Origin: Planctomycetota bacterium | GTDB lineage: Bacteria > Planctomycetota > J058 | Direction of reading: 5' to 3' | Length of the DNA: 64,000 nt | Assembly (NCBI GenBank): GCA_024711205.1 | Contig: JANJTH010000829.1 | Coordinates: 3,309-67,308 of the forward strand | Shown here: in pieces, positions 1 through 64,000 of the stretch | Layout of the letters: each line of letters begins with the position of its first letter | How positions within the stretch are numbered: the first letter of the stretch is position 1 | Notes under the pieces: generated by a model | What the model saw: only the letters and a program-made list of their open reading frames with translations | Databases searched by the model: none | What the model was told of the DNA's origin: nothing | Position numbers and translations under genes: made by a program

Positions 1-213
1 GCGGCGCCCCGCCGACCGAGCGGAACGCCCGCACGGGGCTCGAGACGCCGCCCGGGAGCACGTCGAGCGCGCGCGCGAAGAGCGCCGAAGAAGCCGGCCG
101 CCCGGGCGACGCGGGCGGCGGGCCGGCGGGGGGCCGGGGCCCGCAGCCGCACACCTGCCCCGCGCCGGCCTGCTCGGCGCTCTTCTGCTGGGCGCTCACC
201 GGCTCCGACCCGC

Positions 214-1203
214 TCACGAGAGCCACCCCTGCGCGAGCGCCTCGCGCGCGTGGTAGGTGATCAGCCAGTCGGCGCCGGCGCGCCGCATGGCGAGCAGGTT
301 CTCGCGCACGACGCTCGACTCGTCGACCCAGCCCTGCGCGGCGGCGGCCTTCACCATGCTGTACTCGCCGCTCACGTTGTAGCAGGCGACCGGGAGCCGG
401 GTCGCCGCCCGCAGGCCGGCGATCACGTCGAGGTAGGCGAGCGCCGGCTTGACCATGAGCACGTCGGCGCCCTCGGCCTCGTCGAGCAGCGCGTCGCGCA
501 GCGCCTCGCGCCCGTTGCGCGGGTCCATCTGATACCCCTTCCGGTCGCCCTTCCCGGGCGCGCTCCCGGCCGCCTCGCGGAACGGCCCGTAGTAGCTCGA
601 CGCGAACTTCGCCGCGTAGCTCATGATCGAGACGGCGCTCAGCCCGGCCCCGTCGAGCGCGTCGCGCAGCGCGCCCACGCGCCCGTCCATCATGTCGGAC
701 GGCGCGACGACGTGCGCGCCCGCGCGCGCGTGCGCGAGCGCCATGGCCGCGAGCAGGGGCAGCGTCTCGTCGTTGAGCACCTCGCCCCGGTCGTCGAGCA
801 CGCCGCAGTGGCCGTGCGGCGTGTAGGCGCACAGGCACACGTCGGTCATGACGACCACGTCGTCGTCGTAGGCGCGCCGGAGCGCCGCCACGGCCTCGGC
901 GACGAGCGGCGGACCGCCGCCGGGGCCCGCCGCGGCCGTGCTCGCCCGCGCGTCCTTGGGCCCGTCGGGGACGCCGAACAGGAGCACCGACCGGACGCCC
1001 AGGTCGCGGTCGCGCCCGATCTGGCTCACGAGCAGGTCGATCGACTGCCGCTCGATCCCGGGCATGGACGGGATCTCCTGCCGCGCGCCCGCGCCGGGGA
1101 GCACGAAGTGCGGCTGGATCAACTGCGCCGGGTCGAGCCGGGTCTCGGCCGCGGCCGCGCGCAGGGCCGGGGTGCGCCGGAGCCGGCGGGGACGGAGCCG
1201 CAT
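214..1203 (-). CDS. hemB: Porphobilinogen synthase (delta-aminolevulinic acid dehydratase)
   Basis: The translation carries HemB hallmarks: 'GVRSVLLFGVP', 'MSYAAKFASSYYGPFR', 'YQMDP', 'VKPALAYLDVI', 'ACYNVSGEYSM'. I placed the start at the internal Met (MRLRPRR...) because the 36 upstream residues of the ORF are Gly/Arg-rich junk. Length (~330 aa) fits HemB. Confidence 0.9.
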   Translation of the reverse strand: MRLRPRRLRRTPALRAAAAETRLDPAQLIQPHFVLPGAGARQEIPSMPGIERQSIDLLVSQIGRDRDLGVRSVLLFGVPDGPKDARASTAAAGPGGGPPLVAEAVAALRRAYDDDVVVMTDVCLCAYTPHGHCGVLDDRGEVLNDETLPLLAAMALAHARAGAHVVAPSDMMDGRVGALRDALDGAGLSAVSIMSYAAKFASSYYGPFREAAGSAPGKGDRKGYQMDPRNGREALRDALLDEAEGADVLMVKPALAYLDVIAGLRAATRLPVACYNVSGEYSMVKAAAAQGWVDESSVVRENLLAMRRAGADWLITYHAREALAQGWLS

Positions 1204-1355
1204 GGGGGGACCTCCTGCCGCCCCGCGGGGCGCGCGCCGCCGGGACCTGCGCGCCGCGGCGCGCACGGTCCCTGCCGCCCCGTTATCGCCGCGTCGCGGG
1301 CCGCCGCCCACCCTGCCCGGGTCGCGCCCGCCTCGCGTGAGCCCGTCCGCGCTGC

Positions 1356-1799
1356 TTGACTGGGGCCATGGCCCGCGCGACCTGCACCGGCTGCGACGTC
1401 CGCCTCCCGCCCGACCAGGCGGTGGCCGGGGCCTGCCCGGCCTGCCTCGAGCCGCGCCCGACGGACCAGCTCGCGCTCGCGCTCGGAGCAGCGGGCCTCC
1501 TGGCCGGCCTCGCGGGCTGCGCCGCGTTCCTCGGCCTGGGCGACCTCGCGCTGCCCTGGCCTCCCTTCGCCGTCCTGTCCGCCGCCGCGGGCGGCGCCGC
1601 GCTGTGGCTCGCGCACCGGCGCCCGCCCGCCGGGTGGGCGCGCGGGCTCGGCTACCTTGCCCTCTCGGCGGCCTATCCGCCGCTCGTCGTGCTGTCCGTG
1701 GTCCTCGTCGGCCTGTTCGTGGGGTTCTACCTGTACGGGGACCACCTCCGCTGGCGTCGGCGCCGCTCGGGCTGGCCCTTCGGCGACGACGACGACTGA
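1356..1799 (+). CDS. Hypothetical membrane protein with an N-terminal CxxC...CxxC zinc-ribbon-like motif
   Basis: 147-aa ORF. N-terminus 'CTGCDV...CPAC', followed by two hydrophobic helices. No family recognised. Confidence 0.35.
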   Translation: MTGAMARATCTGCDVRLPPDQAVAGACPACLEPRPTDQLALALGAAGLLAGLAGCAAFLGLGDLALPWPPFAVLSAAAGGAALWLAHRRPPAGWARGLGYLALSAAYPPLVVLSVVLVGLFVGFYLYGDHLRWRRRRSGWPFGDDDD

Positions 1800-1914
1800 C
1801 GACGGGCGTCGCCGGCGACCTTCCCCCTTCCGGCTCGCCTGGATCCGGGCGACGTCGCCCCCGTCCGCGGCGGGCCGACCTCCTGGCGCGTCCGCCCTCC
1901 TGGCGCCGCGCGGA

Positions 1915-3258
1915 TCACGGCGAGGGCTCGGGGTCGGCCCCGCCCACGAACTCCTGCGCCAGGCGCCGCAGCTCCAGCCAGGACCAGCGGCTCCCCGCCG
2001 GGGCCTCCTCGGACGGCGCGTCTTCGCGGCTGGCGGGCGGCTCGACCGGGGCCGGCGGCTCGCGCGGGTCGGGCCCGCGCCGCCCTCGGTCCGGGCCCGG
2101 GGGGCCACGGCGCGATCGGTCAGCCGGGTCGGGCCCCCGCGCGTCGCGCGAGGGCAAGCGCGCGGTGGTCCCGTCGCGCAGGAGGTCGCCCACGGCCTCG
2201 ACGACGAGGAGGCTCCGCGGGAGCGCGCCGTGCGAGGCCGTGGAGTACCAAGTCGGCGCGCCGTCGAGCTCGGCGAACCCACGCGGGACCGTGCCGTCCC
2301 CGTCGGTGGACGTCGTCGTCGCGAGGGGGGCGTCGGGCTCGTCGCCCGGGTCGAGCGCGACGACCGTCGGCTGGCCGACGCCCACGACTTGCAGGAGGCT
2401 CCCGGCGACCCCGGGGCGGGCGGCGGCGAGCTCGGCCTGCTCCTCGCGGGCGCGCGCCAGGAGGTCGGGGCGAGGCGCGGGCCAGGCCGCGGACCAGGTG
2501 GACGGGTGGTCGAGGTCCGGCCCTCGCCACCGGTCGCGCCAGGGGAGGAGCAGGTGGGTGCTCGGGAACGAGCCGAACACGTCGCGCGCGAGCGCGCGCG
2601 CGTCGTGCCCCGGGTGGAGCGCGGCCAGCCGCGCCATGGCGGGGTGCGTGCCCTGGAGCACGGTCGCGACGGCGGGGGCGCCCCAGCTCGGCGTCCCCAG
2701 CGTCACGACGCGCCCGAGGCGTTCACGGACCGCGTCGGGCCCGAGCGCCAGGACCGCCTGGGCCACCAGCCCGCCCATGCTGTGCCCGACGACGTGGACC
2801 CGGCCGGGCGCGGCGAGCACGGCGCGCGCCAGCCCCTCGGCCGCGGCCCGGAGGCCGAGGCGCCAGTCCCATGGGTGCAGCGTGGCCTCGAAGCCGGCCA
2901 GGCGCAGGCGGAGCTTCAGGGGCAGGTAGGCGGGCAGGAGCACCCCGAGCGGCTCGACCCGCGGGTCGCCGTCGTCGAGCGAGAGCCACGCGAGGCGCCC
3001 GAGCGCAATGTCCACCAGGTCGAGCCAGATCACGTCGTCCCAGAGGGCGCCGCGCAGGCCCAGGGTCGAGCCCATGACGCCCGGCACGACGAGCACCTGC
3101 TCGCCCCCGGCGCCGGCCGTGTCGGCCGCCTGCGCCAGGTCGGAGAACGCGCGCACGGCCTCGTCGCCGCCCAGCAGGTCGGCCAGCGAGCCGGCGCCCG
3201 CCTCGCGGAGCCGGGCCTCGACGTCCGCGTCGCGCGGTCGCGCCCGCTCCGGGTCCAT
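1915..3258 (-). CDS. Alpha/beta-hydrolase, lipase/LCAT-PGAP1-like (GHSMGG nucleophile elbow)
   Basis: 'VHVVGHSMGGLVAQ' is a lipase G-x-S-x-G motif. 'LGTPSWGAP' resembles the LCAT/PGAP1-like fold. The C-terminal tail is Pro/Arg-rich. Confidence 0.6.
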   Translation of the reverse strand: MDPERARPRDADVEARLREAGAGSLADLLGGDEAVRAFSDLAQAADTAGAGGEQVLVVPGVMGSTLGLRGALWDDVIWLDLVDIALGRLAWLSLDDGDPRVEPLGVLLPAYLPLKLRLRLAGFEATLHPWDWRLGLRAAAEGLARAVLAAPGRVHVVGHSMGGLVAQAVLALGPDAVRERLGRVVTLGTPSWGAPAVATVLQGTHPAMARLAALHPGHDARALARDVFGSFPSTHLLLPWRDRWRGPDLDHPSTWSAAWPAPRPDLLARAREEQAELAAARPGVAGSLLQVVGVGQPTVVALDPGDEPDAPLATTTSTDGDGTVPRGFAELDGAPTWYSTASHGALPRSLLVVEAVGDLLRDGTTARLPSRDARGPDPADRSRRGPPGPDRGRRGPDPREPPAPVEPPASREDAPSEEAPAGSRWSWLELRRLAQEFVGGADPEPSP

Positions 3259-3337
3259 GCCGCCGCCTCCGGCGCTCGCCGCGCGCGGCGCGACGATACC
3301 TCCGATCGGCCTCTCCACGCCGGCCCTCGGGCGTCGG

Positions 3338-3805
3338 TCAGGCGCGCGGCCGACGCAGCGCCTCGAGCTCGTCCACGGTCCGCGGCCAGTCGGCCTTGAG
3401 GAGGCGCGAGAGCGCGCGGTCCGCGAGCAGGCGCCCGCCGGTCTGGCACGTGGCGCAGTAGTTCGCCTCGTTCTGCGCGTAGACGATCCGCTGCACGGGC
3501 GTCGCGCACACGGGGCAGGGCTGGCGGTGCCGGCCGTGGACCGCGAAGCCCTCGCGGAACGCCGTGACGCCGGTCGGCAGCCCGTCGGGCGGCGCGGCGG
3601 CCCGCAGGCGGTCCGTCCACTCGCCCAGCACCGCGCACGCGGCGGCGAACAGGCGCGCCGTCTCGTCGGGCGCGAGCTGGTGGGTCTGACGGAACGGCGA
3701 CAGGCGCGCGCGGTGGAGGATCTCGTCGGAGTAGGCGTTGCCGATCCCCGAGAGCGTGCGCGGGTCGGTCAGCGCGCGCTTGTGCGTCCGCCAGGGAACC
3801 TCTAC
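3338..3805 (-). pseudogene. Truncated Fpg/Nei C-terminal fragment (H2TH and zinc finger only; catalytic N-terminal domain missing)
   Basis: 'LSGIGNAYSDEILHRARLSPF...' and the zinc finger 'CPVCATPVQRIVYAQNEANYCATCQTGG' align with the C-terminal half of the intact Fpg at 41047..41973 (~65% identity). Homology stops near nt 3805. The upstream part of the ORF (to 4066) is unrelated to Fpg. Confidence 0.6.
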
Positions 3806-3860
3806 CCCGTAGGGGTTCCCGGGCACGCGCTTCAGCGTGTGCCAGGGCACCCCTACCCGG
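3785..3860. repeat. Cluster of ~13-bp 'GGTAGGGGTGCCC'-like units in direct and inverted orientation at the fpg truncation breakpoint
   Basis: Minus strand reads CCGGGTAGGGGTGCCCTGGCACACGCTGAAGCGCGTGCCCGGGAACCCCTACGGGGTAGAGGTTCCCTGGCGG. Pattern is direct unit, inverted unit, direct unit. It sits exactly where Fpg homology ends. Confidence 0.45.
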
Positions 3861-4068
3861 GGTCCTCCACTTCTCGCGAGAGGACGTCGAGGAAGCTGCA
3901 CGGCGGCGCGGTCTCCGTCCGGCGTCCTAGCGTGGCCGATCTGCGGGCTTCGGAGAGCGGAGAGCTCGAGGACGGCGACGACCGGGCGCCCGTTCCGTCG
4001 GCCTCCACCAGGAGCATTGCTCGGCCGTGGGCACACGGGACGGACGGTGGGGAGTAGAGTCTCCAACC

Positions 4069-4539
4069 ATGGCGAGGGTCAGGCGGGACTCGGTTCTGAA
4101 GCGGGTGGGGTTGATCCTCGCCCTCCTTTGCCCGCTCGCCTGGCTCTACACCGGATGGCATCTGGCGGTCGAGTCGCACCACGATCACGAGGTCGAGGCT
4201 CACCGCCACGACCGCAGCCACGAGGACGATCACCACTCGGGTCGCGATCACGCCCACCAAGGTCACGACGACGACGACCGTCGCCCCGAAACGGACCACC
4301 ACCCCGACGAGGCGCCCCGCGAAGATCAGGGGCATCACCACGACGACCACCTGATCCCGGACTCGCTGCGACCCGAGCAGGGGCAGCCGTTCGCGATCGA
4401 CCTCACCGCGTCGGACGTAGTCCTCGTCGACTGGCACCCGGACGCCGCAGCTCCAGCGGCCGCTCCGTTCGACGACATCCCATCCGCGACCGACCCGCCG
4501 CTCGGATCGCTCCGGCCTCGCGCTCCTCCCGTCGGCTGA
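4069..4539 (+). CDS. His/Asp-rich small membrane-anchored protein, putative metal-binding
   Basis: One TM helix after 'MARVRRDSVLKRVGLILALLCPLAWLY', then 'HHDHEVEAHRHDRSHEDDHHSGRDHAHQGHDDDD...HHHDDH'. Lies immediately upstream of czcB. Confidence 0.45.
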   Translation: MARVRRDSVLKRVGLILALLCPLAWLYTGWHLAVESHHDHEVEAHRHDRSHEDDHHSGRDHAHQGHDDDDRRPETDHHPDEAPREDQGHHHDDHLIPDSLRPEQGQPFAIDLTASDVVLVDWHPDAAAPAAAPFDDIPSATDPPLGSLRPRAPPVG

Positions 4540-4621
4540 TCGCCCGTCCGCCTCGGACGCGGAGCGGCGCCGTCGCTTCGCCCGCGGACGGATCCCACGA
4601 TCCGCCACCACGGGAGATCCC

Positions 4622-6289
4622 ATGTCTGCCCTTCTGTACCCGCGCCGCCAGGGCCTGGCCGCGCTCCTTGCCGTCATCGTTCCTCTCACAGGTTGCCCCG
4701 CTTCCGACCACGGCCACTCTCATGGCCACGAGGAGGAGGAGCCGCGCACGGACGCCACGACCGTGCATAGCGGCCGCCATCAACTCTTCATCGAGCACCG
4801 GTTGCTCGTGGCCGGCACCGGCACGAAGTTCGTTACGCACGTCACCGACGACGTCACCGGTGAGCCGCGGCGCGAGGGGTCGATCACCTACGTCCTGCGC
4901 CTTGGCGACGGCGCGCCGACCGAGGTCACGGCCGAGAACCCGGACCGCGCTGGCATCTACGAGGTCATGCTCACGTTCCCGTCGACGGGCACCTGGCGCG
5001 TCAGCGTGAAGATCCCCTGGGCCGACGGCACTAACGAGGTCCCGCTCCCCGACCGGACGGTCTTCGCCACGGCCGAGGATGCGGCCAGGTCGCCCGAGGG
5101 CGAGGAGGTGAGTGGAATCTCCTTCCTCAAGGAGCAGGGCTGGAAGGTGCCGGTGATCGTCGAGCGCGCGAAGCGTCGTCCGCTCGTCGAACGCGTGCGT
5201 CTGCCCGGCGCGGTCGAGGCGCTGCCGTCCCGGCAGGCCTTCGTGACCCCGCCCGTGGCGGGCACGCTTCAGCCCCCGCTCGACGGCGCGATCCCGAAGC
5301 CGGGTGATCACGTCGACGCGGGTCAGGTCGTGGCGCTGCTGGTGCCGCCGTTGGCAGGGCCGGACTTGCTGGCCTTCCTCTCGGGCCGGCAACAGCTCGA
5401 GGCGCTGCGCGTCCAGCTCGCAACGCAGGAGGCCGAGGCCCGCGCTCGCGCAGAGCGTGGCACGGCGGTGCTGGAGCAGGCGCGGCGCGCCCACGCGCGC
5501 GTACGCGACCTGGCCGCGGAGAACGCGCGGTCGGCCCGAGAGCTCGAGGAGGCGGAGTCGGCCGAGCGCGTCGCCGCCGCGGAACAGGCGGCCGCGACGC
5601 GGCTGGCCGAGCTGCTGGCAGAGACCCGCGCGAACCTCGCGGGAGCCGGCGGCGACGCCGACCTCTCGAAGGGGCTGCCAGCGGTGCTGCTGCGCGCGCC
5701 AATCACAGGCTTCGTGTCGAGCGTCAATGCCTCGCGTGGCGAGCACGTGACGCCTGAGCGCGCGCTGCTCAGGATCGTCGACACCTCGGTCGTCGTGGTC
5801 GAGGCGCGCTTGCCCGAGGCGTCGGTCCGGCGCCTCGGCAAGGGCCGCAGCGCGTTCGCAGAGGCGCTCGACGCACAGGGCGAGCTGGCGCCGCTCACGG
5901 GAGAGGGCGTCGGCCGCTTCCTCTACGTCGGCCACGAGGTCGACGAGAGCACGCGCACCGTGCCGCTCGTGTGGGAGGTCCAGAACTTGAAGGGCACGCT
6001 CCGGCCGGGCCAGACGCTCGACATCCACGTCGAGACGAGCCGGACGGAGTCGGCGGTGGTGGTCCCGTCGTCGGCCTTGGTTGCCGAGGACGCCCGCTGG
6101 GTCGTGTTCGTCGAGGCGGCCGGCGAAACCTATCAGCGCCGCGACGTGACGCTCGGGATCCGCAGCGGCGACTGGGTCGAGGTCCGCTCGGGCGTGGCAG
6201 AGGGCGAATGGGTGGTGACCCACGGCGGACTCGCGATCCGCCTCGCCTCCGTGTCGAGCGTCATCCCCGCGCACGGGCACGCGCACTAG
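4622..6289 (+). CDS. czcB: HME-RND membrane fusion protein (CzcB/CusB family), lipoprotein with His-rich termini
   Basis: Lipobox 'LTGC'. 'SDHGHSHGHEEEE' at the N-terminus, 'PAHGHAH' at the C-terminus. Coiled-coil and beta-barrel MFP core. GGGAG ribosome-binding site. Stop is 3 nt before czcA. Confidence 0.9.
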   Translation: MSALLYPRRQGLAALLAVIVPLTGCPASDHGHSHGHEEEEPRTDATTVHSGRHQLFIEHRLLVAGTGTKFVTHVTDDVTGEPRREGSITYVLRLGDGAPTEVTAENPDRAGIYEVMLTFPSTGTWRVSVKIPWADGTNEVPLPDRTVFATAEDAARSPEGEEVSGISFLKEQGWKVPVIVERAKRRPLVERVRLPGAVEALPSRQAFVTPPVAGTLQPPLDGAIPKPGDHVDAGQVVALLVPPLAGPDLLAFLSGRQQLEALRVQLATQEAEARARAERGTAVLEQARRAHARVRDLAAENARSARELEEAESAERVAAAEQAAATRLAELLAETRANLAGAGGDADLSKGLPAVLLRAPITGFVSSVNASRGEHVTPERALLRIVDTSVVVVEARLPEASVRRLGKGRSAFAEALDAQGELAPLTGEGVGRFLYVGHEVDESTRTVPLVWEVQNLKGTLRPGQTLDIHVETSRTESAVVVPSSALVAEDARWVVFVEAAGETYQRRDVTLGIRSGDWVEVRSGVAEGEWVVTHGGLAIRLASVSSVIPAHGHAH

Positions 6290-6291
6290 CC

Positions 6292-9200
6292 ATGATCGAC
6301 GCGCTGATCCGCTTCGCGCTCCGCCAGCGCGCGGCGGTGCTCCTGCTCGCCGGCTTGCTCACGGCCGTCGGGGCCTACGTGGCCCGCGGCATGCCCGTGG
6401 ACGTCTTCCCCGACCTGACCGCGCCCACGGTCACCGTGATCACCGAGGCGCATGGCATGGCCCCGACCGAGGTCGAGGCCCAGGTCACGTTCCCCGTCGA
6501 GAGCGCGCTGAACGGCGCGGCCGGCGTGCGGCGAGTCCGTTCCGCGACCGCAGTCGGCATCTCCGTCGTGTGGGTCGAGTTCGACTGGGGCGTCGACATC
6601 ACGGTCGCGCGCCAGATCGTGAACGAGAAGCTGGCCCTCGCGGCCGCGACCTTGCCTCCCGAGGTGCGACCGACGCTCGCGCCCACCTCGTCGATCATGG
6701 GCGAGATCCTGTTCCTGGCGATCACGTCGGACCGCCACGGCCCCGCGGAGCTCCGGAGCACCGCGGAGACCGTGATCCGCCGGCGTCTCCTCGCGGTCCC
6801 AGGCGTTTCGCAGGTCACGCCGATCGGCGGCGAGGTCAAGGAGTATCACGTCACGCTCGCGCCCGCGCGCCTGCAGGCGCTGCGCGTCTCGCTCGGCGAC
6901 GTCGCCGACGCCCTCCGCGAGTCGAACGAGAACGTCTCCGCCGGCTTCCTCTCCGAGGGCGGATCGGAGCTGCTGATCACGGGCATCGGCCGCTTCCAGT
7001 CGGTCGAGGACATCGCCGCAACGGTCGTGACGACTCGCGACGGGATCCCAGTGCGCGTGGGTGACGTGGCCTACGTTGGAACCGGGGCCGCCCCCAAGCG
7101 CGGCGAGGGCTCAGCGAACGCCGAGAAGGCCGTGATCCTCGGCGTCCAGAAGCAGCCCGGCGCCAACACGCTGCTGCTCACGAACGCGCTCGACGAGGTC
7201 CTCGACGATGTCGCGGCACGCCTGCCGCAGGGCATGAGGATCGACCGGGAGGTGTTCCGGCAGGCGAACTTCATCGCCACGGCCGTCCACAACGTCGAGA
7301 TCGCCCTGCGCGACGGCGCGATCCTCGTCGTGCTCGTCGTGCTGCTGTTCCTCGGGAACGTCCGCGCCACGCTCGTGACGCTGACCGCGATCCCGCTCTC
7401 GCTGGTGGCCGCGATCCTCGTGCTGAGCGCGCTCGGGGCCACGATCAACACGATGACCCTCGGCGGCATGGCGATCGCGGTCGGGGCGCTGGTCGACGAC
7501 GCGATCATCGACGTCGAGAACGTCTTCCGACGACTCCGAGAGAACGGCGCGCGCCCGTCCGGCGAGCGCCGCTCGGCCTTCGACATCGTGCTCTCGGCGA
7601 GCGTCGAGATCCGCGGGTCGATCGTCTTCGCCACGCTGATCATCGTCTTGGTCTTCCTGCCCGTGTTCTTCCTCCCGGGCGTCGAGGGCCGGCTCCTCCG
7701 GCCGCTCGGCACGGCCTACGTCGTGTCGCTCGGGGCGTCACTGCTGGTCGCGATCACGGTCACGCCGCCCCTGTGCCTCCTGCTCCTGCCCCGGAGCAAG
7801 GCCGTCCAGGACGGCCGCGAGCCGCGCGTCGTGACCTGGACGCACAAGGCCTACGAGCCCGTGCTCAGGCGCGTGATCGACCGGCCGATGCTCGTGGCAG
7901 TCCCGGCTCTGCTGGCGTTCGTCGTGGCCGTGATCGGCGTCTCGCGGCAAGGCCGGGCCTTCCTGCCCGAGTTCAACGAGGGCGCGCTCACGATCAGCGC
8001 CGTCACGCTCCCGGGCACGTCACTCCGCGAGTCGGACGCACTCGGCCGCATCGTAGAGCGCGTGCTCCTCTCGCAGCCCGAGGTGACGTCGGTCGCGCGG
8101 CGCACCGGCCGCGCGGAGCTCGACGAGCACGCGCAGGGCGTCGAGGCCGCCGAGCTCGACGTGTCGTTCACGCTGAAGGAGCGCACGAAGGAGGAGTTCC
8201 TCGACGCGCTCCGCACGGGCTTCTCGACCGTGCCCGGCATGAACGTCACGATCGGCCAGCCGATCTCGCACCGCGTCGACCACATGCTCTCGGGCACGCG
8301 CGCGAACGTCGCCGTGAAGATTTTCGGCGACGACCTGTACCGCTTGCGCGACCTCGCCGAGCAGGCGCGCGCCGCGATGGCTGGCGTGGGCGGCGTGGTC
8401 GACCTGTCGGTCGAGCAACAGGCCGACGTCCCGACGTTGCTCGTCCGCATGGACCGGCCCGCAATGGCCCGGCGTGGCCTGCGCGTCGAAGACGTGGGCC
8501 ACGCGCTGGAGGCCTCGCTCCAGGGGCTGCCGGTGACGCGCGTGCTCGAAGGACGAGCCAGCTACGACGTCGTCGTGCGCGTCGGCGCGCTGGACGGCTC
8601 TGCATGGCGTAGCGACACGCTCGGCGACCTGTCGCTCGACGCGTCCGACGGCGCGAAGGTCCCGCTACGCTCGGTGGCGCTGCTCGCCCCGAGCACCGGG
8701 CCGAACCTCGTCAGCCGCGAGAACGTCGAGCGCAAGATCGTCGTCATGTGCAACGTCAGCGGCCGCGACGTGGCCTCGGTCGTGAACGACGTGCGGAAGC
8801 TCGTCGACCCGATCATCGGCGGCGCGAAGGGCTACCGCGTCGAGTACGGCGGTCAGTTCGAGGCCGCCGAGGCCGCGAACCGCATGCTCACGCTCCTCAG
8901 TCTCGGCGTGGTCCTCGGGATCGGCCTGATCCTGCACCTGGCCTTCGGCTCGGTGCGCGACGCGCTGCTCGTCATGCTGAACCTGCCGTTGGCGTTGATC
9001 GGCGGTGTGCTCGCCGTGGCGCTGACGGGCGGCGTGCTCTCGGTCGCCTCGCTGATCGGGTTCATCACCGTGTTCGGGATCGCCGCGCGCAACGGGATCA
9101 TGCTCGTGACGCACGTGCGCCATCTGCAGCTCGAGGAGGGCGTGACCTCGCTGCGCGAGGCCGTCCTCCGCGGGTCGACCGAGCGCGTGGCGCCCATCCT

Positions 9201-9483
9201 CATGACCGCGCTCGCCGCGGGTCTCGCCCTGATCCCGCTGGCGCTCGCCAGTGACGAGCCGGGCAACGAGATCCAGAGCCCCATGGCGGTCGTGATCCTG
9301 GGCGGGCTCATCAGCTCGACCTTGCTCAACATGATCGTGGTGCCTGCGGTCTACCTGCGCTTCGGTAGCCCGGCAGTCCGCGACGACGCGCCCGAGCCGG
9401 ACGAGTCGCCGGAAACGCCAGCTGCGCATCCGAGTGAACCGACATCCGAGCCCACGACCGAGCCGACCGGAGGTGCCGCGTGA
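6292..9483 (+). CDS. czcA: Heavy-metal efflux RND transporter (CzcA/HME family)
   Basis: Starts 'MIDALIRFALRQRAAVLLLAGLL', the canonical HME-RND start. 1063 aa with 12 TM segments and large periplasmic loops. C-terminus is Pro/Glu/Thr-rich. Confidence 0.95.
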   Translation: MIDALIRFALRQRAAVLLLAGLLTAVGAYVARGMPVDVFPDLTAPTVTVITEAHGMAPTEVEAQVTFPVESALNGAAGVRRVRSATAVGISVVWVEFDWGVDITVARQIVNEKLALAAATLPPEVRPTLAPTSSIMGEILFLAITSDRHGPAELRSTAETVIRRRLLAVPGVSQVTPIGGEVKEYHVTLAPARLQALRVSLGDVADALRESNENVSAGFLSEGGSELLITGIGRFQSVEDIAATVVTTRDGIPVRVGDVAYVGTGAAPKRGEGSANAEKAVILGVQKQPGANTLLLTNALDEVLDDVAARLPQGMRIDREVFRQANFIATAVHNVEIALRDGAILVVLVVLLFLGNVRATLVTLTAIPLSLVAAILVLSALGATINTMTLGGMAIAVGALVDDAIIDVENVFRRLRENGARPSGERRSAFDIVLSASVEIRGSIVFATLIIVLVFLPVFFLPGVEGRLLRPLGTAYVVSLGASLLVAITVTPPLCLLLLPRSKAVQDGREPRVVTWTHKAYEPVLRRVIDRPMLVAVPALLAFVVAVIGVSRQGRAFLPEFNEGALTISAVTLPGTSLRESDALGRIVERVLLSQPEVTSVARRTGRAELDEHAQGVEAAELDVSFTLKERTKEEFLDALRTGFSTVPGMNVTIGQPISHRVDHMLSGTRANVAVKIFGDDLYRLRDLAEQARAAMAGVGGVVDLSVEQQADVPTLLVRMDRPAMARRGLRVEDVGHALEASLQGLPVTRVLEGRASYDVVVRVGALDGSAWRSDTLGDLSLDASDGAKVPLRSVALLAPSTGPNLVSRENVERKIVVMCNVSGRDVASVVNDVRKLVDPIIGGAKGYRVEYGGQFEAAEAANRMLTLLSLGVVLGIGLILHLAFGSVRDALLVMLNLPLALIGGVLAVALTGGVLSVASLIGFITVFGIAARNGIMLVTHVRHLQLEEGVTSLREAVLRGSTERVAPILMTALAAGLALIPLALASDEPGNEIQSPMAVVILGGLISSTLLNMIVVPAVYLRFGSPAVRDDAPEPDESPETPAAHPSEPTSEPTTEPTGGAA

Positions 9484-10814
9484 AGATGAACAGTCAAGTC
9501 CTCACCCTCCTCGTCGCGGCCTCGCTGGCCGCCTGCGCTCCCGAGCCGCGGCCCGCGGACGAGTCGACGTCGACGCCGACGCCGGCCCGGCCGACTCCAA
9601 CGCCGCCGTCCTCGGGAGCACCCGGAAGCTCCGTGGCCGAGCTCGAGAGCATGACGCTCACGCAGGCCCTCGCGTTCCTCGATGCGCACCATCCAGAGCT
9701 CGACGGGTTCCGCCGGCAGGTCGAGGCCGCGTCCGAACGTGCCGAGGCGGCGGGTGCGCTCCCAGCGCCGGTGGCGATCGTGCGCGCCGAGAACGTGCCG
9801 CTCCATCGCGGGCGCTCGCTGGACCAGGGCAACTACATCGCGGGGCTCGCCTTCTCCCTCCCCCTCCAGGGGCGCCTCGGCGCCGCGCGGAGCGTCGAGG
9901 AGCGGGAGGGCGAGCTCGTGTCGCGCACGCTGGAGCAGCGACGGCACGAGCTCCTGCGCGGCGCGCGCGACGCGTTCGTGATGGCCATGGCCGCGACACG
10001 CGCCGCCGCACTCAACGAGGACGCGGCCCTCGCCGTCGAGACCACGGCCGCGCTCCTCGAACGACGTGTCGCCCGCGGCGACCTGACGCCAGACGAGGCG
10101 ACCTGGGCCGCGATCGAGGCCGCGCGCTCTCGCCTGGACGCCGAGCACAGCCGCTCGCAGGCGCGCCGCGCGCTCGCGCGGCTCGCCCAGGCGCTCGGCT
10201 CGGACCGCCCGATCGCCTCGGTCGCGGGCGACCTCGACGAGACCGCCGGCGCGCCCGAGCTTGCCGCGCTCCTCCGCCGCGTCGAGGACGCGCCCGCCGT
10301 GCGCCACGCCGACGCCACCGTCACGCTGCGTGAGGCGGCCCTCGAACTGGCGCGCGCCGAGCGCATCCCCGACGTGCGGCTCGAGCTGGCCTACCGCCGG
10401 CTCGAGCAGACCGACCAGCACGCGGTCGACGCCGGGATCGAGGTGCCGCTGCCGTTCCTCGGCGGCACGAGCGCCCGCGCGCGCGCGGCGCTGTTCGACC
10501 TGGAGGCCGCGCGCGCTCGCGCGACCGCCGCGCGGCTCGAAGCCACGCGCGACGTTCAGGACGCCTACGAGCGGCTCGCCACGGCCGTCCGCATCGCGGA
10601 GAGCCTGCGGGAGCTGCTACCCCGCGTCGAGCAGGCCCTGGCCGCGGTCTCGGCGCGGCTGAACCGCGGCGACATCAGCGCGCTCGAGGCGCTCCCGGCG
10701 CGGCGGCTCGCCGTCTCCATGCGCCTTGAGCACGTCGCGGCGCTGGGCGAAGCCTTGCGAGCCTGGGCCGATCTCGACGCGGCGCTGGGTCGAGGGCTCG
10801 ACCGGATGCCGTAA
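9480..10814 (+). CDS. czcC: Outer-membrane efflux factor (TolC/CzcC family), lipoprotein
   Basis: GTG start overlaps the czcA stop by 4 nt. GGAGG ribosome-binding site 6 nt upstream. 'LVAASLAAC' lipobox. Two-repeat OMF helical architecture. Gene order is czcB-A-C. Confidence 0.85.
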   Translation: MKMNSQVLTLLVAASLAACAPEPRPADESTSTPTPARPTPTPPSSGAPGSSVAELESMTLTQALAFLDAHHPELDGFRRQVEAASERAEAAGALPAPVAIVRAENVPLHRGRSLDQGNYIAGLAFSLPLQGRLGAARSVEEREGELVSRTLEQRRHELLRGARDAFVMAMAATRAAALNEDAALAVETTAALLERRVARGDLTPDEATWAAIEAARSRLDAEHSRSQARRALARLAQALGSDRPIASVAGDLDETAGAPELAALLRRVEDAPAVRHADATVTLREAALELARAERIPDVRLELAYRRLEQTDQHAVDAGIEVPLPFLGGTSARARAALFDLEAARARATAARLEATRDVQDAYERLATAVRIAESLRELLPRVEQALAAVSARLNRGDISALEALPARRLAVSMRLEHVAALGEALRAWADLDAALGRGLDRMP

Positions 10815-10844
10815 GGCCGTGGGCTCCGCCCGCCGGACGCGAGG

Positions 10845-11150
10845 TCACCGCCACCAGCCGTGGTGACGATCGCGGCGGGAGTGGTGATCGTGGCGCTCGT
10901 TCGAGCGCCCATGGTCCCGATGGTCGTCGCGATGGAAGCGCGGGGCCTGGTGATGCCGATCCGGGGTCTGCCACCGGCGGTCCTGGTGCCCGCGGTCGTG
11001 GCGATCGGGCTGGGGGCGCTGAGGCGCGCGGTGATCGCGGTGCTGGGTCTGCGGCCCATGGAACCGGTCCTGAGCCTGGGCGCTGGTCACGCCCGCGCCG
11101 AACAGCAGCGCGAACACTGCGCCGAGGCCGAAGAGTCGGGGGCGAGTCAT
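10845..11150 (-). CDS. Small secreted His/Arg/Asp-rich protein, putative periplasmic metal-binding
   Basis: Signal peptide 'MTRPRLFGLGAVFALLFGAGVTSAQA'. Mature part is 'DRFHGPQTQHRDHRAPQRPQPDRHDRGHQDRR...HHSRRDRHHGWWR'. Confidence 0.45.
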   Translation of the reverse strand: MTRPRLFGLGAVFALLFGAGVTSAQAQDRFHGPQTQHRDHRAPQRPQPDRHDRGHQDRRWQTPDRHHQAPRFHRDDHRDHGRSNERHDHHSRRDRHHGWWR

Positions 11151-11309
11151 TGGCTTCTCCTCTGCGACCGGTCGCTCTCGAGCGAGGTCACGCACTCTTG
11201 GACGAAGGGGCGGACCTGATCTTCAAGGGCCCTTCGTGGCCGTGCGGCCGGAGGCCGCCTTGCAGGCTGCGCCGCGGGGCATGGTCGTCCCATCCAACAT
11301 CACCGAGCG

Positions 11310-12203
11310 TCAGATCTGAGCGGACTGATCGTCGTCCCCTTCGTCCTCATCGAGGTCGCCGAAGTAGTCGCGGACGGTCGCGCTGAGCTCGGGCCACGCG
11401 CGGCAGATGAGCCCGACGACGACGGTCCACACCGTGCACCGGATCCACCTGCGCTTCGCGACCGCCGTCTGGATCCCGAAGATCTTCATCCCGCCAGGCA
11501 CCGTGCCCGGGACCATCCCCCACATGGGGCAGCCGCTCATGCCCTGGAGCGGCGGGATCGGCGCTGAGGAGCCGTCCGGATGCCTGCCCTCCTCGTCGAG
11601 ATGCAGGAGGAAGTCGGCTCCCCGGATGAACGGCCGCTCCCACGCGATGTCGACCTCCTCGGGCGGCGTCCCTTCGTAGGACACGCAGCGGTACACGAGC
11701 GGAGCGAGGTCGGCGCGCTCGCGATTGATGTCCTGGCTGGCGACGGGGAAGCCGCAGAGGATGAACTCGTTCCTGTAGAAGAAGGGCTCGCGGAAGTCGG
11801 CGACGTCGCGCAGCCCGAGGATGACCTGCCGCTTCGGCAGCTGGGCGACCGACTCCTCGCTGAGGCGGAGGACGGCGACGTCCGGCTCCGTGACCGAGGC
11901 GCGGGTGTAGACCGGGCGGAAGCAATGGCCGCCCTCACCGATGAGCACGAGGCACTCGTCCACCGAGTGTCCGAGTCCAGCCACGACGTGCGCCGCCGTG
12001 ACGAGCAGGTGCACCCCATCGATCTTGAAGATCGTGCCCGTGCCCAGCTCCAACGGTGTGTCGCCGGCGAAACGGAACAGCGGCACCGAGCAGGGGACGA
12101 CGTGACGCAGAATCACGCGCTGTTCCAGCGGGTCGCTGAAGTTGAATGGTGGGATCGCGGGCGGCGTGACGCCTGGAGGGCAGGGCTTCAAGTAGTCGCG
12201 CAT
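11310..12203 (-). CDS. Trypsin-like (S1-fold) serine peptidase-like hypothetical protein, in a lower-GC islet
   Basis: 'LLVTAAHVV' looks like a His catalytic motif. 'GMSGCPMWG' resembles GDSGGP. GC content is visibly lower than the surrounding DNA. Confidence 0.5.
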   Translation of the reverse strand: MRDYLKPCPPGVTPPAIPPFNFSDPLEQRVILRHVVPCSVPLFRFAGDTPLELGTGTIFKIDGVHLLVTAAHVVAGLGHSVDECLVLIGEGGHCFRPVYTRASVTEPDVAVLRLSEESVAQLPKRQVILGLRDVADFREPFFYRNEFILCGFPVASQDINRERADLAPLVYRCVSYEGTPPEEVDIAWERPFIRGADFLLHLDEEGRHPDGSSAPIPPLQGMSGCPMWGMVPGTVPGGMKIFGIQTAVAKRRWIRCTVWTVVVGLICRAWPELSATVRDYFGDLDEDEGDDDQSAQI

Positions 12204-12274
12204 GCTCCAGCTCCGAAGAGATGGAGCATGGCAGGCCGGTCCGACATGGCCGGTCAGACGGCGCGTGTCGATCG

Positions 12275-12679
12275 TCAGCGGTGGACGTGGTACTCGCGGA
12301 TGTTCGCCTTCGCGAACGAGTCGATCGCCGCAGCATCGAGCTGACCGAGATCACGCTCGTACTCCGCGTGAGAGCCACCCGCATGGGCCTCGAGGACGAG
12401 GAAGTGCGACGCTCCCCCGTCCGGAAGGTCGCGGCGGACGAGTCGCGTCGTCTGGCGGCCGCGACCACGCCCTTGCTCATCGCCGCGCTCCTCGACAAAC
12501 TTCCGCAGAGCCTCACGCGCGCTCACGACGCTCGCGACACCGACCGGCGCAGAGCCGAGCTCGCGCTCGACGGTCGCTAGAAACTCCTCCTGGAATCGCC
12601 TATCGCGAACCTGGGCGAAGGCGAAGAGCAGGAGCGTGATGATCACGCCGATCCCGACGCAGACCGCACCGACGGTCAT
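12275..12679 (-). CDS. Small membrane-anchored hypothetical protein
   Basis: Start taken at the internal Met 'MTVGAVCVGIGVIITLLLFAFAQ' (a TM helix), followed by a soluble domain. Same strand as the peptidase-like gene, just upstream of it. Confidence 0.35.
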   Translation of the reverse strand: MTVGAVCVGIGVIITLLLFAFAQVRDRRFQEEFLATVERELGSAPVGVASVVSAREALRKFVEERGDEQGRGRGRQTTRLVRRDLPDGGASHFLVLEAHAGGSHAEYERDLGQLDAAAIDSFAKANIREYHVHR

Positions 12680-12985
12680 GAACTGCTCCTTGAACCTGGA
12701 GCGGGGCTGTCGGTTGCGGGGTCCCACTCGATCAGGACGAGAGGGTGAGTGCGCGGTCGCGTCGCATTTGCGTCCTCCGAACGAAGACGGCGATGTTTGA
12801 ACCGGGGTCGATGTGAAGTCAAGGCAGGCCCAACCCAATTCTGGGAATGCGGTTCGAGGCCTCGACCGACCTGGCACAGAGGCGCAACGCTTCCGTCAGG
12901 CAGCAGGCGTAACCGCAGCTCTCACAGGGCAGTGCGCGGGATGGTCTGCTCGGTGCTGTGAAGGGCCCCCAGCGGAGCTAGCACC

Positions 12986-13597
12986 ATGATCCACATCTTC
13001 ATCGGCGCGGGCATCGGAGCGTTCCTTGGCGCGGCGAGCGTCATCATCCTCGCCAAGGCCACCGGCAAGCCGATCAACTGGAAGAGCGTGGCGGCGAACG
13101 CGCTGGGCGGCGCGGTCGGCGGCGCGATCACCGCAGCCACCCTCGGTGCCGGCAGCGTCGCGAGCGTGGGTGTGGCGCGGACCGTCGGCGGCTTCGCGGC
13201 GGGCGGCTTCGGCGGCGGCGTGGCGCTCAAGACCAGCGACAACGCGATGGAGGGACGTCCCCTCACCGAGGACGTCCTCGAGACGGCCGTCGACTGCACG
13301 ATCACGAGCGTGGTGGCTGGCGGTGCGGGTAAGGCCCTCACGCCCCTGGCGCGCGCGGGTGGTGCGCGGATCGCCGCCACGAGCTGGGGCCGCGTCTTCA
13401 ACAAGGTCACGGGCAAGTTCGACGAGGGCGTGATGCTGCTCGCCGACAACGTCGACAACGTGAAGGACGCGACCGAGCTCGCCGAGGCCAAGGAGGAGGA
13501 GGGCGAGGAGCGCGCAGCGTCCCCTGCGCCCACTCTGCAGGTCGAGCAGCGTGCTCCTCAGCGCGGCATGGTCGACCTTCTTCCAGGGACGAAGTAG
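12986..13597 (+). CDS. Gly/Ala-rich hypothetical protein (glycine-zipper-like N-terminal region)
   Basis: 'MIHIFIGAGIGAFLGAASVIILAKA...GGAVGGAITAATLGAGS'. Codon usage fits this strand. Confidence 0.4.
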   Translation: MIHIFIGAGIGAFLGAASVIILAKATGKPINWKSVAANALGGAVGGAITAATLGAGSVASVGVARTVGGFAAGGFGGGVALKTSDNAMEGRPLTEDVLETAVDCTITSVVAGGAGKALTPLARAGGARIAATSWGRVFNKVTGKFDEGVMLLADNVDNVKDATELAEAKEEEGEERAASPAPTLQVEQRAPQRGMVDLLPGTK

Positions 13598-13674
13598 CCG
13601 CGGCCACGGCACCTGTGTCGGGGTCGAATCCTTGCCCCTAGCCAACGCAATCGACAACGGATAGAACACGGCCC

Positions 13675-14076
13675 ATGTCCTGGCGGAAGATCGTCGCGAT
13701 GGTCCTTGCGCTGCTCGTCCTCGTGACGAGCTCGCGGGCGGCGACGGTCTGCGTGGAGTCGGACGGGAACGCCCGGCTCGAGTTCGTCGGCGCAGGTTGC
13801 TGCACCGAGCCGACGACGCCCTCCACGTCCGACTCGACGATCGGTGCAAGCCAGTGCGCTGGCTGCGACGACGCGCCCTTCGGCGTGACTGGTCGCCTGA
13901 CCTCGCGCGACACGGCCTCGGCTGACCTCGCCGCGAAGCTGTTCACCTTCACCTCCGTTCCGACGACGCTACTCGTCGCGGAGGTCGTGTCTCCCTCACT
14001 CGCCTCGGCCGTCGTGCCCGCGATCTGCGGCCCGACGCCGCCTCGCGACTCTCGCCCCGCTCGCCTCCACTGCTAG
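13675..14076 (+). CDS. Small secreted Cys-containing hypothetical protein
   Basis: Signal peptide 'MSWRKIVAMVLALLVLVTSSRA'. Contains 'GAGCC...QCAGCDD'. Confidence 0.3.
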   Translation: MSWRKIVAMVLALLVLVTSSRAATVCVESDGNARLEFVGAGCCTEPTTPSTSDSTIGASQCAGCDDAPFGVTGRLTSRDTASADLAAKLFTFTSVPTTLLVAEVVSPSLASAVVPAICGPTPPRDSRPARLHC

Positions 14077-14172
14077 CAAGCCCTCCGGGCCGACGCGTCG
14101 TCGTCTGCCCGGCGCCGGTGTCCACGGATCGCGGAACTCGTCCGCGGTCCAGGTCCCGCCCGGAGGGCTCTC

Positions 14173-15564
14173 ATGCGGTCGTACGTCTTCATCCGTCATC
14201 GCCCCTTCATCGCCACGCTCCTCGCTTGCGGGCTCGCGTCCGGATGCTCCAGCGCGCCGGACGACGTCCTCGACGCGTCGGAGACGTTGCGCGCGCTCGA
14301 GAGCATCCAGCTCCAGCCAGCGCCAGCCGAGCTCGCGCGCGTCAGCACGACGAGCATCACGTTTGCGCCCGAGGACGGGCTCAACGTGCTCGAGGCGTCG
14401 GCGCTCGCGATCCACCTGCATCCGCGCCTGCGGGCGGTGCGGGCCGAGATCGGCGTGGCGCAAGCCGAGCTCGTCGTCGCGGGCCTCCTGCCCGATCCGA
14501 CGATCGGCTGGGAGTCGGGCAACGTCGTCGCCGACTTCATCACCGACAGGAAGTCGTCGGCGAACAGCTACATCGCCGGCCTCACGCTCTCGTGGGACGT
14601 CCCGCGCCCCGGCGAGATCGGCGCCCGCGAGGCCGCGGCGCAGGGACGGATCGACGAGGCCCGCGCCCTCCTGCTGCAGGCGGAGTGGGAGCTCGTGCGA
14701 GACGTCCGGCTCGCGTGCGTCCGGCTCGCCTCGGCCGAGGCAGGACTCGCCCTCAACGCGGACCAGGCGCGCATCGCGGAGCGAACGCTCTCCTTCTTCG
14801 GGCAGGCCCGTCAGCTCGGTGAGGCGACGGCGATCCAGGCCCGGATCGCCACGGTCGCCGCGGCGCGCATCCAGGCCGACCAGGCCCGGCTCGAGCTCGA
14901 GGCCACCGACGCCCGACTCGCGCTCCTCGCGCTCCTCGGCCTTCCGCCGCGCACGCCGCTCGTCCTTCAGGATGGCTTGGCGCTCCTCGATCCTGCGCCG
15001 ATCCCTGGCGACGCCGACGCGCTCGTCGTGGAGGCCCTCGGCAAGCGCCCCGACCTCGCGGCGCTCGCTGCACAGCACACGCAGGCCGAGGCGCGGCTCC
15101 GGCTCGAGGAGGCCGGTCGATGGCCGCAGCTCTCGATCGGCAGCGGCATCGGGATCGAGCTCCCATTCTTCAGCCGCTTCAACGGGCCCGCGGTCGAGGC
15201 CGCGCTCCGCGGACGGACGGTCGCGCGCCTGCGCTACGAGTCGGCCGTCCACGAGCTCCGCCGCGATGTGCACGCCGCCCACGCCCAGTCGCGCCTCTCC
15301 ACGGCGCTCGTCCGGCGGCTCGAAGAGACGCTCATTCCGGCGGTCGAGGACTCCCTGCAGCTCACGCGGCGCGCCGTCGAGGCGGGGGAGTTCACCGCGT
15401 TCGAGGTTCTGACCGCACAGACCCAGGCCCTGGAGGCGCAGACCGAGCTCCTTGGCGCGCGCACCCGCAGGGCCGAGGCCCAGGTCGCGCTCGAGGCGGC
15501 GACCGGCCGCCTCACCCCCACCCCACAGCCCTTGCCCCGTGACGACGGGGAGGAGTCGCCATGA
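14173..15564 (+). CDS. czcC: Outer-membrane efflux factor (CzcC/TolC family), lipoprotein
   Basis: Lipobox 'LLACGLASGCSS'. OMF repeat architecture. GGAGGG ribosome-binding site. Overlaps the next gene by 4 nt. Gene order here is C-B-A. Confidence 0.85.
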   Translation: MRSYVFIRHRPFIATLLACGLASGCSSAPDDVLDASETLRALESIQLQPAPAELARVSTTSITFAPEDGLNVLEASALAIHLHPRLRAVRAEIGVAQAELVVAGLLPDPTIGWESGNVVADFITDRKSSANSYIAGLTLSWDVPRPGEIGAREAAAQGRIDEARALLLQAEWELVRDVRLACVRLASAEAGLALNADQARIAERTLSFFGQARQLGEATAIQARIATVAAARIQADQARLELEATDARLALLALLGLPPRTPLVLQDGLALLDPAPIPGDADALVVEALGKRPDLAALAAQHTQAEARLRLEEAGRWPQLSIGSGIGIELPFFSRFNGPAVEAALRGRTVARLRYESAVHELRRDVHAAHAQSRLSTALVRRLEETLIPAVEDSLQLTRRAVEAGEFTAFEVLTAQTQALEAQTELLGARTRRAEAQVALEAATGRLTPTPQPLPRDDGEESP

Positions 15565-16949
15565 TCACGCACCAGGTCCGCCTGCCGCTCAGCGCCCTCC
15601 TCGTGCTCCTGCTCGCGGGTTGTCCGGGCAAGAAGCCGGAGGGTGACGGCCACGACCACGCCCAGGGCGAGGAGGGTCACGGTCACGAAGAGGAAGGAGG
15701 CGGCCACGAGCACGGAGAGCACGGCGAGAGCAGCGACACGGTCGAGCTGACCAAGGCGCAGCTCGAGTCGTCCGGCGTGAAGACGGAGACCGCGGCCGTC
15801 GGGTCGGTGGCCACGACGCTCGCGGTGACCGCGGTGATCGCCGCCGACCTCGACGCGCAGGTCCACGCGACGGCGAAGGTGCCGGGCGTCGTGCGCTCGG
15901 TGAAGAAGCAGCTCGGCGACAAGGTCGCCGTCGGCGACGTCCTCTGCGAGATCGAGAGCGTGGAGCTCGGGCAGGCCGCGGCCGAATGGGTGAAGGCCCG
16001 CACGCTGCTCGAGTCCCAGCGGACGCTCCTGACGCAGGAGGAGGCGCTCCTCGGCCGGCGCGTCGAGCTCGCGCAGACCGTGCTCGACCGCGAGGAGCGG
16101 CTCAAGTCTCAGGAGATCGGGACGGTCCGCGCGTTCTATGAGGCCGAGCAGAAGCTGGCCGAGGCCCAGCTCGAGCGTGATCGGCGCCTGCTCGAGGTGC
16201 GCGCCGCGCTCCGGCAGCTCGAGGTCGAGCAGTCTGCAGCCCGCTCGCGCCTCTCGGCCATGGGCATGGCCAAGGACGAGCTCGACCGTCTCGCGTCGGA
16301 CGACCCGGCGGTGAGCCAGGACATCGGCAAGATCTCCGTCCGCGCCGCAGGCAAGGGCATCGTCGCCGCGCGTCACATCACGCTGGGGGAGTACGTCGGT
16401 CCGTCCGACGTCCTGTTCGAGCTTCAGGACCTCTCCCGCGTGTGGGTCGAGGCGCGCGTCTTCGAGAAGGACCTGCGCCTCGTGCGCACGGGACAGAAGG
16501 CCTGCGTGCGGCTCGAGGCGCTCCCCGGCGGGTGCTTCGACGCTCACGTGACGTTGATCGGCGCGACGCTCGACCGCGAGAGCCGCGCCGCCGTCGTGCG
16601 CATCGAGCTGGAGAACGCGAAGAGCGACGTCTGGCCGGAGGCCTTCCCGATCCGCCCCGGCATGTTCGGGACGGTGGAGGTGATCCTCGACGAGCGCATG
16701 GCGCCCGTGGTCCTGCCGGAGGCGGCGGTCGTCCACGAGGGCGCCGAGACGTTCGTCTTCGTGCGCGCGTCGGAGGACGCCGACGGGGTGACCTTCAAGC
16801 GCCACGAGGTCGTGATCCGCGACGCCGGCGCGGGCCGGGTCGAGGTCGTCTCCGGGATCGCTGCCGGCGAGGTCGTCGCGGTGTCCGGCCTGTTCACGCT
16901 CAAGTCGGTGGCTCGCCAGGGCGAGCTCGGCGGCGGCCACTCTCACTAG
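15561..16949 (+). CDS. czcB: HME-RND membrane fusion protein (CzcB family), lipoprotein with His-rich N-terminus
   Basis: 'LLAGCPGKKPEGDGHDHAQGEEGHGHEEEGGGHEHGEHG' at the N-terminus. MFP core. Ends 'GGGHSH'. Confidence 0.9.
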   Translation: MITHQVRLPLSALLVLLLAGCPGKKPEGDGHDHAQGEEGHGHEEEGGGHEHGEHGESSDTVELTKAQLESSGVKTETAAVGSVATTLAVTAVIAADLDAQVHATAKVPGVVRSVKKQLGDKVAVGDVLCEIESVELGQAAAEWVKARTLLESQRTLLTQEEALLGRRVELAQTVLDREERLKSQEIGTVRAFYEAEQKLAEAQLERDRRLLEVRAALRQLEVEQSAARSRLSAMGMAKDELDRLASDDPAVSQDIGKISVRAAGKGIVAARHITLGEYVGPSDVLFELQDLSRVWVEARVFEKDLRLVRTGQKACVRLEALPGGCFDAHVTLIGATLDRESRAAVVRIELENAKSDVWPEAFPIRPGMFGTVEVILDERMAPVVLPEAAVVHEGAETFVFVRASEDADGVTFKRHEVVIRDAGAGRVEVVSGIAAGEVVAVSGLFTLKSVARQGELGGGHSH

Positions 16950-16960
16950 CGGAGGCGCTC

Positions 16961-19900
16961 ATGATCTCGGGCATCGTCGACGCGTCTCTGAACAACCGCC
17001 TGCTGGTCCTCATCGGGTGGCTCCTCGTCGCCGTGGTGGGCTTCGGCTCGCTGCAGTCGCTGCCGATCGACGCCGTGCCGGACGTGACGAACGTCCAGGT
17101 CCAGGTGCTCACGAACAGCCCCGGCCTCGCGCCCGAGGAGGTCGAGCGGTTCATCACCTTCCCCGTCGAGCTCTCCATGTCGGGCCTGCCGGCCCTCGAG
17201 GAGGTCCGCTCGGTCTCCAAGTTCGGCCTGTCGGCCGTGACCGTCGTCTTCGAGGAAGGGACGGACATCTACTGGGCGCGGCAGCTCATCGCCGAACGCC
17301 TGGTCGCCGCGAAGGAGGAGATCCCGGAGGGCTACGGAGAGCCCGAGATGGGGCCGATCTCGTCCGGCCTCGGCGAGGTCTACCAGTTCGAGGTGCGCGG
17401 CGAGGGCAAGACGCCCATGGAGCTGCGCACGATGCTCGAGTGGCAGATCACGCCGCGGCTCCGCAGCGTGCCGGGCGTCGTCGAGGTCAACGCGTTCGGT
17501 GGCGAGCTCAAGTCGTACCAGGTGACGATCGACCCGAACCGCCTGGTCTCGTTCGGCATCCCGCTCTCACGCGTGTTCGAGGCCATCGAGCGCAACAACC
17601 GGAGCGTCGGCGGCGGCTACATCGAGCACGAAGGCGAGCAGTACCTCGTCCGCGGCGAGTGCCTGGTCGAGAGCCTGCCGGACCTGGCCCGGGTGGTCGT
17701 GGGCAAGGACGACGAGGGCACGCCCATCACGATCGAGCGGCTCGGCAAGGTCGAGCTCGCCCCCGTCATCCGGCAGGGCGCGGTGACCCGCGACGGCGAC
17801 CGCGAGGCCGTCGTGGGCATCGTCATGATGCTCATGGGCGCGAACTCGCGCACCGTCTCGCGCGACGTCCACGCCAAGGTCGAGGAGATCCAGCGCACGC
17901 TCCCCGAGGGCGTGAAGATCGACACGTTCTACGACCGCACCGAGCTGGTGGACCGCACGATCCACACCGTCGGCAAGAACCTGCTGGAGGGCGGCGCGCT
18001 CGTCGTCCTCGTGCTCCTGCTCCTCCTCGGCAACATCCGCGGCGGGCTCATCGTCGCGGCTGCGATCCCGCTCTCCATGCTCATCGCCGCCACGGCCATG
18101 CGGCTGGCCGGCCTGTCGGGCAACCTCATGTCCCTCGGCGCCATCGACTTCGGCCTGATCGTCGACGGCTCGGTCGTCATGATCGAGAACGTCGTGCGCT
18201 ACCTCGCGCACCACAAGGACGATCGTCGACCGCACATGGAGAAGGTCCGCGCGGCCTGCCACGAGGTCGCGCGCCCCGTCGTCTTCGCCGTCGGCATCAT
18301 CGCGATCGTCTACCTGCCGATCCTCGCCCTGCGCGGGATCGAAGGGAAGATGTTCAAGCCCATGGCGCTGACCGTCGTGTTCGCGCTCGCGGGCTCGCTC
18401 GTGTGCGCGCTGACGCTCATGCCCGTGCTGGCCTCGTTCGCGCTCAAGCGCGTCGCGGAGCATGAGCCGCTCCTGTTCCGCCTGGCGAAGCGCGCGTACG
18501 TCCCGTTCCTCGAGCGGACGCTTCGCCACCCCCGACTGACCCCGCTCATCGCCGTCCTCGCGTTCATCGCCAGCCTGTGCCTGGCGCCGTTCCTGGGCGC
18601 CGAGTTCATACCGCGGCTCGACGAGGGCGCGATCGCGCTCCAGATCTGGCGCATCCCGAGCATCTCGCTCGAGAAGAGCAACCAGCTCAGCCTCGACGCC
18701 GAGAAGGTCATCAAGTCGTTCCCCGAGGTGAAGACGGTCGTCTCGCGCACCGGTCGACCCGAGATCGCGACCGACCCCATGGGCGTCGAGATCAGCGACA
18801 CGTACCTCATCCTCGAGCCACCCGACACCTGGCGGTTCCACGACAAGAACGCGCTCGTCAAGGAGATCGACACGGCGCTCAAGGCCCGGCTGCCCGGCGT
18901 GATGTTCAGCTACAGCCAGCCGATCGAGCTGCGCGTCTCCGAGCTCATCAGCGGTGTCCGGTCGGACGTCGGGATCAAGGTCTACGGCGACGACATCAAC
19001 GGCATGAAGAAGGTGGCCGACCAGGTGGCCGCCGTCGTCGGCCGCGTGCCCGGCGTGGTCGAGGCCAAGGCCGAACAGACGACGGGCCTGCCCTACCTGC
19101 GCGTGCGCCTCCGGCGCGAGGCGCTGGCGCGGCTGGGGATCGACGCCCAGGACGTCCTCGACGTCGTCGAGACGATCGGCGGCAAGCCCGTGAGCACCGT
19201 GGTCGAGGGTCAGCAACGCTTCGCCCTCCAGGCCCGCTTCGATCCAGCGACCCGGGCGACGCTGCAGGCGCTGGCCAACCTTCCCGTGGCCACTCCCGGC
19301 GGTGGCATGGTCCCCCTGGGTCAACTCGCGGAGCTGGACGTCGAGAACGGACCCGCCCAGATCAGCCGCGAGCGGGTCAGCCGGCGCATCACGATCGAGC
19401 TCAACGTCCGGGGCCGCGATCTGGCCTCGACGGTCGCCGAGGCGCAGGCGGCCGTGCTGCGCGACGTGAAGCTCCCACCCGGCTGGTCGGTCGAGTGGGG
19501 CGGGCAGTTCCAGAACCTGCAGTCGGCCTCGGCGCGCCTGCGCATCCTCGTCCCGCTGGCGCTGCTCCTCATCTTCGTCCTGCTCTACACGACCTTCAAC
19601 TCCATGAAGCTCGCCGCGCTCATCTTCCTCAACGTCCCGCTCGCCGTGACGGGCGGGATCTTCGCGCTCGCGCTCCGCGGCTACCCCTTCTCGATCTCGG
19701 CGGGCGTCGGGTTCATCGCCCTGTTCGGCGTCGCCGTCCTCAACGGAGTCGTGCTCCTCAGCTATGTCGTCCAGCGCTGGGCTGACGGCCTGCGGGGCGA
19801 GGAGGCTGCGCGGGAGGCGGCGCTGGCTCGCTTGCGCCCCGTCCTCATGACGGCGCTCGTCGCATCGCTGGGCTTCGTCCCGATGGCGCTCGCGACCTCG

Positions 19901-20179
19901 GCGGGCGCCGAGGTCCAGCGGCCGCTCGCCACGGTCGTGATCGGCGGCCTGTTCACATCGACGCTGCTGACGCTCCTCGTCCTGCCGTCGCTCGCCTCCG
20001 GCATGTCGCCGGACGGGTTGCCTTCGTCGGCGGTTCCCGCCCCAACTCACGAGCCGACGTCCCCGCCGGGAGAACCGAGCCACTCGGTCTCCCCGGCGTC
20101 CCCACCGGATTCCGCGGCTCCGTCGAGCCACCAAGACCCGCCCGCGGGGGAGTCATCCGCGGCCAAGGAGGATCTGTGA
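16961..20179 (+). CDS. czcA: Heavy-metal efflux RND transporter (CzcA family)
   Basis: 'MISGIVDASLNNRLLVLIGWLLVAVVGFGS...' 1072 aa. ATG lies 12 nt after the czcB stop, in frame with the longer track ORF. C-terminal tail is Pro/Ser-rich. Confidence 0.95.
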   Translation: MISGIVDASLNNRLLVLIGWLLVAVVGFGSLQSLPIDAVPDVTNVQVQVLTNSPGLAPEEVERFITFPVELSMSGLPALEEVRSVSKFGLSAVTVVFEEGTDIYWARQLIAERLVAAKEEIPEGYGEPEMGPISSGLGEVYQFEVRGEGKTPMELRTMLEWQITPRLRSVPGVVEVNAFGGELKSYQVTIDPNRLVSFGIPLSRVFEAIERNNRSVGGGYIEHEGEQYLVRGECLVESLPDLARVVVGKDDEGTPITIERLGKVELAPVIRQGAVTRDGDREAVVGIVMMLMGANSRTVSRDVHAKVEEIQRTLPEGVKIDTFYDRTELVDRTIHTVGKNLLEGGALVVLVLLLLLGNIRGGLIVAAAIPLSMLIAATAMRLAGLSGNLMSLGAIDFGLIVDGSVVMIENVVRYLAHHKDDRRPHMEKVRAACHEVARPVVFAVGIIAIVYLPILALRGIEGKMFKPMALTVVFALAGSLVCALTLMPVLASFALKRVAEHEPLLFRLAKRAYVPFLERTLRHPRLTPLIAVLAFIASLCLAPFLGAEFIPRLDEGAIALQIWRIPSISLEKSNQLSLDAEKVIKSFPEVKTVVSRTGRPEIATDPMGVEISDTYLILEPPDTWRFHDKNALVKEIDTALKARLPGVMFSYSQPIELRVSELISGVRSDVGIKVYGDDINGMKKVADQVAAVVGRVPGVVEAKAEQTTGLPYLRVRLRREALARLGIDAQDVLDVVETIGGKPVSTVVEGQQRFALQARFDPATRATLQALANLPVATPGGGMVPLGQLAELDVENGPAQISRERVSRRITIELNVRGRDLASTVAEAQAAVLRDVKLPPGWSVEWGGQFQNLQSASARLRILVPLALLLIFVLLYTTFNSMKLAALIFLNVPLAVTGGIFALALRGYPFSISAGVGFIALFGVAVLNGVVLLSYVVQRWADGLRGEEAAREAALARLRPVLMTALVASLGFVPMALATSAGAEVQRPLATVVIGGLFTSTLLTLLVLPSLASGMSPDGLPSSAVPAPTHEPTSPPGEPSHSVSPASPPDSAAPSSHQDPPAGESSAAKEDL

Positions 20180-20409
20180 AGCGTTTCGCCCCTCTCGTCG
20201 CACTCCTGCTGCTCGCTGGCCTCGTCGGGTGCCCTGGTAGCTCGGGCACGTCCAGCGCGCCTGCTCCTGCCGACACGCACAAGGAGGGCGATGGCCACGA
20301 CCACGGCAAGGCGGAGCCTGGCCACAAGGACGGCGACGGCCACGACCATGGCAAGGCGGAGCCTGGCCACAAGGACGGCGACGGCCATGACCACGGTGCG
20401 AAGCACTAG
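20176..20409 (+). CDS. Small His-rich lipoprotein built from 15-aa 'GDGHDHGKAEPGHKD' tandem repeats
   Basis: Lipobox 'LLLAGLVGCPG'. About 2.5 copies of a 45-nt repeat. Start overlaps the czcA stop by 4 nt, suggesting translational coupling. Confidence 0.7.
   Translation: MKRFAPLVALLLLAGLVGCPGSSGTSSAPAPADTHKEGDGHDHGKAEPGHKDGDGHDHGKAEPGHKDGDGHDHGAKH
20287..20400 (+). repeat. 45-bp tandem repeat (~2.5 copies) encoding GDGHDHGKAEPGHKD
   Basis: Unit ggcga(t/c)ggccacgaccacggcaaggcggagcctggccacaaggac at 20287-20331 and 20332-20376, then a partial third copy. Confidence 0.85.
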
Positions 20410-20429
20410 TTGATGCGATGAGGTCGTGC

Positions 20430-20452
20430 CGTCGGCGGCCGCGCCGCCGACG
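20430..20452 (+). terminator. GC-rich hairpin downstream of the czcCBA/lipoprotein operon (putative intrinsic terminator; no U-tract)
   Basis: cgtcggcgg-ccgcg-ccgccgacg is a perfect 9-bp stem. It lies 20 nt after the stop at 20409. Confidence 0.4.
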
Positions 20453-20726
20453 CGCGTCACCTCAGCGCCGCGCCGCTCGCTTCGTCCCGATGACGTTCGT
20501 GGGCTGAACACCCACACGAGCTGCCCTGCCGTCGCACGTCCCGGCACGCCTGCCCGAGGTGCGCGAGCTGCCCATCCATGTACGCCCGGTCGCGGAGCGG
20601 CCGCGGCACCGGTCGTTCCACGCCCCGGCGGCCCGCGACGAGCCGCGACGGGCTGGTTGCGTTCAAGCGAGCTCGCCGATCGTCCTCGTGGGACGTCGGC
20701 GACGGAGCACAACACGGAGGTCCCCC

Positions 20727-22664
20727 GTGAACACCTCGAACGAGAGACCGTACTCCGCGGTGCGGCTGGTCACGCTCTTCTTTCTGGTCGCGTGGGGCGC
20801 GGTGCTGTTGAACGCCGGTCGCCTGCTGACCATGGTCGACGTCGAGGGTCCGCTGGCATGGGCGTGGGCGCTGGCGACCATCGTCACGTACGCCGCGACC
20901 TACCTCCTCCCCGTCGCCCTCCCGGCGCTCGGCATCGCGCTGCTCCTCGATCGCCGCGCCCCCGAGGCGAAGGGAGCGCGCGTGGTGGTCCTGTGCGGCG
21001 CAGCGATCCTCGTCGGCGCGATCCAGGTCGTGCTCTTCGCCGACGTGCTGATCTTCAGCGGGCACGGCTTCCACCTGAACGCCTTCGTGTGGAACATCCT
21101 TCGCACCCCGGGCGGTGTCGCGTCGCTCGGAGGCGGAGCCGCGACGGAGGCCGCCGCCGCGGCGATCTCCGTCGTGCTCCTGCTGCTCCACCTGGCCTTG
21201 GCTGGGCTGGTGTGGTTCGCGGTCAGGCGTCGGCCCACGGTTCTCGCGGCCGTCACCCTTCGGCGCGCCGGGGTGGTGCTCGTCGCCCTCGTCGTCCTGG
21301 GCCTGGCCGAACGCGTCGTGTACGGAGTGGCTGACCTGCGCGGGTACGAGCCGCTGACGTCGCTGCGCGGCCTCGTGCCGTTCTACAAGCCGATGACCAT
21401 GCGCGTCCTCGGACGAGCGCTCGGTCTCGAGGCCCCACGTCCACCGAGCCTGCGCGTCGGGAACCGCGAGCTGACGTATCCCCGCCGGCCCCTCGCCTTC
21501 GTCCCGACGCCGCCTCGGCACAACGTCGTGTGGCTCGTCGGGGAGTCCCTCCGCGCCGACATGATCGACCCGGAGATCATGCCCAACACCCACGCCTTCG
21601 CCCGGCGCGCCCAGTGGTTCCGCAACCACCAGAGCGGCGGCAACGGGACCCGGATGGGGATGTTCAGCATGTTCTATGGCCTGTACGGGGCCTACTGGTT
21701 CCCGTTCAAGGCAGCTCGCCGGCAGCCGCTCATCGTCGAGGAGGTGCTCGGCCGCGGCTACCGCGTCGAGGCCAGGACGAGCGCGCTGTTCAGCTACCCG
21801 GAGTTCGACGAGACGATCTGGGCCCAGTTCCCGCGCGAGCACATGCACACGCTGGAGAAGGAGGTCGCCACCGGCTGGGATCGCGACGCGGAGCACGTCA
21901 GGCGCATGCTCGAGTTCATCGACCAGGACCCCTCCAGGCCCTTCTTCACCTTCATGTTCTTCGAGTCCACGCACGCCGCGTACGGCTTCCCGCCCGAGAC
22001 GGCGATCCGAGAGCCCTACGCCGAGGACATCAACTACGCCACGATGGACATGAACGCCAACGCGGAGCCCATCAAGGCGCGCTACATCAACGCCGCTCAC
22101 TGGCTCGACATCGTGCTCGGGAGGCTCTTCGACCACCTGAAGGAGCGTGGCCTCCTCGACCGGACGATCGTCGTCGTGACGGGGGACCACGGCGAGGAGT
22201 TCTTCGAGCACGGCCGCTGGGGCCACAACTCGACGTTCTCGAAGGAGCAGATCTCGCCGCCCCTGATCCTGTGGCTCCCGGGCGCCGCACCCGCCGAGCG
22301 TCTCGACTTGTCGAGCCATCTCGACATCGCGCCCACCGTGCTGCGCGCGCTGGGGGCCAAGAACCCAACCGAGGACTTCTCGCTCGGCCTCGACCTGATG
22401 GGTCCCACGCGACGTCGCTTCAACGTGGTCTGCGACTGGTACGCGGTCGTCTACTCCGACGAGCACGACCGTGCGGTGTTCCAGCTCGACGGCATCGGAC
22501 GGCCGGACGTCTTCCACGACGACCAACCAGTCGCCGACCCTGGTCCGTTCCTCTCGACGCATCGAGACGATGTGTTTCAGATCATGAAAGACCTGCGCGT
22601 CTTCAACGACCCACGCCGTTCGCATCCGCCTCAGCCCATGGACCGCGAGAAGAAGGCCGAGTGA
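20727..22664 (+). CDS. Inner-membrane sulfatase-family protein, YejM/LapC(PbgA)-like: N-terminal multi-TM domain plus periplasmic sulfatase-like domain
   Basis: GTG start with a GGAGG ribosome-binding site 6 nt upstream. Five N-terminal TM helices. 'WLVGESLRADM', 'VVTGDHGEEF' and 'GRWGHNS' are sulfatase/alkaline-phosphatase superfamily motifs. Confidence 0.7.
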   Translation: MNTSNERPYSAVRLVTLFFLVAWGAVLLNAGRLLTMVDVEGPLAWAWALATIVTYAATYLLPVALPALGIALLLDRRAPEAKGARVVVLCGAAILVGAIQVVLFADVLIFSGHGFHLNAFVWNILRTPGGVASLGGGAATEAAAAAISVVLLLLHLALAGLVWFAVRRRPTVLAAVTLRRAGVVLVALVVLGLAERVVYGVADLRGYEPLTSLRGLVPFYKPMTMRVLGRALGLEAPRPPSLRVGNRELTYPRRPLAFVPTPPRHNVVWLVGESLRADMIDPEIMPNTHAFARRAQWFRNHQSGGNGTRMGMFSMFYGLYGAYWFPFKAARRQPLIVEEVLGRGYRVEARTSALFSYPEFDETIWAQFPREHMHTLEKEVATGWDRDAEHVRRMLEFIDQDPSRPFFTFMFFESTHAAYGFPPETAIREPYAEDINYATMDMNANAEPIKARYINAAHWLDIVLGRLFDHLKERGLLDRTIVVVTGDHGEEFFEHGRWGHNSTFSKEQISPPLILWLPGAAPAERLDLSSHLDIAPTVLRALGAKNPTEDFSLGLDLMGPTRRRFNVVCDWYAVVYSDEHDRAVFQLDGIGRPDVFHDDQPVADPGPFLSTHRDDVFQIMKDLRVFNDPRRSHPPQPMDREKKAE

Positions 22665-22668
22665 CCAC

Positions 22669-24846
22669 ATGACCACCCTTCGCTTCCGCATGCGCGGCAT
22701 GGACTGCGCCGAGGAGACCGCCGCCCTCCGCGATGAGGTCGGCCCCGTCGTCGGCGGCGCAGACCGGCTCGCCTTCGACGTGCTCGAGGGCATCATGACG
22801 GTGCGCATCGAGCCCGGCGCGCCGGTCACGGTGGAGTCGATCCTGGCGGCGGTCCAGAAGGCCGGCCTCGGCGCGACCCAGCTCTCCGACACGGCGGCGT
22901 CCGCACCCGACGAGGCGAGCCGGAACGGGCCCACGATCGCTGCAGCCGCGAGCGTGGGCCTGACGATCGCGGGCTTCGGCGCGCACGCGGTGGTCGCCGG
23001 AGACATGGCGGCGGCCTTCGGCTCCGAGGGCATGGGGACGGCCCACGCGGTCCCCATGCTCGCCCGGGCCGTCTACCTGGTCGCGATCCTGGTCGGCGCC
23101 TCGCACGTCGTGCCCAAGGCGCTCGGCGCCCTCCGTCGCCTGCGGCCGGACATGAACCTCCTCATGACCCTCGCGGTCCTCGGCGCGATCGTCCTCGGCG
23201 AGTGGCTCGAGGCCTCGGTCGTCAGCGCCCTCTTCGCGCTCTCGCTTGCGCTCGAGGCCTGGAGCGTCGGACGAGCGCGACGCGCGATCCGCGCGCTCAT
23301 GGACCTGAGCCCCCCGCAGGCGACCGTGCTCCGCGAGGGAGGAGCGGAGGAGTCCGTGGTCCCCACGGCCGTCGAGGTCGGAGACCGGGTCCTCGTTCGT
23401 CCCGCGGAGCGCATCCCCGTCGATGGCGAGGTGCTCGTCGGCACGAGCGCCGTGAACCAGGCGCCGATCACCGGCGAGAGCGTGCCCGTGCTGAAGGAGC
23501 CGGGCGCCGAGGTGTTCGCCGGCACGATCAACGGCGACGGCGTGCTCGAGGTGAAGTGCACCCGCGTCGCGAGCGACTCGACGCTCGCCAGGATCGTGCG
23601 CATGGTCGGCGAGGCCCAGTCGCGCCGGAGCCCGTCCGAGCGCTGGGTCGAGAAGTTCGCCCAGGTCTACACTCCTGTCGTCCTCGCGGCGGCGCTCCTA
23701 CTCGCCGTGGGCCCGCCGCTCGTCCTGGGGGCGCCATGGTCGGATTGGGTCTACCGCGGGCTCGTGCTGCTCGTGATCGGGTGTCCGTGCGCGCTCGTGA
23801 TCTCCACGCCCGTCAGCGTCGTCGCGGCGCTCGCCGCGGCCGCGAGCAACGGCGTCCTGGTCAAGGGCGGCGAGCACATCGAGACGCCGGCGAAGCTCGA
23901 GGCGATCGCCCTCGACAAGACGGGGACGATCACCGAGGGACGCCCCGAGGTCACATCGATCGAGGCCGTCACGGGCCACGACGAGCGCGAAGTCCTCGAG
24001 CTCGCCGCCGCGCTCGAGAGCCGCAGCGACCATCCTCTTGCCCAGGCGATCGTCCGGCATGCCAAGGAGCGCAACGTCGTTGTCGCCGCCGCCACCGACG
24101 TGAAGGCCATCCAGGGCAAGGGGCTCAGCGGCGCGGTCGACGGCCGGACCCACTGGCTCGGCTCGCACCGCTATCTGGAGGAGCGCAAGCAGGAGACGCC
24201 GGAGGTCCACGCGAAGCTGGAGGCGCTCTCGGCCGACGGCCACACGGTGGTCGTCGTGGGGACCGACGACCACGTGTGCGGCTTCGTGGCCATGGCCGAC
24301 CGTGTCCGCCCCGAGTCCGTCGCGGCCCTCAAGGCGTTGCGCGAGGCCGGCATCAAGCACCTGGTGCTCCTCACGGGCGACAACGCCGGGACGGCCCGCG
24401 CCGTCGCCAAGGTCGCGACGCTCGACGAGGTCCACGCCGAGCTCATGCCGGCCGACAAGGTGACCGCGATCGAGGGCCTCGTCGCGAAGTACGGCTTCGT
24501 GGCCATGGTGGGGGACGGGGTCAACGACGCCCCGGCGCTGGCCCGCGCCTCGCTCGGCATCGCGATGGGTGCGGCCGGCAGCGATGCCGCGATCGAGACC
24601 GCCGACGTGGCGCTCATGTCCGACGACCTCTCGAAGCTGCCCTGGCTGATCCACCACTCGCGTCGGACCGTCCGCACCATCCGCCAGAACGTCGTGTTTG
24701 CTCTGGGGGTCAAGGGCCTGTTCGTCGCCCTCACCCTCGCCGGCGTCGCGACCCTGTGGCTCGCGATCGCCGCCGACATGGGCGCGTCGCTGCTCGTGAT
24801 CGCCAACGGCCTCCGGCTCCTGCGTCGTGCGCATCCTGGTTCTTGA
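22669..24846 (+). CDS. Heavy-metal translocating P1B-type ATPase (Zn/Cd/Pb-type)
   Basis: N-terminal HMA-like 'RMRGMDCAEE' (a single Cys). 'CPC' in 'IGCPCALVIS'. 'DKTGTIT' phosphorylation site. '[10 protein letters not shown]' hinge. 'HP' motif in 'SDHPLA'. Confidence 0.95.
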   Translation: MTTLRFRMRGMDCAEETAALRDEVGPVVGGADRLAFDVLEGIMTVRIEPGAPVTVESILAAVQKAGLGATQLSDTAASAPDEASRNGPTIAAAASVGLTIAGFGAHAVVAGDMAAAFGSEGMGTAHAVPMLARAVYLVAILVGASHVVPKALGALRRLRPDMNLLMTLAVLGAIVLGEWLEASVVSALFALSLALEAWSVGRARRAIRALMDLSPPQATVLREGGAEESVVPTAVEVGDRVLVRPAERIPVDGEVLVGTSAVNQAPITGESVPVLKEPGAEVFAGTINGDGVLEVKCTRVASDSTLARIVRMVGEAQSRRSPSERWVEKFAQVYTPVVLAAALLLAVGPPLVLGAPWSDWVYRGLVLLVIGCPCALVISTPVSVVAALAAAASNGVLVKGGEHIETPAKLEAIALDKTGTITEGRPEVTSIEAVTGHDEREVLELAAALESRSDHPLAQAIVRHAKERNVVVAAATDVKAIQGKGLSGAVDGRTHWLGSHRYLEERKQETPEVHAKLEALSADGHTVVVVGTDDHVCGFVAMADRVRPESVAALKALREAGIKHLVLLTGDNAGTARAVAKVATLDEVHAELMPADKVTAIEGLVAKYGFVAMVGDGVNDAPALARASLGIAMGAAGSDAAIETADVALMSDDLSKLPWLIHHSRRTVRTIRQNVVFALGVKGLFVALTLAGVATLWLAIAADMGASLLVIANGLRLLRRAHPGS

Positions 24847-25558
24847 GGACGACCCGAGGGTCGCTCGGTTCCTTCAGCGAGGCCTGGAGGCCGAGCGTCA
24901 CATCGTGGACGTGCTCCGGACCCGTACGGACGCGCTCCAGCGCGTCACGAGCGGGGCCTTCGACCTCTTGATCCTGGACCTCGGGCTCTTTGGCCTCGAC
25001 GCGCATGACGTCCTGCAGGATCTGCGCCGCGACGGCGCCTCGGCTGGGATCATCGCGCTGGCCGGCAAGGACGCCCAGGAGGACCGAATCCGCGCCCTGG
25101 AAGTGGGCGCAGACGACTGCCTCCTGAGGCCGTTCAGCTTCGCGGAGCTCGTGGCCAGGATCCGAGCGCTCCAGCGCAGGCTCACGCACTCGTTCGAGCC
25201 GACGCTCCGGGCTGGCGACCTCGTGCTCGACCTCGTTCGACATCGAGTGACGGTGGCGGACCGACCGATCGAGCTGACGCCACGCGAGTACCAGCTTCTG
25301 AACTGCTTCGTTCGGCACCAGGGCGAGATCCTCAGTCGGCCTGTGCTGGCGGATCGCGTGTGGGGGATCGACTTCGACACCGGCACGAACGTCATCGATG
25401 TCTACGTGAACTGCCTGCGGAGGAAGCTGGCAGCCTCCCGGTGCCATTGCACGATCCAGACCGTGCGAGGCGTCGGCTACGCGTTCATGCCCGGATCCTC
25501 GCAGCCAGGGCAAGGTGTCGACCATGTTCGTCATCGCGGCCGACCTGAGAGAGATTGA
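24827..25558 (+). CDS. OmpR-family response regulator (CusR/CzcR-like), no cognate kinase in window
   Basis: GTG start 20 nt inside the ATPase 3' end. 'VRILVLEDDPRVARFL...LLILDLGL' receiver domain. Winged-helix C-terminus 'LTPREYQLL...VRGVGY'. Confidence 0.85.
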   Translation: MRILVLEDDPRVARFLQRGLEAERHIVDVLRTRTDALQRVTSGAFDLLILDLGLFGLDAHDVLQDLRRDGASAGIIALAGKDAQEDRIRALEVGADDCLLRPFSFAELVARIRALQRRLTHSFEPTLRAGDLVLDLVRHRVTVADRPIELTPREYQLLNCFVRHQGEILSRPVLADRVWGIDFDTGTNVIDVYVNCLRRKLAASRCHCTIQTVRGVGYAFMPGSSQPGQGVDHVRHRGRPERD

Positions 25559-25580
25559 CCCGCGACGGAGCTGACAGGAC

Positions 25581-25859
25581 ATGACCCCCACGCTGACCTT
25601 CGCCGCGCTCCTCGTCGTTCAGACCCTGCATCTCCTCCATCACCGACTGGCGAAGCGACACATCAGCTACGTCGAGGTCGGGGCGAGCGCCGCCCTGTGC
25701 ATCCCGCTCGACGCGCTCCCGGCCGCCCTGCTGTGCTCGATCCACCTGCTCTTCGCCGGCGTCCAGGTCGTCGGAAGCGTGTGGATCAAGCGGCTCTCAC
25801 CGGACTGGGCCAGCGCGAACGAGCAGGCCGCGGGGGCGAGGGGTCATGAAGGACGATAG
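25581..25859 (+). CDS. Small hypothetical membrane protein
   Basis: 92 aa with two or three hydrophobic helices. Confidence 0.3.
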   Translation: MTPTLTFAALLVVQTLHLLHHRLAKRHISYVEVGASAALCIPLDALPAALLCSIHLLFAGVQVVGSVWIKRLSPDWASANEQAAGARGHEGR

Positions 25860-26317
25860 AGCGGCTTCATCCTCTTCAACCACTCGTCGAGCTCCTCGTC
25901 GGAGGGGATGTGGTCGAGCGCAGGAGGCTGCGGTTCCCGAGGCCCCTCCGGAAAGACCGTCAAGGGTCCGTCGGCGGAGACGACGATGACGAGGCAGTCT
26001 GGATCGGCACGTGAGAACCGCATCGCCGAGTTGAACCGGGCTCCTCTGGCGAGGTCCTCCGTTCCAGACGCTGCTCCGTCGAGGAGGCAGTCGAAACCTC
26101 GGACGATGCATGCCGTCGACGAGCCCTTCCCAGAGGACGTGCAGCTCCATCTCGTAAGGCTCGCCCACGGCGCCTCCTGAGTGACTTTGGTCGCTGCCGC
26201 GGCCCGAGCGGAGCGGACCCAGACGACGCCATCCTCGCCACTGGATCTGACAGACGCCAAACTTCGGGAATCACGTCAGGGGTTGTGGCGTTCCCCATGA
26301 CCAGGTAGGTTCCAGCC

Positions 26318-26746
26318 GTGTCCCGCTTCAAGGTCATGCTCATCGCAGCGGCGCTCCTCCATCTTCTGATGGGGAGCGGCCTGTTGGTCCAGTGCGAACG
26401 GACCGACGGGCACAAGGGCGTCGAGCTCGGCCTGGTCGACTGCGAATGCTGCGGCCCCCCGACGTGCGCGGATCACGTCGCCTGCGGCGAGCAGACGAGC
26501 ACCGAGGCGGGGGCTGATGAGGCCTCGCAGAGCCTCTCGAAGTCCGAGGGTTGCGCCTGCGGCGACCATCCGTTGAGCGTGCTGGCTGCGAAGCCGGCGC
26601 GAGAGGGCGCACCGTCCCCGGCCGTCCTCCTCGAAGTCTCCGAGCCGATCGTGATGGAGCTCCCGCTGCTGGCGGTCGAGCTCTGGTTCCAGGCCGAGAT
26701 CCCGCGACCCCGGCCGCCTCGTTCGACCACCGTCTTCCGGTCCTAG
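26318..26746 (+). CDS. Small secreted Cys-rich protein upstream of an MFP-RND operon
   Basis: Hydrophobic N-terminus 'MLIAAALLHLLMGSGLLVQC'. Contains 'LVDCECCGPPTCADHVACGEQ' and 'EGCACGDHP'. Looks like the ORF at 50164. Confidence 0.4.
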   Translation: MSRFKVMLIAAALLHLLMGSGLLVQCERTDGHKGVELGLVDCECCGPPTCADHVACGEQTSTEAGADEASQSLSKSEGCACGDHPLSVLAAKPAREGAPSPAVLLEVSEPIVMELPLLAVELWFQAEIPRPRPPRSTTVFRS

Positions 26747-26824
26747 GGATCGACGACCGCTGATGCGGCGTGCCGCCCGGCACCGCCGTCGCAGGTTCGT
26801 TCGTTTCCCTACCCGGAGGACATC

Positions 26825-28600
26825 GTGACTGCTGAGCCCGCCCCGTCCCGTCGCACCCCCATCCAGAAGAAGACCGTCGCGCTCGGCGGCGTGCTCGTCG
26901 TCCTCCTCGCCGGCGTGGGCTGGCGAGTGGTCCACATGCAGCAAGGCGGGACCGCCGCAGGCGAGACGCCTGCACCAGCGCCCCCGGCTCCGTCCGGCAC
27001 TTGCGAGCACACGATCGCCCGCGCCGACTGCCCGTTCTGCACACCTTCGCTGATCGAGTCGAAGGGCTGGTGCGGCGGACACAACGTGCCCGAGGCGTTG
27101 TGCACGCGCTGCAACAAGGCCGTGATCCCCGCCTTCAAAGCCAAGGGCGACTGGTGCGGCGGTCATGACCTCCCGGAGTCGCAGTGCCTCAAGTGCAACC
27201 CGGACCTGGCCACCAAGGCCGCGGCCCCGCCCACACAGACAGCCACTGACTGGTGCAAGGAGCACGGGCTGCCGGAGTCGGACTGCTTCCTGTGCAGCCC
27301 GGACCTCGTCGAGAAGCGGGGCATGTGCTCCGAGCACGGCCTGCCGAACGCCCTGTGCACGACGTGCAAGCCCGCCCTCATCCCGGCCTTCAAGGCCGGC
27401 AACGACTGGTGCGAGGAGCACGCCGTCCCCGAGTCCCAGTGCGTGACCTGCAATCCGGCCCTCTCGCGGTCGGCGGAGCCCGAGCTCCCGCCGGGTCCGG
27501 GGGTCGTGAACCGGCTGCATCGCGCACCGGCGGTCCGCTGCATGACCCACCTGCGCCGCATCCAGCTCCAGCCAGGCGTCGAGCGCGAGGTCGGGATCGA
27601 GACCGTCGAGGTCCAGCGCGCGCCGTTCAAGGACGTCCTCGCCTGCAACGCGGAGACGATCCACGCCGCCGATCGCTACGCCCACCTCTCGTCGCGCGTG
27701 GCCGGCGTCGTCCGCGAGGTCCGGACCGACCTCGGTCGGACCGTGAAGCAGGGCGACGTCCTGGTGGTCGTCGACACGCCCGAGCTGCGCGACGCCAAGG
27801 CCGAGTACGCGCAGGCCGTCGAGCTCGCCGCGCTCTGGGAGCGAAATCACGCACGCGAGGTCGAGCTCTCCGGAGGCGGGCTCGCGACGCGGCGACAGCT
27901 CGTGGAGGCGGACACCCGGCGCGTCGAGACGAAGGCCGCGCTCGCGCGCTCCACGCAGCGTCTGCTCGGCCTTGGGCTCGACCCCACCGAGCTGGACCGA
28001 GACGACGGGCTCGCGATCCGCGCGCCCTTCGACGGGACGATCGTCAAGCGGGACGTGGTCCAGGGCGAGGTCGTGGCGCCTGGCGAGTCGCTCCTCGCCC
28101 TCGCCGACACCAGGACCGTGTGGGCCATGATCGACGTGCGCGAGGACGACGTCGCGCGCGTCCACTCCGGCCAGGCGCTGGTGCTCCAGGTCGACGCCCT
28201 CCGCGGCGAGGCGTTCGCGGGAGAGATCACGTGGGTCGACGGCGAGGTCGACCGCCGCACGCGCACCGTGAAGGCGCGCGCGGTGATCGACAACGCGGCC
28301 GGGCTCCTGCGCGCGAACCTCTTCGGCAAGGCCGTGGTCACCCTCGCCGACCGCTCGAACGCCCTCGTGGTCCCGCGCGACGCCGTGCAGTGGGAGGGCT
28401 GCTGCAACCTCGTCTTCGTCCGCCGCGGCGAGGGGACCTACGAACCACGGAAGGTGCGCCTCGGAGGCACGGCCGAACGGCTGGTCGAGGTCGTCGAGGG
28501 TCTGCACGCGGGGGAGCCGATCGCCTCGATCGGGAGCTTCGTCCTCAAGACGGAGATCCTGAAGGGCAGCATCGGCGCCGGCTGCTGCGAGGGCGAGTGA
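26825..28600 (+). CDS. HME-RND membrane fusion protein with an N-terminal array of six Cys3His 'WCxxHxLPExxCxxCNP' repeats
   Basis: GTG start with a GGAGGA ribosome-binding site. One TM helix, then the repeats 'WCGGHNVPEALCTRCN', 'WCGGHDLPESQCLKCNP', 'WCKEHGLPESDCFLCSP', 'CSEHGLPNALCTTCKP', 'WCEEHAVPESQCVTCNP', plus a degenerate first unit. A canonical MFP core follows. Ends 'GAGCCEGE'. Confidence 0.9.
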   Translation: MTAEPAPSRRTPIQKKTVALGGVLVVLLAGVGWRVVHMQQGGTAAGETPAPAPPAPSGTCEHTIARADCPFCTPSLIESKGWCGGHNVPEALCTRCNKAVIPAFKAKGDWCGGHDLPESQCLKCNPDLATKAAAPPTQTATDWCKEHGLPESDCFLCSPDLVEKRGMCSEHGLPNALCTTCKPALIPAFKAGNDWCEEHAVPESQCVTCNPALSRSAEPELPPGPGVVNRLHRAPAVRCMTHLRRIQLQPGVEREVGIETVEVQRAPFKDVLACNAETIHAADRYAHLSSRVAGVVREVRTDLGRTVKQGDVLVVVDTPELRDAKAEYAQAVELAALWERNHAREVELSGGGLATRRQLVEADTRRVETKAALARSTQRLLGLGLDPTELDRDDGLAIRAPFDGTIVKRDVVQGEVVAPGESLLALADTRTVWAMIDVREDDVARVHSGQALVLQVDALRGEAFAGEITWVDGEVDRRTRTVKARAVIDNAAGLLRANLFGKAVVTLADRSNALVVPRDAVQWEGCCNLVFVRRGEGTYEPRKVRLGGTAERLVEVVEGLHAGEPIASIGSFVLKTEILKGSIGAGCCEGE

Positions 28601-31600
28601 GCTCCTCGAGTCCGGACCAGGCCAGGGACGAGGACGAGGGCGGCGTCCTCTCCTGGATCATCGACCTGTGCCTCGCCCATCGCGTCGTCGTGCTCATCGC
28701 CGCGGCGCTGCTCGCCGCGGTGGGCGCCTACGCCCTGCAGCGCCTGCCCCTCGACGCCTTCCCCGACACCACGCCCGTCCAGGTCACCGTCAACACGGTC
28801 GCCCCGACGCTCTCGCCGCTCGAGGTCGAGCGGCAGATCACGCTTCCCGTCGAGCAGGTCTTGAACGGGCTGCCGGGCATCCACGAGGCCCGCTCGATCT
28901 CGAAGTTCGGCCTCTCGCAGGTCACGCTCATCTTCGAGGACGACGTCGGCATCTACCTGGCCCGGCAGGTCGTCTCCGAACGGCTCGCGAGCGTCCAGCT
29001 CCCGGACGGCATCGAGCGCCCGACCTTGGGCCCCGTCTCGACCGGCCTGGGCGAGGTCTTCCACTACCTCGTCACCGGAGACGGCAAGAAGAGCCTCTCC
29101 GAGCTACGCACGGTGCACGACTGGGTGATTCGCCCCCCGCTGAGCGCGGTCCCCGGCGTGGCCGAGATCAACGCCTGGGGCGGCGAGGAGCGCCAGCTCC
29201 AGGTCGTCGTCGACCCGGACCTCCTGATCAAGCACGACCTGCGGCCCGACGACGTCGTGCAGGCCCTCCGCCGCAACAACACGAGCGTCGGCGGCGGCGT
29301 GCTCACGCAGGCCGGTGAGGCGACGCTCGTCCAGGGGCTCGGGCTCGCCGCGACCCAGGACGACCTGCGCGACGTGGTGATCGCCGCGCACCAGGGCGTG
29401 CCCATCCGCGTCCGAGACGTGGCCCGCGTCGAGGACGGCCACGAGGTCCGGCGCGGCGCCGTGACGGCGGACGGCAAGGGCGAGGCGGTGCTCGGCCTGG
29501 GCTTCATGCTCATGGGTGAGAACAGCCGCGTCGTCACGCTGCGCCTCGCCGAGCGGCTGGAGGAGGTCAAGAAGACCCTCCCGCCCGGCGTCCACGTCGA
29601 GCCCGTCTACTCGCGCACGAGCCTCGTCGACCACGTGCTCGAGACGGTCCGCAAGAACTTGCTCGAGGGCGCGCTCCTCGTCATCGCCGTCCTGTTCGCG
29701 TTCCTCGGCAACCTCCGCGCCGGGCTGATCGTCGCGCTCGCGATCCCGCTGTCGATGCTGTGCGCCTTCGACCTCATGCTGCGCTTCGGGATCGCCGGCA
29801 GCCTCATGAGCCTCGGCGCCATCGACTTCGGCCTGGTCGTCGACAGCTCCGTGATCATGGTCGAGAACGCCGCGCGCCGGCTCGGCGAGGACCGGAGCGA
29901 GCGCAGCGTGCGCGAGGTCGTGCGCGACGCGGCCATCGAGGTCCGCCGCCCGACGCTCTTCGGCGAGCTCATCATCATGATCGTCTACCTGCCGATCCTG
30001 ACCCTCGAGGGCGTCGAGGGGAAGCTCTTCCGGCCCATGGCGCTCACCGTGATCTTCGCGCTGATCGGCTCCATGGTCCTCTCGCTGACCGTCATGCCTG
30101 TGCTCGCGAGCCTGGCGCTGAAGCGCGGGTCAGCTGGCCACGACGACAACTTCGTGGTCCGGGCCCTGAAGTGGCTCTATCGCCCGGTCGTCGCCGGCGC
30201 GCTGCGCTGGCCGGTCGTCGTCCTCGTAGGCGCCGTCCTGGCTGTGATCGGCGGCGGCGTGCTTGCCTCGCGGCTGGGCTCCGAGTTCGTGCCTCGCCTC
30301 CGCGAGGGCGCGATCGTCGTCAACACCGTGCGCCTCGCGAGCGTGTCTCTCGAAGAGAGCGTGCGCTACGGGACGCGGATCGAACTCCTCCTGCGCGAGC
30401 GCTTCCCCGACGAGGTCGAGCGCGTCTGGACGCGCACCGGCACGGCCGAGGTCGCCACGGACCCCATGGGCCTCGAGCTCTCCGACGTGTTCGTCACGCT
30501 GACGCCGCGTGAGCGCTGGACCAAGGCCAGCACGCAGGACGAGCTCGTCGTCGCCATGAGCGAGGTCGTGCGCCGGCTCCCCGGCATGAAGGCGATCTTC
30601 ACGCAGCCGATCGAGATGCGCGTGAACGAGATGATCGCGGGCGTCCGGGCAGACCTCGGCATCAAGCTCTTCGGCGACGACCTGGAGGTCTTGAAGGCCA
30701 AGGCCGCCGAGATCCAGACGGTCGTCCAGGCGCTCCCGGGAGCGGCCGACGTCTCGGCCGAGCAGGTCACGGGCCTGCCCGTGCTGCAGGTGACGGTCGA
30801 TCGCCCGGCGATCTCGCGCTACGGCATCACCGTCGACGACGTCCTCGACGCCGTCGCCATGCTCGGGACCAAGCAGGTCGGCGAGGTGAAGGAGGGCGCG
30901 CGTCGCTTCGACCTCGTCGTCCGGCTCGACGACCGCTTCCGCGTCGACCCCGACGCCGTCGGCTCCATCCTCATCCCGACGCCGGACGGCCAGCGCATCC
31001 CGCTCTCGAGGCTGGCCCGGGTCGAGGTCATCGAGGGCCCATCCACGATCCAACACGAGTGGGGCAAGCGCCGGATCGTCGTCCAGGCGAACGTCCGCGG
31101 CCGCGACATCAGCTCCTTCGTCGCCGACGTGCAGCGCGCGCTCGAGGAGAAGGTCCCGCTCCCCGCCGGCTACCGGGTCGACTTCGGCGGACAGTTCGAG
31201 CACCTCGTCGCAGCGCGGCAACGCCTGCTGGTCGTCGTCCCGCTGGCGCTGGCCCTGGTCCTGACGCTGCTCTACGTCACGTACGGCCGCGTGCTGGACG
31301 CGCTGCGCGTCTTCACCGGCGTGCCCTTCGCCGCCGTGGGCGGCGTGCTCGCGCTCTGGCTGCGCGACCTGCCGTTCAGCATCTCGGCGGCCGTCGGCTT
31401 CATCGCGCTGTGCGGCGTCTCGGTGCTGGGCGACATGGTCCTCGTCTCGACGATCCGCCAGCTCCTCGCGACGGGCATGCCCATCGACGACGCGATCCGT
31501 AAGGCCGCCGAGACGCGCCTACGTCCGGTCCTCATGACCGCTCTCGTGGCCGCCCTCGGGTTCCTGCCCATGGCCCTCAACACGGGCATCGGCGCCGAGG

Positions 31601-31740
31601 TCCAGCGGCCGCTCGCGACCGTCGTCATCGGGGGAGTCGCGTCCTCGACGCTGCTCACGCTCGTCGTCCTCCCCGTCCTCTACTCCGTGATGCGCCCGCG
31701 CAGCGGGCCCGGCTCATCGACCACCACTCGCATCGACTGA
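28597..31740 (+). CDS. Heavy-metal efflux RND transporter (HME family)
   Basis: Candidate GTG start overlapping the MFP stop (GTGA), but the start is uncertain. Conserved region begins 'LSWIIDLCLAHRVVVLIAAALLAAVGAYALQRLPLDAFPDTTPVQV'. About 1040 aa. Confidence 0.9.
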   Translation: MSSSSPDQARDEDEGGVLSWIIDLCLAHRVVVLIAAALLAAVGAYALQRLPLDAFPDTTPVQVTVNTVAPTLSPLEVERQITLPVEQVLNGLPGIHEARSISKFGLSQVTLIFEDDVGIYLARQVVSERLASVQLPDGIERPTLGPVSTGLGEVFHYLVTGDGKKSLSELRTVHDWVIRPPLSAVPGVAEINAWGGEERQLQVVVDPDLLIKHDLRPDDVVQALRRNNTSVGGGVLTQAGEATLVQGLGLAATQDDLRDVVIAAHQGVPIRVRDVARVEDGHEVRRGAVTADGKGEAVLGLGFMLMGENSRVVTLRLAERLEEVKKTLPPGVHVEPVYSRTSLVDHVLETVRKNLLEGALLVIAVLFAFLGNLRAGLIVALAIPLSMLCAFDLMLRFGIAGSLMSLGAIDFGLVVDSSVIMVENAARRLGEDRSERSVREVVRDAAIEVRRPTLFGELIIMIVYLPILTLEGVEGKLFRPMALTVIFALIGSMVLSLTVMPVLASLALKRGSAGHDDNFVVRALKWLYRPVVAGALRWPVVVLVGAVLAVIGGGVLASRLGSEFVPRLREGAIVVNTVRLASVSLEESVRYGTRIELLLRERFPDEVERVWTRTGTAEVATDPMGLELSDVFVTLTPRERWTKASTQDELVVAMSEVVRRLPGMKAIFTQPIEMRVNEMIAGVRADLGIKLFGDDLEVLKAKAAEIQTVVQALPGAADVSAEQVTGLPVLQVTVDRPAISRYGITVDDVLDAVAMLGTKQVGEVKEGARRFDLVVRLDDRFRVDPDAVGSILIPTPDGQRIPLSRLARVEVIEGPSTIQHEWGKRRIVVQANVRGRDISSFVADVQRALEEKVPLPAGYRVDFGGQFEHLVAARQRLLVVVPLALALVLTLLYVTYGRVLDALRVFTGVPFAAVGGVLALWLRDLPFSISAAVGFIALCGVSVLGDMVLVSTIRQLLATGMPIDDAIRKAAETRLRPVLMTALVAALGFLPMALNTGIGAEVQRPLATVVIGGVASSTLLTLVVLPVLYSVMRPRSGPGSSTTTRID

Positions 31741-31750
31741 AGGAGCTCTC

Positions 31751-32098
31751 ATGACTCGTCTCTTCGCCTCCGGCCTCGTCCTGTGCGCCTCGCTCGTCCT
31801 CGGCGGCTGCCCGAACTCTCAGGCGCCCGCGACGCCCCCGCCCGCGCCGGCTCCGACGGCTCCCGCGCCCACGACGGCGCCGGCCCCCGCGACCGGTGAG
31901 CACGGCACCGCGGCCAACGACTGGTGCGGCGGCCACGGCGTGCCCGAGTCGATCTGCACCCGCTGCAACGAGTCTCTGATCGCCGGCTTCAAGGAGAAGA
32001 AGGACTGGTGCGCCGAGCACAACCTCCCCGAGTCGCAGTGCCTCACCTGCAATCCGGAGCTCAAGGCCAAGTTCGAGGCCATGGCTCCGAAGCGGTAG
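31751..32098 (+). CDS. Stand-alone lipoprotein made of two copies of the WCxxHxLPESxCxxCNP repeat (putative periplasmic metal-binding module)
   Basis: Lipobox 'LVLGGCPNS'. Pro/Ala linker. Then 'DWCGGHGVPESICTRCNESLIAGFKEKKDWCAEHNLPESQCLTCNPELKAKF'. Lies 10 nt after the RND stop. Confidence 0.7.
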   Translation: MTRLFASGLVLCASLVLGGCPNSQAPATPPPAPAPTAPAPTTAPAPATGEHGTAANDWCGGHGVPESICTRCNESLIAGFKEKKDWCAEHNLPESQCLTCNPELKAKFEAMAPKR

Positions 32099-32241
32099 AT
32101 GATCGCCGCGACGAGCGCTCGCCTGCGAGCGCTCGTCGTCGCGTCTCCTTCGTCGAGCAAGCTCAGCGGTGCGACGCCTGCCACTGTAGGGGCGGCCAGG
32201 ATAGAACGCCTGAACGACGATGTGACCGAGGCAGCCAGGCG

Positions 32242-33501
32242 ATGGACACGGCGGGTCAAGCGGGCGGCGCGAGTGTGACTCCTGCCCCTCACCAGCTGCC
32301 AGCAGTTCCGACTCGTGCGCGTGGTTCCGCGCTCGAGGTCCTCGGCGTGTTCACGAAGCTCGGGCTCACGTCGTTTGGCGGTCCGATCGCGCACCTCTCC
32401 TACTTCCAGGCCGAGCTCGTCGAGCGGCGGCGCTGGGTCGATCAGGAGACCTACGCGGACCTGGTCGCGCTGTGCCAGTTCCTGCCCGGGCCGGCGAGCA
32501 GCCAGGTCGCCATGGCGATCGGGATCGAGCGGGCCGGCCTCCTCGGCGGCCTCGCCGCCTGGGTCGGGTTCACCCTCCCTTCCGCGCTCGCACTCACCCT
32601 CTTCGCCCTCGGCCTCGGCACGTTCGCCACCCAGGGCGATGCGGGTTGGATCCACGGACTCAAGGTCGTGGCCGTCCCGATCGTGGGGCTCGCGATCCAT
32701 GGCATGGCGGAGAAGCTCTGTCCCGACCGTCGACGCGCGACGATCGCCGTCGCCGCGGCGCTCATCGCCATGGTCTTCGAGGCCGCCCTCGCGCAGGTCG
32801 GGATCATCCTCGGCGCGGGGCTGGTCGGCTGGGCGCTCTACCGCGACGAGCCCCGCTCCGCCGTCCATGACGCTCCCGCGCCTCTCTCGCCCTGGCAGGG
32901 AGTCGTCGCCTGGGTCGTCTTCTTTGCCCTGCTCCTCGGCCTCCCGCTCCTCAGCGCGGCGATCCGACATCCTGGCGTCGACGTCTTCGAGCGCTTCTAC
33001 CGCGTGGGCGCGCTCGTGTTCGGCGGGGGACACGTCGTCCTGCCGCTCCTCGAGCGCGAGGTCGTCGACCCGGGCTGGACCACGAGCGACCGGTTTCTCG
33101 CGGGCTACGGCGCCGCGCAGGCTGTCCCTGGCCCGCTCTTCTCGTTCGCGGCGTACCTGGGGTTCATCCTCGACACGACCCCGACCCGCTGGGCTGGCGC
33201 TGCGCTCGCGCTCGTGGCGATCTTCCTCCCCTCGTATCTGCTCGTCGTGGGCGCGCTGCCGTTCTGGTCACGGCTCCGGGGCTCACCCGCGTGCCAGGCA
33301 GCGCTGCGCGGGACGAACGCCTCCGTCGTGGGTCTGCTCCTCGCTGCCTTCTACGACCCGGTGTGGCGGGTGGCGATCCACTCGCGAGCGGACTTTGGCC
33401 TCGCCCTCGGGGCGTTCCTCGCCCTCGCCGTGTGGAAGCTTCCGCCCTGGCTCGTCGTGATGCTGACCGCGTTCGCCAGCGCGCTCGTTCCGAAGCCCTG
33501 A
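32242..33501 (+). CDS. chrA: Chromate ion transporter (CHR family)
   Basis: 'LEVLGVFTKLGLTSFGGPIAHLSYFQAELVERRRWVDQETYADLVALCQFLPGPASSQ' and a second half 'VGALVFGGGHVVLPLLE'. This duplicated CHR fold is typical of ChrA. Confidence 0.85.
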   Translation: MDTAGQAGGASVTPAPHQLPAVPTRARGSALEVLGVFTKLGLTSFGGPIAHLSYFQAELVERRRWVDQETYADLVALCQFLPGPASSQVAMAIGIERAGLLGGLAAWVGFTLPSALALTLFALGLGTFATQGDAGWIHGLKVVAVPIVGLAIHGMAEKLCPDRRRATIAVAAALIAMVFEAALAQVGIILGAGLVGWALYRDEPRSAVHDAPAPLSPWQGVVAWVVFFALLLGLPLLSAAIRHPGVDVFERFYRVGALVFGGGHVVLPLLEREVVDPGWTTSDRFLAGYGAAQAVPGPLFSFAAYLGFILDTTPTRWAGAALALVAIFLPSYLLVVGALPFWSRLRGSPACQAALRGTNASVVGLLLAAFYDPVWRVAIHSRADFGLALGAFLALAVWKLPPWLVVMLTAFASALVPKP

Positions 33502-33647
33502 ACGACGCTTCGAGGGAGAGGGGTGGGCGGGGCCACCGACGGCGCATGATTCCCATGCGAAGTAATCATGGGACTGCCACCTGGTCCGAGAGCCATGATC
33601 CTCGGCACGGGCGCGACCAGCATCGGAGGTCGCGCGGGGAGGCCTGG

Positions 33648-34598
33648 ATGATGTCGTCGTGTCGAAGTGCCCTCGTCCTCGGCGCGCTGCTGGCGCTGCC
33701 GACGATGACGTGGGCGGACCCACCGGATCAAGACAAGGGCGCGAAGGCGGAGGAGCCTGAGGCCGCGGTCTCGCGCGTGGGCCGCGCGTTCGGACAGCTC
33801 CGCGGCTATCAGGTCGCGGCCACTTGCCAGGGCGGCCTCGCGCAGGGCGCGGATCACCGGATCGGGACCTCCACGGTGAACGAGTCGTGGCAGGCCACCG
33901 TCGCCGGCACCGTGTGTCGCGTCGACGCACCGCAGGCCTTCCGCCTCCGTACGGGCCAGGGCGGTGCCGTGCAGAGCGGCGGGCGCTGGATGTCGCTCCT
34001 CGCCAGCGATGAGGGTCGTCGCCTCGAGCGGCTCTTCGTCCGCCCCGAGGCGGTCGTGGCCGAGTGCGTTCGTCTCAAGCGGCTCGCACGTTGGGTGGAG
34101 CCCGAGGCCACTGGACAGGGTCAGGCCCCTGCGGCCCCTGTCGCGGCGCGCGCCGACGCCGACGACGGTGGGACCCAGGCGCGTGGGCAGGGCAGCGATG
34201 ACTCGTCCGCCGAGGTGCCTCCCGCTCCCGTGTCCAATCACCTCCGGATCGTGGGGCCCACGACGACCGCGCTCGAGCACTTCACGCGGATCATCAACTC
34301 GGGCTGCTTCGCCGAGGGCTGAAGCGTCTCCGCCACCTTGTCCCGTGCGGACAAGACCCAGACGCAGATCACCTACGACCTGATGCTCGACGCGACGAAC
34401 CAGACCATCCAGGAGATCCGGTTCACCGTGCTGTGCGCCGCCAGGCCCGTAGGCGCGGGCGTCGCCCCGGCTCCCAACGCGGGCGCGTTCACCACGCAGG
34501 AGCACGTGGCCTTCGTCTCCACGTACCGCTTCACGGGCCAAGGGGCCGACGTGGTGCGCTTCGAGATCCCGGCAGACGCGCAGAAGCTCCTGCGCTGA
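33648..34598 (+). CDS. Secreted hypothetical protein whose reading frame is interrupted by one in-frame TGA (34320-34322)
   Basis: Signal peptide 'MMSSCRSALVLGALLALPTMTWA'. ORF 33648..34322 and ORF 34338..34598 are in the same frame, separated only by TGA ('...NSGCFAEG*SVSATLSRADK...'). Either a pseudogene or a sequencing error, or stop-codon recoding. Confidence 0.3.
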
Positions 34599-34683
34599 TG
34601 TCACCCAGCGACCCGGGCGTGCGCCCGGGTCGCTCGCTTTCCGGCAGCGAGGGAATGGGCCCTCGCCTTCACGAGGAGAGTCG

Positions 34684-35391
34684 ATGCGAGCTCGTCATCG
34701 TTTCGGAGCGATCGTCCTGGCCTCGTCGCTGGCCCTCTCGGCCAGCGCCGTCGTCCAGGCCGACGACACCCCTGGTGCTCAGCAAACGGGAGCCGCGGCC
34801 GTCAACATGGCCCAGCTCAACGTCGAAGGGATGACGTGACCCGGCGGCTGAGGCGCTAAAGTCTCACGAGCCCTGGAAGGGCTCGCCGGCGTTTCGCGTG
34901 TGACCCCACACGATCAGAAGAAGTTCGACGTTCAGTACGACCCTGCCCGCGTCACCCCGCAACAGCTCCTGGCGGCGGTGCAAGGACTCGGTTATCGGCC
35001 CACGGTCGACGGTCCGATCAGCGCGATCGCGGACACCAGCGCCGTGGCCATCAAGGCCAAGGCAGGTGCGGCCGGCCATGCGGCCGGCGCGACGGGCGAG
35101 GTCGTGGTGAAGCTCAGCCCGAAGGCGGGGAACCGCCTGGGCGGCGAGGGACAGGTCGCGACGAAGGTCGTCGTGACCGGCACCGACATGGTGCAGGTCC
35201 CCAACGGAGAGGTCCGCGTGGCGGAGGCCCTCTCGGCCGACCGCGAGGTGAAGATCCCCATCCGGATCAAGGATGGCGCCACCGCTGGAGAGCAGGTCGT
35301 CGTCGTCCGCGTCACGTTCCAGGCTCGCAGCGGCGACACGAGCGCCGCCGAGCAGACGATCGAGCTGCGCATCCCGGTCGTCATCCAGTAA
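34684..35391 (+). CDS. Periplasmic HMA-domain (MerP/CopZ-like) protein with both metal-binding Cys positions encoded by in-frame TGA; candidate selenoprotein, otherwise a pseudogene
   Basis: AGGAG ribosome-binding site 5 nt upstream. Signal peptide 'MRARHRFGAIVLASSLALSASAVVQA'. The sequence '...AVNMAQLNVEGMT-TGA-PGG-TGA-GAKVSRALEGLAGVSRVTPHDQKKFDVQYDP...LAAVQGLGYRP' aligns residue for residue with the MerP 'GMTCxxC...VEGVSKVDV...' fold. A hairpin GAGCCC-UGGAA-GGGCUC starts 15 nt after the second TGA. Confidence 0.5.
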
Positions 35392-35439
35392 CGCGTTCGC
35401 CAGGCCACGACGCCCAGAGCGTCGTGGCCTGGCGGCGCT

Positions 35440-36378
35440 TCAGGCGTGGCCCTGGCCGTCTCCGCTGCATGGCCGCGCGGTGAGCCGGACGGCGTTCACG
35501 AACTCCTCCAGCAGCGGGGTCAGGACCTTGTCCTTGTGCCGGACGACCAGGAGCTGACGCCGGATCTCGAGGCCCGGCACCCGCAACGTCCTGAACCCGC
35601 CGCCCTGCTTCGGCAGGCCCTGACACGAGCTCATCGCCACCCCGACGCCGGCGGCGACCAGGCGCTTGATCGCCTCCGGGCAGGCAAGCTCGATCACGTG
35701 CCTGAGGGCGAGCCCTCTGCCAGCGAGCCAGGCCTCGAACGTCCGTCGCGTCGCCGAGCCGGCCTCGCGAGTGATGAAGGTCTGCTCCACGAGCTGCTCG
35801 GGCCGTATGCGGCGCGCTCGTGCGAGCGGATGGGTTCGCGCCGCGTAGACGAGAACCTCGTCCCCGACGAGCGGCTCGGCCTCGAGGTCCGTGTTGACCA
35901 GGTGACCACCGACGAAGCCGACGTCGAGCTCATTACGAAGGAGGGCCTCTTCGATCGCGAGCGTGTTCGCCAGCCTGAATTCGAGCTTGGCCCCCGGGCG
36001 CTCGCGGAGGAACCGACCCAGGGCGGGGGGAAGGACATACAGCCCCGGCGTCGAGCTCGCGCCGATGCGAAGGCGGCCAGCGGCGCCGCCGCGGAGCCCT
36101 TCGAGCACCTCTCCGGCCCGTGCGAGGTCGCCGCGAAGCTGTTGCGCCTCGCGCAGGAACGCTTGTCCGGCATCGGTCAGCGCGAGCGACTTCCCGAGCT
36201 GCTCGACGAGACGCACGCCTGTCGCACGATGGAGGGCCTGCATCTGCCGCGAGACGGCGGGCTGCGTGAGGAACAGCGCCTCCGCCGCGCGCGTGTAGTT
36301 CAGGTGTTCAGCGACGGCGAGGAAGGTGGCGAGCCAGGACGGCGTCAGCGCTTCCCAACCTGCTCTCATGATCCCCAT
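35440..36378 (-). CDS. LysR-family transcriptional regulator
   Basis: N-terminal HTH 'LATFLAVAEHLNYTRAAEALFLTQPAVSRQMQALHRATGVRLVEQ'. LysR substrate-binding fold. Divergent from the methyltransferase gene. Confidence 0.85.
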   Translation of the reverse strand: MGIMRAGWEALTPSWLATFLAVAEHLNYTRAAEALFLTQPAVSRQMQALHRATGVRLVEQLGKSLALTDAGQAFLREAQQLRGDLARAGEVLEGLRGGAAGRLRIGASSTPGLYVLPPALGRFLRERPGAKLEFRLANTLAIEEALLRNELDVGFVGGHLVNTDLEAEPLVGDEVLVYAARTHPLARARRIRPEQLVEQTFITREAGSATRRTFEAWLAGRGLALRHVIELACPEAIKRLVAAGVGVAMSSCQGLPKQGGGFRTLRVPGLEIRRQLLVVRHKDKVLTPLLEEFVNAVRLTARPCSGDGQGHA

Positions 36379-36444
36379 GAAGACTATTCATATCCCGCAT
36401 GGCACCCGGAGGTCCATGATCGAAGGAGCAAAGGAGGGACGACG

Positions 36445-37089
36445 ATGATCGCCGAACCCGCGCTGGACCTCCGTTCCCACTGGGAGAGCGTCTACCTCGA
36501 GAAGGACGAGGACGACCTCAGCTGGCACCAGGACGACCCCGCTGCGTCCTTCTCGTCCGTGACAAAGCACTGCTCCCGTGGAGGGCGGGTCCTCGACGTC
36601 GGCGGAGGCACGTCCCAGCTCGCCAGCCGGTTGGTGGCCGAGGGCCTCGACGTGACCGTCGTCGACCTCTCCGGCGCGGCGCTCCGCCGAGCGCAGGAGC
36701 GCTCCGGTCCGCACAGGACGTCCATCCGCTGGGTGGTCGCCGACGTCTGCGGCTCGGCCTGGCCAGTGTCCTGCCCCTTCGACGTGTGGCACGACCGCGC
36801 GGTCTTCCACTTCCTCTCCGAGCCCGAGCAGGTCCAGGCCTATGTTCGCCGCGTGCGGGAGTGCGTCAGGCCAGGCGGTCACCTCGTGATCGCCACCTTC
36901 GGCCCGGACGGTCCGGAGCAGTGCAGCGGGCTACAGGTCCAACGGTACGACGCCGCGGGCCTCGCGGCGCCGTTCCGACTGGCCGGCTTCACCGCCGTGG
37001 AGTCCTTCCGCGAGGTGCACAACACACCCTGGGGCGCCGAGCAGCCGTTCGTGTACGTCGTCCTCCGGGCGGCCGGCGAGTCGCCATGA
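36445..37089 (+). CDS. Class I SAM-dependent methyltransferase
   Basis: AAGGAGGG ribosome-binding site. 'VLDVGGGTSQLASRLVAEGLDVTVVDLS' is a methyltransferase motif I. Confidence 0.75.
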   Translation: MIAEPALDLRSHWESVYLEKDEDDLSWHQDDPAASFSSVTKHCSRGGRVLDVGGGTSQLASRLVAEGLDVTVVDLSGAALRRAQERSGPHRTSIRWVVADVCGSAWPVSCPFDVWHDRAVFHFLSEPEQVQAYVRRVRECVRPGGHLVIATFGPDGPEQCSGLQVQRYDAAGLAAPFRLAGFTAVESFREVHNTPWGAEQPFVYVVLRAAGESP

Positions 37090-37313
37090 CCGGCGAGCAG
37101 GCGCTGGCGCTCGACGCGGCGCGCCGTTGGTGCGAGGAGCGCGCAGCGGTCGTGCGGTGGGATGAGGGTGAGAGCCGTTGCCAGATCCGGGTGGCCGCCC
37201 CATCCGGCGCGGGCTCGATCGAGGGAGAGGGCGCGGGCTTCTACGAGGCGTACGTCGAGTGCCGGGTACGCTATGACGCCGCGGCGCCCGGCGGCCCACC
37301 GAGCCACTTCTAG
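37086..37313 (+). CDS. Small hypothetical protein, start overlaps the methyltransferase stop (ATGA)
   Basis: 75 aa. No recognisable family. Confidence 0.3.
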   Translation: MTGEQALALDAARRWCEERAAVVRWDEGESRCQIRVAAPSGAGSIEGEGAGFYEAYVECRVRYDAAAPGGPPSHF

Positions 37314-37442
37314 GCCCGCGTGGCGATTAGGTCATTGCACAGCTCGGCCGGTGACCACGGCATGCGCTCCAAGGTGTTCGTAGCGACGAGGGCGAGACGG
37401 GTGCCCCGCGGGTGCACTCGCGACGCGTGCTACGGTCACATC

Positions 37443-37799
37443 ATGGAGACCACGCTGTCGCCTCTCCGCGTCTTCCCGCTCTTTGTCCTCACCGCGTGCG
37501 CCGAGATCGTCGGCTGCTACCTGCCCTACCTGTGGCTGCGGAAGGAGAAGCCCATGTGGCTCCTCCTTCCTGCCGCGCTCTCCCTCGCGGTCTTTGCGTG
37601 GCTGCTCACGCTTCATCCCACGGCGGCAGGTCGCACCTACGCCGCCTACGGCGGGGTGTACGTGGCGACCGCCATCGCGTGGCTCTGGCTCGTCGAAGGG
37701 CAGCGACCTGACCGGTGGGACATCATCGGCGCGGCCGTCTCGATCTTCGGCATGGTGATCGTCGCCTTCGGCCCGCGGCCACCCGCTCCCCCGGCTTGA
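37443..37799 (+). CDS. ynfA: YnfA/UPF0060-family small membrane protein
   Basis: '[87 protein letters not shown]' is the four-TM YnfA signature. Confidence 0.7.
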
Positions 37800-37870
37800 C
37801 TCCGTTCCCTGGTACAGGGCGTAGGCTGACCCGCCGTGATCGGGCCCAGCTGCCGAGCGGAGCGCGTGCG

Positions 37871-38317
37871 ATGAGGTGGATCATGACGATCTTCGTGGTC
37901 GCGCTCGCGGGCTGCCCAGGGGAGTCCGGACAGCGCGAAGGCGGAGCGCGAACCTCCGAGCCAGTCACCCCGGCGCCGGTGCAGAGCTCGGCGCCCCCTG
38001 CGCCGCCCGAGGACGAGTGTGTCTGCTCGCTCTCCGCGGGTGAGCTCTCGGAGCGCGAGAAGTGGCTCTCGTCCTTCGCGTCCGGGGCCAGTCAGCTCCG
38101 GGAGGTACCGGACGGCTTCGAGTGCCGGTTCCCGAGCACCTGGGGCGCACGGCTGCTCGACCTCGTCGAGAAGGAGCGCGCCTGCTGCTCCTCCCTCACG
38201 TTCGCGCTGCAGTTCGAGCCGGAGAGCGGTCCGATCGTCCTCCGTTGCCGCGGGCCCGTGGCGGCAGTGTCGTTCATCAGATCTCGACTCGTCGTGGAGC
38301 AAGCCCGTCGGCCGTAG
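37871..38317 (+). CDS. Hypothetical Cys-containing lipoprotein
   Basis: Lipobox 'VVALAGCPG'. Pro-rich linker. 'CVCSLS...FECRF...ERACCSS...LRCRG'. Confidence 0.45.
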   Translation: MRWIMTIFVVALAGCPGESGQREGGARTSEPVTPAPVQSSAPPAPPEDECVCSLSAGELSEREKWLSSFASGASQLREVPDGFECRFPSTWGARLLDLVEKERACCSSLTFALQFEPESGPIVLRCRGPVAAVSFIRSRLVVEQARRP

Positions 38318-38395
38318 GCCCTCGCCACGCCGACCGCGTCCTCGATCACCGCGGGTCGACGGGATCGGAAGCGGCCGGAGCGCAGCCCCTCCGCT

Positions 38396-39166
38396 TCATG
38401 CCTTGCCCAGCTTGAGGCGGATCGTGCGTGTCTCGCCGCCAACCGTGCGCACGAGCAGGGTGAACTCCTGTCCCGCGGGGATCGCCCCGACGGCGGAGAT
38501 CAGCCGATCGGGCCCCTCGATCGTCTGACCGTCGATGCCTAGGATCGTCATGCCGGCTTCGAGGCCGGCCGCGGCGACGGGGGCGCCCGGCGTGACGGAC
38601 TCGATCGAGATCGACTTCTTGTCCTCGGAGAGCTTGAGGCGTAGCCCGAGGAAGTCGTCGCCGCCGCCGGTGTCGCCGAGCTGGAAGCGGCCCCTGCAGC
38701 CCACGCAACAGAAGTAGTAGGTCTTCCCGTCCTTCTCCAGGGAGATCTCCGGGTTGACCCGCGAGCCGCGGAAGACCGGGCAGTAGAGGTAGTCGGTCGT
38801 GTGGGCGTCGAACGTCCGCGCGTTCTCCTCACTGGCGAATTGGAACGTCACGCCGTTCGCCGTCCGCGTCGCCACCGCGACGGCTGGGTCGAGCAACGTC
38901 CTCGAGACCGGGTCGAACCCCTGCGACGGCGCGTCACCGCTCCCCACCGCCGCCGTGTCCCAGCCCGACGCGCAGCAGGCCGTCTGGTGCCCGGCGCCCG
39001 AGAACGGCGACGAGCCGGGACCGCACGCCGGGTCCTCGCAGCTCTGACCCATGCACGACGCCTCCGCAGGAGCGTCGGCCGACGCCCCACAGCGCATGCT
39101 CCGGAGGCCGACGGCCCCCGCCCCGAACACAGCCGCAGCGACCAGCGTGACGACGGTCCTGTTCAT
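38396..39166 (-). CDS. Secreted YHS/TRASH-like metal-binding domain protein with a C-terminal PDZ domain
   Basis: Signal peptide. Cys-rich 'CMGQSCEDPACGPG...QTACCASGW'. 'GVTFQFASEENARTFDAHTTDYLYCPV...YYFCCVGCRGRF' is YHS/TRASH-like. 'SISIESVTPGAPVAAAGLEAGMTILGIDGQTIEGPDRLISAVGAIPAGQEFTLLV' is a PDZ domain. Lies 4 nt downstream of the merT fusion. Confidence 0.7.
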   Translation of the reverse strand: MNRTVVTLVAAAVFGAGAVGLRSMRCGASADAPAEASCMGQSCEDPACGPGSSPFSGAGHQTACCASGWDTAAVGSGDAPSQGFDPVSRTLLDPAVAVATRTANGVTFQFASEENARTFDAHTTDYLYCPVFRGSRVNPEISLEKDGKTYYFCCVGCRGRFQLGDTGGGDDFLGLRLKLSEDKKSISIESVTPGAPVAAAGLEAGMTILGIDGQTIEGPDRLISAVGAIPAGQEFTLLVRTVGGETRTIRLKLGKA

Positions 39167-39170
39167 GGGA

Positions 39171-40070
39171 TCACTCCTTCTCGTGCGAGGCGCACGACGG
39201 GCAGGGGGCCGGACGCGACGCGTCCGCGGGGCTGGTCTCGCCGACGACGAGACCAGCGAAGCTCGGGAACGCCGCGAAGCCGATCACGACGACGACCGCG
39301 GTCCAGAGCATGACCTTGTTGAACGCCAGCAGGCCGGAGCCCGGCGCCTCGCACGAGCCGTCCGGCGAGCATTCGACCTTCCGGTAGGTCAGACGGAACG
39401 CGACGGCGAGGAGGAGCCCGGCCGCCCCGAGCAGCCAGGGACGATGGGCGTCGAGGAAGCCCGCGACGCCGCCGGCCGAGACGCCGAACGCGACCAGGGC
39501 CAGCGGGAGCCAGCAGCAGGCCGACGACAGGATCGCCGAGGCCATAGCGCCCGCTGCCGCCAGCGTCCCGGCCCCGCCCCGCCCCGTCGGCGGGGGAGTC
39601 GCGGCGCGGGAGTCGCCCTCCGGCTCCCCCTGACCCTGGAGCGCACGTCGCTCCACGGCACGGACGTTCCCAAGGCAGCAGCTCCCCTGGGGGTTCGTCT
39701 CGGCGCAACGATCGAACTCGCGCCGGCACTGCTCGGTGATCGTGTCCGCGATCGTCGATGCGCCGGTGCGAGCGATCTCCGCCTCGATGTCCTCGGCGGT
39801 GTGGCCGAAGCAGTAGCAGAGCGGCCGCGGAGCCGCGGACTCCTTCGTCCCGATGCGCACGCTCACGTCCGAGGACGCGACGCGGTCGCCAGACTCGGGA
39901 TGGTAGTACGCCGTCGCGCAGCCCGCCGCAGGGCAGTGCCTCCAGCCCTCCGTGCAACCGAACGAGCCCAACGCAGCCGGCGTCAAGAGCGCCTGCACCG
40001 TGACCGCCCGCACCGGCTTCCCGCCTGCGCCGCAGCCCGGGCACACGGTGGCCGTCGCGGCCTGGCTCAC
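39171..40070 (-). CDS. merT: MerT-like mercuric-ion transporter fused to an N-terminal cytoplasmic Cys-rich domain (zinc-ribbon plus BFD-like CxC...C)
   Basis: C-terminal half 'LSSACCWLPLALVAFGVSAGGVAGF...RLTYRKVECSPDGSCEAPG' matches the MerT CC pair in TM1 and the C-x5-C loop with identical spacing. N-terminus has 'CPGCG...', 'CYCFGHTAEDIEAEIARTG', 'CRREFDRC...GSCC'. GTG start overlaps the merR stop (GTGA). Confidence 0.75.
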   Translation of the reverse strand: MSQAATATVCPGCGAGGKPVRAVTVQALLTPAALGSFGCTEGWRHCPAAGCATAYYHPESGDRVASSDVSVRIGTKESAAPRPLCYCFGHTAEDIEAEIARTGASTIADTITEQCRREFDRCAETNPQGSCCLGNVRAVERRALQGQGEPEGDSRAATPPPTGRGGAGTLAAAGAMASAILSSACCWLPLALVAFGVSAGGVAGFLDAHRPWLLGAAGLLLAVAFRLTYRKVECSPDGSCEAPGSGLLAFNKVMLWTAVVVVIGFAAFPSFAGLVVGETSPADASRPAPCPSCASHEKE

Positions 40071-40486
40071 GTGCCGACCTTCGTGGCCTTGCCGCTCCGC
40101 TCGTCGAGCACGTCGAGAATCGGGCACTGGCTCTTCAGGTCGGTGGCGCCGCACTGCTCCACCAGCCGCCCGAGCGCGCGCTTGAACGACCGCAAGGTGC
40201 GGAGCTTCTCGTCGATGTCCTTGAGCTTCGCCTCGGCCAGCTCCCGGACGTCCGAGCACGTCGTCGTGCGGGACACGCGGAGCGCCAGCAGCTCGTCGAT
40301 CTCCTTCAGGGTGAAGCCGAGGGCCTGCGCCTGCTTCACGAAGCTCAGGCGGCGGACGTCGTCCGCGTCGAAGTCGCGGTACCCGACCTTGCCGGGACGC
40401 GGGTCGGGCAGCAGGCCGCGCCGCTCGTAGTAGCGGACCGTCTCGACCCCCACGCCGCACGCCTTGGCCAGCTCGCCGATCGTCAT
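40067..40486 (-). CDS. merR: MerR-family metalloregulator with Hg-type cysteine triad spacing
   Basis: Canonical N-terminus 'MTIGELAKACGVGVETVRYYERRGLL'. Cys at positions 77, 112 and 121. Spacing of 35 and 9 is identical to Tn501 MerR C82/C117/C126. The promoter places the transcription start near this ATG, so the mRNA is leaderless. The upstream in-frame ATG (40498) lies inside the -10 element. Confidence 0.85.
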   Translation of the reverse strand: MTIGELAKACGVGVETVRYYERRGLLPDPRPGKVGYRDFDADDVRRLSFVKQAQALGFTLKEIDELLALRVSRTTTCSDVRELAEAKLKDIDEKLRTLRSFKRALGRLVEQCGATDLKSQCPILDVLDERSGKATKVGT

Positions 40487-40494
40487 GCCGAGGA

Positions 40495-40525
40495 GCATAC
40501 GGTCCGTACCTAGGTACGGGGTCAA
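40495..40525 (-). promoter_or_regulatory. MerR-type promoter: -35 TTGACC, 20-bp spacer holding a perfect 16-bp palindrome CCGTACCTAGGTACGG, -10 TATGCT
   Basis: Minus strand reads cTTGACCCCGTACCTAGGTACGGACCGTATGCTcctcggcATG. The long spacer with a dyad operator is the MerR-family hallmark. Confidence 0.6.
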
Positions 40526-40637
40526 GGGACAATCGGCAGAGCGTAGAGCTGCGCGGGTATCAGGGCAGGGGTTGAGCACGATCGAGCATCATGGGCACGC
40601 GGCGCGACGATCTTCCACAACGCGCCGAGGAGCTGTC

Positions 40638-40979
40638 ATGCCGAACGGATGGTGGGACTGGACGCCGAGCTGGAGCGAGAAGGCGCTCGACGACACGATC
40701 GCGCTCTGGGAACCGAAGTACCAGGAGCGTGACCCGAGCGTGAAGCTCACCCGCGAAGACGCGCGGGAGATCCTCACGAACCTCCACGGGTTCTTCGGGC
40801 TCCTCTCCAAGTGGGATGCCCAAGAGAAGGAGAAGCTCGCGAGCGCCGGTCCGCACGAACCGGGCGCCTCGGCCGAGGCGCCGAGCTCGTCGCCGATGCC
40901 CCCAGCGGATCGACCGAAGACGGCCGAGAAGAAGGCCCCGCGTCGGAGGCCACGGCGGAGCCAACCGCCAGGCGGATGA
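40638..40979 (+). CDS. Hypothetical Trp-rich small protein in a lower-GC stretch
   Basis: GAGGAG ribosome-binding site 5 nt upstream. 'MPNGWWDWTPSWSEKALDDTIALWEPKYQERD...'. Confidence 0.4.
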   Translation: MPNGWWDWTPSWSEKALDDTIALWEPKYQERDPSVKLTREDAREILTNLHGFFGLLSKWDAQEKEKLASAGPHEPGASAEAPSSSPMPPADRPKTAEKKAPRRRPRRSQPPGG

Positions 40980-41046
40980 CCGGCGCCGTGCGCGGGGAGC
41001 CCCGGGCCTTGCCGTGGCGGATGCGGATGCCAGCATCAAGCGGGTC

Positions 41047-41973
41047 ATGCCCGAGCTCCCCGACGTCGTCGTCTACATCGAGTGCCTCGAGCGGCGCGTC
41101 GTCGGGCAGAAGCTCGAGCGCGTGCGGATCGCGAGCCCGTTCGTCCTGCGCTCGGCCGACCCGCCGATCAGCTCCGCCGAGGGGAAGTCGGTCCGCGAGG
41201 TCCTGCGCCTCGGGAAGCGGATCGTCTTCGTGCTCGAGGACGACCTGTTCCTCGTCCTGCACCTCATGATCGCGGGCCGCCTCGCGTGGGCCGACCGCGG
41301 CGCGAAGATCCCCGGGAAGATCGGCCTCGCGGCGCTCGACTTCACGACCGGGACGCTGATCTTCCGCGAGGCCAGCACGAAGAAGCGCGCCTCGATGCAC
41401 CTGGTCCGCGGCGAGGACGGGCTCCGGCAGTTCGACCGCGGGGGCCTCGAGGTCCTGACCGCGAAGCTCGCCGACTTCCGGGCGGTCCTCGCTCGCGAAA
41501 ACCATACGATCAAGGTCGCTCTCGTCGATCCGACGCTCTTCAGCGGCATCGGCAACGCCTACTCCGACGAGATCCTCCATCGCGCGCGCCTCTCGCCCGT
41601 GAAGCTCACGTCGCGCCTCACACCCGACGAGACGAAGACGCTGTTCAAGGCCACGAAGGACGTCCTGGAGGAGTGGACCGAGCGCCTGCGCGGCGAGGTG
41701 GGCGAGGGCTTCCCCGACAAGGGCGTCACCGCCTTCCGCGAGGGCATGGCCGTCCACGGCCGGTACAAGCAGCCCTGCCCCGACTGCGGGTCGCCGGTGC
41801 AGCGCATCGTGCGCGGCGACCACGAGACGAACTACTGCGCGACGTGCCAGACGGGCGGCAAGCTCCTCGCCGACCGCGCGCTGTCGAAGCTCCTCAAGGC
41901 CGACTGGCCGAAGACGCTCGAGGAGCTCGAGGAGCGCATGCCGCGAAGCGCTCCGCCTACAGCGAAGCGTTAA
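41047..41973 (+). CDS. fpg: Formamidopyrimidine-DNA glycosylase (Fpg/MutM), full length
   Basis: 'MPELPDVVVYIECL' catalytic N-terminus (Pro2, Glu3). H2TH 'FSGIGNAYSDEILHRARLSP'. Zinc finger 'CPDCGSPVQRIVRGDHETNYCATCQTGG'. Confidence 0.9.
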   Translation: MPELPDVVVYIECLERRVVGQKLERVRIASPFVLRSADPPISSAEGKSVREVLRLGKRIVFVLEDDLFLVLHLMIAGRLAWADRGAKIPGKIGLAALDFTTGTLIFREASTKKRASMHLVRGEDGLRQFDRGGLEVLTAKLADFRAVLARENHTIKVALVDPTLFSGIGNAYSDEILHRARLSPVKLTSRLTPDETKTLFKATKDVLEEWTERLRGEVGEGFPDKGVTAFREGMAVHGRYKQPCPDCGSPVQRIVRGDHETNYCATCQTGGKLLADRALSKLLKADWPKTLEELEERMPRSAPPTAKR

Positions 41974-42071
41974 CGTTCTTGGAGCCTCCGCGGCGACTGA
42001 ACCCCGGGCCTGTCGGGGCCATCGCATAGGCTGTCGGTTGGTCGCCACTCGCGACCGACGAACGACAACCA

Positions 42072-45000
42072 ATGAGGGATGGTGCGGTGTTCATTCCTGG
42101 CGAGGCGATCCAGCTGCCAGTCCTCAGACTCGCGGATGCGCGAAGGCGTATCGGCACCATCCAGCACGTCCTTCGCCCCGGCCGGAGCCTCACGATCAAG
42201 GAAGTGTCCGAGTCGCGGCTGAAATCCGGCAGAAAGGCCACACTCCTCGAGCTCTCGAACGAAGAGCGAATCCTGGTGACGCAGCAGAAGACCGCCGATA
42301 GGCCGGATGACGTGGACGCTGTCCTCCGCATCGTTGATGGAGAGGCGCCCACCTGGCTCGCCAGTAAGGTTCAAGACGCCTTCGTTGCGGCGACGGCCTC
42401 TGGGTACTCGAGCCAGGTCAAGGTCATCTCCGACGCTTGGCGCGCGACGTTCCAGTTCCCCAGCTCCGGGCGTGGGAGCGGGCGCCCCTGTCTCCGTCCC
42501 CCGCAGATCGGAGCGCTCCACGCGATCGCCGCGCACTGGACCCTGGGCACCGATCCCGCGACGGTGGTGATGCCGACCGGCACGGGCAAGACCGAGACGA
42601 TGCTCACCTGCGTCGTGGGCCTCGCCTGCAGCCCGACCCTCATCGTCGTCCCATCCGATGCGCTGCGCTCACAGACGGCGCGAAAGTTCAGGACGTTGGG
42701 TCTGCTGCGCCAGCTTGGAGTCCTTCCCGAGGACGCGCCCAACCCCATCGTCGGCATCGTGAACAAGCGGCCTCACTCGAAGGAGGAGATCGCGGAGGTC
42801 TTCGACAACTGCAACGTCGTCATTACTACGATGTCCGCACTGGCCCACTGCGCCGACGAGGGCCTGCTCGAGTCGCTCGAAGAGAGGGTCGACGCGCTGT
42901 TCGTCGACGAGGCCCACCACGTCGCGGCCCCCACATGGAACGCGCTCCGGGACGGGCTGCTCGGACGACGGATCCTCCAGTTCACCGCCACGCCGTTCCG
43001 GCGGGACGGGAAGATCGTCGACGGCGAGGTGGTCTACTCCTATCCGCTGCGCCGGGCGCAGGAGGAGGGCTTCTTCAAGCCGATCTCGTTCCGGCCGGTC
43101 TTCGAGGTCGACGCGGACGAGAAGGACAGGAGCATCGCCAAGGCCGCAGTGGAGCAACTCAACGCCGACCGCGCTCGCGGACTGGATCACCTGCTCATGG
43201 CCAGGTGCGACTCCATCAAGCGCGCCACGTCGGTGCTGGAGATCTATCAGGCCCTGGCCGGCGAGCACTCGCCCTTGCTCGTCCACTCCGACCTGCCCGA
43301 AGTCGAGAAGCTGGTCGCTCAAGTCGTCGCTGGCAAGAGCCGCGTCGTCGTCTGCGTCGACATGCTCGGAGAGGGGTTCGACCTGCCGCAGCTCAAGGTC
43401 GCCGCCGTCCATGACGTCCACAAGAGCTTGGCCGTGATCCTGCAGTTCACCGGCCGCTTCACGCGAAACGGTCCGAGCGACGTCGGCGACGCGACGGTCG
43501 TCGCCAACATCGCCGACGCGAACGTCTCCGAGGCCTTGGAGCGCCTCTACAGCGAGGATGCCGACTGGAATCACCTCCTCAGCGAGCTGAGCTCGACGGC
43601 GGTTCGCGACCACGCCGAGTTGATCGACTTCGTCCGAGAGTCGAAGCGACTCGATGAGGACGAGGTCGAGCCCACGCACCTCGCCATCTCGCCCAGGCTC
43701 CTGCGACCACGCTTCAGCACGGTCGTGTACCCGGGCAAGAAGTTCAGGCCGAAGCGCTTCCACGAGGCCATTCCGGATGGGACTCGAATACACGGCGTCT
43801 GGCTCTACAAGGCCAACACGCTGTACTTCGTCACGAAGACCCCGCTGCCCGTCCGCTGGAGCAGCTCGAAGGAAATCCACGACGAACGGTGGGATCTCAC
43901 CGTCGTCCACTTCGACGAGCCTCGGAGGCTGCTCTTCGTCCACTCGAGCGACAACGGCTCGCTTCACGAGCTGCTCGCACAGGTCGTGCTCGACTCGAAG
44001 GAGAGGGTGAAGCCGATCCAGGGCGACGTGGTGTTCCGCACGCTCGGGAACATCAACCGCCTCCTGTTCCAGAACGTCGGGGTGAGGAAGCATGGGCGCC
44101 GGAACATCAGCTACGCGATGTACACCGGGTCCGATGTCGAGAAGGCGCTCACCGAGGCGCAGACGGCGAACTCGATCAAATCCAACCTGACCGGAACGGG
44201 GTGGGAAGGCGGGCACCCCGTCGCCGTCGGCTGCTCCTACAAGGGACGCATCTGGTCGCAGCGCGGCCACGGTCCCATCCCGCGCTTCGTCGAGTGGTGC
44301 ACGACCGTCGGCACCAAGCTGCTTGACGCCTCCATCGACACGTCGAAGATCCTCACCCACGTCCTCATCCCGAAGGAGATCGACAAGCTGCCCGACGCTG
44401 TGCTCCTCGCGGTCGACTGGCCGATCGAGCTCGTCTCCAAGCTGGAGGAGCACCTCACGGTCGGCTGGGAGGGCAGGAGCAGCCCCTTCGGGGACCTCGA
44501 CCTCGTCGCCGGCGCAAGGCTCGGCGATCGAGAGGTGCAGTTCCACGTCCGCGGCGACGCTGGGCTCGACGCCGCCTTCAGCTTCGAGCTCCACAGCGAG
44601 GCTGGCTTCAAGATCACGCAGCTCACCGGAGCACAGCTCTCGATCGGCTCTGCCCGCGAACAGGTGTCGCTGGAGGGTTTCCTGTCCGAGACACCCCCGA
44701 TCTTCCGCTTCACGGACCTGTCCGAGCTCGACGGGACGCTCCTGACGGTCCCGAAGGACCCCACGAGCACGCCCATCCCGCCGACGCAGTTCTCCGATCG
44801 TTCCTGGCCGGGAGTCGACATCACGGTCGAGTCCATGTGGAAGGACGGCAAGCTTCGCCCGGACTCGATCCAGGGGCACATGGCGAAAGAGTTCATCGCT
44901 GCGGCCCATGACCTCGTGATCGACGACGATGGGAGCGGCGAGGCCGCGGACCTGGTGTGCTTCAAGGAGCACGCGGACCGGGTCGAGCTCGTCCTGGTCC

Positions 45001-45365
45001 ACTGCAAGTTCTCGGGGGCGGACGAGCCCGGCGAGCGGCTCAAGGACGTCGTGGAGGTCTGTGCGCAGGCGGTGCGGTCCGCGAAGTGGGTCTGGCGAAC
45101 GAGGGACCTGATGGCCCATCTCTTGCGCCGGGCGCGGACTCGATTGAAGGCTGGCCGCAATCCGTATCTCCGCGGCTCGGCGGCGACGCTCGGCCGAATT
45201 CAACAGGCGATGAAGTCCAAGCGGGTCGTCGCGGAAATCCTGGTCGTTCAGCCCGGTCTGTCCAAGGCCAACTGCTCGGCCAACCAGACCGCGATCCTGT
45301 CCGCGGCCCACACCTTCTTGCTCGAGACCGTCGAGGTCCGGATGCGCGTGATCTGCAGCCCGTGA
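42072..45365 (+). CDS. Large orphan SF2 (DEAH) helicase with a ~600-aa C-terminal extension of unknown function
   Basis: Motif I 'VVMPTGTGKTETM'. Ia 'LIVVPSDALRSQT'. II 'LFVDEAHHVA'. III 'LQFTATPFRRDG'. V 'VDMLGEGFDLP'. VI 'QFTGRFTRNG'. The tail has a possible PD-(D/E)xK-like patch 'ADLVCF...VELVLVHCK'. Local GC is lower than the flanks. Confidence 0.85.
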   Translation: MRDGAVFIPGEAIQLPVLRLADARRRIGTIQHVLRPGRSLTIKEVSESRLKSGRKATLLELSNEERILVTQQKTADRPDDVDAVLRIVDGEAPTWLASKVQDAFVAATASGYSSQVKVISDAWRATFQFPSSGRGSGRPCLRPPQIGALHAIAAHWTLGTDPATVVMPTGTGKTETMLTCVVGLACSPTLIVVPSDALRSQTARKFRTLGLLRQLGVLPEDAPNPIVGIVNKRPHSKEEIAEVFDNCNVVITTMSALAHCADEGLLESLEERVDALFVDEAHHVAAPTWNALRDGLLGRRILQFTATPFRRDGKIVDGEVVYSYPLRRAQEEGFFKPISFRPVFEVDADEKDRSIAKAAVEQLNADRARGLDHLLMARCDSIKRATSVLEIYQALAGEHSPLLVHSDLPEVEKLVAQVVAGKSRVVVCVDMLGEGFDLPQLKVAAVHDVHKSLAVILQFTGRFTRNGPSDVGDATVVANIADANVSEALERLYSEDADWNHLLSELSSTAVRDHAELIDFVRESKRLDEDEVEPTHLAISPRLLRPRFSTVVYPGKKFRPKRFHEAIPDGTRIHGVWLYKANTLYFVTKTPLPVRWSSSKEIHDERWDLTVVHFDEPRRLLFVHSSDNGSLHELLAQVVLDSKERVKPIQGDVVFRTLGNINRLLFQNVGVRKHGRRNISYAMYTGSDVEKALTEAQTANSIKSNLTGTGWEGGHPVAVGCSYKGRIWSQRGHGPIPRFVEWCTTVGTKLLDASIDTSKILTHVLIPKEIDKLPDAVLLAVDWPIELVSKLEEHLTVGWEGRSSPFGDLDLVAGARLGDREVQFHVRGDAGLDAAFSFELHSEAGFKITQLTGAQLSIGSAREQVSLEGFLSETPPIFRFTDLSELDGTLLTVPKDPTSTPIPPTQFSDRSWPGVDITVESMWKDGKLRPDSIQGHMAKEFIAAAHDLVIDDDGSGEAADLVCFKEHADRVELVLVHCKFSGADEPGERLKDVVEVCAQAVRSAKWVWRTRDLMAHLLRRARTRLKAGRNPYLRGSAATLGRIQQAMKSKRVVAEILVVQPGLSKANCSANQTAILSAAHTFLLETVEVRMRVICSP

Positions 45366-45551
45366 CGGGGTACCCGGAGACGTCGCCCCCACGGGTGCAC
45401 ATCGCGGGCGATCCCACGAGGCGATCGGCCAGCAACGGCGAGAGCTTTGCCGACGCGATCATCGTGCGGCGGTTCCGCGACCAGGCGCTCCGGCTCGTCC
45501 AGGAGCTGCTCGCAGCGCTCCTGCTCGTGAAACCCGGCTGGCTGAGCCGCG

Positions 45552-46370
45552 TCAGCGCACCTCCAGCACGAGGGGCGCGGTGATCACGCGCTCGCCGCGC
45601 TTCACCTGAACCCAGAGCTTGTAGAGGCCCGCCACGGGGAACGTGGCGTGCACCGCGAGTGGCCCGCGCCCGCCCGAGGCGTGCGGCTGGTGGTGGCCGC
45701 CGTGAGCTCCGTGGCCATGCTGGCTCGAGCTCGTGAAGCCGCCGTGGAAGTGGAGGAACTGGCGGAAGTCCGGCGAGATCGCGATGGCGTGGACCGGCAT
45801 GCCCATCCACTCCTCGAGCTCGACGGGCTCGCCCTGGTCGTCGTCGACGGCGATCGAGAGCTCGACGGGGACGTTCGCCTGGAGCGGCGCCGCGAGCGGA
45901 GCGATCGTCAACTGCGTGTCCTGCAGGGTGGCGCGGTACGCCATGCGCCCGTCGAACGCGCTTGAGGCGTCGAGCTGCGCGAAGCCGGACTGCGCGCCGG
46001 CCGGCCACACCGTGGTGCGCAGGACCTGGCCCGCGCCCCCCGTCTCCGAGGCCGTCGGCGTGACCTCCGCGAACAGGGCGTAGGGCGAGGCGCGACCGAA
46101 GTCGAGCTCGACGGAGAAGGAACCGTCGCTTCGGAGCCGCGGGTGGACGTGCTGGAAGTCCTCGAGGTCGTACGTCGTGGCGATCAGGTGCATGGCCTGG
46201 CCGTGGTGGGCCTCGAACTGGGTGGCCTTCGTGCCGTCGGCGCGGAGGACGTCGAGGACCAGGTGGCTCCTCTCGCCGACCACGGCAGGAGGAGACTCGG
46301 TGACCTGGAGCTTGTAGCTGGGCGGGTCCTCGGTCCGGACGTCGCACGCCGCGAGGGCGAGCGTGAGCAT
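45552..46370 (-). CDS. Periplasmic lipoprotein of an uncharacterised His/Met-motif family (paralogue of 58290..59150), putative metal-binding
   Basis: Lipobox 'LALAAC'. Shared motifs with the paralogue: 'MHLIA..DL.DFQHVHPRL', 'MGMP.HAI..S.D.R.FLH.HG', 'GLYKLWVQV.R..R.IT.P.V..V'. Gly/His-rich 'HGHGAHGGHHQPH'. Confidence 0.65.
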   Translation of the reverse strand: MLTLALAACDVRTEDPPSYKLQVTESPPAVVGERSHLVLDVLRADGTKATQFEAHHGQAMHLIATTYDLEDFQHVHPRLRSDGSFSVELDFGRASPYALFAEVTPTASETGGAGQVLRTTVWPAGAQSGFAQLDASSAFDGRMAYRATLQDTQLTIAPLAAPLQANVPVELSIAVDDDQGEPVELEEWMGMPVHAIAISPDFRQFLHFHGGFTSSSQHGHGAHGGHHQPHASGGRGPLAVHATFPVAGLYKLWVQVKRGERVITAPLVLEVR

Positions 46371-46501
46371 GGGCAGGGCGATACGCGTATCGAGCACGGG
46401 TGGCCTCCTTCCGACCTTCACGGAGGCAGACGCGACGACGGCCCAATGATTACAGCCGCCGACGCCGAGGTCGAAGCCGAGCGTGCGCAACGGCCCGACG
46501 C

Positions 46502-47131
46502 TCAGTGGTGGACGTGCCCGCCCGTGAGGTGCTTTGCGACGACGAGCGCGATGAGGATGCCGACGGCGATCAGCGCCACCTTGAAGCCGGCGGTGGACAG
46601 CGCTGCCGCAGGGTCGGCTGCGTCGGCCGACGGCTCGCGCCCGTACGGGGTCCGGCCCCACGGCTTGAAGATGCTCAGGACGGTGATCGCGACGAGGACG
46701 AGCAGCGCCAGGCCGGCGTCGAAGACGAGCTGCGTGCCGAGGCGGCCGACCTCCTCGCGGGGCAGCGTGCCCAGGGCGGCGCGGCTCACCCGCTCGGCGG
46801 CCGTGGCGACCGCGGTGAACTGGTGCAGGAGGAGCAGGAGCGTCGAGAGGACCGTGAGGACGAACTTCGCGGCCACCCAGTAGTGCTTGAACAGGCCCCA
46901 GGGCGAGGCGAGCGCCTGGAAGATCCCGCTCGCGGTCGAGGCGAGGCTCAGGGGCACGATCACGTAGCGGCCGATCAGGTCCATCGAGATGTAGGCGCTG
47001 CGCGTGACCTGCGCGTCGGCGCTGGTGAGGCCCGCGATGCTCAGGGCGAGGAAGGCGGCGACCGACCCGAGCCAGCCGACCGAGAGCACGACGTGGACGG
47101 TGAGCGTGGCCTGGCGGACGCGCGGGGTCAT
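46502..47131 (-). CDS. Hypothetical four-TM membrane protein, co-transcribed with the MarR regulator
   Basis: 'MTPRVRQATLTVHVVLSVGWLGSVAAFLALSIAGL...'. Start overlaps the marR stop by 4 nt. Confidence 0.55.
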   Translation of the reverse strand: MTPRVRQATLTVHVVLSVGWLGSVAAFLALSIAGLTSADAQVTRSAYISMDLIGRYVIVPLSLASTASGIFQALASPWGLFKHYWVAAKFVLTVLSTLLLLLHQFTAVATAAERVSRAALGTLPREEVGRLGTQLVFDAGLALLVLVAITVLSIFKPWGRTPYGREPSADAADPAAALSTAGFKVALIAVGILIALVVAKHLTGGHVHH

Positions 47132-47655
47132 CGCGTCCTCCGGGACCGCGCAGGGCGCGCCGGCTCGGGGGCGGCATCGAGCGCGTCCTGGCCGCGGAGC
47201 AAGACGCCGTGGCGCAGCATGCAGTCGGTGGCCCCGGCGAGGAACCCGGCGATCGCCTCGAGCTGGTCCTCGTCGAATGGCTCGAGGAGCGCCGCGACGT
47301 CGGCCCGGAGCGGAGCGAAGACCGAGTCCAGGTCGTCGAGCCGATCGCTGACCACCCGCAGCGACTGCTTGCGCCCGTCCTCCGGGTCGGGCTCACGCCG
47401 GACGTAGCCGGCCTCCTCGAGCCGGTTGACCACGCCCGTCATGGCGCCCGTGGTCAGGCCGGTCATCTGGGCGAGCTCGCTGCCTGTGGCCGCGCCGCGC
47501 TCCCGGAGCAGGTCGAGGACCTTGTGGTCGGTCGGTCCGAGCCCCAGCCGATCGGCGACGGCCTGGTGGAGGAGGACCGCCGCCGTGCTGTGTCGCCGGG
47601 CCAGCCGACGGACGATCTCCTCGGAGAGGGCGCGCTTGGTGCGGGAGGATCGCAT
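47128..47655 (-). CDS. MarR-family transcriptional regulator
   Basis: Winged helix 'LGLGPTDHKVLDLLRERGAATGSELAQMTGLTTGAMTGVVNRLEEAGYVRRE'. Start set at the internal Met (MRSSRTKRAL). Confidence 0.8.
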   Translation of the reverse strand: MRSSRTKRALSEEIVRRLARRHSTAAVLLHQAVADRLGLGPTDHKVLDLLRERGAATGSELAQMTGLTTGAMTGVVNRLEEAGYVRREPDPEDGRKQSLRVVSDRLDDLDSVFAPLRADVAALLEPFDEDQLEAIAGFLAGATDCMLRHGVLLRGQDALDAAPEPARPARSRRTR

Positions 47656-47706
47656 GCTGACTCGCTTAGTAACTAAGCTATCTGCGAAACGATCGGACGG
47701 CAACGC

Positions 47707-48795
47707 CTACTGGACGACGACGAACATGCCGGCCCCGTCGACGAAGCCGGTGGGCCGCGTCTCGCCGGCGACGGCGCCGGCGTCGCCCGACGCGACGACC
47801 GCGCCCTTGTCGCCGTGGACCTGCCAGTGGACGTGGTTGTCGCCGCCGACCCACGCGAACAGCAGGCGGCCGTTCGTGCCCCGCAGGGCGAGCGGGAAGC
47901 GGCCGCGGTCGCCGCCCTCGGCGGGCCGCGCCTGCGGGCCGAAGCCCTGGCGGCCAGCGGCGGCCAGGCCGACGCGGCCGTCGACCGTGCAGGCCACGAC
48001 GAGCGGCTCGCCCGACGCGACGCGCGGGCCGTCCATGGGGCAGCCGCGGAACTCCCAGTTCTCGCGGGTCACGGGCGCGACCCGGAAGCGGCGCGCCTCG
48101 GCGTCGCCGCGGAGGAGGAACACGTCGCGCACGTTCTCGCGCGCGCCGCGGAACGCGACCACGATCCGGCCCTCGCCGTCGACGCCGGCGTCGAGGTGGC
48201 AGCAGGCGCAGGCCCCGCCGTCGTAGTCGTGCGCGAGCGCCGCGGGCGCCGAGAACGTCTTCCCGCCGTCGGTCGAGCGGCTCCCCCACAGCGGCAGGCC
48301 GATCGGGCTGTTCGCCGGCGCCGGGCCGCGGTTGTCGAGCCACACCGCGAGCACGACGTCGCCCGAGGCCGCGATCGTGAGCCCCTCGGCGTCCTTGCCG
48401 CCCTGCCCGAGGAGATCCCGCGACGCCGAGAAGGTCGCGGCGCCGGGCGCGCGCGACGCGTAGCGCGCGCCGCGCAGGCGCGGCGGGCTCCACACGATGT
48501 GGACCGTCCCGTCGCCGCCGACCGCGAGCCGCGGGCCGCGCTCCATGGCGGCGAGGGCCTGCTCGCCCTCGGCGCTCACTCGCGCGGGCGCGCCGAAGGT
48601 GCGCCCGCCGTCGGTCGACTCGGCGTGGAAGATCGCGTCCCGCTGACCCCACGCCAGGTGAACCGACTCGCCCCGGACCGCGACGGCCGGACCCTTCGCC
48701 CCGTCGGGCAGCCGGTGGACCCGGACCACGTCGTCGGCGAGGGCGGCAGGCACCGCCGCCAGCGACACGAGCACGGTCAGCGCGATCGAACGCAT
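47707..48795 (-). CDS. Secreted BNR/Asp-box repeat protein (sialidase-like beta-propeller)
   Basis: Signal peptide 'MRSIALTVLVSLAAVPAALA'. Asp-boxes 'STDGGRTF' and 'STDGGKTF'. Confidence 0.65.
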   Translation of the reverse strand: MRSIALTVLVSLAAVPAALADDVVRVHRLPDGAKGPAVAVRGESVHLAWGQRDAIFHAESTDGGRTFGAPARVSAEGEQALAAMERGPRLAVGGDGTVHIVWSPPRLRGARYASRAPGAATFSASRDLLGQGGKDAEGLTIAASGDVVLAVWLDNRGPAPANSPIGLPLWGSRSTDGGKTFSAPAALAHDYDGGACACCHLDAGVDGEGRIVVAFRGARENVRDVFLLRGDAEARRFRVAPVTRENWEFRGCPMDGPRVASGEPLVVACTVDGRVGLAAAGRQGFGPQARPAEGGDRGRFPLALRGTNGRLLFAWVGGDNHVHWQVHGDKGAVVASGDAGAVAGETRPTGFVDGAGMFVVVQ

Positions 48796-48981
48796 GGAGA
48801 CCTCCGGTCGGGTCGTGACGCTACCGGTCGACGGCGCGCCGGACAACGTGCGCAGGAATCCGCGCTCGCGACCGATCAGGTTGCGGCTCTTTGCGCCCAC
48901 TCCTCGAGCGTGGTCCGCCAGACCTGAGCTTGCGGCGGTCTCGGTCTTGCACCAGCTCGGACCCCACGGAGGTCATCGACG

Positions 48982-50055
48982 GTGCAGAGACGCATTCCGC
49001 TGCAGCGCCGGCTCGCGTACGGCCTCGTCGTCCTGACGGCCGCCGTCGCCGCGGCCGAGCTCGTCTGCCGCGTGCGCGAGGCGCGACGCGGCGGAGAGTA
49101 TCGCTACGCGCCGCTCGAGCCCGACCCGCATCGCGGCTCGGTGCTCCGCCCCGGCGCGAGCTTCCAGCACAACGGCCGGGTCGCCCACATCAACTCGCTC
49201 GGCATGCGCGGACCCGAGGTCGGCCCGCGGCGCCCGGGCGTGCTGCGCGTGCTGTGCGTCGGCGGGTCGTCGACGTATGGGCTCGTGATCCGCGACGACG
49301 ACAGCACCTGGCCCGCGCAGCTCGGCCGCGAGCTGCGCGCGCGAGGGATCGAGGCCGAGGTGCTCAACGCTGGCGTCCCCTCATGGACGCTGCGCTCGAG
49401 CCAGACGAACCTGGAGATGCGGCTGTACGCGCTCGAGCCGGACGTGATCGTCGTCTGCCACACCTTCAACGACCTCGTCGCGCCCGCGTCGAACTACGTC
49501 GGTGACTCGTTCGCCGAGGACGCGTCCGAGCTGTGGCGGCCGTGGCGATCGAGCGCCCTCCTGCGGGGTATCGGACGCAAGCTCGACCGGATCTCGCCCG
49601 AAGCGAAGAGCGATCACGTCGATCCGGCCCTGGCCGAGGCGTTCGAGCGGAACCTGCGACGCATGGTGGTCCGGGGCCGGGCGAACGGGGCGGTCGTGGT
49701 CCTCACGACCGAGCCGCATTGCCTGCGGCCCACGCTCGAGGCGTCCAGGATCGCGAAGGTCCCGGGGCTCGAGCCCTGGTACAGCTTCTACTGCACCCTC
49801 GAGTACCCGCCGCTCCTCGAAGGGGTCGAGCGGTTCTACGCGTCGACGCGGTCCGTGGCGCGTGCGCTCGACGCTCCCTTCATCGACCTCGAGCCGGCGA
49901 TTCCGGACGACCCCGCGTTCTGGGGCTCGCCGATCCACCACACGGAGGCAGGCGAGGCGGTGATCGCCAAGCATCTCGCGAACGCCCTCGTCGAGCGCAG
50001 GGTGCTGGCGTCGGTCCGTCGAACGCGCGAGGTCGAGGTCGCGGCAAGCGACTGA
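48982..50055 (+). CDS. SGNH/GDSL-family hydrolase with N-terminal membrane anchor
   Basis: 'RVLCVGGSSTYG' is a block I GDS(x)-like motif. 'HHTEAGEAVIAKHLANAL' has the catalytic His near the C-terminus. Confidence 0.6.
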   Translation: MQRRIPLQRRLAYGLVVLTAAVAAAELVCRVREARRGGEYRYAPLEPDPHRGSVLRPGASFQHNGRVAHINSLGMRGPEVGPRRPGVLRVLCVGGSSTYGLVIRDDDSTWPAQLGRELRARGIEAEVLNAGVPSWTLRSSQTNLEMRLYALEPDVIVVCHTFNDLVAPASNYVGDSFAEDASELWRPWRSSALLRGIGRKLDRISPEAKSDHVDPALAEAFERNLRRMVVRGRANGAVVVLTTEPHCLRPTLEASRIAKVPGLEPWYSFYCTLEYPPLLEGVERFYASTRSVARALDAPFIDLEPAIPDDPAFWGSPIHHTEAGEAVIAKHLANALVERRVLASVRRTREVEVAASD

Positions 50056-50163
50056 GCGTCTCGCGCGCGCGACGTCGTCACATGAATGTGACGCGCGGCG
50101 TGAGCGGCTGGGCACGACAGGCCGGGAATGCTAGGGTCCGCCCTCGCGTTCCCAGGACGGCCC

Positions 50164-50595
50164 ATGGTCCGCTTCGTTCGCCCCCTCTCGCTGCTGCTCG
50201 CCGCGCTGATCGCGCTGGCCGGGGGGACGTTCGACCTGTGCGGCTGCGAGGGTGCCGTTCACGGCAGCCTGTGCGCCGAGGCCGAGCTGCCCGCGCCGGT
50301 CGCCGACGCCTGCTGCTGCTGCGAGCCCGAGACCCCGCCCGCGCCCCAGACCGACCTCCAGCTCCGCTCGGTTGGCTGCGAGTGCCCGGTCGTGCAGCTC
50401 GCGACCTCGCCCGCGTCCGATCCGGCGTCGGTGGTCCCGGGAGTCACGGCCGACCTGACCAAGGCGCTACACGTCGATCTGCCGCTGGCGCAGCAGGACG
50501 TGGTCACGGCCACCGACGCGACGAGCGCGCGCTCGCCGCCGCCCGAGCCGGGCGGCATCCGTCGACATCTCCTCCTCTCGGTCCTGCGCTGCTAG
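50164..50595 (+). CDS. Small secreted Cys-rich protein directly upstream of cusCBA
   Basis: Signal peptide 'MVRFVRPLSLLLAALIALAGG'. Contains 'LCGCEG...LCAEAE...ADACCCCEPETPP...VGCECPV'. Analogous in position and composition to the ORF at 26318. Confidence 0.4.
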   Translation: MVRFVRPLSLLLAALIALAGGTFDLCGCEGAVHGSLCAEAELPAPVADACCCCEPETPPAPQTDLQLRSVGCECPVVQLATSPASDPASVVPGVTADLTKALHVDLPLAQQDVVTATDATSARSPPPEPGGIRRHLLLSVLRC

Positions 50596-50790
50596 ACGGA
50601 CCCGACGGCGACCTTGGTCGCCGTCGCTGCCGGTCCGTACGCGCGTCGCCGACCCCTCTCGCCACTGAGGCGCATGAGGTTGGGTCCGCCTCGCGAACCC
50701 CTGTAAGGAATCAGCGCGCTCGCGTCTGCAGTGCGAGTCGTGCGCCAGGACGGCGCGCGGCGTGCACTCGGCAGATCGGGAAGGATCTCC

Positions 50791-52143
50791 ATGAGGCTTC
50801 CACGTTCACGCAGGCTCCGCGCCTCGGCGCTCGCGCTCGTCGTCTTCACGACGGGCTGCATCGCCGGCTACTCGGAGTCGAGGGCCGAGGCCGACCGGTA
50901 TCGCGAGTCGCTCCGCTGGGAGGACGAGGCCGACCTCATCGGTCCCAACGCTCGTCCCGCGGACCCGGGCGACGCCGCGTTCGTTGGAACGCTCGTCCCC
51001 GCCTTGGTCGCGGACGAGGTCGTGCGTCGCAACCCGGACGTCCGCGCGGCCCTGGAGCGGTGGGTCGCCTACCTCGAGCGGGCGCCGCAGCGCACCGCGC
51101 TGCCGAACCCCGCGTTCGCCTACCGCTACTCGTCGATGTTCAAGATGCACACGTACGAGCTCATGCAGGAGGTGCCGTTCCCGGCCAAGCTCCTGGCCGA
51201 CGGGCGCGCGGCGCTCGCCGACGCGCGCGCCATGCGCGCCGAGCTCGACGAGCAGACGAACCTGCTTCGCGCGCGGGCCGAGCAGGCGCTCGCCAACCTC
51301 CACCTCGCGCGGCGCTCGCTCGAGCTCGTCGACCAGAACGCCGCGCTCGTGGACCGGTTCATCGAGATCGCCAACTCGCGTTACACCGCGGGGACGGCGA
51401 CGCAGTCCGACGTGCTCCGCGCGCAGGTCGAGCGCGAGGGGCTGCGGGAGGAGCGGGCCATGTTCGTCCGCGACGTGCAGGTGGCCGAGAGCATGCTCAA
51501 CGTGCTCCTCGACCGGGCGCCCGAGGCGCCCCTCGGGCCGGTGGCGATCGTCGACGCGCCCGGCGCGCTCGAGCCGTTGACGGTGCTCTACGAGCGCGCC
51601 CTGCAGCAGCGCCCCGAGCTGGCGGCGTTCCGCGCTCGCGCCGACGCGCAGCGCGAGATGCTCTCGCGCGCCCAGCTCGAGTGGGTGCCCGACTTCGTCG
51701 TCGGCGGCGGCTACGTGCGCGACTTCGGCGAGGACGAGGACCAGGTCGAGCTCACGGCGGGCCTGTCCCTGCCGGTGTGGCTGGGCCGGATCCGCGGCGG
51801 GGTCGCCGAGGCCGAGGCGAACGTCCGGCGGGCCGACGCGGAGACTCACTCGACGCGCAACCGCGTGTTCGACGAGGTGCGCCAGGCCGCCGCGCGGCTC
51901 GCCGCGGCGACCGAGCGATCGACGATCCTTCGCGAGGCGACGCTCCCGCGGGCCCGGCAGAACGTCGAGGTCTCGCAGGCGGCGTACGTCTCCGGCCAGC
52001 TCGGCTTCCTCGAGCTCGTCGACGCGCAGCGCGTGTCGCTCATGAAGGAGCTCGAGCTCGAGCGAGTCCGCGCAGAGCGGACGTCGGCTCAGGCGGAGCT
52101 GCGCCAGGCCACCGGTGATTCCACGACGGAGGAGAGGCCATGA
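50791..52143 (+). CDS. cusC: Outer-membrane efflux factor (CusC/TolC family), lipoprotein
   Basis: 'LALVVFTTGC' lipobox. OMF helical repeats. Overlaps cusB by 4 nt. Confidence 0.85.
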   Translation: MRLPRSRRLRASALALVVFTTGCIAGYSESRAEADRYRESLRWEDEADLIGPNARPADPGDAAFVGTLVPALVADEVVRRNPDVRAALERWVAYLERAPQRTALPNPAFAYRYSSMFKMHTYELMQEVPFPAKLLADGRAALADARAMRAELDEQTNLLRARAEQALANLHLARRSLELVDQNAALVDRFIEIANSRYTAGTATQSDVLRAQVEREGLREERAMFVRDVQVAESMLNVLLDRAPEAPLGPVAIVDAPGALEPLTVLYERALQQRPELAAFRARADAQREMLSRAQLEWVPDFVVGGGYVRDFGEDEDQVELTAGLSLPVWLGRIRGGVAEAEANVRRADAETHSTRNRVFDEVRQAAARLAAATERSTILREATLPRARQNVEVSQAAYVSGQLGFLELVDAQRVSLMKELELERVRAERTSAQAELRQATGDSTTEERP

Positions 52144-53861
52144 CCGACCCGGCACCCGAGAAGACCGCTCCGGCTCCGGCCGGCGTCGATCGCCGCAAGT
52201 GGCCGCTCCTGGCCGCGCTCGCCCTCCTCGCCGCGTTCTTCCTCGGCATGGCGGTCCGGGGCGGCGGCGCGCCCCCGAGCGGACCACCCGCGAAGGGACC
52301 GGTGGCGACGGTCTGGACCTGCTCCATGCACCCACAGATCCGCCTGGATCACCCCGGGAGCTGTCCGATCTGCGGCATGGACCTCGTGCCCGTGAGCGCC
52401 GACGGCGCCGACGCGGGCCCGGTCGGCGACGACCAGGTCGCGCTGGGTCCGCACGCGAGGGCCATGGCGCAGGTCGAGACTGCGCTCGTGTCGAGCCGGC
52501 TCCTCACGAAGGAGCTGCGGACGGTGGGCAAGGTCGAGGTCGACGAGACCGCGGTGGCGTATCTCACGGCGCGCATCGACGGACGCGTCGACCGCGTGTT
52601 CGCCGACTTCCCGGGCACCGTCGTCGCGAAGGGCGACCACCTGGTCGAGATCTACAGCCCCGACCTCTACACGACGCAGCAGGAGCTGCTCGGCGCGCTG
52701 CGCATCGAACGTCAGGGCCCGGGCGGGCCGGCGGCGTCGACCGCCGCGCGCCGGCGCCTCGAGCTGTGGGGGATCACGCCTGAGCAGGTCGAGAAGGTGG
52801 TCGAGACGGGCCAGCCGCTCACGCACCTCACGGTCAACGCGCCGCTCGGCGGCACCGTGATCGAGAAGACCGTGCGGGCCGGCCAGTACGTGAAGACCGG
52901 CGACTCGCTCTACACGATCGCGGACCTGGGCCGCGTGTGGGTCACGCTCGACGTCTACGAGCGCGACCTGGCCTGGGTCCGCTTCGGCCAGTCGGTGGAG
53001 CTGACGGTCGAGAGCGCGCCCGGCCGGCGCTGGACGGGCACCGTGGCCTTCGTCGAGCCCGTGCTCAACGAGGCCACGCGCACGGTGCGCGTGCGCGTGG
53101 TCCTCGAGAACTCGCAGGGCACGTTCAAGCCGGGCATGTTCGCCCAGGCGCTCCTGCGCGCCCCGATCCAGACCGACGGGACCGCCGGCTCGACCGGGCT
53201 CGAGGGCAAGCACACGTGCCCCATGCACCCGTTCGTCGTCCGCGACGCGGGCGGGAAGTGCCCGGTGTGCGGCATGGACCTGATCCTGGTCCCGGGCGAG
53301 GCCAGGGCGCCCGCGCCGATCCTGGCCGTGCCGGCCGAGGCCGTGCTCACGACGGGCGTGCGCAGGCTCGTCTACGTCGAGGACCGGCCCGGCGTCTACC
53401 GCCTCGTCGAGCCCTCCCTCGGGCCAAGGGCCGGCGACCACTACCCCGTGCTCGGCGGCCTGACCGAGGGCCAGCGCGTCGTCACGCGCGGGAGCTTCCT
53501 CCTCGACTCGCAGTTCCAGATCAGCGGCAAGCCGAGCCTGCTCTACCCCGAGGGCGGCGGCGCCGCGGCCGGCCATGACCATGGCGGCGGACAGCCCGCG
53601 TCGGGGCACGAGGGCCACGCCACGCCGACTCCCCCGAACGAGCCGCCGGGCGCGCCGGCGCAGGGCCACACCGGGCAGGAGGGGCACGAGGGGCACGGGA
53701 CGCCGCCGCCTACGGCGACCGAGCCGCCGCCCGCTCCCGCCAGGCCCACGGCCGCGCAGGTCTACACGTGCCCCATGCACCCCGAGGTCACGAGCCCCAC
53801 GCCGGGTGAGTGCCCGAAGTGCGGCATGGACCTCGTGCTCAAGCCCGCCGGCGGGGAGTAG
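52140..53861 (+). CDS. cusB: Cu/Ag-type membrane fusion protein (CusB family) with three CPMHP...CPxCGM heavy-metal-binding repeats
   Basis: HMBD repeats 'WTCSMHPQIRLDHPGSCPICGMDLVPV', 'HTCPMHPFVVRDAGGKCPVCGMDLILV' and '[27 protein letters not shown]'. MFP core. His/Gly-rich linker. Confidence 0.9.
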   Translation: MTDPAPEKTAPAPAGVDRRKWPLLAALALLAAFFLGMAVRGGGAPPSGPPAKGPVATVWTCSMHPQIRLDHPGSCPICGMDLVPVSADGADAGPVGDDQVALGPHARAMAQVETALVSSRLLTKELRTVGKVEVDETAVAYLTARIDGRVDRVFADFPGTVVAKGDHLVEIYSPDLYTTQQELLGALRIERQGPGGPAASTAARRRLELWGITPEQVEKVVETGQPLTHLTVNAPLGGTVIEKTVRAGQYVKTGDSLYTIADLGRVWVTLDVYERDLAWVRFGQSVELTVESAPGRRWTGTVAFVEPVLNEATRTVRVRVVLENSQGTFKPGMFAQALLRAPIQTDGTAGSTGLEGKHTCPMHPFVVRDAGGKCPVCGMDLILVPGEARAPAPILAVPAEAVLTTGVRRLVYVEDRPGVYRLVEPSLGPRAGDHYPVLGGLTEGQRVVTRGSFLLDSQFQISGKPSLLYPEGGGAAAGHDHGGGQPASGHEGHATPTPPNEPPGAPAQGHTGQEGHEGHGTPPPTATEPPPAPARPTAAQVYTCPMHPEVTSPTPGECPKCGMDLVLKPAGGE

Positions 53862-53864
53862 GCC

Positions 53865-56800
53865 GTGGTCGCCGCGATCATCCGCTGGTGCCTCCGCAAC
53901 ACGTTCCTCGTGGCAGTCGCCGTCGCGGCCCTCATCGGCGCTGGCTGGTACGCGGTCCAGGAGACACCGGTCGACGCGATCCCGGACATCGGCGAGAAGC
54001 AGGTGATCGTCTACGCCGACTGGCCGGGCCGCAGCCCGCAGGACGTCGACGACCAGGTCACGTACCCGCTGACGATCGCGCTCGAGGGCACGCCCGGCGT
54101 CAAGGTCATCCGCTCGGCCTCGGGCTTCGGCTTCTCCATGGTCTTCGTGATCTTCAAGGACGAGGTCGACTACTACTGGGCCCGCAGCCGCGTCCTCGAG
54201 CGCATGAACGTCGCGCTCGCCCGCCTCCCCGAGGGCGTGCAGCCCGTGCTCGGCCCGGACGCCACCGCGCTCGGCCAGGTCTTCTGGTACACGGTCGAGG
54301 GCGAGGGCTTCGATCTGGGTGAGCTGCGCTCGATCCAGGACTGGTTCGTCCGCTACCAGCTCAACGCCGTCGAGGGCGTGTCCGAGGTCGCCTCGATCGG
54401 CGGCTTCGTGAAGGAGTACCAGGTCGACGTCGACCCGGTGAAGCTCCGCGCGCATCGCGTGACCCTCGACCAGGTCGCGTCGGCCGTGCAGCGCGCCAAC
54501 ATCGACGTGGGCGCGAAGGTCCTCGAGGTCAACCAGGTCGAGTTCTTCATCCGCGGCGTCGGCTTCGTGAAGTCGGTGGACGACCTGCGCCGCACCCCGA
54601 TCCGCTCCGAGGGCGGCACGCCGCTCTTCGTGCAGGACGTGGCAAGCGTGGAGCTCGGGCCCGAGTTCCGTCGCGGTGCGCTGGACAAGGCGGGCGCGGA
54701 GGCCGTGGGCGGCGTCGTCGTCATGCGCTACGGCGAGAACCCGCTGCGCGTGATCGAGCGCGTCAAGGCCAAGCTCGCCGAGATCGCCCCGGGCCTGCCC
54801 GAGAAGACGCTGCCCGACGGCCGCATCTCGAAGGTGAAGGTCGTGCCGTTCTACGACCGCACCGGGATCATCCACGAGACGATGGCCACGCTGCGCGAGG
54901 CCCTCACCGAGGAGGCGATCGCCGCCGCGCTCGTCGTGCTGGCGTTCCTCCTCCATCTGCGCGCCGGCATGACGATCGTGCCCACGCTGCCGCTCTCGGT
55001 GGGCATGGCCTTCCTGGCCATGTACCTGCTCGGCATCGACTCCAACATCATGTCGCTGGCCGGGCTCGCGATCGCGATCGGCGACGTCGCCGACATGTCG
55101 ATCATCATGACCGAGAACATCTACCGGCACGTCGCCATGAACGACGCGCGGTCCTACCGCCAGCGCGTCGAGGACGGCGCGACGGAGGTCGGGGGCGCGA
55201 TCCTGACCGCGGTCAGCAACACGATCGTCTCGTTCCTGCCCGTGTTCTTCCTCACCGAGCAGGAGGGGAAGATGTTCAAGCCGCTCGCCTACACGAAGAC
55301 GTTCGCCATCACGGCGTCGGCGATCCTGGCCGTGACCGTCGTCCCGGTCCTCGCCTATCACCTGCTGAAGCCGGTGACCTGGACCCGCCGCCGGTCGCTC
55401 GCGATCGCGGCCGCTGCCGGAGTGGGCCTCACGCTCGCGATCGGCCTCGCGGCCCGGACCTGGCTGCTCGGTCCGGACGCGCCGGCCCACCAGGGCTGGC
55501 TGATCGCGCTCGCGGCTGGCGTCGGCACCTTCGCGCTCGTCTACCGCATGACGCGCGAGCGGCTCCTGCCGCTCGAGGAGAACCTCGTCTCCCGCGGGAT
55601 CCTCCGCGTCTACGAGCCGGCGCTGCGCTGGGTGCTGGTGCACAAGAAGACGTTCCTGGCGCTCCCCACGGCGATCCTCCTCTTCGGCCTCACGATCTGG
55701 CTCGGCTGGGCCACGATTGCATCGCCGATCCGCGCCGGTCTCTCGCGCATCGGCCTCGACCCTGGTGGGCTCACGGTCTGGCAGCGGCTCGAGACAACCT
55801 TCCCGGGCCTCGGGCGCGAGTTCATGCCGCCGCTCGACGAGGGTTCGCTCCTCTACATGCCCTCGCTCGTTCCCGCAGGCTCGCTCACGGCCGCCAGCGA
55901 CGTGATCGCGCTGCAGGACGCGGCGATCAAGAGCGTGCCCGAGGTCGAGAGCGTCGTGGGCAAGCTCGGCCGGGCCGAGTCGGCGCTCGACCCGGCGCCT
56001 GTCGGCATGATCGAGACGGTCATCATGCTCAAGCCCGAGGCGCAGTGGCGGCGCGTGCGGGTCGAGCGCTTCTACTCGAGCTGGCCGTCGTGGCTGCAGC
56101 CGCTCCCGCGCTTCTTCTGGGCCGACGAGCGCGCGATCACGAAGCGCGAGCTGCTCGACGAGCTGCGCACGAAGACCGACATCCCGGGCGTCCTGCCGAC
56201 GTGGCTCCAGCCGATCCAGACCCGGATCGTCATGCTCCAGAGCGGCTTCCGGGCCATGATGGGCGTGAAGATCTACGGCGCCGACCTGCGCGAGATCGAG
56301 CGCGTCGGGCTCCAGATGGAGCAGCTCCTCCGCCACGTGCCGGGTGCCACCGACGTCGTGGCCGACCGGATCACGGGCAAGCCGTACGTCGAGATCAAGA
56401 TCGACCGCGAGCGCGCGGCGCGCTACGGCGCGAACATCCGCGACGTCCAGGACGTGATCGAGATCGCGATCGGCGGCCAGATGCTGACGACCTCGGTCGA
56501 GGGCCGCGAGCGCTACCCGATCCGGGTGCGCTACCCGCGCGAGCTCCGCGACAACCTCGAGGCGCTCGAGCGGATCCTCGTGCCGACGACCGACGGCCAG
56601 CAGGTGCCGCTGAGCCAGGTGGCCGACGTGCGCTTCACGGTCGGGCCGCAGGAGATCAAGAGCGAGAACACGCTCCTCGTCGGCTACGTGACGATGAACA
56701 CGCGCGACCGCGACGAGGTGAGCGTCGTCGAGGACGCCGACAAGCTGCTGCGCGAGAAGATCGCCGCGGGCGAGCTCGTCCTGCCGAAGGGCTACTACTA

Positions 56801-57398
56801 CCAGTGGGCCGGCCAGTTCGAGAACCAGGTCCGCTCGACGGATCGGCTGAGCAAGCTCATCCCGCTCTGCCTGCTCCTCGACTTCGTGCTCCTCTACCTC
56901 GGCTTCGGCCGCTGGTGGGTCGCGCTCCTCGTCTTCTCCGGGATCTTCGTCTCGGCGGCCGGCGGCTTCCTCATGGTCTTCCTGTGGGGAGTCAACATGA
57001 GCGTGGCCGTGTGGGTCGGCTTCATCGCGCTGTTCGGCGTGGCCGAGGACGACGGCGTCGTCATGGGGACGTACTTGACCCAGCTCTTCACCGAGCGCAC
57101 GCCCACCTCCGTCGACGAGGTCCGCGAGGTCGTCGTCGAGGCCGGCCGCAAGCGCATCCGGCCCTGCCTCATGACGATCGCCACGACCGTGATCGGCCTG
57201 ATCCCGGTGTTCCTCACCACGGGCCGCGGCTCGGACGTCATGCAGCCCATGGCGATCCCCTCGGTCGGCGGGATGGCCGTGTCCCTCATCACCTTGTTCA
57301 TCGTGCCCTGCATCTACTCGTGGGTCGAAGAGGCGCGCGTGCGCCGTCGTCTCTCGAGCGGGGCCCAGCCTGCGTCGCCCGTCGAGGCGCAGGCCTGA
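53865..57398 (+). CDS. cusA: Cu(I)/Ag(I) efflux RND transporter (CusA family)
   Basis: GTG start with a GGGGAG ribosome-binding site. '[32 protein letters not shown]...[28 protein letters not shown]' is the CusA consensus. 1177 aa. Confidence 0.95.
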   Translation: [1177 protein letters not shown]

Positions 57399-57460
57399 AG
57401 CCAGACGGCCGCCCTGCTCCAGGCGGCCCGCAGATCCAACCGGAGCGAAGGAAGCTCAGC

Positions 57461-58135
57461 ATGAAGACGTTCTTCAAGTCGGCCGCGCTGTTCAGCGTGG
57501 CCATCTCGATCGCGGTGGCCCAGGACGCCGCGCCCGCCGCTGCGCCCGGCCCGCACGGCGGCGTCGTCCGGCCCGTCGGTGACATGAAGGTGGAGGTCGT
57601 GATCGATCGCGAGGGCGTGCACGTGTTCGCCGTGAACGCCCAGGACCAGGCCGTGGAGCTGAAGGACGCCGCGGGCAAGGTCGAGGTCCGGCAGGAGGGC
57701 GCGGAGCCGAAGGCCGCGGACCTGCGCCAGGCGGGCGGCCGCGGGCCGTCGCGCCTCCAGGGCCGCGTCGACCTCGCGCGCGTGCCGGAGACGCCGACCA
57801 CGACCGTGCGCGTGGAGCTCACGAACCTGCCGGGCCGCACCGAGCCCGCGACGATCGAGCTGCCCTTCCGCCTGGCTCGCCTGATCGAGTACGTCTGTCC
57901 GATGGCCTGCGTCCCGGCCCAGGCCGAGGCGGGGAAGTGCAGCCGCTGCAAGATGGACCTCGTGGCCGCGCCGTTCATCTACGCCTGCCCCATGCACCCC
58001 GAGGTCACCTCGCGCCAGGCGACCGACAAGTGCTGGACCTGCAAGATGCGCCTCGAGAAGAAGTCCGAGAGCCAGCAGGGCGGCCACGGCGCGGGCGGCG
58101 GTCACGGCGGCGGCGGTGGCGGTCACCGTCACTAG
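57461..58135 (+). CDS. Secreted protein with two HMBD-like CPM...C..CKM motifs and a Gly/His-rich C-terminus (periplasmic Cu-binding accessory)
   Basis: Ribosome-binding site GGAGCGAAGGAAG. Signal peptide 'MKTFFKSAALFSVAISIAVAQ'. 'YVCPMACVPAQAEAGKCSRCKMDLV', 'YACPMHPEVTSRQATDKCWTCKMRL'. Ends 'GGHGAGGGHGGGGGGHRH'. Confidence 0.7.
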   Translation: MKTFFKSAALFSVAISIAVAQDAAPAAAPGPHGGVVRPVGDMKVEVVIDREGVHVFAVNAQDQAVELKDAAGKVEVRQEGAEPKAADLRQAGGRGPSRLQGRVDLARVPETPTTTVRVELTNLPGRTEPATIELPFRLARLIEYVCPMACVPAQAEAGKCSRCKMDLVAAPFIYACPMHPEVTSRQATDKCWTCKMRLEKKSESQQGGHGAGGGHGGGGGGHRH

Positions 58136-58289
58136 GTCGGCCTCTGCGGGAGCCCTCCGGCGCCTCAGGCGCCGGAGGGTTCGGGCCCTCCAGCCATGGG
58201 CGATGAACCCGATCCGGGACGGATCGCACGGAGCCACCTGAGCTTGTGGCTGGTCTCCTGCGTGCCCTGTGGGGACCGAGGAGCGCACC

Positions 58290-59150
58290 ATGCTTCGTAC
58301 ACATTCGGTCACGCTCGCCGTGCTGGTCGGGGTCGCCCTCTCCTCGAGCGTCGCGCTCGCCGACCACCTCTCCTACTCGCTCCGGGTGACCGCCTCGCCG
58401 AACCCGGCAGTGGGCGCGTCGAGCCGGGTCTACCTGCGCGTCCTGAAGCAGAACGGCTCGGTCGTGCGGCAGTTCGACGACCTGCACACCCAGCCCATGC
58501 ACCTGATCGCCGTGAGCCAGGACCTGGCCGACTTCCAGCACGTCCACCCGCGCCTCTCGCCGCTAGGGTACCTGTCGACGCAGCTCCGCTTCTCGCGTCC
58601 CGCGCCCTACACGCTCTTCGCGGAGTACGACCCGGCCGGAGCGGCGGGCGAGCGCACGAGCCGCCATGTGCTCCGACCCAGTGGTTCCCAGCCGGCCCCC
58701 GCGCAGCTGGACGGCTCGGTGGCGTTCGATGGCGAGCTGACGAGGCGCATGACCGTCGGCTCGACGAGGGTCTCGCTCGTGGGCGCGATGACGAACCGTC
58801 TGCGCGCAGGCGTCGCGTCGTCGATCCACTTGCAGGTCGACGACACCGGCGGAGCGCCCGTGGCCCTCGAGAACTACATGGGCATGCCCGCCCACGCGAT
58901 CGTCGTCTCGCAGGACCTGCGCGACTTCCTCCACCTGCACGGCATGCCGGCCGGTACGCATGGCGGCATGACCGGCGCGGTGCACGGTGGCCACCATGGG
59001 GGGCACGGGACGCCGCCGCCGTCGACCGGAGCGGTGGCGCACCTCTCGATCGATGTGAAGTTCCCGCGCGCCGGCCTCCACAAGCTCTGGGTCCAGGTCC
59101 AGCGCGCCGGCCGGGCGATCACGGTGCCGTTCGTGGTGCGCGTCGAGTAA
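58290..59150 (+). CDS. Secreted paralogue of 45552..46370 (His/Met-motif putative metal-binding protein)
   Basis: GAGGAG ribosome-binding site 6 nt upstream. Signal peptide. Motifs 'MHLIAVSQDLADFQHVHPRL', 'YMGMPAHAIVVSQDLRDFLHLHGMP', 'GLHKLWVQVQRAGRAITVPFVVRV'. Confidence 0.65.
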   Translation: MLRTHSVTLAVLVGVALSSSVALADHLSYSLRVTASPNPAVGASSRVYLRVLKQNGSVVRQFDDLHTQPMHLIAVSQDLADFQHVHPRLSPLGYLSTQLRFSRPAPYTLFAEYDPAGAAGERTSRHVLRPSGSQPAPAQLDGSVAFDGELTRRMTVGSTRVSLVGAMTNRLRAGVASSIHLQVDDTGGAPVALENYMGMPAHAIVVSQDLRDFLHLHGMPAGTHGGMTGAVHGGHHGGHGTPPPSTGAVAHLSIDVKFPRAGLHKLWVQVQRAGRAITVPFVVRVE

Positions 59151-59235
59151 GCGATCCCGGCGAGCGGGGGGGAAGGACACGCCCTGAGCCTCGAGAGCGC
59201 TGTCGATTCCGTCCGGGTCCGTGCACACTGACCGT

Positions 59236-59781
59236 ATGGCGAAGAAGGCCGAGCAGACGCTCGAGACCCTGCTGGCGAACCACGATCGGTTCCTGCGCTT
59301 CCTCGAGCCGCGCGCCGGCAGCCGGGAGGCCGCCGAGGACGTGCTGCAGGCGGCGTTCGTGAAGGGCCTCACGAAGGCCCAGGACATCCAGGACGGCGAG
59401 AGCGCGGTCGCCTGGTTCTACCGGCTGCTCCGCAACGCCCTGATCGACCACCACCGGCGGCGCGCCGCGGAGAAGCGCCGGCTCGAGGTCCACGCGAGCG
59501 GCCTCTCCGAGGCGGACGAAGACGAGGCGCTGCGCGAGACCGTGTGCGAGTGCATGGGCGAGCTGATCCCGCTGCTCAAGCCCGAGTACGCGACCGTCCT
59601 GCGGCGGGCCGAGCTCGAGGGCGCGTCGCTCCAGACGGTCGCAGGCGAGCTCGGGATCACGGCGAACAACGCGGGCGTGCGGCTCCATCGCGCCCGCGCC
59701 GCCTTGAAGAAGAAGCTGGAGGACGCCTGCGGGACCTGCACGGAGCACGGCTGCCTGCGCTGCTCCTGCGCCGAGGGCTGA
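59236..59781 (+). CDS. ECF sigma factor with a C-terminal Cys-rich extension (CorE-like, putatively direct metal-sensing)
   Basis: Sigma-70 region 2 'AEDVLQAAFVKGL...AWFYRLLRNALIDHHRRR'. Region 4 'LRRAELEGASLQTVAGELGITANNAGVRLHRARAAL'. Ends 'CECMGE...ACGTCTEHGCLRCSCAEG'. Confidence 0.75.
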   Translation: MAKKAEQTLETLLANHDRFLRFLEPRAGSREAAEDVLQAAFVKGLTKAQDIQDGESAVAWFYRLLRNALIDHHRRRAAEKRRLEVHASGLSEADEDEALRETVCECMGELIPLLKPEYATVLRRAELEGASLQTVAGELGITANNAGVRLHRARAALKKKLEDACGTCTEHGCLRCSCAEG

Positions 59782-59788
59782 CCGCTGC

Positions 59789-60442
59789 TCAGCGCGACGA
59801 GCCGGGCGTCGACTGGCGGCGGAGCAGCACGCACTCGACGTAGTGAGCGGCGGTGCACGCGCCCGTGTGGTGGTGGGCGCAGACGTCGCGGAGCGACGTG
59901 ACGCGCTCCGACGCCCCATGGAGGGACGGGTCGAGCGGGGACGCGTCGCCCTGGAGCTGGCGCAGGCATGGCTCACCGAGAGGTTCGCCGCCGGCGACCG
60001 AGAGCAGGGTGTCCGTCGCCGCGACCCGGACGTTGACGTCCTGGTCCGAGCTGGCCGCCTGCTTCAGGATCCGCAGCTCCTCGGCCGTGAGCGGCGCGTC
60101 GGCGGGGCGGCACACGCGCAGCGCGTAGGCGGCGGTCGTTCGACCCTGCGCCGTCGCGCCCTCCTCGAGCTCCTCGCGCGCCACGGCGAGCGGGTCGCCC
60201 AGGATCACGCTCTGCGGTCCGCAGACGTCCCCGGCCTCGAGCCGCGAGCGCGCGCGCCACCTGCTGAGGATCGGCGTCAACACGCAGGGCAGCACGATGA
60301 GCGAGAGGACGACGAACGCCGACCGCGGCCAGCGGCGGATCCCCGCCCCGCTCTCGGCGCTCCGGGCCGGCGGGCGATGGTCGAACTTCTTCGGGACCAC
60401 GGGGTGGTCAGGGGCATCTCCGTGTGGTGTCCGTGGACGCAT
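59789..60442 (-). CDS. Hypothetical membrane-anchored protein with a C-terminal Cys/His cluster, convergent to the sigma factor
   Basis: TM helix 'SAFVVLSLIVLPCVLTPILS'. C-terminus 'DVCAHHHTGACTAAHYVEC'. This strand's ORF looks more protein-like than the Arg-rich ORF on the opposite strand. Confidence 0.3.
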   Translation of the reverse strand: MRPRTPHGDAPDHPVVPKKFDHRPPARSAESGAGIRRWPRSAFVVLSLIVLPCVLTPILSRWRARSRLEAGDVCGPQSVILGDPLAVAREELEEGATAQGRTTAAYALRVCRPADAPLTAEELRILKQAASSDQDVNVRVAATDTLLSVAGGEPLGEPCLRQLQGDASPLDPSLHGASERVTSLRDVCAHHHTGACTAAHYVECVLLRRQSTPGSSR

Positions 60443-60630
60443 GCGTCTCCTCCGCCGGAGCGCGGTGCAGCACGTGCTGGACCACAGCCTGCCGGCCTCG
60501 CACCCGCGGGTTCGGTCGTCCGCGTCCCACGCGTGAGACGTCGAGTCATCGAAGCGCGATCGATCCGGCCCTCCCCGCCGCGGTGTAATGAAGCTCGGGG
60601 GGCGGCGTCTGCGGGATCGAGGAGTGACCT

Positions 60631-63039
60631 GTGACCCCGACGAAGACCGATTCCGCTGGCCCTGATCTCGAACACGACTGCTGCGGCGGCCACGGCGCTG
60701 GCAGCGCCCCTGCTCCCGCTTCGCCCGCCCAGGTGCTCGACCCGGTGTGCGGCATGACGATCGACCCCGCGGACGCCGCGGGCACGCACGAGCACGAGGG
60801 GACGAGCTACGCGTTCTGCAGCACCCACTGCCTGAAGGCGTTCGTGGCGAACCCCGAGCGCTACGTGGGTGAGCACGCAGGGCACGAGCACGAGGAGCAC
60901 GCGACGGAGGCGAAGGCCGCGGCGACGGGCACCGAGTACACGTGCCCGATGCACCCGGAGGTCGTGCGCTCCGAACCGGGCCCGTGCCCGCTGTGCGGCA
61001 TGGCGCTCGAGCCGAAGACGATCACGGCCGCGCCCGAGGACGACAGCGAGCTCCGCGACATGACGCGGCGGTTCTGGATCGGCATGGCGCTCACGATCCC
61101 CCTCATGGCGCTGGCCATGTCGGAGATGCTGCCGGGCGCGCCGATCCATCACGCGCTCGGCCGCGCGCTGAACTGGCTCCAGCTCGGTCTCGCCGCGCCA
61201 GTCGTCCTGTGGGGCGGCTGGCCCTTCTTCCAGCGCGGCTGGGCGTCGCTCGCCCACCGCAGCCTGAACATGTTCACGCTGATCGCGCTGGGCACGGGCA
61301 CGGCCTTCATCTACAGCCTCGTCGGCACGCTCTGGCCCGAGGCGTTCCCGCCCTCGGCCCGCGGCCACGGCGGCGTCGTGGCCGTCTACTACGAGGCGGC
61401 CGCGGCGATCACGACCCTCGTGCTCCTGGGCCAGGTCCTCGAGCTGCGGGCTCGGAGCAGCACGAGCAGCGCGATCCGCGCGCTGCTCGGGTTGGCCCCG
61501 AAGACCGCGCGCCGGGTCGGGGCGACCGGCGACGAGGACGTGCCGCTCGAGCACGTGCAGAAGGGCGATCGGCTGCGCGTCCGGCCGGGCGAGAAGGTCC
61601 CCGTCGACGGCAAGCTGCTCGAAGGGTCGAGCACCGTGGACGAGTCCATGGTCACGGGCGAGCCGATTCCCGTGGAAAAGCAGCCCGGCGACTCGGTGAC
61701 TGGCGGCACGATCAACGGCAACGGCTCGTTCGTGCTGCGCGCCGAGCGCGTCGGCAACGAGACGTTGCTCGCGGAGATCGTGCGCCGCGTGAGCGAGGCT
61801 CAGCGCAGCCGCGCGCCGATCCAGCGCCTCGTCGACCAGGTGTCCGCCTGGTTCGTCCCCGCCGTGATCGCGATCGCGGCGCTGACCTTCGTCGCGTGGT
61901 GGAACCTCGGCCCCGAGCCGCGCCTCTCGAACGCGCTGCTCGCGGCCGTGGCCGTGCTCGTGATCGCCTGCCCCTGCGCGCTGGGCCTCGCCACGCCCAT
62001 GAGCGTCATGGTCGGCACCGGCCGCGGCGCGCTGGCCGGCGTGCTCGTGCGCGACGCGCGGGCCCTCGAGCAGCTCGGGCAGGTCGACACGGTCCTCGTC
62101 GACAAGACCGGCACGCTCACCGAGGGCAAGCCGCGCCTGGCCTCGCTCACGCCGGCCGCCGGCCAGGATCCACTCGAGCTGCTCGGGCTCGCGGCCGCGC
62201 TCGAGCGGCCGAGCGAGCACCCGCTCGCCGCCGCGGTCCTCGCGGCCGCGGCCGAGCGCGGCGCGCCCTCGCTCGAGGCGACCGGGTTCCTCGCGGTCCC
62301 CGGGAAGGGCGTCACGGGCCGCGTGGCCGACCGCGCCGTCGCGCTCGGGAACGCCGCCCTGCTCTCGGAGCTCGGCGTCGAGCCCGGCCCCCTGGGGCCG
62401 AGGAGCGACGAGCTCCGCGCGGCCGGCCAGACGGTCGTGTTCGTCGCCGCCGACGGGAGGGTGATCGGCCTGGTCGGCGTCGCCGACCCGATCAAGCCGT
62501 CGACGCCCGAGGCGCTGTCCCTCCTCCGCGAGGCGGGCGTGAAGGTGGTCATGCTCACCGGCGACGCGCGCTCCACGGCCGAGGCCGTCGCGCGGGAGCT
62601 CGGGATCGAGGAGGTGCGGGCCGAGGTCCGCCCCGAGGGGAAGGCCGAGGTCGTGGACGAGCTCCGCCGCACCGGCCGCGTGGTCGCCATGGCCGGCGAC
62701 GGCGTGAACGACGCCCCCGCGCTGGCCGCTGCCCACGTCGGGATCGCCATGGGCACGGGCACGGACGTCGCGGTCGAGAGCGCCGCGATCACCCTCGTCC
62801 GCGGCGACCTCCGCGGGATCGCGCGGGCACGGCGCCTGAGCCAGCAGACGATGAGGAACATCCGCCAGAACCTCGTCCTCGCCTTCGCCTACAACGTGCT
62901 CGCCATCCCGGTCGCGGCCGGCGTGCTCTACCCGGCCTTCGGCCTCCTCCTGAGTCCGATGATCGCCAGCGCGGCCATGAGCCTGAGCTCGGTCTCGGTG
63001 ATCGCCAACGCGCTGCGGCTGCGGAAGGTCGAGCTGTAG
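60631..63039 (+). CDS. copA: Copper-translocating P1B-type ATPase with N-terminal YHS/TRASH and HMBD domains
   Basis: GTG start with a GGAG ribosome-binding site. '[36 protein letters not shown]' is YHS-like. '[26 protein letters not shown]' is an HMBD. 'CPC' in '[12 protein letters not shown]'. 'DKTGTLT', '[10 protein letters not shown]'. Confidence 0.9.
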
Positions 63040-63132
63040 GCGTCACGCGCGCAGGACACCGTCATGCGCACGTGACGGAGGGCCGCGTGCAGCTGCGCGA
63101 AACGCCGGCACCGTGATTGCAGTTGCAGGGGC

Positions 63133-64000
63133 ATGAGCTCGAACCTCTCCGCGCCTGCCCACGCGCTCGACGCCGACGCCGTCGCGCGTGGGCTCGCCAC
63201 CGACCCGATGCGCGGCCTCGCCCCCGACGCCGCCCGCGCGCGGCTGGCAGAGCTCGGGCCGAACGAGCTGACCGAGGAGCCGCCGGCGCCCGCGTGGCGG
63301 CGCTTCGTGGCCCAGCTCAACCAGCTCGTGGTGTGGATCCTCCTCGGGGCGGCCGCGATCGCGGCGGCGACCGGCGAGTGGACGGACGCGGGCGCGATCC
63401 TGGCGATCGTCCTGCTCAACGCGTTCCTGGGCTTCGTCCAGGAGGAGCGCGCCGAGCGGGCGCTCGCGGCGCTGCAGAAGATCGCCGCGCCCCAGGCGCG
63501 CGTCGTGCGCGGCGGCGCGGACGCCATCGTCGGCGCCAGCGACCTCGTCCCGGGCGACGTGGTCAGGATCGAGGCCGGCGACCGCGTCCCGGCGGACGCG
63601 CGACTCGTCGAGGCCTTCGGCCTGCGCGTCGACGAGGCGCTCCTCACGGGCGAGTCGGTCCCGGTGGACAAGGAGGCGCGGGGAGCGCTCGACGCGGCGG
63701 CTCCGCTCGCGACGCGGTCGAACATGCTCCACGCGGGGACCATGGCCGTGGCCGGGACCGCGCGCGCGGTCATCGTCGCCACGGGCATGTCGAGCGAGCT
63801 CGGCCGAATCGCCGGGCTCATGCACAGGCAGGAGCGCGAGCCCACGCCGTTGCAGAAGAAGCTCGAGGAGCTGGGCAGGGCGCTCCTGGGGGTGTGCCTG
63901 GTCGTGGGCGCGGCGGTCTTCGCGCTCGAGTGGTGGCGGGAGGGTCACCCCGGCGACGCGCTCCTCCTGTCGATCAGCCTCGCGGTCGCGGCCGTGCCCG
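63133..64000 (+). CDS. Cation-transporting P-type ATPase (P2/P3-like), 5' part only; runs off the window end
   Basis: 'LAELGPNELTEE' N-terminus. Two TM helices. Actuator motif 'DEALLTGESVPV'. 'PTPLQKKL'. No stop codon before nt 64000. Confidence 0.8.
   Translation, partial: MSSNLSAPAHALDADAVARGLATDPMRGLAPDAARARLAELGPNELTEEPPAPAWRRFVAQLNQLVVWILLGAAAIAAATGEWTDAGAILAIVLLNAFLGFVQEERAERALAALQKIAAPQARVVRGGADAIVGASDLVPGDVVRIEAGDRVPADARLVEAFGLRVDEALLTGESVPVDKEARGALDAAAPLATRSNMLHAGTMAVAGTARAVIVATGMSSELGRIAGLMHRQEREPTPLQKKLEELGRALLGVCLVVGAAVFALEWWREGHPGDALLLSISLAVAAVP

Follow-up and report, generated by a model that had tools for sequence, protein, structure and literature searches.

A truncated fpg gene as the scar of site-specific island integration, very probably by a serine recombinase, in a Planctomycetota genome

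The truncated fpg gene near the left end of the window (the whole 64,000-nucleotide stretch of DNA analysed here) is the scar of the integration of an island into a host DNA-repair gene. Very probably, a large serine recombinase (LSR) inserted an island of about 71.5 kb (bounds 70-77 kb) into host fpg, and the window contains the left ~60 kb of this island. The intact fpg of the window, named fpg_e, is a gene of the island and not its other border. In the model that we propose, the LSR would integrate the island into a host gene of the Fpg/Nei family, with a crossover dinucleotide CA composed of the last base of a Leu codon and the first base of a Lys codon. This crossover would be situated in a conserved (H/R)T(L/I/V)K motif, leaving attR (3760-3805) beside the displaced 3' half of fpg.

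A tblastn search with the intact Fpg protein as query returned two Fpg-like stretches in the window, in agreement with the original prediction that there are no others. These are 41047-41970 (100%) and 3787-3335 on the minus strand, with the latter corresponding to amino acids 154-303 of the intact protein (67% identity, E=2e-60; about 65% had been predicted). According to Pfam, the left copy has the H2TH and zinc-finger domains and lacks the N-terminal domain, whereas the right copy has the full set of three. This fits the earlier description of a 3'-half fragment whose homology stops at a cluster of repeats (fpg part 3338-3782, minus strand; repeats 3783-3856) and of a full-length gene at 41047-41973 on the plus strand. 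The two copies had also been described as pointing toward each other; they are actually divergent, the 5' ends of the fragment (minus strand, left) and of the intact gene (plus strand, right) both facing the cargo. The host part of the window contains the following features:

214-1311, minus strand: hemB, host flank (Pfam).
1915-3318, minus strand: PGAP1-like alpha/beta hydrolase gene, host flank (Pfam).
3338-3782, minus strand: 3' half of host fpg, from K to the stop codon, with the H2TH and zinc-finger domains (tblastn, Pfam, and joining to the N-terminal half on contig L027).

The host flank (214-3318) has a GC content of 0.79 and GC3 values of 0.96-0.99, and is 93-95% identical to the related-host contigs L032-L034, in which gene order is kept. 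Host fpg is cut at the Leu/Lys codon boundary of an RTLK motif. Joining the N-terminal half on L027 to the C-terminal half in the window yields a 302-aa Fpg that is collinear with full-length homologues and has no indel at ARENRTL/KRALTDP; as in an LSR element, the joined flanks thus give an uninterrupted target (attB). The reconstructed host Fpg and the fpg_e product both start with (M)PELPDV and match PF01149, PF06831 and PF06827, as do Fpg/Nei (H2TH) glycosylases. Against TIGR00577 they score 124 and 133 bits, respectively, over the full length, both below the curated equivalog cut-off of 203 bits (NCBIfam); we regard them as apparent members of the Fpg/Nei family at family level, short of the canonical MutM/Fpg equivalog.

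Two paralogous sequences, one of them incomplete, could also result if fpg had long ago been duplicated, in tandem or inverted, and one of the copies were degenerating into a pseudogene; an old duplication of this kind had been suggested. We consider this extremely improbable: the missing half of the fragment is intact elsewhere, where it abuts a recombinase gene, and joins the fragment seamlessly; the fragment has no stop codons or frameshifts across 150 codons and a host-like GC3 of 0.98. Moreover, the fragment and fpg_e belong to different Fpg lineages, the fragment being 77-79% identical to homologues of the KRALTDP type versus 67% to fpg_e, and fpg_e being 92-94% identical to the copies on contig L001. 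Given the state of the fragment, mobility need not be ancient, which had been offered as one of two options.

The original prediction allowed for a recombinase outside the window, and the LSR gene was indeed found on L027. We are highly confident, as we are of the explanation as a whole, that L027 continues the window. The basis for this is twofold. The NCBI contig recorded for the window fragment (P0001) and for hemB (P0130) has a length of 80,934 bp, and the LSR of L027 (P0122, 87% identical) is on an NCBI contig record of the same length; in addition, a P-type ATPase is split between the two, with its N-terminal part at the end of the window and its C-terminal domain at the start of L027. 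L027 ends with LSR-TGA/fpg N-half, the N-half abutting the 3' end of the LSR gene at the junction B-CA-c'. The attL, the LSR gene and the fpg 5' half are located ~11 kb beyond the window end. Because the missing host 5' half abuts the LSR on L027, the island would span from 3783 to past the window end. This upholds the suggestion that an island integrated into fpg.

The LSR is 624 aa long, matches the phrog_95 integrase at 1e-50, and is <30% identical to any LSR in the phage and plasmid collections. The recombinases on L027 and L012 carry the domains that define an LSR (Pfam), i.e., the catalytic Resolvase (PF00239), Recombinase (PF07508) and the zinc ribbon Zn_ribbon_recom (PF13408). Small ORFs located upstream of the LSR gene, with 60 and 78 aa, are candidates for a directionality factor. 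Characteristics of a genomic island are also present: the GC profile, which had been proposed as a check, drops from 0.79 (1-3782) to 0.71 rightward of 3783, the cargo varies between the window, L001 and L032, and the LSR lies at the far end. The data examined contained neither an empty site nor an excised circle; the three contigs of the related host (L032-L034) are all occupied. Two hemB relatives at 73-74% identity have no fpg nearby and lack the hemB-fpg synteny. No conjugation or phage genes were recognised for the element, and the window contains no tRNA genes.

The repeats at the fpg break are LSR attachment half-sites. They consist of a 23-nt unit present three times in alternating orientation (3783-3805, 3809-3831 and 3834-3856), which occurs nowhere else in the window; shuffled sequences gave no matches. 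Their arrangement is as follows:

3760-3805, minus strand: attR, composed of host arm B' (3760-3780), the crossover (3781-3782; TG on the plus strand, CA in the fpg sense) and island arm c (3783-3805).
3809-3856, no strand assigned: second attP-like palindrome of 48 bp, composed of b (3809-3831), the centre TC/GA (3832-3833) and a (3834-3856).
3857-3930, plus strand: conserved island terminus, in the LSR frame via attP (reconstruction of the excised circle).

The partner junction B-CA-c' is present beside the recombinase gene on L027, L031 and L030, and the attR of the window (c-CA-B') recurs in L002, L025 and L032. The same codon boundary was used in independent junctions, namely the attL sites of L031 and L030 and the attR sites of L001, L002/L025 and L032-L034. 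A scan of genome contigs for the half-site motif gave one true match in 17 (L012), a metagenome scan added only L025, and a scan of viral sequences gave nothing; within the window, no fpg N-half, LSR or further half-sites were found. In L012, an fpg N-half ends in ...ENHTVK; next come half-sites b and c, and then the recombinase gene with its 3' end. In published descriptions, LSR sites are 40-50 bp long and the sequence of their centre determines partner compatibility. The sites described here have the corresponding form, with an attP of ~50 bp, imperfect inverted arms and a 2-bp crossover common to the attL and attR hybrids. The reconstructed attB is …GAGAACCGGACGCT CA AGCGCGCGCTGACC…, and the attP-c sequence is …GCATCCGCC-TG-TGCGTCCGCCAGGG…. 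An LSR that is 76% identical (L028) is integrated in a different gene, at …QHRTLK/R, and target choice would therefore be set by the DNA core and not by the gene.

We considered whether the repeats might be Tn7-like ends (TGT...), Tn3 inverted repeats, an integron attC or a MITE with target-site duplication. These readings were rejected in view of the alternating orientation of the unit, the 2-bp centres between the arms, and the position of the partner junction next to a serine recombinase. Reading a-GA-b-GGG-c as a scar plus re-integration was also rejected, since L027 has B-CA-c' directly, without b-c.

Beyond the island terminus, the window contains these features:

3933-41002, plus strand: variable cargo block of 37.07 kb (breakpoints by alignment to L001 and L032).
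41003-41046, plus strand: conserved fpg_e leader of 44 bp, directly after the stop codon of the recombinase extension in L001 and L032.
41047-41973, plus strand: fpg_e, an intact Fpg/Nei-family glycosylase gene, 308 aa (Pfam, three domains; N-terminal PELPDV).
41490-41535, plus strand: attB-equivalent site in fpg_e, GCT CGC GAA AAC CAT ACG ATC/AAG GTC GCT CTC GTC GAT.
42072-45365, plus strand: ResIII/DEAD helicase-family protein gene, 1097 aa (Pfam; phrog_16 helicase).
45366-64000, plus strand: further island DNA with marR, a GDSL lipase gene and an ECF sigma factor gene (Pfam), running off the window.
50707-57398, plus strand: fourth RND system (Pfam).
60631-63039, plus strand: P-type ATPase gene (Pfam).
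63076 to the window end, plus strand: P-type ATPase gene, the C-terminus of which is the first gene of L027 (Pfam).

At the nucleotide level, fpg_e is 90-92% identical to the fpg adjoining the island end in L001 and L032, and in four contigs (L001 and L032-L034) the island-type fpg is located 55-60 bp from the same island terminus. In these contigs the island fpg is kept and the block 3933-41002 is missing, so that the presence or absence of the region between 4 and 41 kb, which the original prediction had proposed to compare, does vary: a related host with the 93-95% identical flank has the same junction and carries both fpg sequences without it. One breakpoint follows the stop codon by 2 nt, and the other precedes the ATG of fpg_e by 44 bp. 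The 37-kb block is hence a cargo indel inside the island, either gained later or lost in the relatives, and its position is the spacer of 55-60 bp that otherwise separates the island terminus from the island fpg. At its edges, screened for target-site duplications and inverted repeats, only an imperfect 8-10 bp repeat (CGTGGCCGAT / CGTGGCGGAT) and no transposase were found.

According to Pfam, the block contains three czcCBA-like RND systems, genes for a P-type ATPase and a response regulator, chrA, ynfA, merR, a merT/copZ-like gene, a YHS-PDZ gene, a sulfatase-family gene and a methyltransferase gene. The metal efflux or sensing cargo described between the two fpg copies is confirmed in the three RND systems, the ATPase, chrA, merR and the merT-like gene; the sulfatase-family and methyltransferase genes and several ORFs without a Pfam match are also present there. 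To the right of fpg_e, the region 42072-45365 is the lowest-GC stretch (0.65-0.66) and is cargo that is not conserved in related elements; its protein has a weak PADLOC match to PbeA (3.6e-13).

The absence of the block from L001 and from the related host, and the mutual inversion of the two fpg copies, would fit the reading of the two genes as the termini of an island of ~37 kb, inserted at an fpg paralogue and inverted later. We nevertheless judge this highly unlikely. The true partner of the fragment (N-half, attL and LSR) is ~71 kb away, the intact copy has no junction at its att-equivalent site, and the indel breakpoints are in the spacer and not in fpg. Because metal genes continue past the intact fpg up to 64 kb, including RND system 4 and two P-type ATPases, the fpg pair does not bracket the whole acquired region, contrary to what had been proposed. 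Nor is an inversion needed, since elements that lack the block have the two genes arranged divergently in just this way, which is thus the native and conserved layout.

A site-specific inversion switch, by which the fpg promoter and N-half would be joined to one or the other of two C-terminal halves, was also considered. In its favour, L001 and L032 likewise have an intact gene placed head-to-head with a silent 3' cassette, and palindromic recombinase sites are present at the cassette boundary. Its probability is very low: the intact gene lacks island-type half-sites at the matching position, the cassette's own N-half is present at attL, no recombinase is adjacent to the fpg pair, and, according to published work, LSR attL and attR sites are not substrates without a directionality factor.

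Under integration of the island by the LSR, fpg_e would most likely compensate for the destroyed host gene. It may have been synonymously recoded at its att site, possibly avoiding self-targeting: five of its 12 A/T-ending synonymous codons lie within the 13 codons of the site (P=4e-5), and the same cluster is present in L001 and L032. The truncated copies in L001 and L002 are, however, of the island type with recoded B' arms, which weakens the idea of immunity because recoding of the arm does not stop targeting.

In the reconstructed circle, the ORF of the LSR continues across attP and into 3857-3930, which encodes ...GVLHFSREDVEEAARRRGLRPAS followed by the stop codon TAG at 3928-3930; integration would thus replace the last ~57 LSR residues. 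Substitutions in this segment at the first, second and third codon positions number 1, 0 and 9 versus L001 and 0, 0 and 3 versus L002, and the 6- and 12-nt indels in L001, L002 and L032 keep the frame. Integration via c/c' would create an immediate TGA stop in the LSR ORF, formed by the crossover TG and a host A.

The a-GA-b palindrome is symmetric at 20 of 23 positions versus 16/23 for c-CA-c', and is also better conserved. Both natural sites, one with the centre GA and one with CA, are present on one element at a distance of 51 bp. Where c was used (window, L002 and L032), a/b has remained intact, and use of each site was observed at a target with the matching base at the end of its codon. 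In our model, either of the adjacent attP-type sites may be usable, a/b (GA) or c/c' (CA), for targets with a codon ending in G or C, respectively. Tentatively, and with less than even confidence, we propose an undescribed LSR family that combines a GA/CA dual attP doubling the host range, a C-terminal switch and a recoded replacement fpg. On this same tentative reading, full-length LSR would be made only from the excised circle, because its last ~57 residues are encoded across attP. It is also conceivable, though on balance unlikely, that integration is real but a/b is only a relic, or a site bound for regulation, with c/c' as the sole functional attP and the A/T codons and ORF extension as by-products. 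The use of c' at four of five attL junctions is consistent with this, as is the fact that a/b use is documented at only two junctions, L012 and L001. Precisely these junctions argue the other way, since L012 combines attL = B-GA-b with an intact c-CA-c' beside an 87-91% identical LSR, and L001 has the complementary attR, a-GA-B'; so does the higher conservation and symmetry of a/b.

If the proposed family is real, the GA and CA centres would match the GC-rich synonymous pair NNG/NNC at the Leu/Val/Ile codon of HT(L/V/I)K, doubling the usable hosts; the C-terminal change would be a built-in integration/excision switch; and the recoded fpg would keep the host repair-proficient and limit self-targeting or tandem re-targeting. 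The analysis turns an ambiguous fpg pair into precisely mapped island ends, with the crossover resolved to the single base. It places a large multi-metal resistance load of an uncultured high-GC lineage on a site-specific mobile island, and it makes a divergent LSR, with its attP and attB sequences defined, available to genome engineering and the study of recombinases. The element may provide natural dual attP sites with different central dinucleotides and, among serine integrases, an equivalent of the C-terminal switch of Mx8 IntP/IntX, and carrying a whole recoded paralogue would be a different route to offset the cost of target disruption.

Splitting of genes by LSR elements is known from skin/sigK, A118/comK and Bxb1/groEL1. 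SPbeta is reported to integrate in spsM via SprA (PMC5499854). Our element resembles such LSR prophages and islands in its recombinase with Resolvase, Recombinase and zinc-ribbon domains, its integration in the middle of an ORF, the recombinase adjoining att, and an attP of ~48-50 bp with inverted arms around a non-palindromic 2-bp centre. It differs in that the target is an Fpg/Nei glycosylase gene, a complete second target copy is carried rather than the target being left broken until excision, two tandem attP-like sites are present, and the LSR is highly divergent from phage and plasmid entries. Literature searches found nothing relevant on LSRs that target fpg/mutM or on tandem attP sites in nature.

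Islands targeting tRNA/tmRNA genes (Islander, PMC4383910) and dusA (PMC4482086) restore their target, and share with our element a split conserved gene, a displaced fragment at one end and island sequence that preserves function. Those islands use tyrosine integrases and rebuild the gene at the junction, where they provide just its missing end in direct orientation, whereas here a whole, separately transcribed paralogue is present, which is oriented divergently to the fragment and can be as near to the end as 55 bp or as far from it as 37 kb. In Mx8 IntP/IntX, attP is in the integrase coding sequence, and the recombinant gene that results from integration has a different 3' end (PMC6070905). 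The crossover inside the 3' end of the integrase ORF is alike, but Mx8 Int is a tyrosine recombinase acting at a tRNA-linked attB, and here a serine recombinase is truncated at TGA via c/c'. Finally, engineered orthogonal attP/attB pairs of phiC31 with altered central dinucleotides are reported to recombine only with the matching partner (PMC3936721); those pairs are synthetic, whereas the GA and CA sites described here are natural and lie together on one element.

A tblastn search of the window with the intact Fpg protein returned two Fpg-like stretches and no others, as the original prediction had stated:

41047-41970, plus strand, intact Fpg (the query itself)
3787-3335, minus strand, truncated Fpg (residues 154-303, 67% identity, E=2e-60)

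According to Pfam, the left copy (3338-3782) has the H2TH domain and the zinc finger and lacks the N-terminal domain, in agreement with its description as a 3' half; the right copy (fpg_e, 41047-41973) has all three Fpg domains. Both fpg_e and the host protein reassembled from its two halves (see below) score under the MutM equivalog cut-off. The copies had been said to point toward each other; however, with the left one on the minus and the right one on the plus strand, they diverge, and the cargo lies on the side of their 5' ends. The homology of the left fragment does stop at a cluster of repeats, as predicted. This cluster (3783-3856) is composed of three copies of a 23-nt unit with the consensus GTAG(G/A)GGT(G/T)CCC(T/G)GGC..CGC.:

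3783-3805, minus strand, half-site c
3809-3831, plus strand, half-site b
3834-3856, minus strand, half-site a

The unit was not found elsewhere in the window, and shuffled controls gave zero matches.

The junction is not confined to the window. Two protein homologues of the fragment, P0002 and P0070, are likewise truncated and begin with the same unusual residues, GV(G/E)VPW and then HTLK or RTHK. Their contigs and one more found via a metagenome scan (L001, L002 and, from the scan, L025) match the window across the junction and over a further ~80 bp. L001 carries an intact fpg, 92% identical at the nucleotide level to window 41003-41942, at a distance of only ~125 bp from its truncated copy and again divergent from it; positions 9993 and 9991 of L001 align with window positions 41003 and 3935, respectively.

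A scan of species-representative genomes with the half-site motif gave one true match, L012, from a Planctomycetota MAG. Here, half-sites b and c come after an fpg N-half ending in …ARENHTVK and precede the 3' end of a recombinase gene, whose product contains the Resolvase, Recombinase and Zn_ribbon_recom domains of a large serine recombinase (LSR). The LSR is <30% identical to anything in phage and plasmid collections, and a protein search detected only four close relatives of the L012 enzyme. One of these, P0122 (87% identical), is encoded on an 80,934-bp NCBI contig, and the contig carrying the window's fragment (P0001) and hemB (P0130) is of equal length. The host seems to be a relative of Planctomycetota: the nearest named homologues of hemB are from Planctomycetota MAGs (<=76% identity), as is L012. 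Four JGI soil contigs that matched the motif by chance (L022, L023, L024 and L026) all contain an unrelated, identical ~150-bp segment with inverted repeats (GTGTAGAGGTGCCCGGGC … GCCCGGGCACCTCTACAC) at its edges.

Exactly P0122 is also encoded by L027, a 10.6-kb Logan contig with the following layout:

start, Cation_ATPase_C domain of a P-type ATPase
middle, ResIII helicase, HTH protein, 657-aa protein and two small ORFs
8187-10061, LSR gene
end, opposite strand to the LSR gene, fpg N-half ending in …ALARENRTL, directly after the LSR stop codon

The window ends in the N-terminal and E1-E2 domains of the P-type ATPase whose Cation_ATPase_C domain opens L027, which points to a gap of ~1.2-1.3 kb between them. 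The N-half of L027 and the C-half of the window together form a 302-aa protein collinear with full-length homologues, the host Fpg being joined without a gap at ARENRTL|KRALTDP. We strongly infer that L027 continues the window. The recombinase lies outside the window, one of the two options proposed originally, beside the fpg N-half on this continuation, and the reading of an island integrated into fpg is supported by the gap-free joining of the host halves that flank attL and attR.

The junctions are as follows, given in the fpg sense (B and B', host fpg arms; a, b, c and c', island half-sites):

window, attR, c-CA-B'
L027, attL, B-CA-c'
L031, attL, B-CA-c' (…ENRTL)
L030, attL, B-CA-c' (…ENHTI)
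L012, attL, B-GA-b, then intact c-CA-c'
L001, attR, a-GA-B'
window, L002/L025 and L032, beside attR, intact a-GA-b

Half-site c' is made up of the final eight LSR codons, and the L027 junction arms are GAGAACCGGACGCT (host) and GGCGGATGCGAGGGAACCGATAC (island). From these structures it follows that the element carries two adjacent attP-type palindromes, with centres 51 bp apart: a/b (centre GA, 20/23 symmetric positions) and c/c' (centre CA, 16/23). Both have served for integration in nature. The dinucleotide at the crossover combines the third base of a Leu/Val/Ile codon with the first base of a Lys codon; GTG-AAG gives the centre GA, and CTC-AAG and ATC-AAG give CA. We infer that the purpose of the dual sites is to accommodate codons ending in G or in C, which is consistent with every junction seen. 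On L028 (JGI Ga0495315_0003308), a 76%-identical recombinase is located inside a non-fpg gene whose product ends in …IYQLLFQHRTLK|R; because this site (11860-11900) has the same CA centre and ACCCTCAAGCG core, the enzyme follows a DNA core that is also found outside fpg.

The backbone beside the recombinase is kept in three elements (L027 1292-7631, L028 2485-9313 and L012 4364-7343). It comprises one or two small ORFs, which are candidates for directionality factors, a ~657-716-aa protein without a family match and an HTH regulator, to which L027 and L028 add a ~900-aa ResIII helicase.

In a reconstruction of the excised circle, in which the 3' end of the LSR gene was fused at the crossover with the window sequence, the LSR frame ran for 57 more codons (…GIGSLASA-CASAREPLPRRGSRARASACARAPLPGVLHFSREDVEEAARRRGLRPAS*), up to a TAG stop at 3928-3930. 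This tail (L027 10035-10061 and window 3857-3930) consists of 57 conserved residues (GVLHFSR[EQ]DVE[ED]AARRRGLR.AS*). Substitutions at the first, second and third codon positions number 1, 0 and 9 against L001, 0, 0 and 3 against L002, and 1, 0 and 6 between L001 and L002; indels of 6 and 12 nt preserve the frame, and the window, L001 and L032 all retain the stop. Judged from these patterns, the stretch is under coding constraint in the LSR frame. In elements integrated via c/c' (L027, L030, L031 and L028), the LSR stops at a TGA formed by the crossover TG and a host A. Integration would therefore swap the 57-residue tail for an immediate TGA at the crossover.

With attR at 3781-3782 and attL at about position 10059 of L027, the island is ~71.5 kb in size ((64000-3782) + ~1250 + 10059), within bounds of 70.3-76.6 kb set by the 80,934-bp contig. 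The window to the right of 3783 is entirely island DNA. The GC content is 0.79 to the left of 3783 versus 0.71 to its right, and GC3 is 0.96-0.99 for hemB, the hydrolase gene and the fragment versus 0.80-0.96 for the cargo.

Contigs L032, L033 and L034, from a related host, are 93-95% identical to window 1-3932, a span that includes hemB, the hydrolase gene, the fragment, attR and the island terminus. Their island fpg, 90.6% identical to that of the window, begins ~59 bp past the terminus and is followed by a 5'-nucleotidase gene in place of the window's helicase gene; window 3933-41002 is absent. Of the proposed comparison with related genomes, both fpg sequences were thus recovered, but not the genes between them. 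The intact fpg, considered originally as a possible border of the block, is accordingly a conserved island gene in its native, divergent orientation, and the 37-kb metal block is an indel within the island. The block starts 2 nt past a stop codon and ends 44 bp short of the fpg_e ATG; neither a transposase nor a clear target duplication was found at its edges. An imperfect short direct repeat (CGTGGCCGAT … CGTGGCGGAT; 3931-3945 and 41012-41030) flanks the block.

The genes between the two fpg copies are mostly for metal handling, broadly as predicted, but similar genes continue rightward past the intact copy: a fourth RND system (50707-57398) and P-type ATPases (60631-63039 and from 63076). 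This RND system is flanked by two unannotated genes that look periplasmic and contain inverted paralogous stretches with 75-78% nucleotide identity (45741-46220 and 58470-58943). The first cargo gene (4027-4539) encodes a 170-aa His/Asp-rich protein without a Pfam match; its start is common to L002, where an additional 154-aa gene separates it from the island end. A 45-bp tandem repeat (20278-20396; 2.6 copies, 93% identity), situated between the second RND pump and a sulfatase-family gene, reads in one frame as a His/Asp/Gly-rich stretch (HKDGDGHDHGKAEPG) that may be a metal-binding tail. The lowest-GC stretch (0.65) encodes a 1097-aa ResIII/DEAD helicase-family protein (42072-45365). Its matches to the PbeA and dnd-restriction models are weak, and its C-terminal half is long and uncharacterised; the gene may be a defence gene carried on the island.

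The island fpg itself seems to be modified at the target site. Its GC3 is 0.96, and 5 of its 12 A/T-ending codons (GCT, GAA, CAT, GCT and GAT) fall within 13 codons around the attB-equivalent site (41490-41535; hypergeometric P=4e-5). Such clustering is also present in the fpg_e copies of L001 (P=9e-4) and L032; in targeted host genes, the corresponding codons are GCC/GCG, GAG and CAC. Tentatively, this synonymous recoding acts against self-targeting. The truncated copies of L001 (10091-10543) and L002 (1072-1548) belong to the island type (92% and 84% amino acid identity to the window's intact copy) and have the same B' arm, so that this arm at least is still usable. This suggests that incoming elements can enter a resident element's fpg, leading to tandem accretion of islands.

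A site of 48-50 bp with inverted arms and a non-palindromic centre agrees with what is established for LSRs; published LSR work describes the site size, the inactivity on product sites and the use of orthogonal overlap sequences. The parts of the island seen contained no recognised phage or conjugation genes, and we found no literature report of fpg as an LSR target or of natural dual attP sites. The element is a genomic island moved by an LSR and splitting a protein-coding gene, a kind already known. It is further distinguished by its tandem attP sites, an integrase ORF split by attP and a divergent LSR. In Mx8, attP also lies inside int and integration makes a new 3' end (PMC6070905), but the recombinase here is of the serine type. 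As in SPbeta/spsM, the element divides a protein-coding gene, although the target here is an Fpg/Nei-family glycosylase gene. Finally, whereas tRNA and dusA islands regenerate their target, the present island brings a complete, separately placed copy.

What the first reader, a model, noticed from the sequence alone, without database searches (positions are those of the whole stretch)
26825..32098. Tandem 'WCxxHxLPESxCxxCNP' Cys3His repeat module in an MFP N-terminus and as a stand-alone lipoprotein, in an MFP-RND pair with no cognate outer-membrane factor
The membrane fusion protein at 26825 carries a ~170-aa periplasmic N-terminal extension of six ~25-30-aa repeats between its TM anchor and the MFP core. 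Each repeat has an invariant W-C-x2-H-x-(L/V)-P-E-x2-C-x2-C-(N/S/K)-P pattern, which amounts to a CxxH knuckle plus a CxxC knuckle, a mini zinc-ribbon-like Cys3His site.

Immediately after the partner RND gene, a 115-aa lipoprotein (31751..32098) consists of nothing but a Pro/Ala linker and two further copies of the same repeat. This looks like a detachable version of the same module.

The repeat differs from the known HMBD (CPMHP...CPxCGM, seen in cusB here) and from YHS/TRASH. I do not recognise it as a named domain. A repeated soft-ligand site positioned at the substrate-entry side of an HME pump suggests a metal-capture or relay array, perhaps for Zn, Cu(I) or Cd. This operon also lacks its own OMF gene.
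Basis: seen in the sequence. Interest (0 to 1): 0.8.

Follow-up and report, generated by a model that had tools for sequence, protein, structure and literature searches.

The report
Unnamed cysteine-histidine metal module on zinc-type efflux pumps
A small, unnamed cysteine/histidine repeat, almost certainly a metal-binding mini-finger, sits on the periplasmic adaptor of a zinc/cadmium-type efflux pump and on a partner lipoprotein, and it belongs to a widespread family found only with such pumps.

Summary
The adaptor (MFP, 26825-28600) carries five strict C-x2-H-x6-C-x2-C motifs and one C-x-H variant. The lipoprotein (31751-32098) carries two more. No other copy occurs in the window.

The unit is not six equal repeats. 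It is a triad (motif spacing 23 and 28 residues) present twice in the MFP, and the lipoprotein holds a dyad.

No Pfam, NCBIfam or PDB entry covers it. AlphaFold models are confident, yet match no solved fold.

The family has about 775 clusters at 50% identity, across Planctomycetota, Myxococcota, Acidobacteriota and other phyla. In all 80 genomic loci examined, the module is fused to, or encoded next to, an adaptor followed by a heavy-metal RND gene.

Partner pumps are ZneA/CzcA-like, not CusA-like. Partner adaptors end in a conserved IGAGCC tail where unrelated neighbouring adaptors end in histidines.

Rare changes at the four ligand positions are mostly Cys/His/Asp swaps, and export is by the Sec route. 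Both point to metal sites loaded in the periplasm, not disulfides.

My best reading is a thiolate-based capture, hand-off or switch module for Zn/Cd-type cations. That function is inferred, not shown. The missing outer-membrane gene is the usual state for this family.

The parts
26825..28600 (+). Membrane fusion protein / periplasmic adaptor, 591 aa, with N-terminal module array
   Evidence: Pfam HlyD_D23 at aa 283-500. NCBIfam RND_mfp at 159.6 bits, above its cutoff. Best PDB hit is ZneB at 102 bits. GC3 is 0.92.
26873..26932 (+). N-terminal transmembrane anchor (aa 17-36, TVALGGVLVVLLAGVGWRVV)
   Evidence: Read from the sequence. No Tat-like motif was found in 53 fused family members.
27002..27196 (+). 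Triad 1: three Cys3His motifs (aa 60-72 C-x-H variant, aa 82-96, aa 110-124)
   Evidence: Regex. Spacing 23/28 matches the family pattern. AlphaFold pLDDT is 91-96 over this stretch.
27251..27451 (+). Triad 2: three Cys3His motifs (aa 143-157, 167-181, 195-209)
   Evidence: Regex. Spacing is 24/28. AlphaFold pLDDT is 87-95.
28388..28408 (+). QWEGCCN vicinal-cysteine motif in the C-terminal part of the adaptor core (aa 522-528), probably the membrane-proximal domain
   Evidence: Present in 29 of 77 module-linked adaptors. The domain assignment is inferred from its position in the sequence.
28571..28597 (+). C-terminal IGAGCCEGE tail of the adaptor (aa 583-591)
   Evidence: A GxGC tail occurs in 66 of 67 module-bearing adaptors and in 10 of 10 plain adaptors next to stand-alone modules. 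Five unrelated flanking adaptors lack it, and four of them end in histidines, e.g. GHGHSH, AGHAH.
28597..31740 (+). HME-RND transporter, ZneA/CzcA-like, about 1047 aa
   Evidence: TIGR00914 at 1190 bits. ZneA scores 670 bits against CusA at 611. The start overlaps the MFP stop by 4 nt.
29824..29868 (+). TMH4 signature DFGLVVDSSVIMVEN (aa 410-424)
   Evidence: DFGxxxDSSxxx[VIT]EN occurs in 60 of 76 RND ORFs scored in the module loci. CusA has AVGAMVDAAIVMIEN at the same place.
31751..32098 (+). Lipoprotein, 115 aa: signal peptide with lipobox (C20), Pro/Ala linker, one dyad of the module
   Evidence: The exact protein is on public contigs. About 130 close homologues of 97-118 aa exist. GC3 is 0.92.
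31922..32095 (+). Dyad domain (motifs at aa 58-72 and 86-100) plus conserved LKAKFEAMAPK tail
   Evidence: AlphaFold pLDDT is 87-96 for aa 60-110. Alignment A2 shows invariant W, C, H, P, E, C, TRCN, DWC, H, P, S, C, C.
26318..26746 (+). Possible accessory: small secreted Cys/His-rich ORF (142 aa) 79 nt upstream of the adaptor gene
   Evidence: No Pfam match. Analogous Cys-rich small ORFs sit upstream of related operons in L088, L003, L090 and L091. Homology among them was not demonstrated.

Best explanation
The repeat is a periplasmic, membrane-tethered metal-binding mini-finger. Each motif of about 25 residues offers one Cys3His site: a CxxH knuckle, then a CxxC at the start of a helix. Motifs pack into dyad or triad domains.

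The module belongs to a distinct subclass of ZneA/CzcA-like divalent-cation RND pumps. It sits on flexible linkers at the membrane-proximal end of the adaptor, or on a separate lipoprotein of the same operon.

I propose it binds soft or borderline divalent cations (Zn2+, Cd2+, perhaps Co2+ or Pb2+) in the periplasm. It would then either pass the metal to the adaptor's cysteine tail (IGAGCC) and on to the pump, or fold on metal binding and switch the pump on. This parallels what CusF and the CusB N-terminus do for Cu(I)/Ag(I).

Shown here: the motif, its conservation, its exclusive linkage to these pumps, the pump type, Sec export, and the ligand-like substitution pattern. Inferred: metal binding itself, the identity of the metal, and the hand-off or switch step.
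For: 1. Exclusive association. In 80 of 80 genome loci found through the module alone, it is fused to, or directly upstream of, an adaptor followed by an HME-RND gene. Of 143 new cluster representatives, 71 are adaptor fusions and 71 are short proteins. The remaining one (P0144) is an adaptor fragment.
2. Ligand behaviour. About 1,950 motif instances keep C/H/C/C. Of 25 distinct variant motifs, 20 carry another metal ligand at the changed position. His to Cys occurs in at least 3 lineages and Cys3 to Asp in at least 4. His to Asp, Cys1 to Asp and Cys4 to His also occur.
3. Sec export. No Tat-like signal occurs in 53 fused or 306 stand-alone members, and lipoboxes are common. Any metal must therefore be acquired in the periplasm.
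4. Matched chemistry in the partner. The IGAGCC tail is present in 66 of 67 module-bearing adaptors and in 10 of 10 plain adaptors beside stand-alone modules. Four of five unrelated flanking adaptors end in histidines instead.
5. Pump class. ZneA scores above CusA and ZneB above CusB. The DFG...DSS...VEN motif is present. The CusA Met-triad positions hold N/L/E.
6. Same-window contrast. The CusA-type pump (M/M/M at the triad) carries HMBD modules instead.
7. Variable dose. Copy number ranges from 2 to 15, and several homologues have His-rich linkers in front of the module.
8. Operon partners. P1B ATPases, CDF transporters and ArsR regulators are neighbours. One plasmid (pK2D_1) adds a lipoprotein thioredoxin and a periplasmic HMA protein.
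9. Precedent. The CusF to CusB to CusA relay and CusB metal-induced activation are described in PMC8277102 and PMC13328181.
Against: - No metal-binding measurement exists for any member.
- A tetrahedral Cys3His site in a 25-residue unit with little hydrophobic core is the classic signature of a structural zinc site. Such sites bind very tightly and exchange slowly, which does not suit a relay.
- I could not read the model coordinates, so the convergence of the four ligands on one point is not verified.
- The partner RND has no conserved cysteine, so a thiolate relay would stop at the adaptor.
- Very high conservation of non-ligand residues in the dyad lipoprotein fits a protein-docking role as well as a chaperone role.
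- Thioredoxin neighbours are found in only 5 of 80 loci.
Confidence: 0.55

Rival explanations
1. Structural zinc only. The Cys3His sites hold a permanent zinc ion that merely folds the small domains. The domains would then act as a protein-protein docking or scaffolding element, for example recruiting the lipoprotein to the adaptor/RND or organising the adaptor hexamer, with no role in handling the substrate.
For: The ligand set and the tiny units are typical of structural zinc fingers. The dyad lipoprotein family is highly conserved at non-ligand positions, including the LKAKFEAMAPK tail. The models are compact and high-confidence. The partner RND has no conserved cysteines.
Against: Copy number varies from 2 to 15, and the module is freely fused, split or inserted. 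That is unusual for a fixed docking element. The module co-varies with a cysteine tail that replaces the histidine tail in the adaptor. Some members have His-rich linkers. Sec export means the fold depends on periplasmic metal supply.
Confidence: 0.25
2. Periplasmic metal sponge. The arrays sequester toxic soft metals at the membrane as a buffer and do not feed or regulate the pump.
For: Sites are multiplied up to 15 per protein. Stand-alone multi-copy lipoproteins of about 215 aa exist. His-rich linkers are present in some members.
Against: A buffer would not need strict gene-by-gene linkage to one adaptor/RND subclass, yet linkage is 80 of 80. It would also not need the matched IGAGCC tail. 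Stoichiometric capacity is small compared with a pump.
Confidence: 0.1
3. Disulfide-knotted or redox-active cysteine domain. The cysteines form disulfides in the oxidising periplasm, or act as a thiol-redox sensor. An Fe-S (3Cys-1His) cluster is a related idea.
For: The location is periplasmic. The CxxC lies at a helix N-terminus. A thioredoxin lipoprotein is encoded in one related operon.
Against: Each motif has three cysteines, an odd number, plus a near-invariant histidine. Substitutions are Cys to Asp, His to Cys and Cys to His, not paired losses. No Tat signal is present, so no cytoplasmic cofactor insertion and hence no Fe-S cluster.
Confidence: 0.05

Closest known systems
HMBD (Pfam PF19335), the CPMHP...CPxCGM 'heavy metal binding domain' of CusB-like adaptors and P1B ATPases
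   Same: Same ligand order: Cys-x2-His ... Cys-x2-Cys in a unit of about 25-28 residues. Same places in heavy-metal adaptors: after the membrane anchor, or inserted near the C-terminal end of the beta-barrel. Compare HMBD copy 2 in window MFP 52119-53861 with the triad inserted in P0150. HMBD also occurs as stand-alone multi-copy small proteins.
   Different: The His-to-Cys spacing is 6, not 10. The conserved non-ligand residues differ (W-C..H.(L/V)PE..C..CNP). The new module is organised in dyads and triads. It is linked to ZneA/CzcA-type pumps rather than CusA-type pumps. The Pfam model does not match the window proteins, and only 9 of 81 relatives match weakly (best E 0.0018, below threshold). 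hhalign aligns only the CxxC half.
CusF periplasmic metallochaperone and the CusB N-terminal metal site (E. coli CusCFBA)
   Same: A periplasmic metal-binding element at the adaptor N-terminus, plus a separate small protein encoded in the same operon. The established role is metal delivery to, and activation of, an HME-RND pump (PMC8277102, PMC13328181).
   Different: CusF and CusB use Met/His/Trp ligands for Cu(I)/Ag(I). No sequence match exists. Here the ligands are thiolates, the units are repeated, and the pump is of the divalent-cation type.
ZneB/ZneA and CzcB/CzcA (Cupriavidus metallidurans divalent-cation pumps)
   Same: The adaptor core and the RND are homologous to these. ZneB and ZneA are the best solved-structure hits. 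ZneB also takes part in metal binding, through its beta-barrel domain (PMC8277102).
   Different: The ZneB chain in the PDB aligns only with MFP residues 289-567, so nothing in it corresponds to the Cys3His array. Whether native ZneB or CzcB has any such array or IGAGCC tail was not checked against their full sequences. From my own recollection CzcB has histidine-rich stretches instead. The TMH4 motif here is DSS rather than the DGA I recall for CzcA.
MerP and other periplasmic HMA proteins
   Same: They show that reduced cysteine thiolates can bind soft metals in the periplasm (established knowledge). A periplasmic HMA protein is encoded beside a module-bearing operon on plasmid pK2D_1.
   Different: HMA is a ferredoxin-like fold with one GMxCxxC site. 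There is no sequence or predicted-fold similarity.

Membership tests
HMBD (PF19335) | Match to the Pfam model at or above the gathering score (23.6 bits) | tested here: not met
   No HMBD hit for the window MFP or lipoprotein at E<=1. Among 81 relatives, 9 match weakly, best E 0.0018. The window's CusB-like MFP scores 138 bits as a positive control.
HMBD (PF19335) | Ligand order CxxH...CxxC with about 10 residues between His and Cys, and the CPMHP / CPxCGM signatures | tested here: inconclusive
   The ligand order is the same. The spacing is 6, not 10, and the signatures are absent. hhalign aligns only 12-15 columns around the CxxC, with probability 35-78%.
CusF-type metallochaperone | CusF-like sequence family with Met/His/Trp Cu(I) site | tested here: not met
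HMA / MerP-like (PF00403) | Ferredoxin-like domain with GMxCxxC | tested here: not met
   No Pfam match at E<=1.
YHS / TRASH and named zinc-ribbon families | Significant match to any Pfam zinc-ribbon, TRASH or YHS model, or to a solved zinc-ribbon fold | tested here: not met
RND membrane fusion protein (adaptor) | Barrel-sandwich, beta-barrel and C-terminal domains matching HlyD_D23 / TIGR01730 | tested here: met
   HlyD_D23 at 134.5 bits. TIGR01730 at 159.6 bits, cutoff 94.9.
HME-RND, divalent-cation (ZneA/CzcA) type | TIGR00914 membership, TMH4 DFG...D...EN, and absence of the CusA Met triad | tested here: met
   TIGR00914 at 1190 bits. TMH4 is DFGLVVDSSVIMVEN. N576/L628/E678 sit at the CusA M573/M623/M672 positions. 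ZneA is the best PDB hit.
Bacterial lipoprotein | Signal peptide ending in a lipobox [LVI][ASTVI][GAS]C | tested here: met
   MTRLFASGLVLCASLVLGG-C20. The cysteine is nearly invariant in 63 homologues. Lipid modification itself cannot be tested here.
Metal-binding site (any) | Measured metal stoichiometry and affinity; four ligands converging in a structure | not testable with these tools
The indirect support is the ligand-substitution pattern.

The most novel reading that the evidence does not exclude
The module, the IGAGCC adaptor tail and the 'DSS' RND signature together define a previously unrecognised thiolate-based periplasmic metal-handling route for a whole subclass of divalent-cation RND pumps. 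In this route, Sec-exported Cys3His mini-fingers fold only when they bind periplasmic Zn or Cd. They would thereby both sense the metal and deliver it to the pump. This would be a new fold and a new class of periplasmic metallochaperone or switch, the divalent-cation counterpart of CusF/CusB.
Probability: 0.35. Interest if true: 0.75.

Novelty: new variant of a known kind. Interest (0 to 1): 0.62.

Why it matters
It is still debated how Zn, Cd and Co reach CzcCBA-type pumps from the periplasm, and whether dedicated periplasmic chaperones exist for them as CusF does for copper.

This family offers a concrete candidate that is widespread and easy to express. The dyad is only about 60 residues. 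The family shows clear genetic linkage, a predicted new fold and a matched cysteine tail on the adaptor.

It also deserves a name in the domain databases. Today the fused proteins are annotated only as generic adaptor subunits, and the lipoproteins seen here are annotated as 'hypothetical protein'. Metal-resistance surveys of Planctomycetota, Myxococcota and Acidobacteriota therefore miss it.

Tried and rejected
- Pfam, NCBIfam and PDB sequence searches of the module found nothing significant.
- Eight literature searches and three papers read (two reviews of tripartite pumps and their adaptors among them) gave no description of the motif. PmcY is an unrelated Asp-based zinc protein. The paper that cites PF19335 describes a copper chaperone with an MXCXXC motif and a ferredoxin-like fold, so it says nothing about this module.
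- Heme c was rejected because there is no CxxCH motif.
- An Fe-S cluster was rejected because no Tat signal exists anywhere in the family.
- Cu(I)/Ag(I) as pump substrate was rejected because the CusA Met triad is absent.
- The idea that the missing OMF gene is meaningful was rejected because most related loci lack an adjacent OMF and the window holds three OMF genes.
- A conserved cysteine relay inside the RND was rejected because the partner RNDs have no conserved Cys.
- The promoter/terminator scan found nothing, which is uninformative at 70% GC.
- Homology among the small Cys-rich upstream ORFs could not be shown by phmmer.
- The weak Ish1 (PF10281) hits in two homologues were judged to be compositional. 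Each has zero significant stretches.
Full report
**The observation**

The window is about 70% G+C. The ORF at 26825-28600 encodes a 591-aa adaptor (MFP). The next ORF, 28597-31740, overlaps it by 4 nt and encodes an RND transporter. Ten nucleotides further on, 31751-32098 encodes a 115-aa lipoprotein.

A regex for C..H.{6}C..C finds five copies in the MFP (aa 83, 111, 144, 168, 196) and two in the lipoprotein (aa 59, 87). None occurs elsewhere in the six frames of the window. A sixth, N-terminal MFP copy has C-x-H spacing (C60, H62, C69, C72).

The four ligand positions, however, are conserved.

**The real unit**

In 95 six-copy homologues, the motif starts are spaced 23, 28, a variable 30-46, then 23, 28. 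The window MFP shows 23, 28, 33, 24, 28. The domain is therefore a triad of three distinct motif types:
- a CPFC type;
- an EALC...(I/L)xAFKAxGD type;
- a WC..H.LPESQC..CNP type.

The triad is present twice in the MFP. The lipoprotein is a dyad of types 2 and 3. Among 143 new cluster representatives, three copies is the commonest number.

**Is it a known domain?**

- Pfam-A and NCBIfam cover only the adaptor core (aa 281-575) and nothing in the lipoprotein.
- Scanning 81 relatives against Pfam gave only sub-threshold scatter: zf-C6H2, B-box, and HMBD in 9 of 81 with best E 0.0018.
- No PDB sequence matches.
- AlphaFold2 with family alignments gave confident models. Mean pLDDT is 87.8 for MFP aa 54-222, and 87-96 for the dyad at aa 60-110.
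- Each motif shows a short beta-bridge at the CxxH, a turn at 'ES', and the CxxC at the start of a helix.
- Eight literature searches and two reviews, one of tripartite pumps and one of their adaptors, do not mention the module.
- RefSeq (PGAP) annotates a fused protein as 'efflux RND transporter periplasmic adaptor subunit'. A GenBank plasmid record annotates a dyad lipoprotein as 'hypothetical protein'.

**Family and context**

- A word-indexed search found 1,897 relatives.
- A profile search of 1.84 billion cluster representatives found 775 at E<=0.001.
- A pattern scan of species-representative genomes gave at least 577 confirmed loci. They come from Planctomycetota (mostly Phycisphaerae), Myxococcota, Acidobacteriota, Rokubacteria, Zixibacteria, Ignavibacteria, Calditrichota, Desulfuromonadales, some Gammaproteobacteria and Ca. 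Uabimicrobium.

These loci were selected through the module alone. In all 80 fetched loci, the module is in, or immediately upstream of, an adaptor gene followed by an HME-RND gene. The architectures split as follows:
- 49 fused only;
- 21 fused plus a stand-alone copy;
- 9 stand-alone next to a plain adaptor;
- 1 stand-alone with no adjoining plain adaptor scored.

Copies per locus range from 2 to 15.

Every protein of 300 aa or more among the new representatives is an adaptor. One of them, P0150, carries a triad inserted inside the adaptor core, in the loop that corresponds to window MFP residue ~489.

The window's lipoprotein belongs to a tightly conserved group of 97-118 aa proteins with an LKAKFEAMAPK tail. 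In other genomes this protein also sits right after the RND gene, followed by a CDF or P1B-ATPase gene.

Only about a quarter of the loci have an adjacent OMF gene. The window itself holds three OMF genes in its other RND operons. The missing OMF is therefore unremarkable.

**Which pump?**

- The RND scores best against ZneA (670 bits, against 611 for CusA). The adaptor scores best against ZneB (102 bits, against 45 for CusB).
- TMH4 reads DFGLVVDSSVIMVEN. DFGxxxDSSxxx[VIT]EN is present in 60 of 76 RND ORFs scored in the module loci.
- At the CusA methionine-triad positions, the window RND has N576/L628/E678. N and E are invariant in 64 partner RNDs.
- The fourth RND of the window (53862-57398) has M/M/M at those positions, and its adaptor carries three HMBD copies.

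The same genome therefore pairs HMBD with a Cu/Ag-type pump and the new module with a divalent-cation-type pump. JGI's automatic names agree: 'cobalt-zinc-cadmium' for the new module and 'Cu(I)/Ag(I)' for HMBD.

**Evidence for metal sites rather than disulfides**

- Across about 1,950 motif instances the four positions are nearly invariant.
- Of 25 distinct variant motifs, 20 replace a ligand with another metal ligand. These are His to Cys, Cys3 to Asp, His to Asp, Cys1 to Asp and Cys4 to His, several of them in independent lineages.
- Each motif has an odd number of cysteines.
- No member has a Tat-like signal, and lipoboxes or TM anchors are the rule. The protein is therefore exported unfolded, and any metal must be picked up in the periplasm. 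This also excludes an Fe-S cofactor.
- Some homologues have His-rich linkers ahead of the first motif.

**An unexpected correlate**

Module-linked adaptors end in IGAGCC(E/D). This holds for 66 of 67 fused adaptors and for 10 of 10 plain adaptors next to stand-alone modules. The five unrelated adaptors in the same flanks lack it, and four of them end in histidines, for example GHGHSH and AGHAH.

A subset, including the window MFP (aa 522-528), also has QWEGCCN in the C-terminal part of the core. The partner RNDs have no conserved cysteine.

On plasmid pK2D_1 the operon also encodes two small Cys-rich proteins, a periplasmic HMA protein, CadA, a lipoprotein thioredoxin and CzcD. Across the 80 loci, thioredoxin (5), P1B ATPase (10) and ArsR-like (15) neighbours occur but are not universal.

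**Interpretation**

The best-supported reading is a periplasmic thiolate-rich metal-binding module dedicated to a subclass of Zn/Cd/Co-type RND pumps. It would act in capture and hand-off to the adaptor's cysteine tail, or as a metal-dependent folding switch. The precedent is CusF and the CusB N-terminus (PMC8277102, PMC13328181). I give this 0.55.

The main rival, at 0.25, is that the metal is purely structural and the domains serve docking. Cys3His in a 25-residue unit is typical of structural zinc, and the lipoprotein's non-ligand surface is very conserved. Against this rival stand the free fusion, splitting and insertion of the module, the 2-15 copy range, the matched cysteine tail, and the dependence on periplasmic metal.

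A pump-independent sponge (0.1) and a disulfide or redox domain (0.05) are less likely.

**Relation to HMBD**

HMBD has the same ligand order, the same positions in adaptors and the same stand-alone multi-copy forms. But it has a 10-residue spacer and different signatures, and the Pfam model does not reach threshold. hhalign aligns only the CxxC half, with probability 35-78%. Common ancestry is possible but not demonstrated, so I treat HMBD as the closest analogue, not the family.

**Verdict**

This is a real, conserved and currently unnamed domain family. The concept is known: an accessory metal module on heavy-metal adaptors. The sequence family is new and the predicted fold matches no solved structure, so I rate it a new variant of a known kind.

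It is worth experimental follow-up because it gives a testable candidate for periplasmic substrate acquisition by Czc/Zne-type pumps.

Limits of this work: no metal-binding data exist, the model coordinates could not be inspected, and the 80 loci are the best-scoring subset of at least 577.

Noticed in passing
window 28571-28597 and 28388-28408; MFP ORFs of L006-L085: Module-linked adaptors end in a conserved IGAGCC(E/D) tail. Four of the five unrelated adaptors in the same flanks end in histidines instead (e.g. GHGHSH, AGHAH). A subset, including the window MFP, also has QWEGCCN in the C-terminal part of the core. I could not find this Cys-for-His tail switch described anywhere.
   Followed up: partly
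window 26318-26746 (+); also L088 2444-2800, L003 5917-6408, L090 3791-4162, L091 3630-4043: A small secreted Cys/His-rich ORF (118-163 aa, no Pfam match) lies just upstream of the adaptor or OMF gene in the window and in several related czc-like operons. The sequences are too divergent for phmmer to link them, so homology is unproven.
   Followed up: partly
window 29824-29868; RND ORFs of L006-L085: Partner RND transporters share a TMH4 signature DFGxxxDSSxxx[VIT]EN (60 of 76). They also have invariant N and E at the CusA M573 and M672 positions. This suggests a distinct HME-RND subclass.
   Followed up: partly
protein P0150 (aa 332-435); window 52119-53861: One homologue has a triad plus one extra motif inserted inside the adaptor core, in the loop corresponding to window MFP residue ~489. 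The window's CusB-like adaptor has an HMBD copy inserted close by in the sequence, plus N- and C-terminal HMBD copies and a His-rich linker.
   Followed up: partly
window 4421-10814, 14077-20179, 22669-24846, 32200-33501, 50707-57398: The window is a metal-resistance island. It holds four RND systems, three of them with OMF genes, a CPC-motif P1B ATPase, a ChrA chromate transporter and a LysR regulator. The fourth RND is a true CusA type, with the Met triad conserved.
   Followed up: partly
L091 (plasmid pK2D_1, CP036351.1) 2048-13646: A planctomycete plasmid operon reads: czcC, Cys-rich ORF, czcB with module, czcA, dyad lipoprotein, Cys-rich lipoprotein, periplasmic HMA protein, cadA, lipoprotein thioredoxin (WCQPC), czcD. 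This looks like a complete thiol-based periplasmic metal-handling set.
   Followed up: partly
L033 7195-7854; proteins P0156, P0167, P0174: Several homologues carry His-rich stretches (e.g. HDHEHAG...HEHSHGH) in the linker just before the first Cys3His motif.
   Followed up: no
window 20559-22664 (+): A 701-aa membrane protein with DUF3413 and sulfatase domains sits between an RND operon and the P1B ATPase. Its role here is unknown.
   Followed up: no
window 24827-25558 and 25581-25859 (+): An OmpR-type response regulator gene overlaps the end of the ATPase gene, and I saw no histidine kinase next to it. It is followed by a 92-aa hydrophobic ORF with no family match.
   Followed up: no
L028-L033, L048, L079-L083 versus window 31751-32098: Dyad lipoproteins fall into at least three subtypes. 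One is upstream, of the 'PGSHEDWC...IERPP' type. One is a Myxococcaceae 'CEHGV.K.LC...AKKGVK' type. The third is the downstream 'LKAKFEAMAPK' type seen in the window. The window pairs a 2-triad adaptor like those of the Polyangiales loci with the downstream lipoprotein type, whose named relatives are mostly planctomycete.
   Followed up: partly

Follow-up and report, generated by a model that had tools for sequence, protein, structure and literature searches.

A putative exported HMA-domain selenoprotein with in-frame UGA codons at both metal-ligand positions in a Planctomycetota bacterium

The gene, its reading frame and its domains

The window, by which we mean the whole 64-kb stretch of DNA that was analyzed, contains on its forward strand an open reading frame of 236 codons whose translation, from the ATG at 34684 to the terminal TAA at 35389–35391, meets just two in-frame stops. 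Both are TGA, and the loop in which they lie reads GMT-TGA-PGG-TGA-GAKV. A first-pass annotation had described a frame of this length with a ribosome-binding site and no stops other than these two, a description that was confirmed. The gene and its immediate surroundings comprise the following features:

34607–34634, no strand assigned: perfect 13-bp inverted repeat in the 85-nt spacer 5' of the gene (repeat search)
34673–34679, forward strand: Shine-Dalgarno-like GAGGAGA, 4–5 nt 5' of the ATG, read off the sequence
34684–35391, forward strand: full candidate selenoprotein gene, 235 aa plus stop, from the translation and the contiguous Cys homologues P0010 and L024
34684–34761, forward strand: predicted signal peptide MRARHRFGAIVLASSLALSASAVVQA, with an AxA-type cleavage site ahead of DD
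34810–35007, forward strand: HMA metal-binding domain, ferredoxin-like beta-alpha-beta-beta-alpha-beta
34837–34839, forward strand: UGA-1, first ligand position (putative Sec)
34849–34851, forward strand: UGA-2, second ligand position (putative Sec), TGA in eight close orthologues and in the distant L047
35008–35388, forward strand: C-terminal Ig-like beta-sandwich of about 127 aa, without conserved Cys, His or Met
35398–35434, no strand assigned: perfect 16-bp inverted repeat at the point where the selenoprotein and LysR genes converge (repeat search)

The signal peptide, already proposed in the first-pass annotation, is recognizable by inspection in all orthologues, with basic residues at the N-terminus, then a hydrophobic core, and predicted cleavage between VQA and DD; in a structure model made on the Cys homologue P0010, which stood in for the window protein, the corresponding N-terminal stretch is modelled, at low confidence, as a helix. 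The HMA assignment was upheld by Pfam: with Cys put at both TGA positions, the protein scores 34 bits against PF00403 (gathering cutoff 24.8, E=4e-8), and it has the beta-alpha-beta-beta-alpha-beta ferredoxin-like fold expected of this family. That the two TGAs occupy the ligand positions of the HMA loop also stood, but the GMTCxxC spacing originally assumed for them did not. Instead of the canonical GMxCxxC of PF00403 the site is GMT-U-x3-U, with Sec for Cys and one residue more, as in the C-x3-C homologues. The Ig-like beta-sandwich, for which a PDB sequence search returned no match, accounts for about 127 residues beyond the HMA domain, not for the 170 first given. Of the two inverted repeats, the upstream one could be a terminator of the preceding gene or an operator, and the downstream one is likely to be a transcript-end hairpin. 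A consensus scan for sigma-70 promoters and intrinsic terminators found nothing, as expected at this GC content; it missed the downstream repeat because this lacks a T-run.

In public gene calls, the gene is cut into a 51-aa ORF (34684–34839) and a 163-aa ORF (34900–35391), and both database entry P0001 and the gene calls made on L005 show the identical split. All public database entries of the family are shortened "hypothetical proteins", a systematic annotation gap that exists because no curated HMM reaches threshold for the family. The split would be correct if the TGAs were true stops and the gene not a selenoprotein, be it that the locus is a pseudogene, carries a sequencing error or holds separate 51-aa and 163-aa genes. 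This reading also draws support from the lack of visible Sec machinery, as neither selA, selB, selD nor tRNA-Sec was found within the 64-kb window (ARAGORN and Rfam, with Pfam and NCBIfam on about 50 window genes). However, no ribosome-binding site precedes the GTG at 34900, and termination would cut the HMA fold after beta-1. A global reassignment of TGA was considered as well and rejected, as no other codon terminates genes in the window as often as TGA, which ends 24 of 40 called genes.

Conservation of the TGA columns and Sec/Cys pairing

Both TGAs are kept in eight distinct orthologues (58–67% amino acid identity), which come from independent metagenomes and one Planctomycetota MAG, and both the frame and protein conservation continue through them. 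In the UGA-1 column, TGA is found in 11 of 11 Sec-type sequences, single-Sec U-x3-C forms included, and TGC in the Cys homologues L004 and L024; in the UGA-2 column, L044, L045, L004 and L024 have TGC or TGT. At the protein level, the close Cys homologues L004/P0010, L024, P0019 and P0030 read GM[TS]C-PSG-C at the same columns, the distant relatives L044 and L045/L046 have U-x3-C, and L047, which is independent and distant, has U-GSS-U. Judging from the window clade and L047, the second Sec may have been acquired twice. The first-pass annotation had suggested looking for Cys or Sec at these positions in orthologues, and Cys/Sec pairing does occur at both, with U-x3-C intermediates. Two general marks of bacterial selenoproteins are present in the family, namely a UGA conserved together with coding conservation on both sides (in the eight close orthologues and in L047, L044 and L045) and Cys in homologues aligned to the Sec positions. 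Neither residue is found in the HMA loop of P0021, P0025, P0038 and P0061, and because such members exist, the core function of the family may lie in the beta-sandwich. In L045/L046, the gene lies 22 nt downstream of merA (TIGR02053, 530 bits against a 454-bit cutoff). Both this link of a relative to merA and the domain architecture given above are established.

These comparisons weigh heavily on the question of true stops. The identical double TGA is present in eight independently assembled orthologues and a distant relative, the Cys homologues are contiguous, and conservation within the gene peaks, for protein and nucleotides alike, in the 60 nt that separate the two called ORFs. True termination at the TGAs is, in our judgment, scarcely credible, and the comparative data have in effect refuted it already. 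Insofar as alignments can tell, the TGAs stem neither from decay nor from sequencing error, and the gene is evidently intact and under purifying selection. The earlier argument against random decay holds up on the eight orthologues and also on the rare codons described below.

A SECIS-type hairpin and selection at the RNA level

Three RNA elements were delineated around and downstream of the TGAs:

34838–34893, forward strand: possible lower stem CCGGCG/CGCCGG, closing a Y-shaped structure round both hairpins (weak support)
34849–34866, forward strand: possible hairpin 1, UGAGGC[GCYAAR]GUCUCA, with UGA-2 inside its stem (RNAalifold; weak to moderate support)
34867–34885, forward strand: hairpin 2, candidate SECIS CGAGCCCU[GGA]AGGGCUCG, in which a GGN loop caps an 8-bp stem, encoding R-A-L-E-G-L

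The first-pass annotation had pointed to a hairpin 15 nt past the second TGA, nested in a CCGGCG/CGCCGG stem, and hairpin 2, which is 19 nt long, starts at exactly this distance. Its energy is -13.1 kcal/mol, and the region 34825–34910 folds at -42.9 kcal/mol (z=-3.3). Apart from the loop N, CGAGCCCU[GGN]AGGGCUCG is identical at the nucleotide level in all 11 Sec-type sequences, which span about 30–100% protein identity and GC contents of 0.61–0.76, whereas the Cys homologues lack the hairpin and show no excess folding; the expectation of a conserved SECIS-like structure was thus borne out. The bSECIS consensus (PMC13188914) specifies an apical loop of 3–9 nt, an upper stem of 4–16 bp, an MFE of at most -7.5 kcal/mol and the loop pattern N1-G-[G/U]-N-N2, and the spacing window that we used for bacterial SECIS elements was 16–37 nt. 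Hairpin 2 agrees with this model in its energy, in its loop of 3 nt (5 nt with the U-A pair opened) on a stem of 8 bp, and in the sequence U-G-G-N-A in 11 of 11 cases; its apical GG loop, counted on the alignments, lies 23 nt past UGA-2 and 35 nt past UGA-1. Because the single-Sec U-x3-C forms have the same hairpin and the far UGA alone, the distance of 35 nt must work for UGA-1. Spacing between UGA and SECIS is strict in Escherichia coli fdhF. A distance of 35 nt is close to the upper limit of the bSECIS model, and that a single hairpin would serve two codons 12 nt apart is a hypothesis.

The codons that make up hairpin 2 have frequencies of 2–10% in this 70% GC genome, which gives them a joint probability of about 2e-6 under its codon usage. 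Gene-wide, AT3 is 0.10, and a third base A or T in at least 75% of orthologues is found at codons 2 and 4, at the TGAs and at the codons GCT, TCA, CGA, GNA and GGT, within 40 nt downstream, and nowhere else. Synonymous divergence over this GCT-to-GGT stretch is 0.07, as against about 0.33 typical elsewhere. Selection at the RNA level evidently acts on the invariant SECIS-type hairpin, as judged from this pattern of conservation. A second dip in synonymous divergence, at codons ~213–228, was rejected as an RNA element, as it consists just of preferred G/C-ending codons. No compensatory covariation was found in hairpin 2 among the 11 Sec-type sequences; because the hairpin is invariant, its support comes from conservation, rare codons and the match to the consensus, and not from covariation. 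A search of the whole window against Rfam at gathering thresholds gave no match, and Rfam holds no useful model of the bacterial SECIS. In the possible hairpin 1, members of the close clade differ at two positions, both of them in the loop, and share one and the same stem; L045 has a hairpin in the same register with a different sequence and two compensatory pairs, and L044 and L047 have shifted hairpins. L001, L006, L008 and L023 preserve the lower stem only in part, and the structure predicted for the consensus of the 11 sequences does not contain it.

We propose that both in-frame UGAs would be recoded to selenocysteine, and that a single SelB-type SECIS hairpin, hairpin 2, placed within the coding sequence of helix alpha-1, would serve the two of them. 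SECIS-dependent recoding might also yield Cys at one or both UGAs, if these were read by a SelB-delivered tRNA of the tRNA-ReC/SelC* type, and the product would then be C-x3-C or a mixed U/C form. tRNA-ReC-like genes are present in ~56% of genomes with UXXU-type hydrogenases as against ~2.3% of other Sec-type genomes, and the authors of that survey caution that either or both UGAs are possibly translated as Cys (PMC13582414). The contents of the window agree equally well with Sec and with Cys at the UGAs. In our 64-kb window, however, ARAGORN found no tRNA of any kind, and if TGC sufficed there would be little reason to retain two TGAs and a costly rare-codon hairpin in at least eight diverged lineages. 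Moreover, because the Cys-type homologues are ordinary TGC genes with an extra C-terminal CC tail, which is missing from the Sec types, the products of the UGA genes are suggested to be chemically unlike Cys. We consider decoding as Cys unlikely and retain Sec at both positions. The central claim of the first-pass annotation, two UGAs for Sec ligands followed by a SECIS in a genuine HMA gene, is supported by every comparative test made.

Neighbourhood, proposed function and comparison with known systems

Three neighbours of the gene, all on the reverse strand, bear on its possible function:

35440–36378, reverse strand: LysR-family regulator (Pfam HTH_1 and LysR_substrate), convergent with the selenoprotein gene
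39171–40070, reverse strand: CopZ-N/MerT fusion, all-Cys, with no in-frame TGA
40067–40579, reverse strand: MerR-like regulator

The selenoprotein gene sits in a heavy-metal resistance island, the window containing four CusA/CzcA RND systems, two P1B ATPases, ChrA, the MerR-like regulator and the CopZ-N/MerT fusion. Of the MerR and MerT genes first reported nearby, MerT is there in the form of this fusion, and the assignment of the regulator as a mercury-type MerR falls just short of the NCBI MerR cutoff (140 bits against 150.85). These genes are ~4 kb from the selenoprotein gene, on the opposite strand and with unrelated genes between. The gene context is not conserved in the family: L009 and L001 have housekeeping neighbours, and the 207-aa membrane protein upstream in L001/L002 is unrelated to the window's upstream gene. 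The latter, at 33648–34598 and adjacent to our gene, has its own conserved in-frame TGA with conservation downstream of it, and is a candidate second selenoprotein; because of this conserved TGA, it gives independent evidence that the lineage decodes Sec.

In the reading that we consider probable, the gene product is an exported soft-metal binder of the HMA type, with both UGAs read as Sec through one SECIS and with a scavenging or hand-off role of the Hg(II) type. Its product would leave the cytoplasm by means of a Sec-pathway signal peptide, the HMA domain would be followed by a beta-sandwich whose role we infer, and a U-x3-U diselenolate site would stand where MerP and CopZ have C-x2-C. The mature protein would most likely work in the periplasm in the manner of MerP, scavenging thiophilic metals of the Hg(II) type or handing them on; besides Hg, these may include Cu(I), Ag(I), Au(I) and Cd. 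Signal peptide, fold and ligand positions all fit the prediction of an exported HMA protein with two Hg(II) ligands in its loop.

Alternatively, in a genuine di-Sec protein, U-x3-U could be a redox centre (diselenide/selenol) or a site that handles selenium or tellurium. Redox proteins make up the majority of predicted prokaryotic selenoproteins (PMC13188914), and the predicted export would place this one in an oxidising compartment. Two selenols spaced by four residues in such a periplasm would be prone to pair as a very stable diselenide, a tendency that speaks for a redox role rather than for metal buffering. The genomic context offers further hints. The best NCBIfam match of the LysR regulator is NF040786, "selenium metabolism-associated LysR", and in L006 and L008 the orthologue has a LysR 72–78% identical to this one as its immediate upstream neighbour; a SAM methyltransferase in the window has weak TPMT/TehB similarity, and in L045/L046 the next gene encodes an HMA(UxxU)-thioredoxin fusion. 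However, the LysR match (177 bits against a 250-bit cutoff) and those of the methyltransferase are all below family cutoffs. In addition, the fold is that of HMA and not thioredoxin-like, the Sec positions are the exact metal ligands of MerP, CopZ and NmerA, and one family member lies in a merA operon. A redox or selenium/tellurium-handling site seems rather improbable to us, and we keep metal binding as the preferred function.

A bolder version of the metal-binding reading, which in our view falls just short of probable, would make this an unrecognised family of exported MerP analogues, with one invariant SECIS and two UGAs, and with U-x3-U dedicated to Hg(II)-class metals. The series C-x3-C, U-x3-C, U-x3-U would then have arisen with no change of SECIS, and the protein would be paired with the exported selenoprotein at 33648–34598 in a selenium-dependent periplasmic metal-defence module.

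Should metal binding by Sec be correct, the family is a well-supported addition to the few selenoproteins that would use Sec as a metal ligand and not as a redox residue, and it occurs in high-GC, probably aerobic, Planctomycetota-like bacteria, not in the usual anaerobes. It also provides a natural experiment on SECIS geometry, in which the same invariant hairpin is found with a UGA at 35 nt alone or at 35 and 23 nt, and it makes the service of two nearby UGAs by one bacterial SECIS directly testable. A diselenolate HMA site is predicted to have an extremely high affinity for Hg(II), Ag(I) and Au(I), which is relevant to mercury biogeochemistry and to the design of biosensors or bioremediation.

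The initial impression that no such protein was known turned out to be wrong in kind, UxxU HMA selenoproteins being present in NF041115 and in reviews. A [quoted passage not shown] is listed in PMC9312934 and PMC13188914, both citing Zhang & Gladyshev 2007, and MerP/MerT selenoproteins were predicted in the GOS metagenome (PMC2398784); two-Sec HMA proteins (UxxU; NF041115) and MerP/MerT-type selenoproteins have been predicted since 2007–2008 and figure in reviews. NF041115 (UxxU_metal_bind), which likewise has an HMA-type domain with both ligand Cys replaced by Sec, is the best-scoring curated model for the window protein and all relatives tested, although its 95-bit cutoff is reached neither by the former (54.2 bits) nor by the latter (47.9–52 bits). 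The HMA(UxxU) gene of L046 has the same GCCCUGGAAGGGC SECIS core, likewise 23 nt past its second UGA. NF041115, however, describes a U-x2-U single domain of 74 positions, whereas the window protein has U-x3-U, 235 aa, a signal peptide and a 127-aa beta-sandwich, and its family, unlike NF041115, also takes in U-x3-C, C-x3-C and ligand-less members.

Compared with MerP (TIGR02052, for which it scores 27.2 bits against a cutoff of 92.55), the window protein has Sec ligands, a loop longer by one residue and an extra C-terminal domain. The placement typical of mer operons (merR-merT-merP-merA) is not seen in the window, which lacks merA, and is approached solely by the single-Sec relative L045/L046. 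CopZ, Atx1, GolB and the N-terminal domains of P1B ATPases differ from it in being cytosolic Cys proteins with C-x2-C, either single-domain or ATPase-fused. Precedents for Sec in mercury-transport-type proteins are the MerT/CopZ fusion-like selenoprotein NF045683 and the GOS MerP/MerT proteins; the match to NF045683 is weak (21 bits against a 375-bit cutoff), and the window protein has no membrane domain. To our knowledge, no selenoprotein of the HMA UxxU or MerP/MerT types has been characterized by experiment. When the literature was searched for an HMA variant with C-x3-C, it yielded Sco-type CxxxC proteins only, which are irrelevant here. A further parallel is given by the UXXU-type Group 4 [NiFeSe] hydrogenases, in which two close UGAs also occupy metal-ligand positions, a single downstream SECIS has been proposed for both, and transitions between CXXU and UXXU need no SECIS change (PMC13582414), much as for U-x3-C and U-x3-U here, although those hydrogenases are related to our protein neither in family nor in metal site. 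The gene very probably encodes a secreted metal-binding protein of the mercury/copper type with Sec in place of both ligand cysteines, and its family, which is small and lacks annotation, is distinct from the catalogued UxxU metal-binding selenoproteins, to which it is related.

Conservation and architecture of the two-TGA HMA gene

34684-35391, (+): HMA gene, candidate selenoprotein with two in-frame TGAs
34837-34839: UGA-1
34849-34851: UGA-2

The HMA gene, read from the sequence and its translation, runs from an ATG at 34684, preceded by GAGGAGA, through 236 codons to a terminal TAA (35389-35391). As the first-pass annotation had reported, its only internal stops are two TGAs at the ligand positions of the metal loop (GMT-TGA-PGG-TGA-GAKV). 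The proposed HMA fold was also recovered, with Pfam HMA matching residues 45-104 when Cys was put at both TGAs (E=4e-8, 34 bits, cutoff 24.8). Two details needed correction: the ligands are spaced U-x3-U, one residue longer than the GMTCxxC initially described, and about 127 aa, not 170, follow the HMA domain. GC content of the window is ~70%, and TGA is its commonest genuine stop; because 24 of the 40 called genes end in TGA, the genetic code is standard there.

Nine of the homologues found among 5.8 billion proteins exist only as calls of 137-166-aa C-terminal fragments, truncated like the window gene, and one is full-length (P0010, 214 aa). In the underlying DNA, both TGAs are in frame in eight distinct orthologues (the window gene, identical to L005; L001, L002/L003, L006, L007, L008, L009, and L023). 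Their amino-acid identity to the window protein is 58-67%, their sources are independent metagenomes plus a single GTDB genome (L009, "Planctomycetota bacterium ACE_NR_PLAN1"), and their motif is EGM[TS]-U-[PA]GG-U-GAKVSRAL. P0010/L004 (full-length), L024, P0019, and P0030 carry GM[TS]C-PSG-C at the same columns, and Sec and Cys are therefore paired at both positions, so that the Cys or Sec orthologues initially proposed as a check are both found. The retention of both TGAs in eight orthologues, along with the Cys pairing, rules out at the level of sequence comparison that they result from decay, as the first-pass annotation had already argued, from sequencing error or from two separate genes.

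An exhaustive HMMER search of 1.84 billion representatives with a C-terminal profile identified only 54 relatives (24 with E<=1e-10), most of them N-terminally truncated calls that start just past the metal site. In the DNA of three distant relatives, the metal loop is U-PMG-C (L044), U-PSG-C (L045/L046) and, independently, U-GSS-U (L047); the family thus spans C-x3-C, U-x3-C, and U-x3-U forms. Four full-length proteins (P0021, P0025, P0038, and P0061) have a signal peptide, an HMA-like domain and the beta-sandwich, with neither Cys nor Sec in the loop. Since their loop holds no ligand residues, part of the function of the family may not need metal binding. The Cys-type close homologues P0010/L004 (1676-2320), L024, and P0019 end in a CC pair (..IDCC, ..IACC, and ..IDCC, respectively), whereas all Sec-type members lack it and end in ..VVVQ. 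This tail may compensate for a lower ligand affinity, and resembles what Haft & Gwadz described for non-selenoprotein homologues, which they found "Cys-overloaded". Short exported HMA proteins with the non-canonical loop GM[TS]C[PA][SG]GC (C-x3-C) are also numerous among L010-L041 (e.g., L010 2487-2834, L025 2884-3060), in Pirellula/Planctomycetota and low-GC marine MAGs (Marinimicrobia-type), indicating that the longer loop marks an HMA subtype that is widespread and not restricted to Sec forms.

The structure of the Cys homologue P0010 (42% identical to the window protein), modeled with the family alignment (mean pLDDT 83.4, pTM 0.71), comprises an N-terminal signal-like helix, an HMA beta-alpha-beta-beta-alpha-beta domain and a seven- or eight-stranded beta-sandwich. 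By inspection, all members have a basic-hydrophobic-AxA N-terminus, which makes export likely and agrees with the signal peptide noticed at first.

Known HMA structures tabulated beside the P0010 model (value column unlabelled)
ATP7B metal-binding domain: 12.8
CopZ: 12.4
NmerA-Hg: 11.5
GolB-Au: 10.7
MerP (33% identity): 9.3

The candidate recoding signal

34849-34866: hairpin 1, which includes UGA-2
34867-34885: hairpin 2, candidate SECIS, CGAGCCCU[GGN]AGGGCUCG, -13.1 kcal/mol

When the eight close orthologues are aligned by codon, the gene-wide frequency of A/T at third positions is 0.10, and an A/T third base shared by 75% or more of them is confined (codons 2 and 4 apart) to the two TGAs and to GCT, TCA, CGA, GNA, and GGT within ~40 nt 3'. 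Pairwise synonymous divergence is 0.07 over GAKVSRALEGLA, versus mostly 0.2-0.55 in the rest of the gene. These codons are rare in this genome (GCT 5.6%, TCA 2.1%, CGA 10%, GAA 7.7%, GGG 21%), and their joint probability, given its codon frequencies, is ~2e-6.

The region 34825-34910 has a predicted folding energy of -42.9 kcal/mol (z=-3.3; none of 200 shuffles as stable), and RNAalifold predicts two adjacent hairpins. Hairpin 2, which bears out the GC-rich SECIS-like structure first noticed after the second TGA, has the same nucleotides in each of the 11 Sec-type sequences save at the third loop position, including relatives with only ~30-35% protein identity and GC contents of 0.61-0.76. It agrees at every point with the consensus for bacterial SECIS elements given in PMC13188914.

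Bacterial SECIS consensus (PMC13188914) and hairpin 2
Apical loop: 3-9 nt; GGN (3 nt)
Upper stem: 4-16 bp; 8 bp
Loop pattern: N1-G-[G/U]-N-N2; U-G-G-N-A
MFE: <= -7.5 kcal/mol; -13.1 kcal/mol
UGA-to-loop spacing: 16-37 nt; 23 nt (UGA-2), 35 nt (UGA-1)

The Cys homologues L004 and L024 have ordinary GC-ending codons in this region and show no excess folding there (z=+0.5 and -0.3). Because hairpin 2 never varies, it offers no covariation evidence; what points to a SECIS is synonymous-site conservation, rare codons, the consensus match and absence from Cys forms. Single-Sec U-x3-C members have the same hairpin with the far UGA alone, so the 35-nt spacing must work if they are selenoproteins. One TGY-to-TGA change could then suffice to add the second Sec, the SECIS staying as it is, an argument also made for UXXU hydrogenases (PMC13582414). 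Hairpin 1, a more tentative element, keeps its register in L045, with a different sequence and two compensatory pairs, and is shifted in L044 and L047.

Neighboring genes and the metal-resistance island

33648-34598, (+): second candidate selenoprotein gene, 316 codons, TGA at 34320-34322, immediately 5' of the HMA gene
35440-36378, (-): LysR regulator, convergent with the HMA gene
32482-33501: ChrA
39171-40070, (-): CopZ-N/MerT fusion, adjoining a MerR-family regulator
38396-39166, (-): Cys-rich YHS+PDZ protein, after the fusion

UGA might alternatively be decoded as Cys by tRNA-ReC. The gene at 33648-34598 is the best indirect sign that the lineage decodes Sec. Its product, exported by prediction, has no match in Pfam or NCBIfam and contains the motif ...HFTRIxNSGCFAEG-U-[SG]VS[AE]TLSRADKTQ.... 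The TGA is kept in L042 and L043 (~50% identity), where protein and nucleotide conservation runs past it, as is a hairpin (34337-34355, CUUGUCC[CGUGC]GGACAAG) whose stem begins 14 nt past the UGA, with the loop at 21 nt. Databases divide the gene into 224-aa and 86-aa ORFs; its C-terminal 85 aa match separate 83-87-aa calls from two JGI metagenomes (P0071, P0072; 56-60% identity), and no Cys-form homologue was found.

Perfect inverted repeats flank the HMA gene (34607-34634, 13 bp with a 2-nt spacer; 35398-35434, 16 bp with a 5-nt loop), neither followed by a T-run, and the gene appears to be transcribed as a unit by itself. A LysR 72-78% identical to that at 35440-36378 lies directly 5' of the orthologue, co-directionally, in L006 (94-1023) and L008 (2-322), and thus accompanies the family in three loci despite rearrangement; beyond it, no context is conserved at other orthologue loci. 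Its best NCBIfam match is NF040786, "selenium metabolism-associated LysR" (177 bits, below the 250-bit cutoff).

The window is a heavy-metal resistance island, dense over 4622-31740 and 50731-63039, with four CusA/CzcA-family RND systems and their MFP and OMP partners (one MFP has three HMBD repeats), and a pair of P1B ATPases, Zn/Cd/Pb-type and Cu-type, of which one bears YHS and HMBD domains at its N-terminus; ChrA is encoded here too. The mercury-type MerR and MerT mentioned in the first-pass annotation are both in the island: the regulator matches MerR best, at 140 bits, slightly below the 150.85-bit cutoff, and MerT is the membrane domain of an unusual fusion whose other part is a zinc/Fe-S domain of the CopZ N-terminal type (zf_CopZ; NF047645 CC-type, 86 bits, cutoff 100). 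Between the YnfA and YHS/PDZ genes, 37871-38317 (+) encodes a 148-aa protein with a lipoprotein-like N-terminus (LAGC), CxC/CC motifs and no family match.

Proposed role and relation to known selenoproteins

The strongest functional clue is merA linkage. In L045/L046, the U-x3-C member begins 22 nt past a core-type merA (L045 497-1951; TIGR02053, 530 bits vs. the 454-bit equivalog cutoff) that lacks an HMA domain at its N-terminus and has ...SLSCCAT as its last residues. Next after the U-x3-C member comes a lipoprotein gene (L046 814-1611, i.e., L045 2674 to contig end; LFTGC lipobox) in which an HMA domain with two TGAs at UxxU spacing (...GMKKSKGDAT-U-MA-U-PNAVKDALEGL) is fused to a thioredoxin domain (WCAPC). 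This gene, cut by gene callers into 78-aa and 76-aa pieces, shares the GCCCUGGAAGGGC hairpin core, 23 nt past its second UGA. The mer cluster appears to use exported HMA selenoproteins instead of classical MerP. Given this linkage and the metal-island context, we favor a MerP-like role for the window protein, whose diselenolate site would capture or hand off Hg(II)-class soft metals in the periplasm. Alternatively, the UxxxU pair could be a redox (diselenide) or a selenium/tellurium-handling site.

HMA proteins with two Sec have precedents; the first-pass annotation was not aware of a characterised one. Predictions of MerP, MerT, and P-type-ATPase selenoproteins date from 2007-2008; NCBIfam NF041115, "UxxU_metal_bind", is a predicted two-Sec metal-binding protein that reviews credit to Zhang & Gladyshev 2007, and NF045683 is a MerT/CopZ selenoprotein. 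In the division that a 2026 review makes of its own table, none of these is among the experimentally studied selenoproteins. Sec versions of the CopZ/MerT and YHS/PDZ families exist in NCBIfam, whereas the window copies are all-Cys, with no in-frame TGA. Public entries of the HMA family are unnamed truncated fragments, and a prior description in Haft & Tolstoy 2025 is possible. NF041115 is the best curated match, yet its 95-bit cutoff lies above the 48-54 bits of all tested members; the x3 spacing, export signal and added beta-sandwich also set the window family apart from NF041115.
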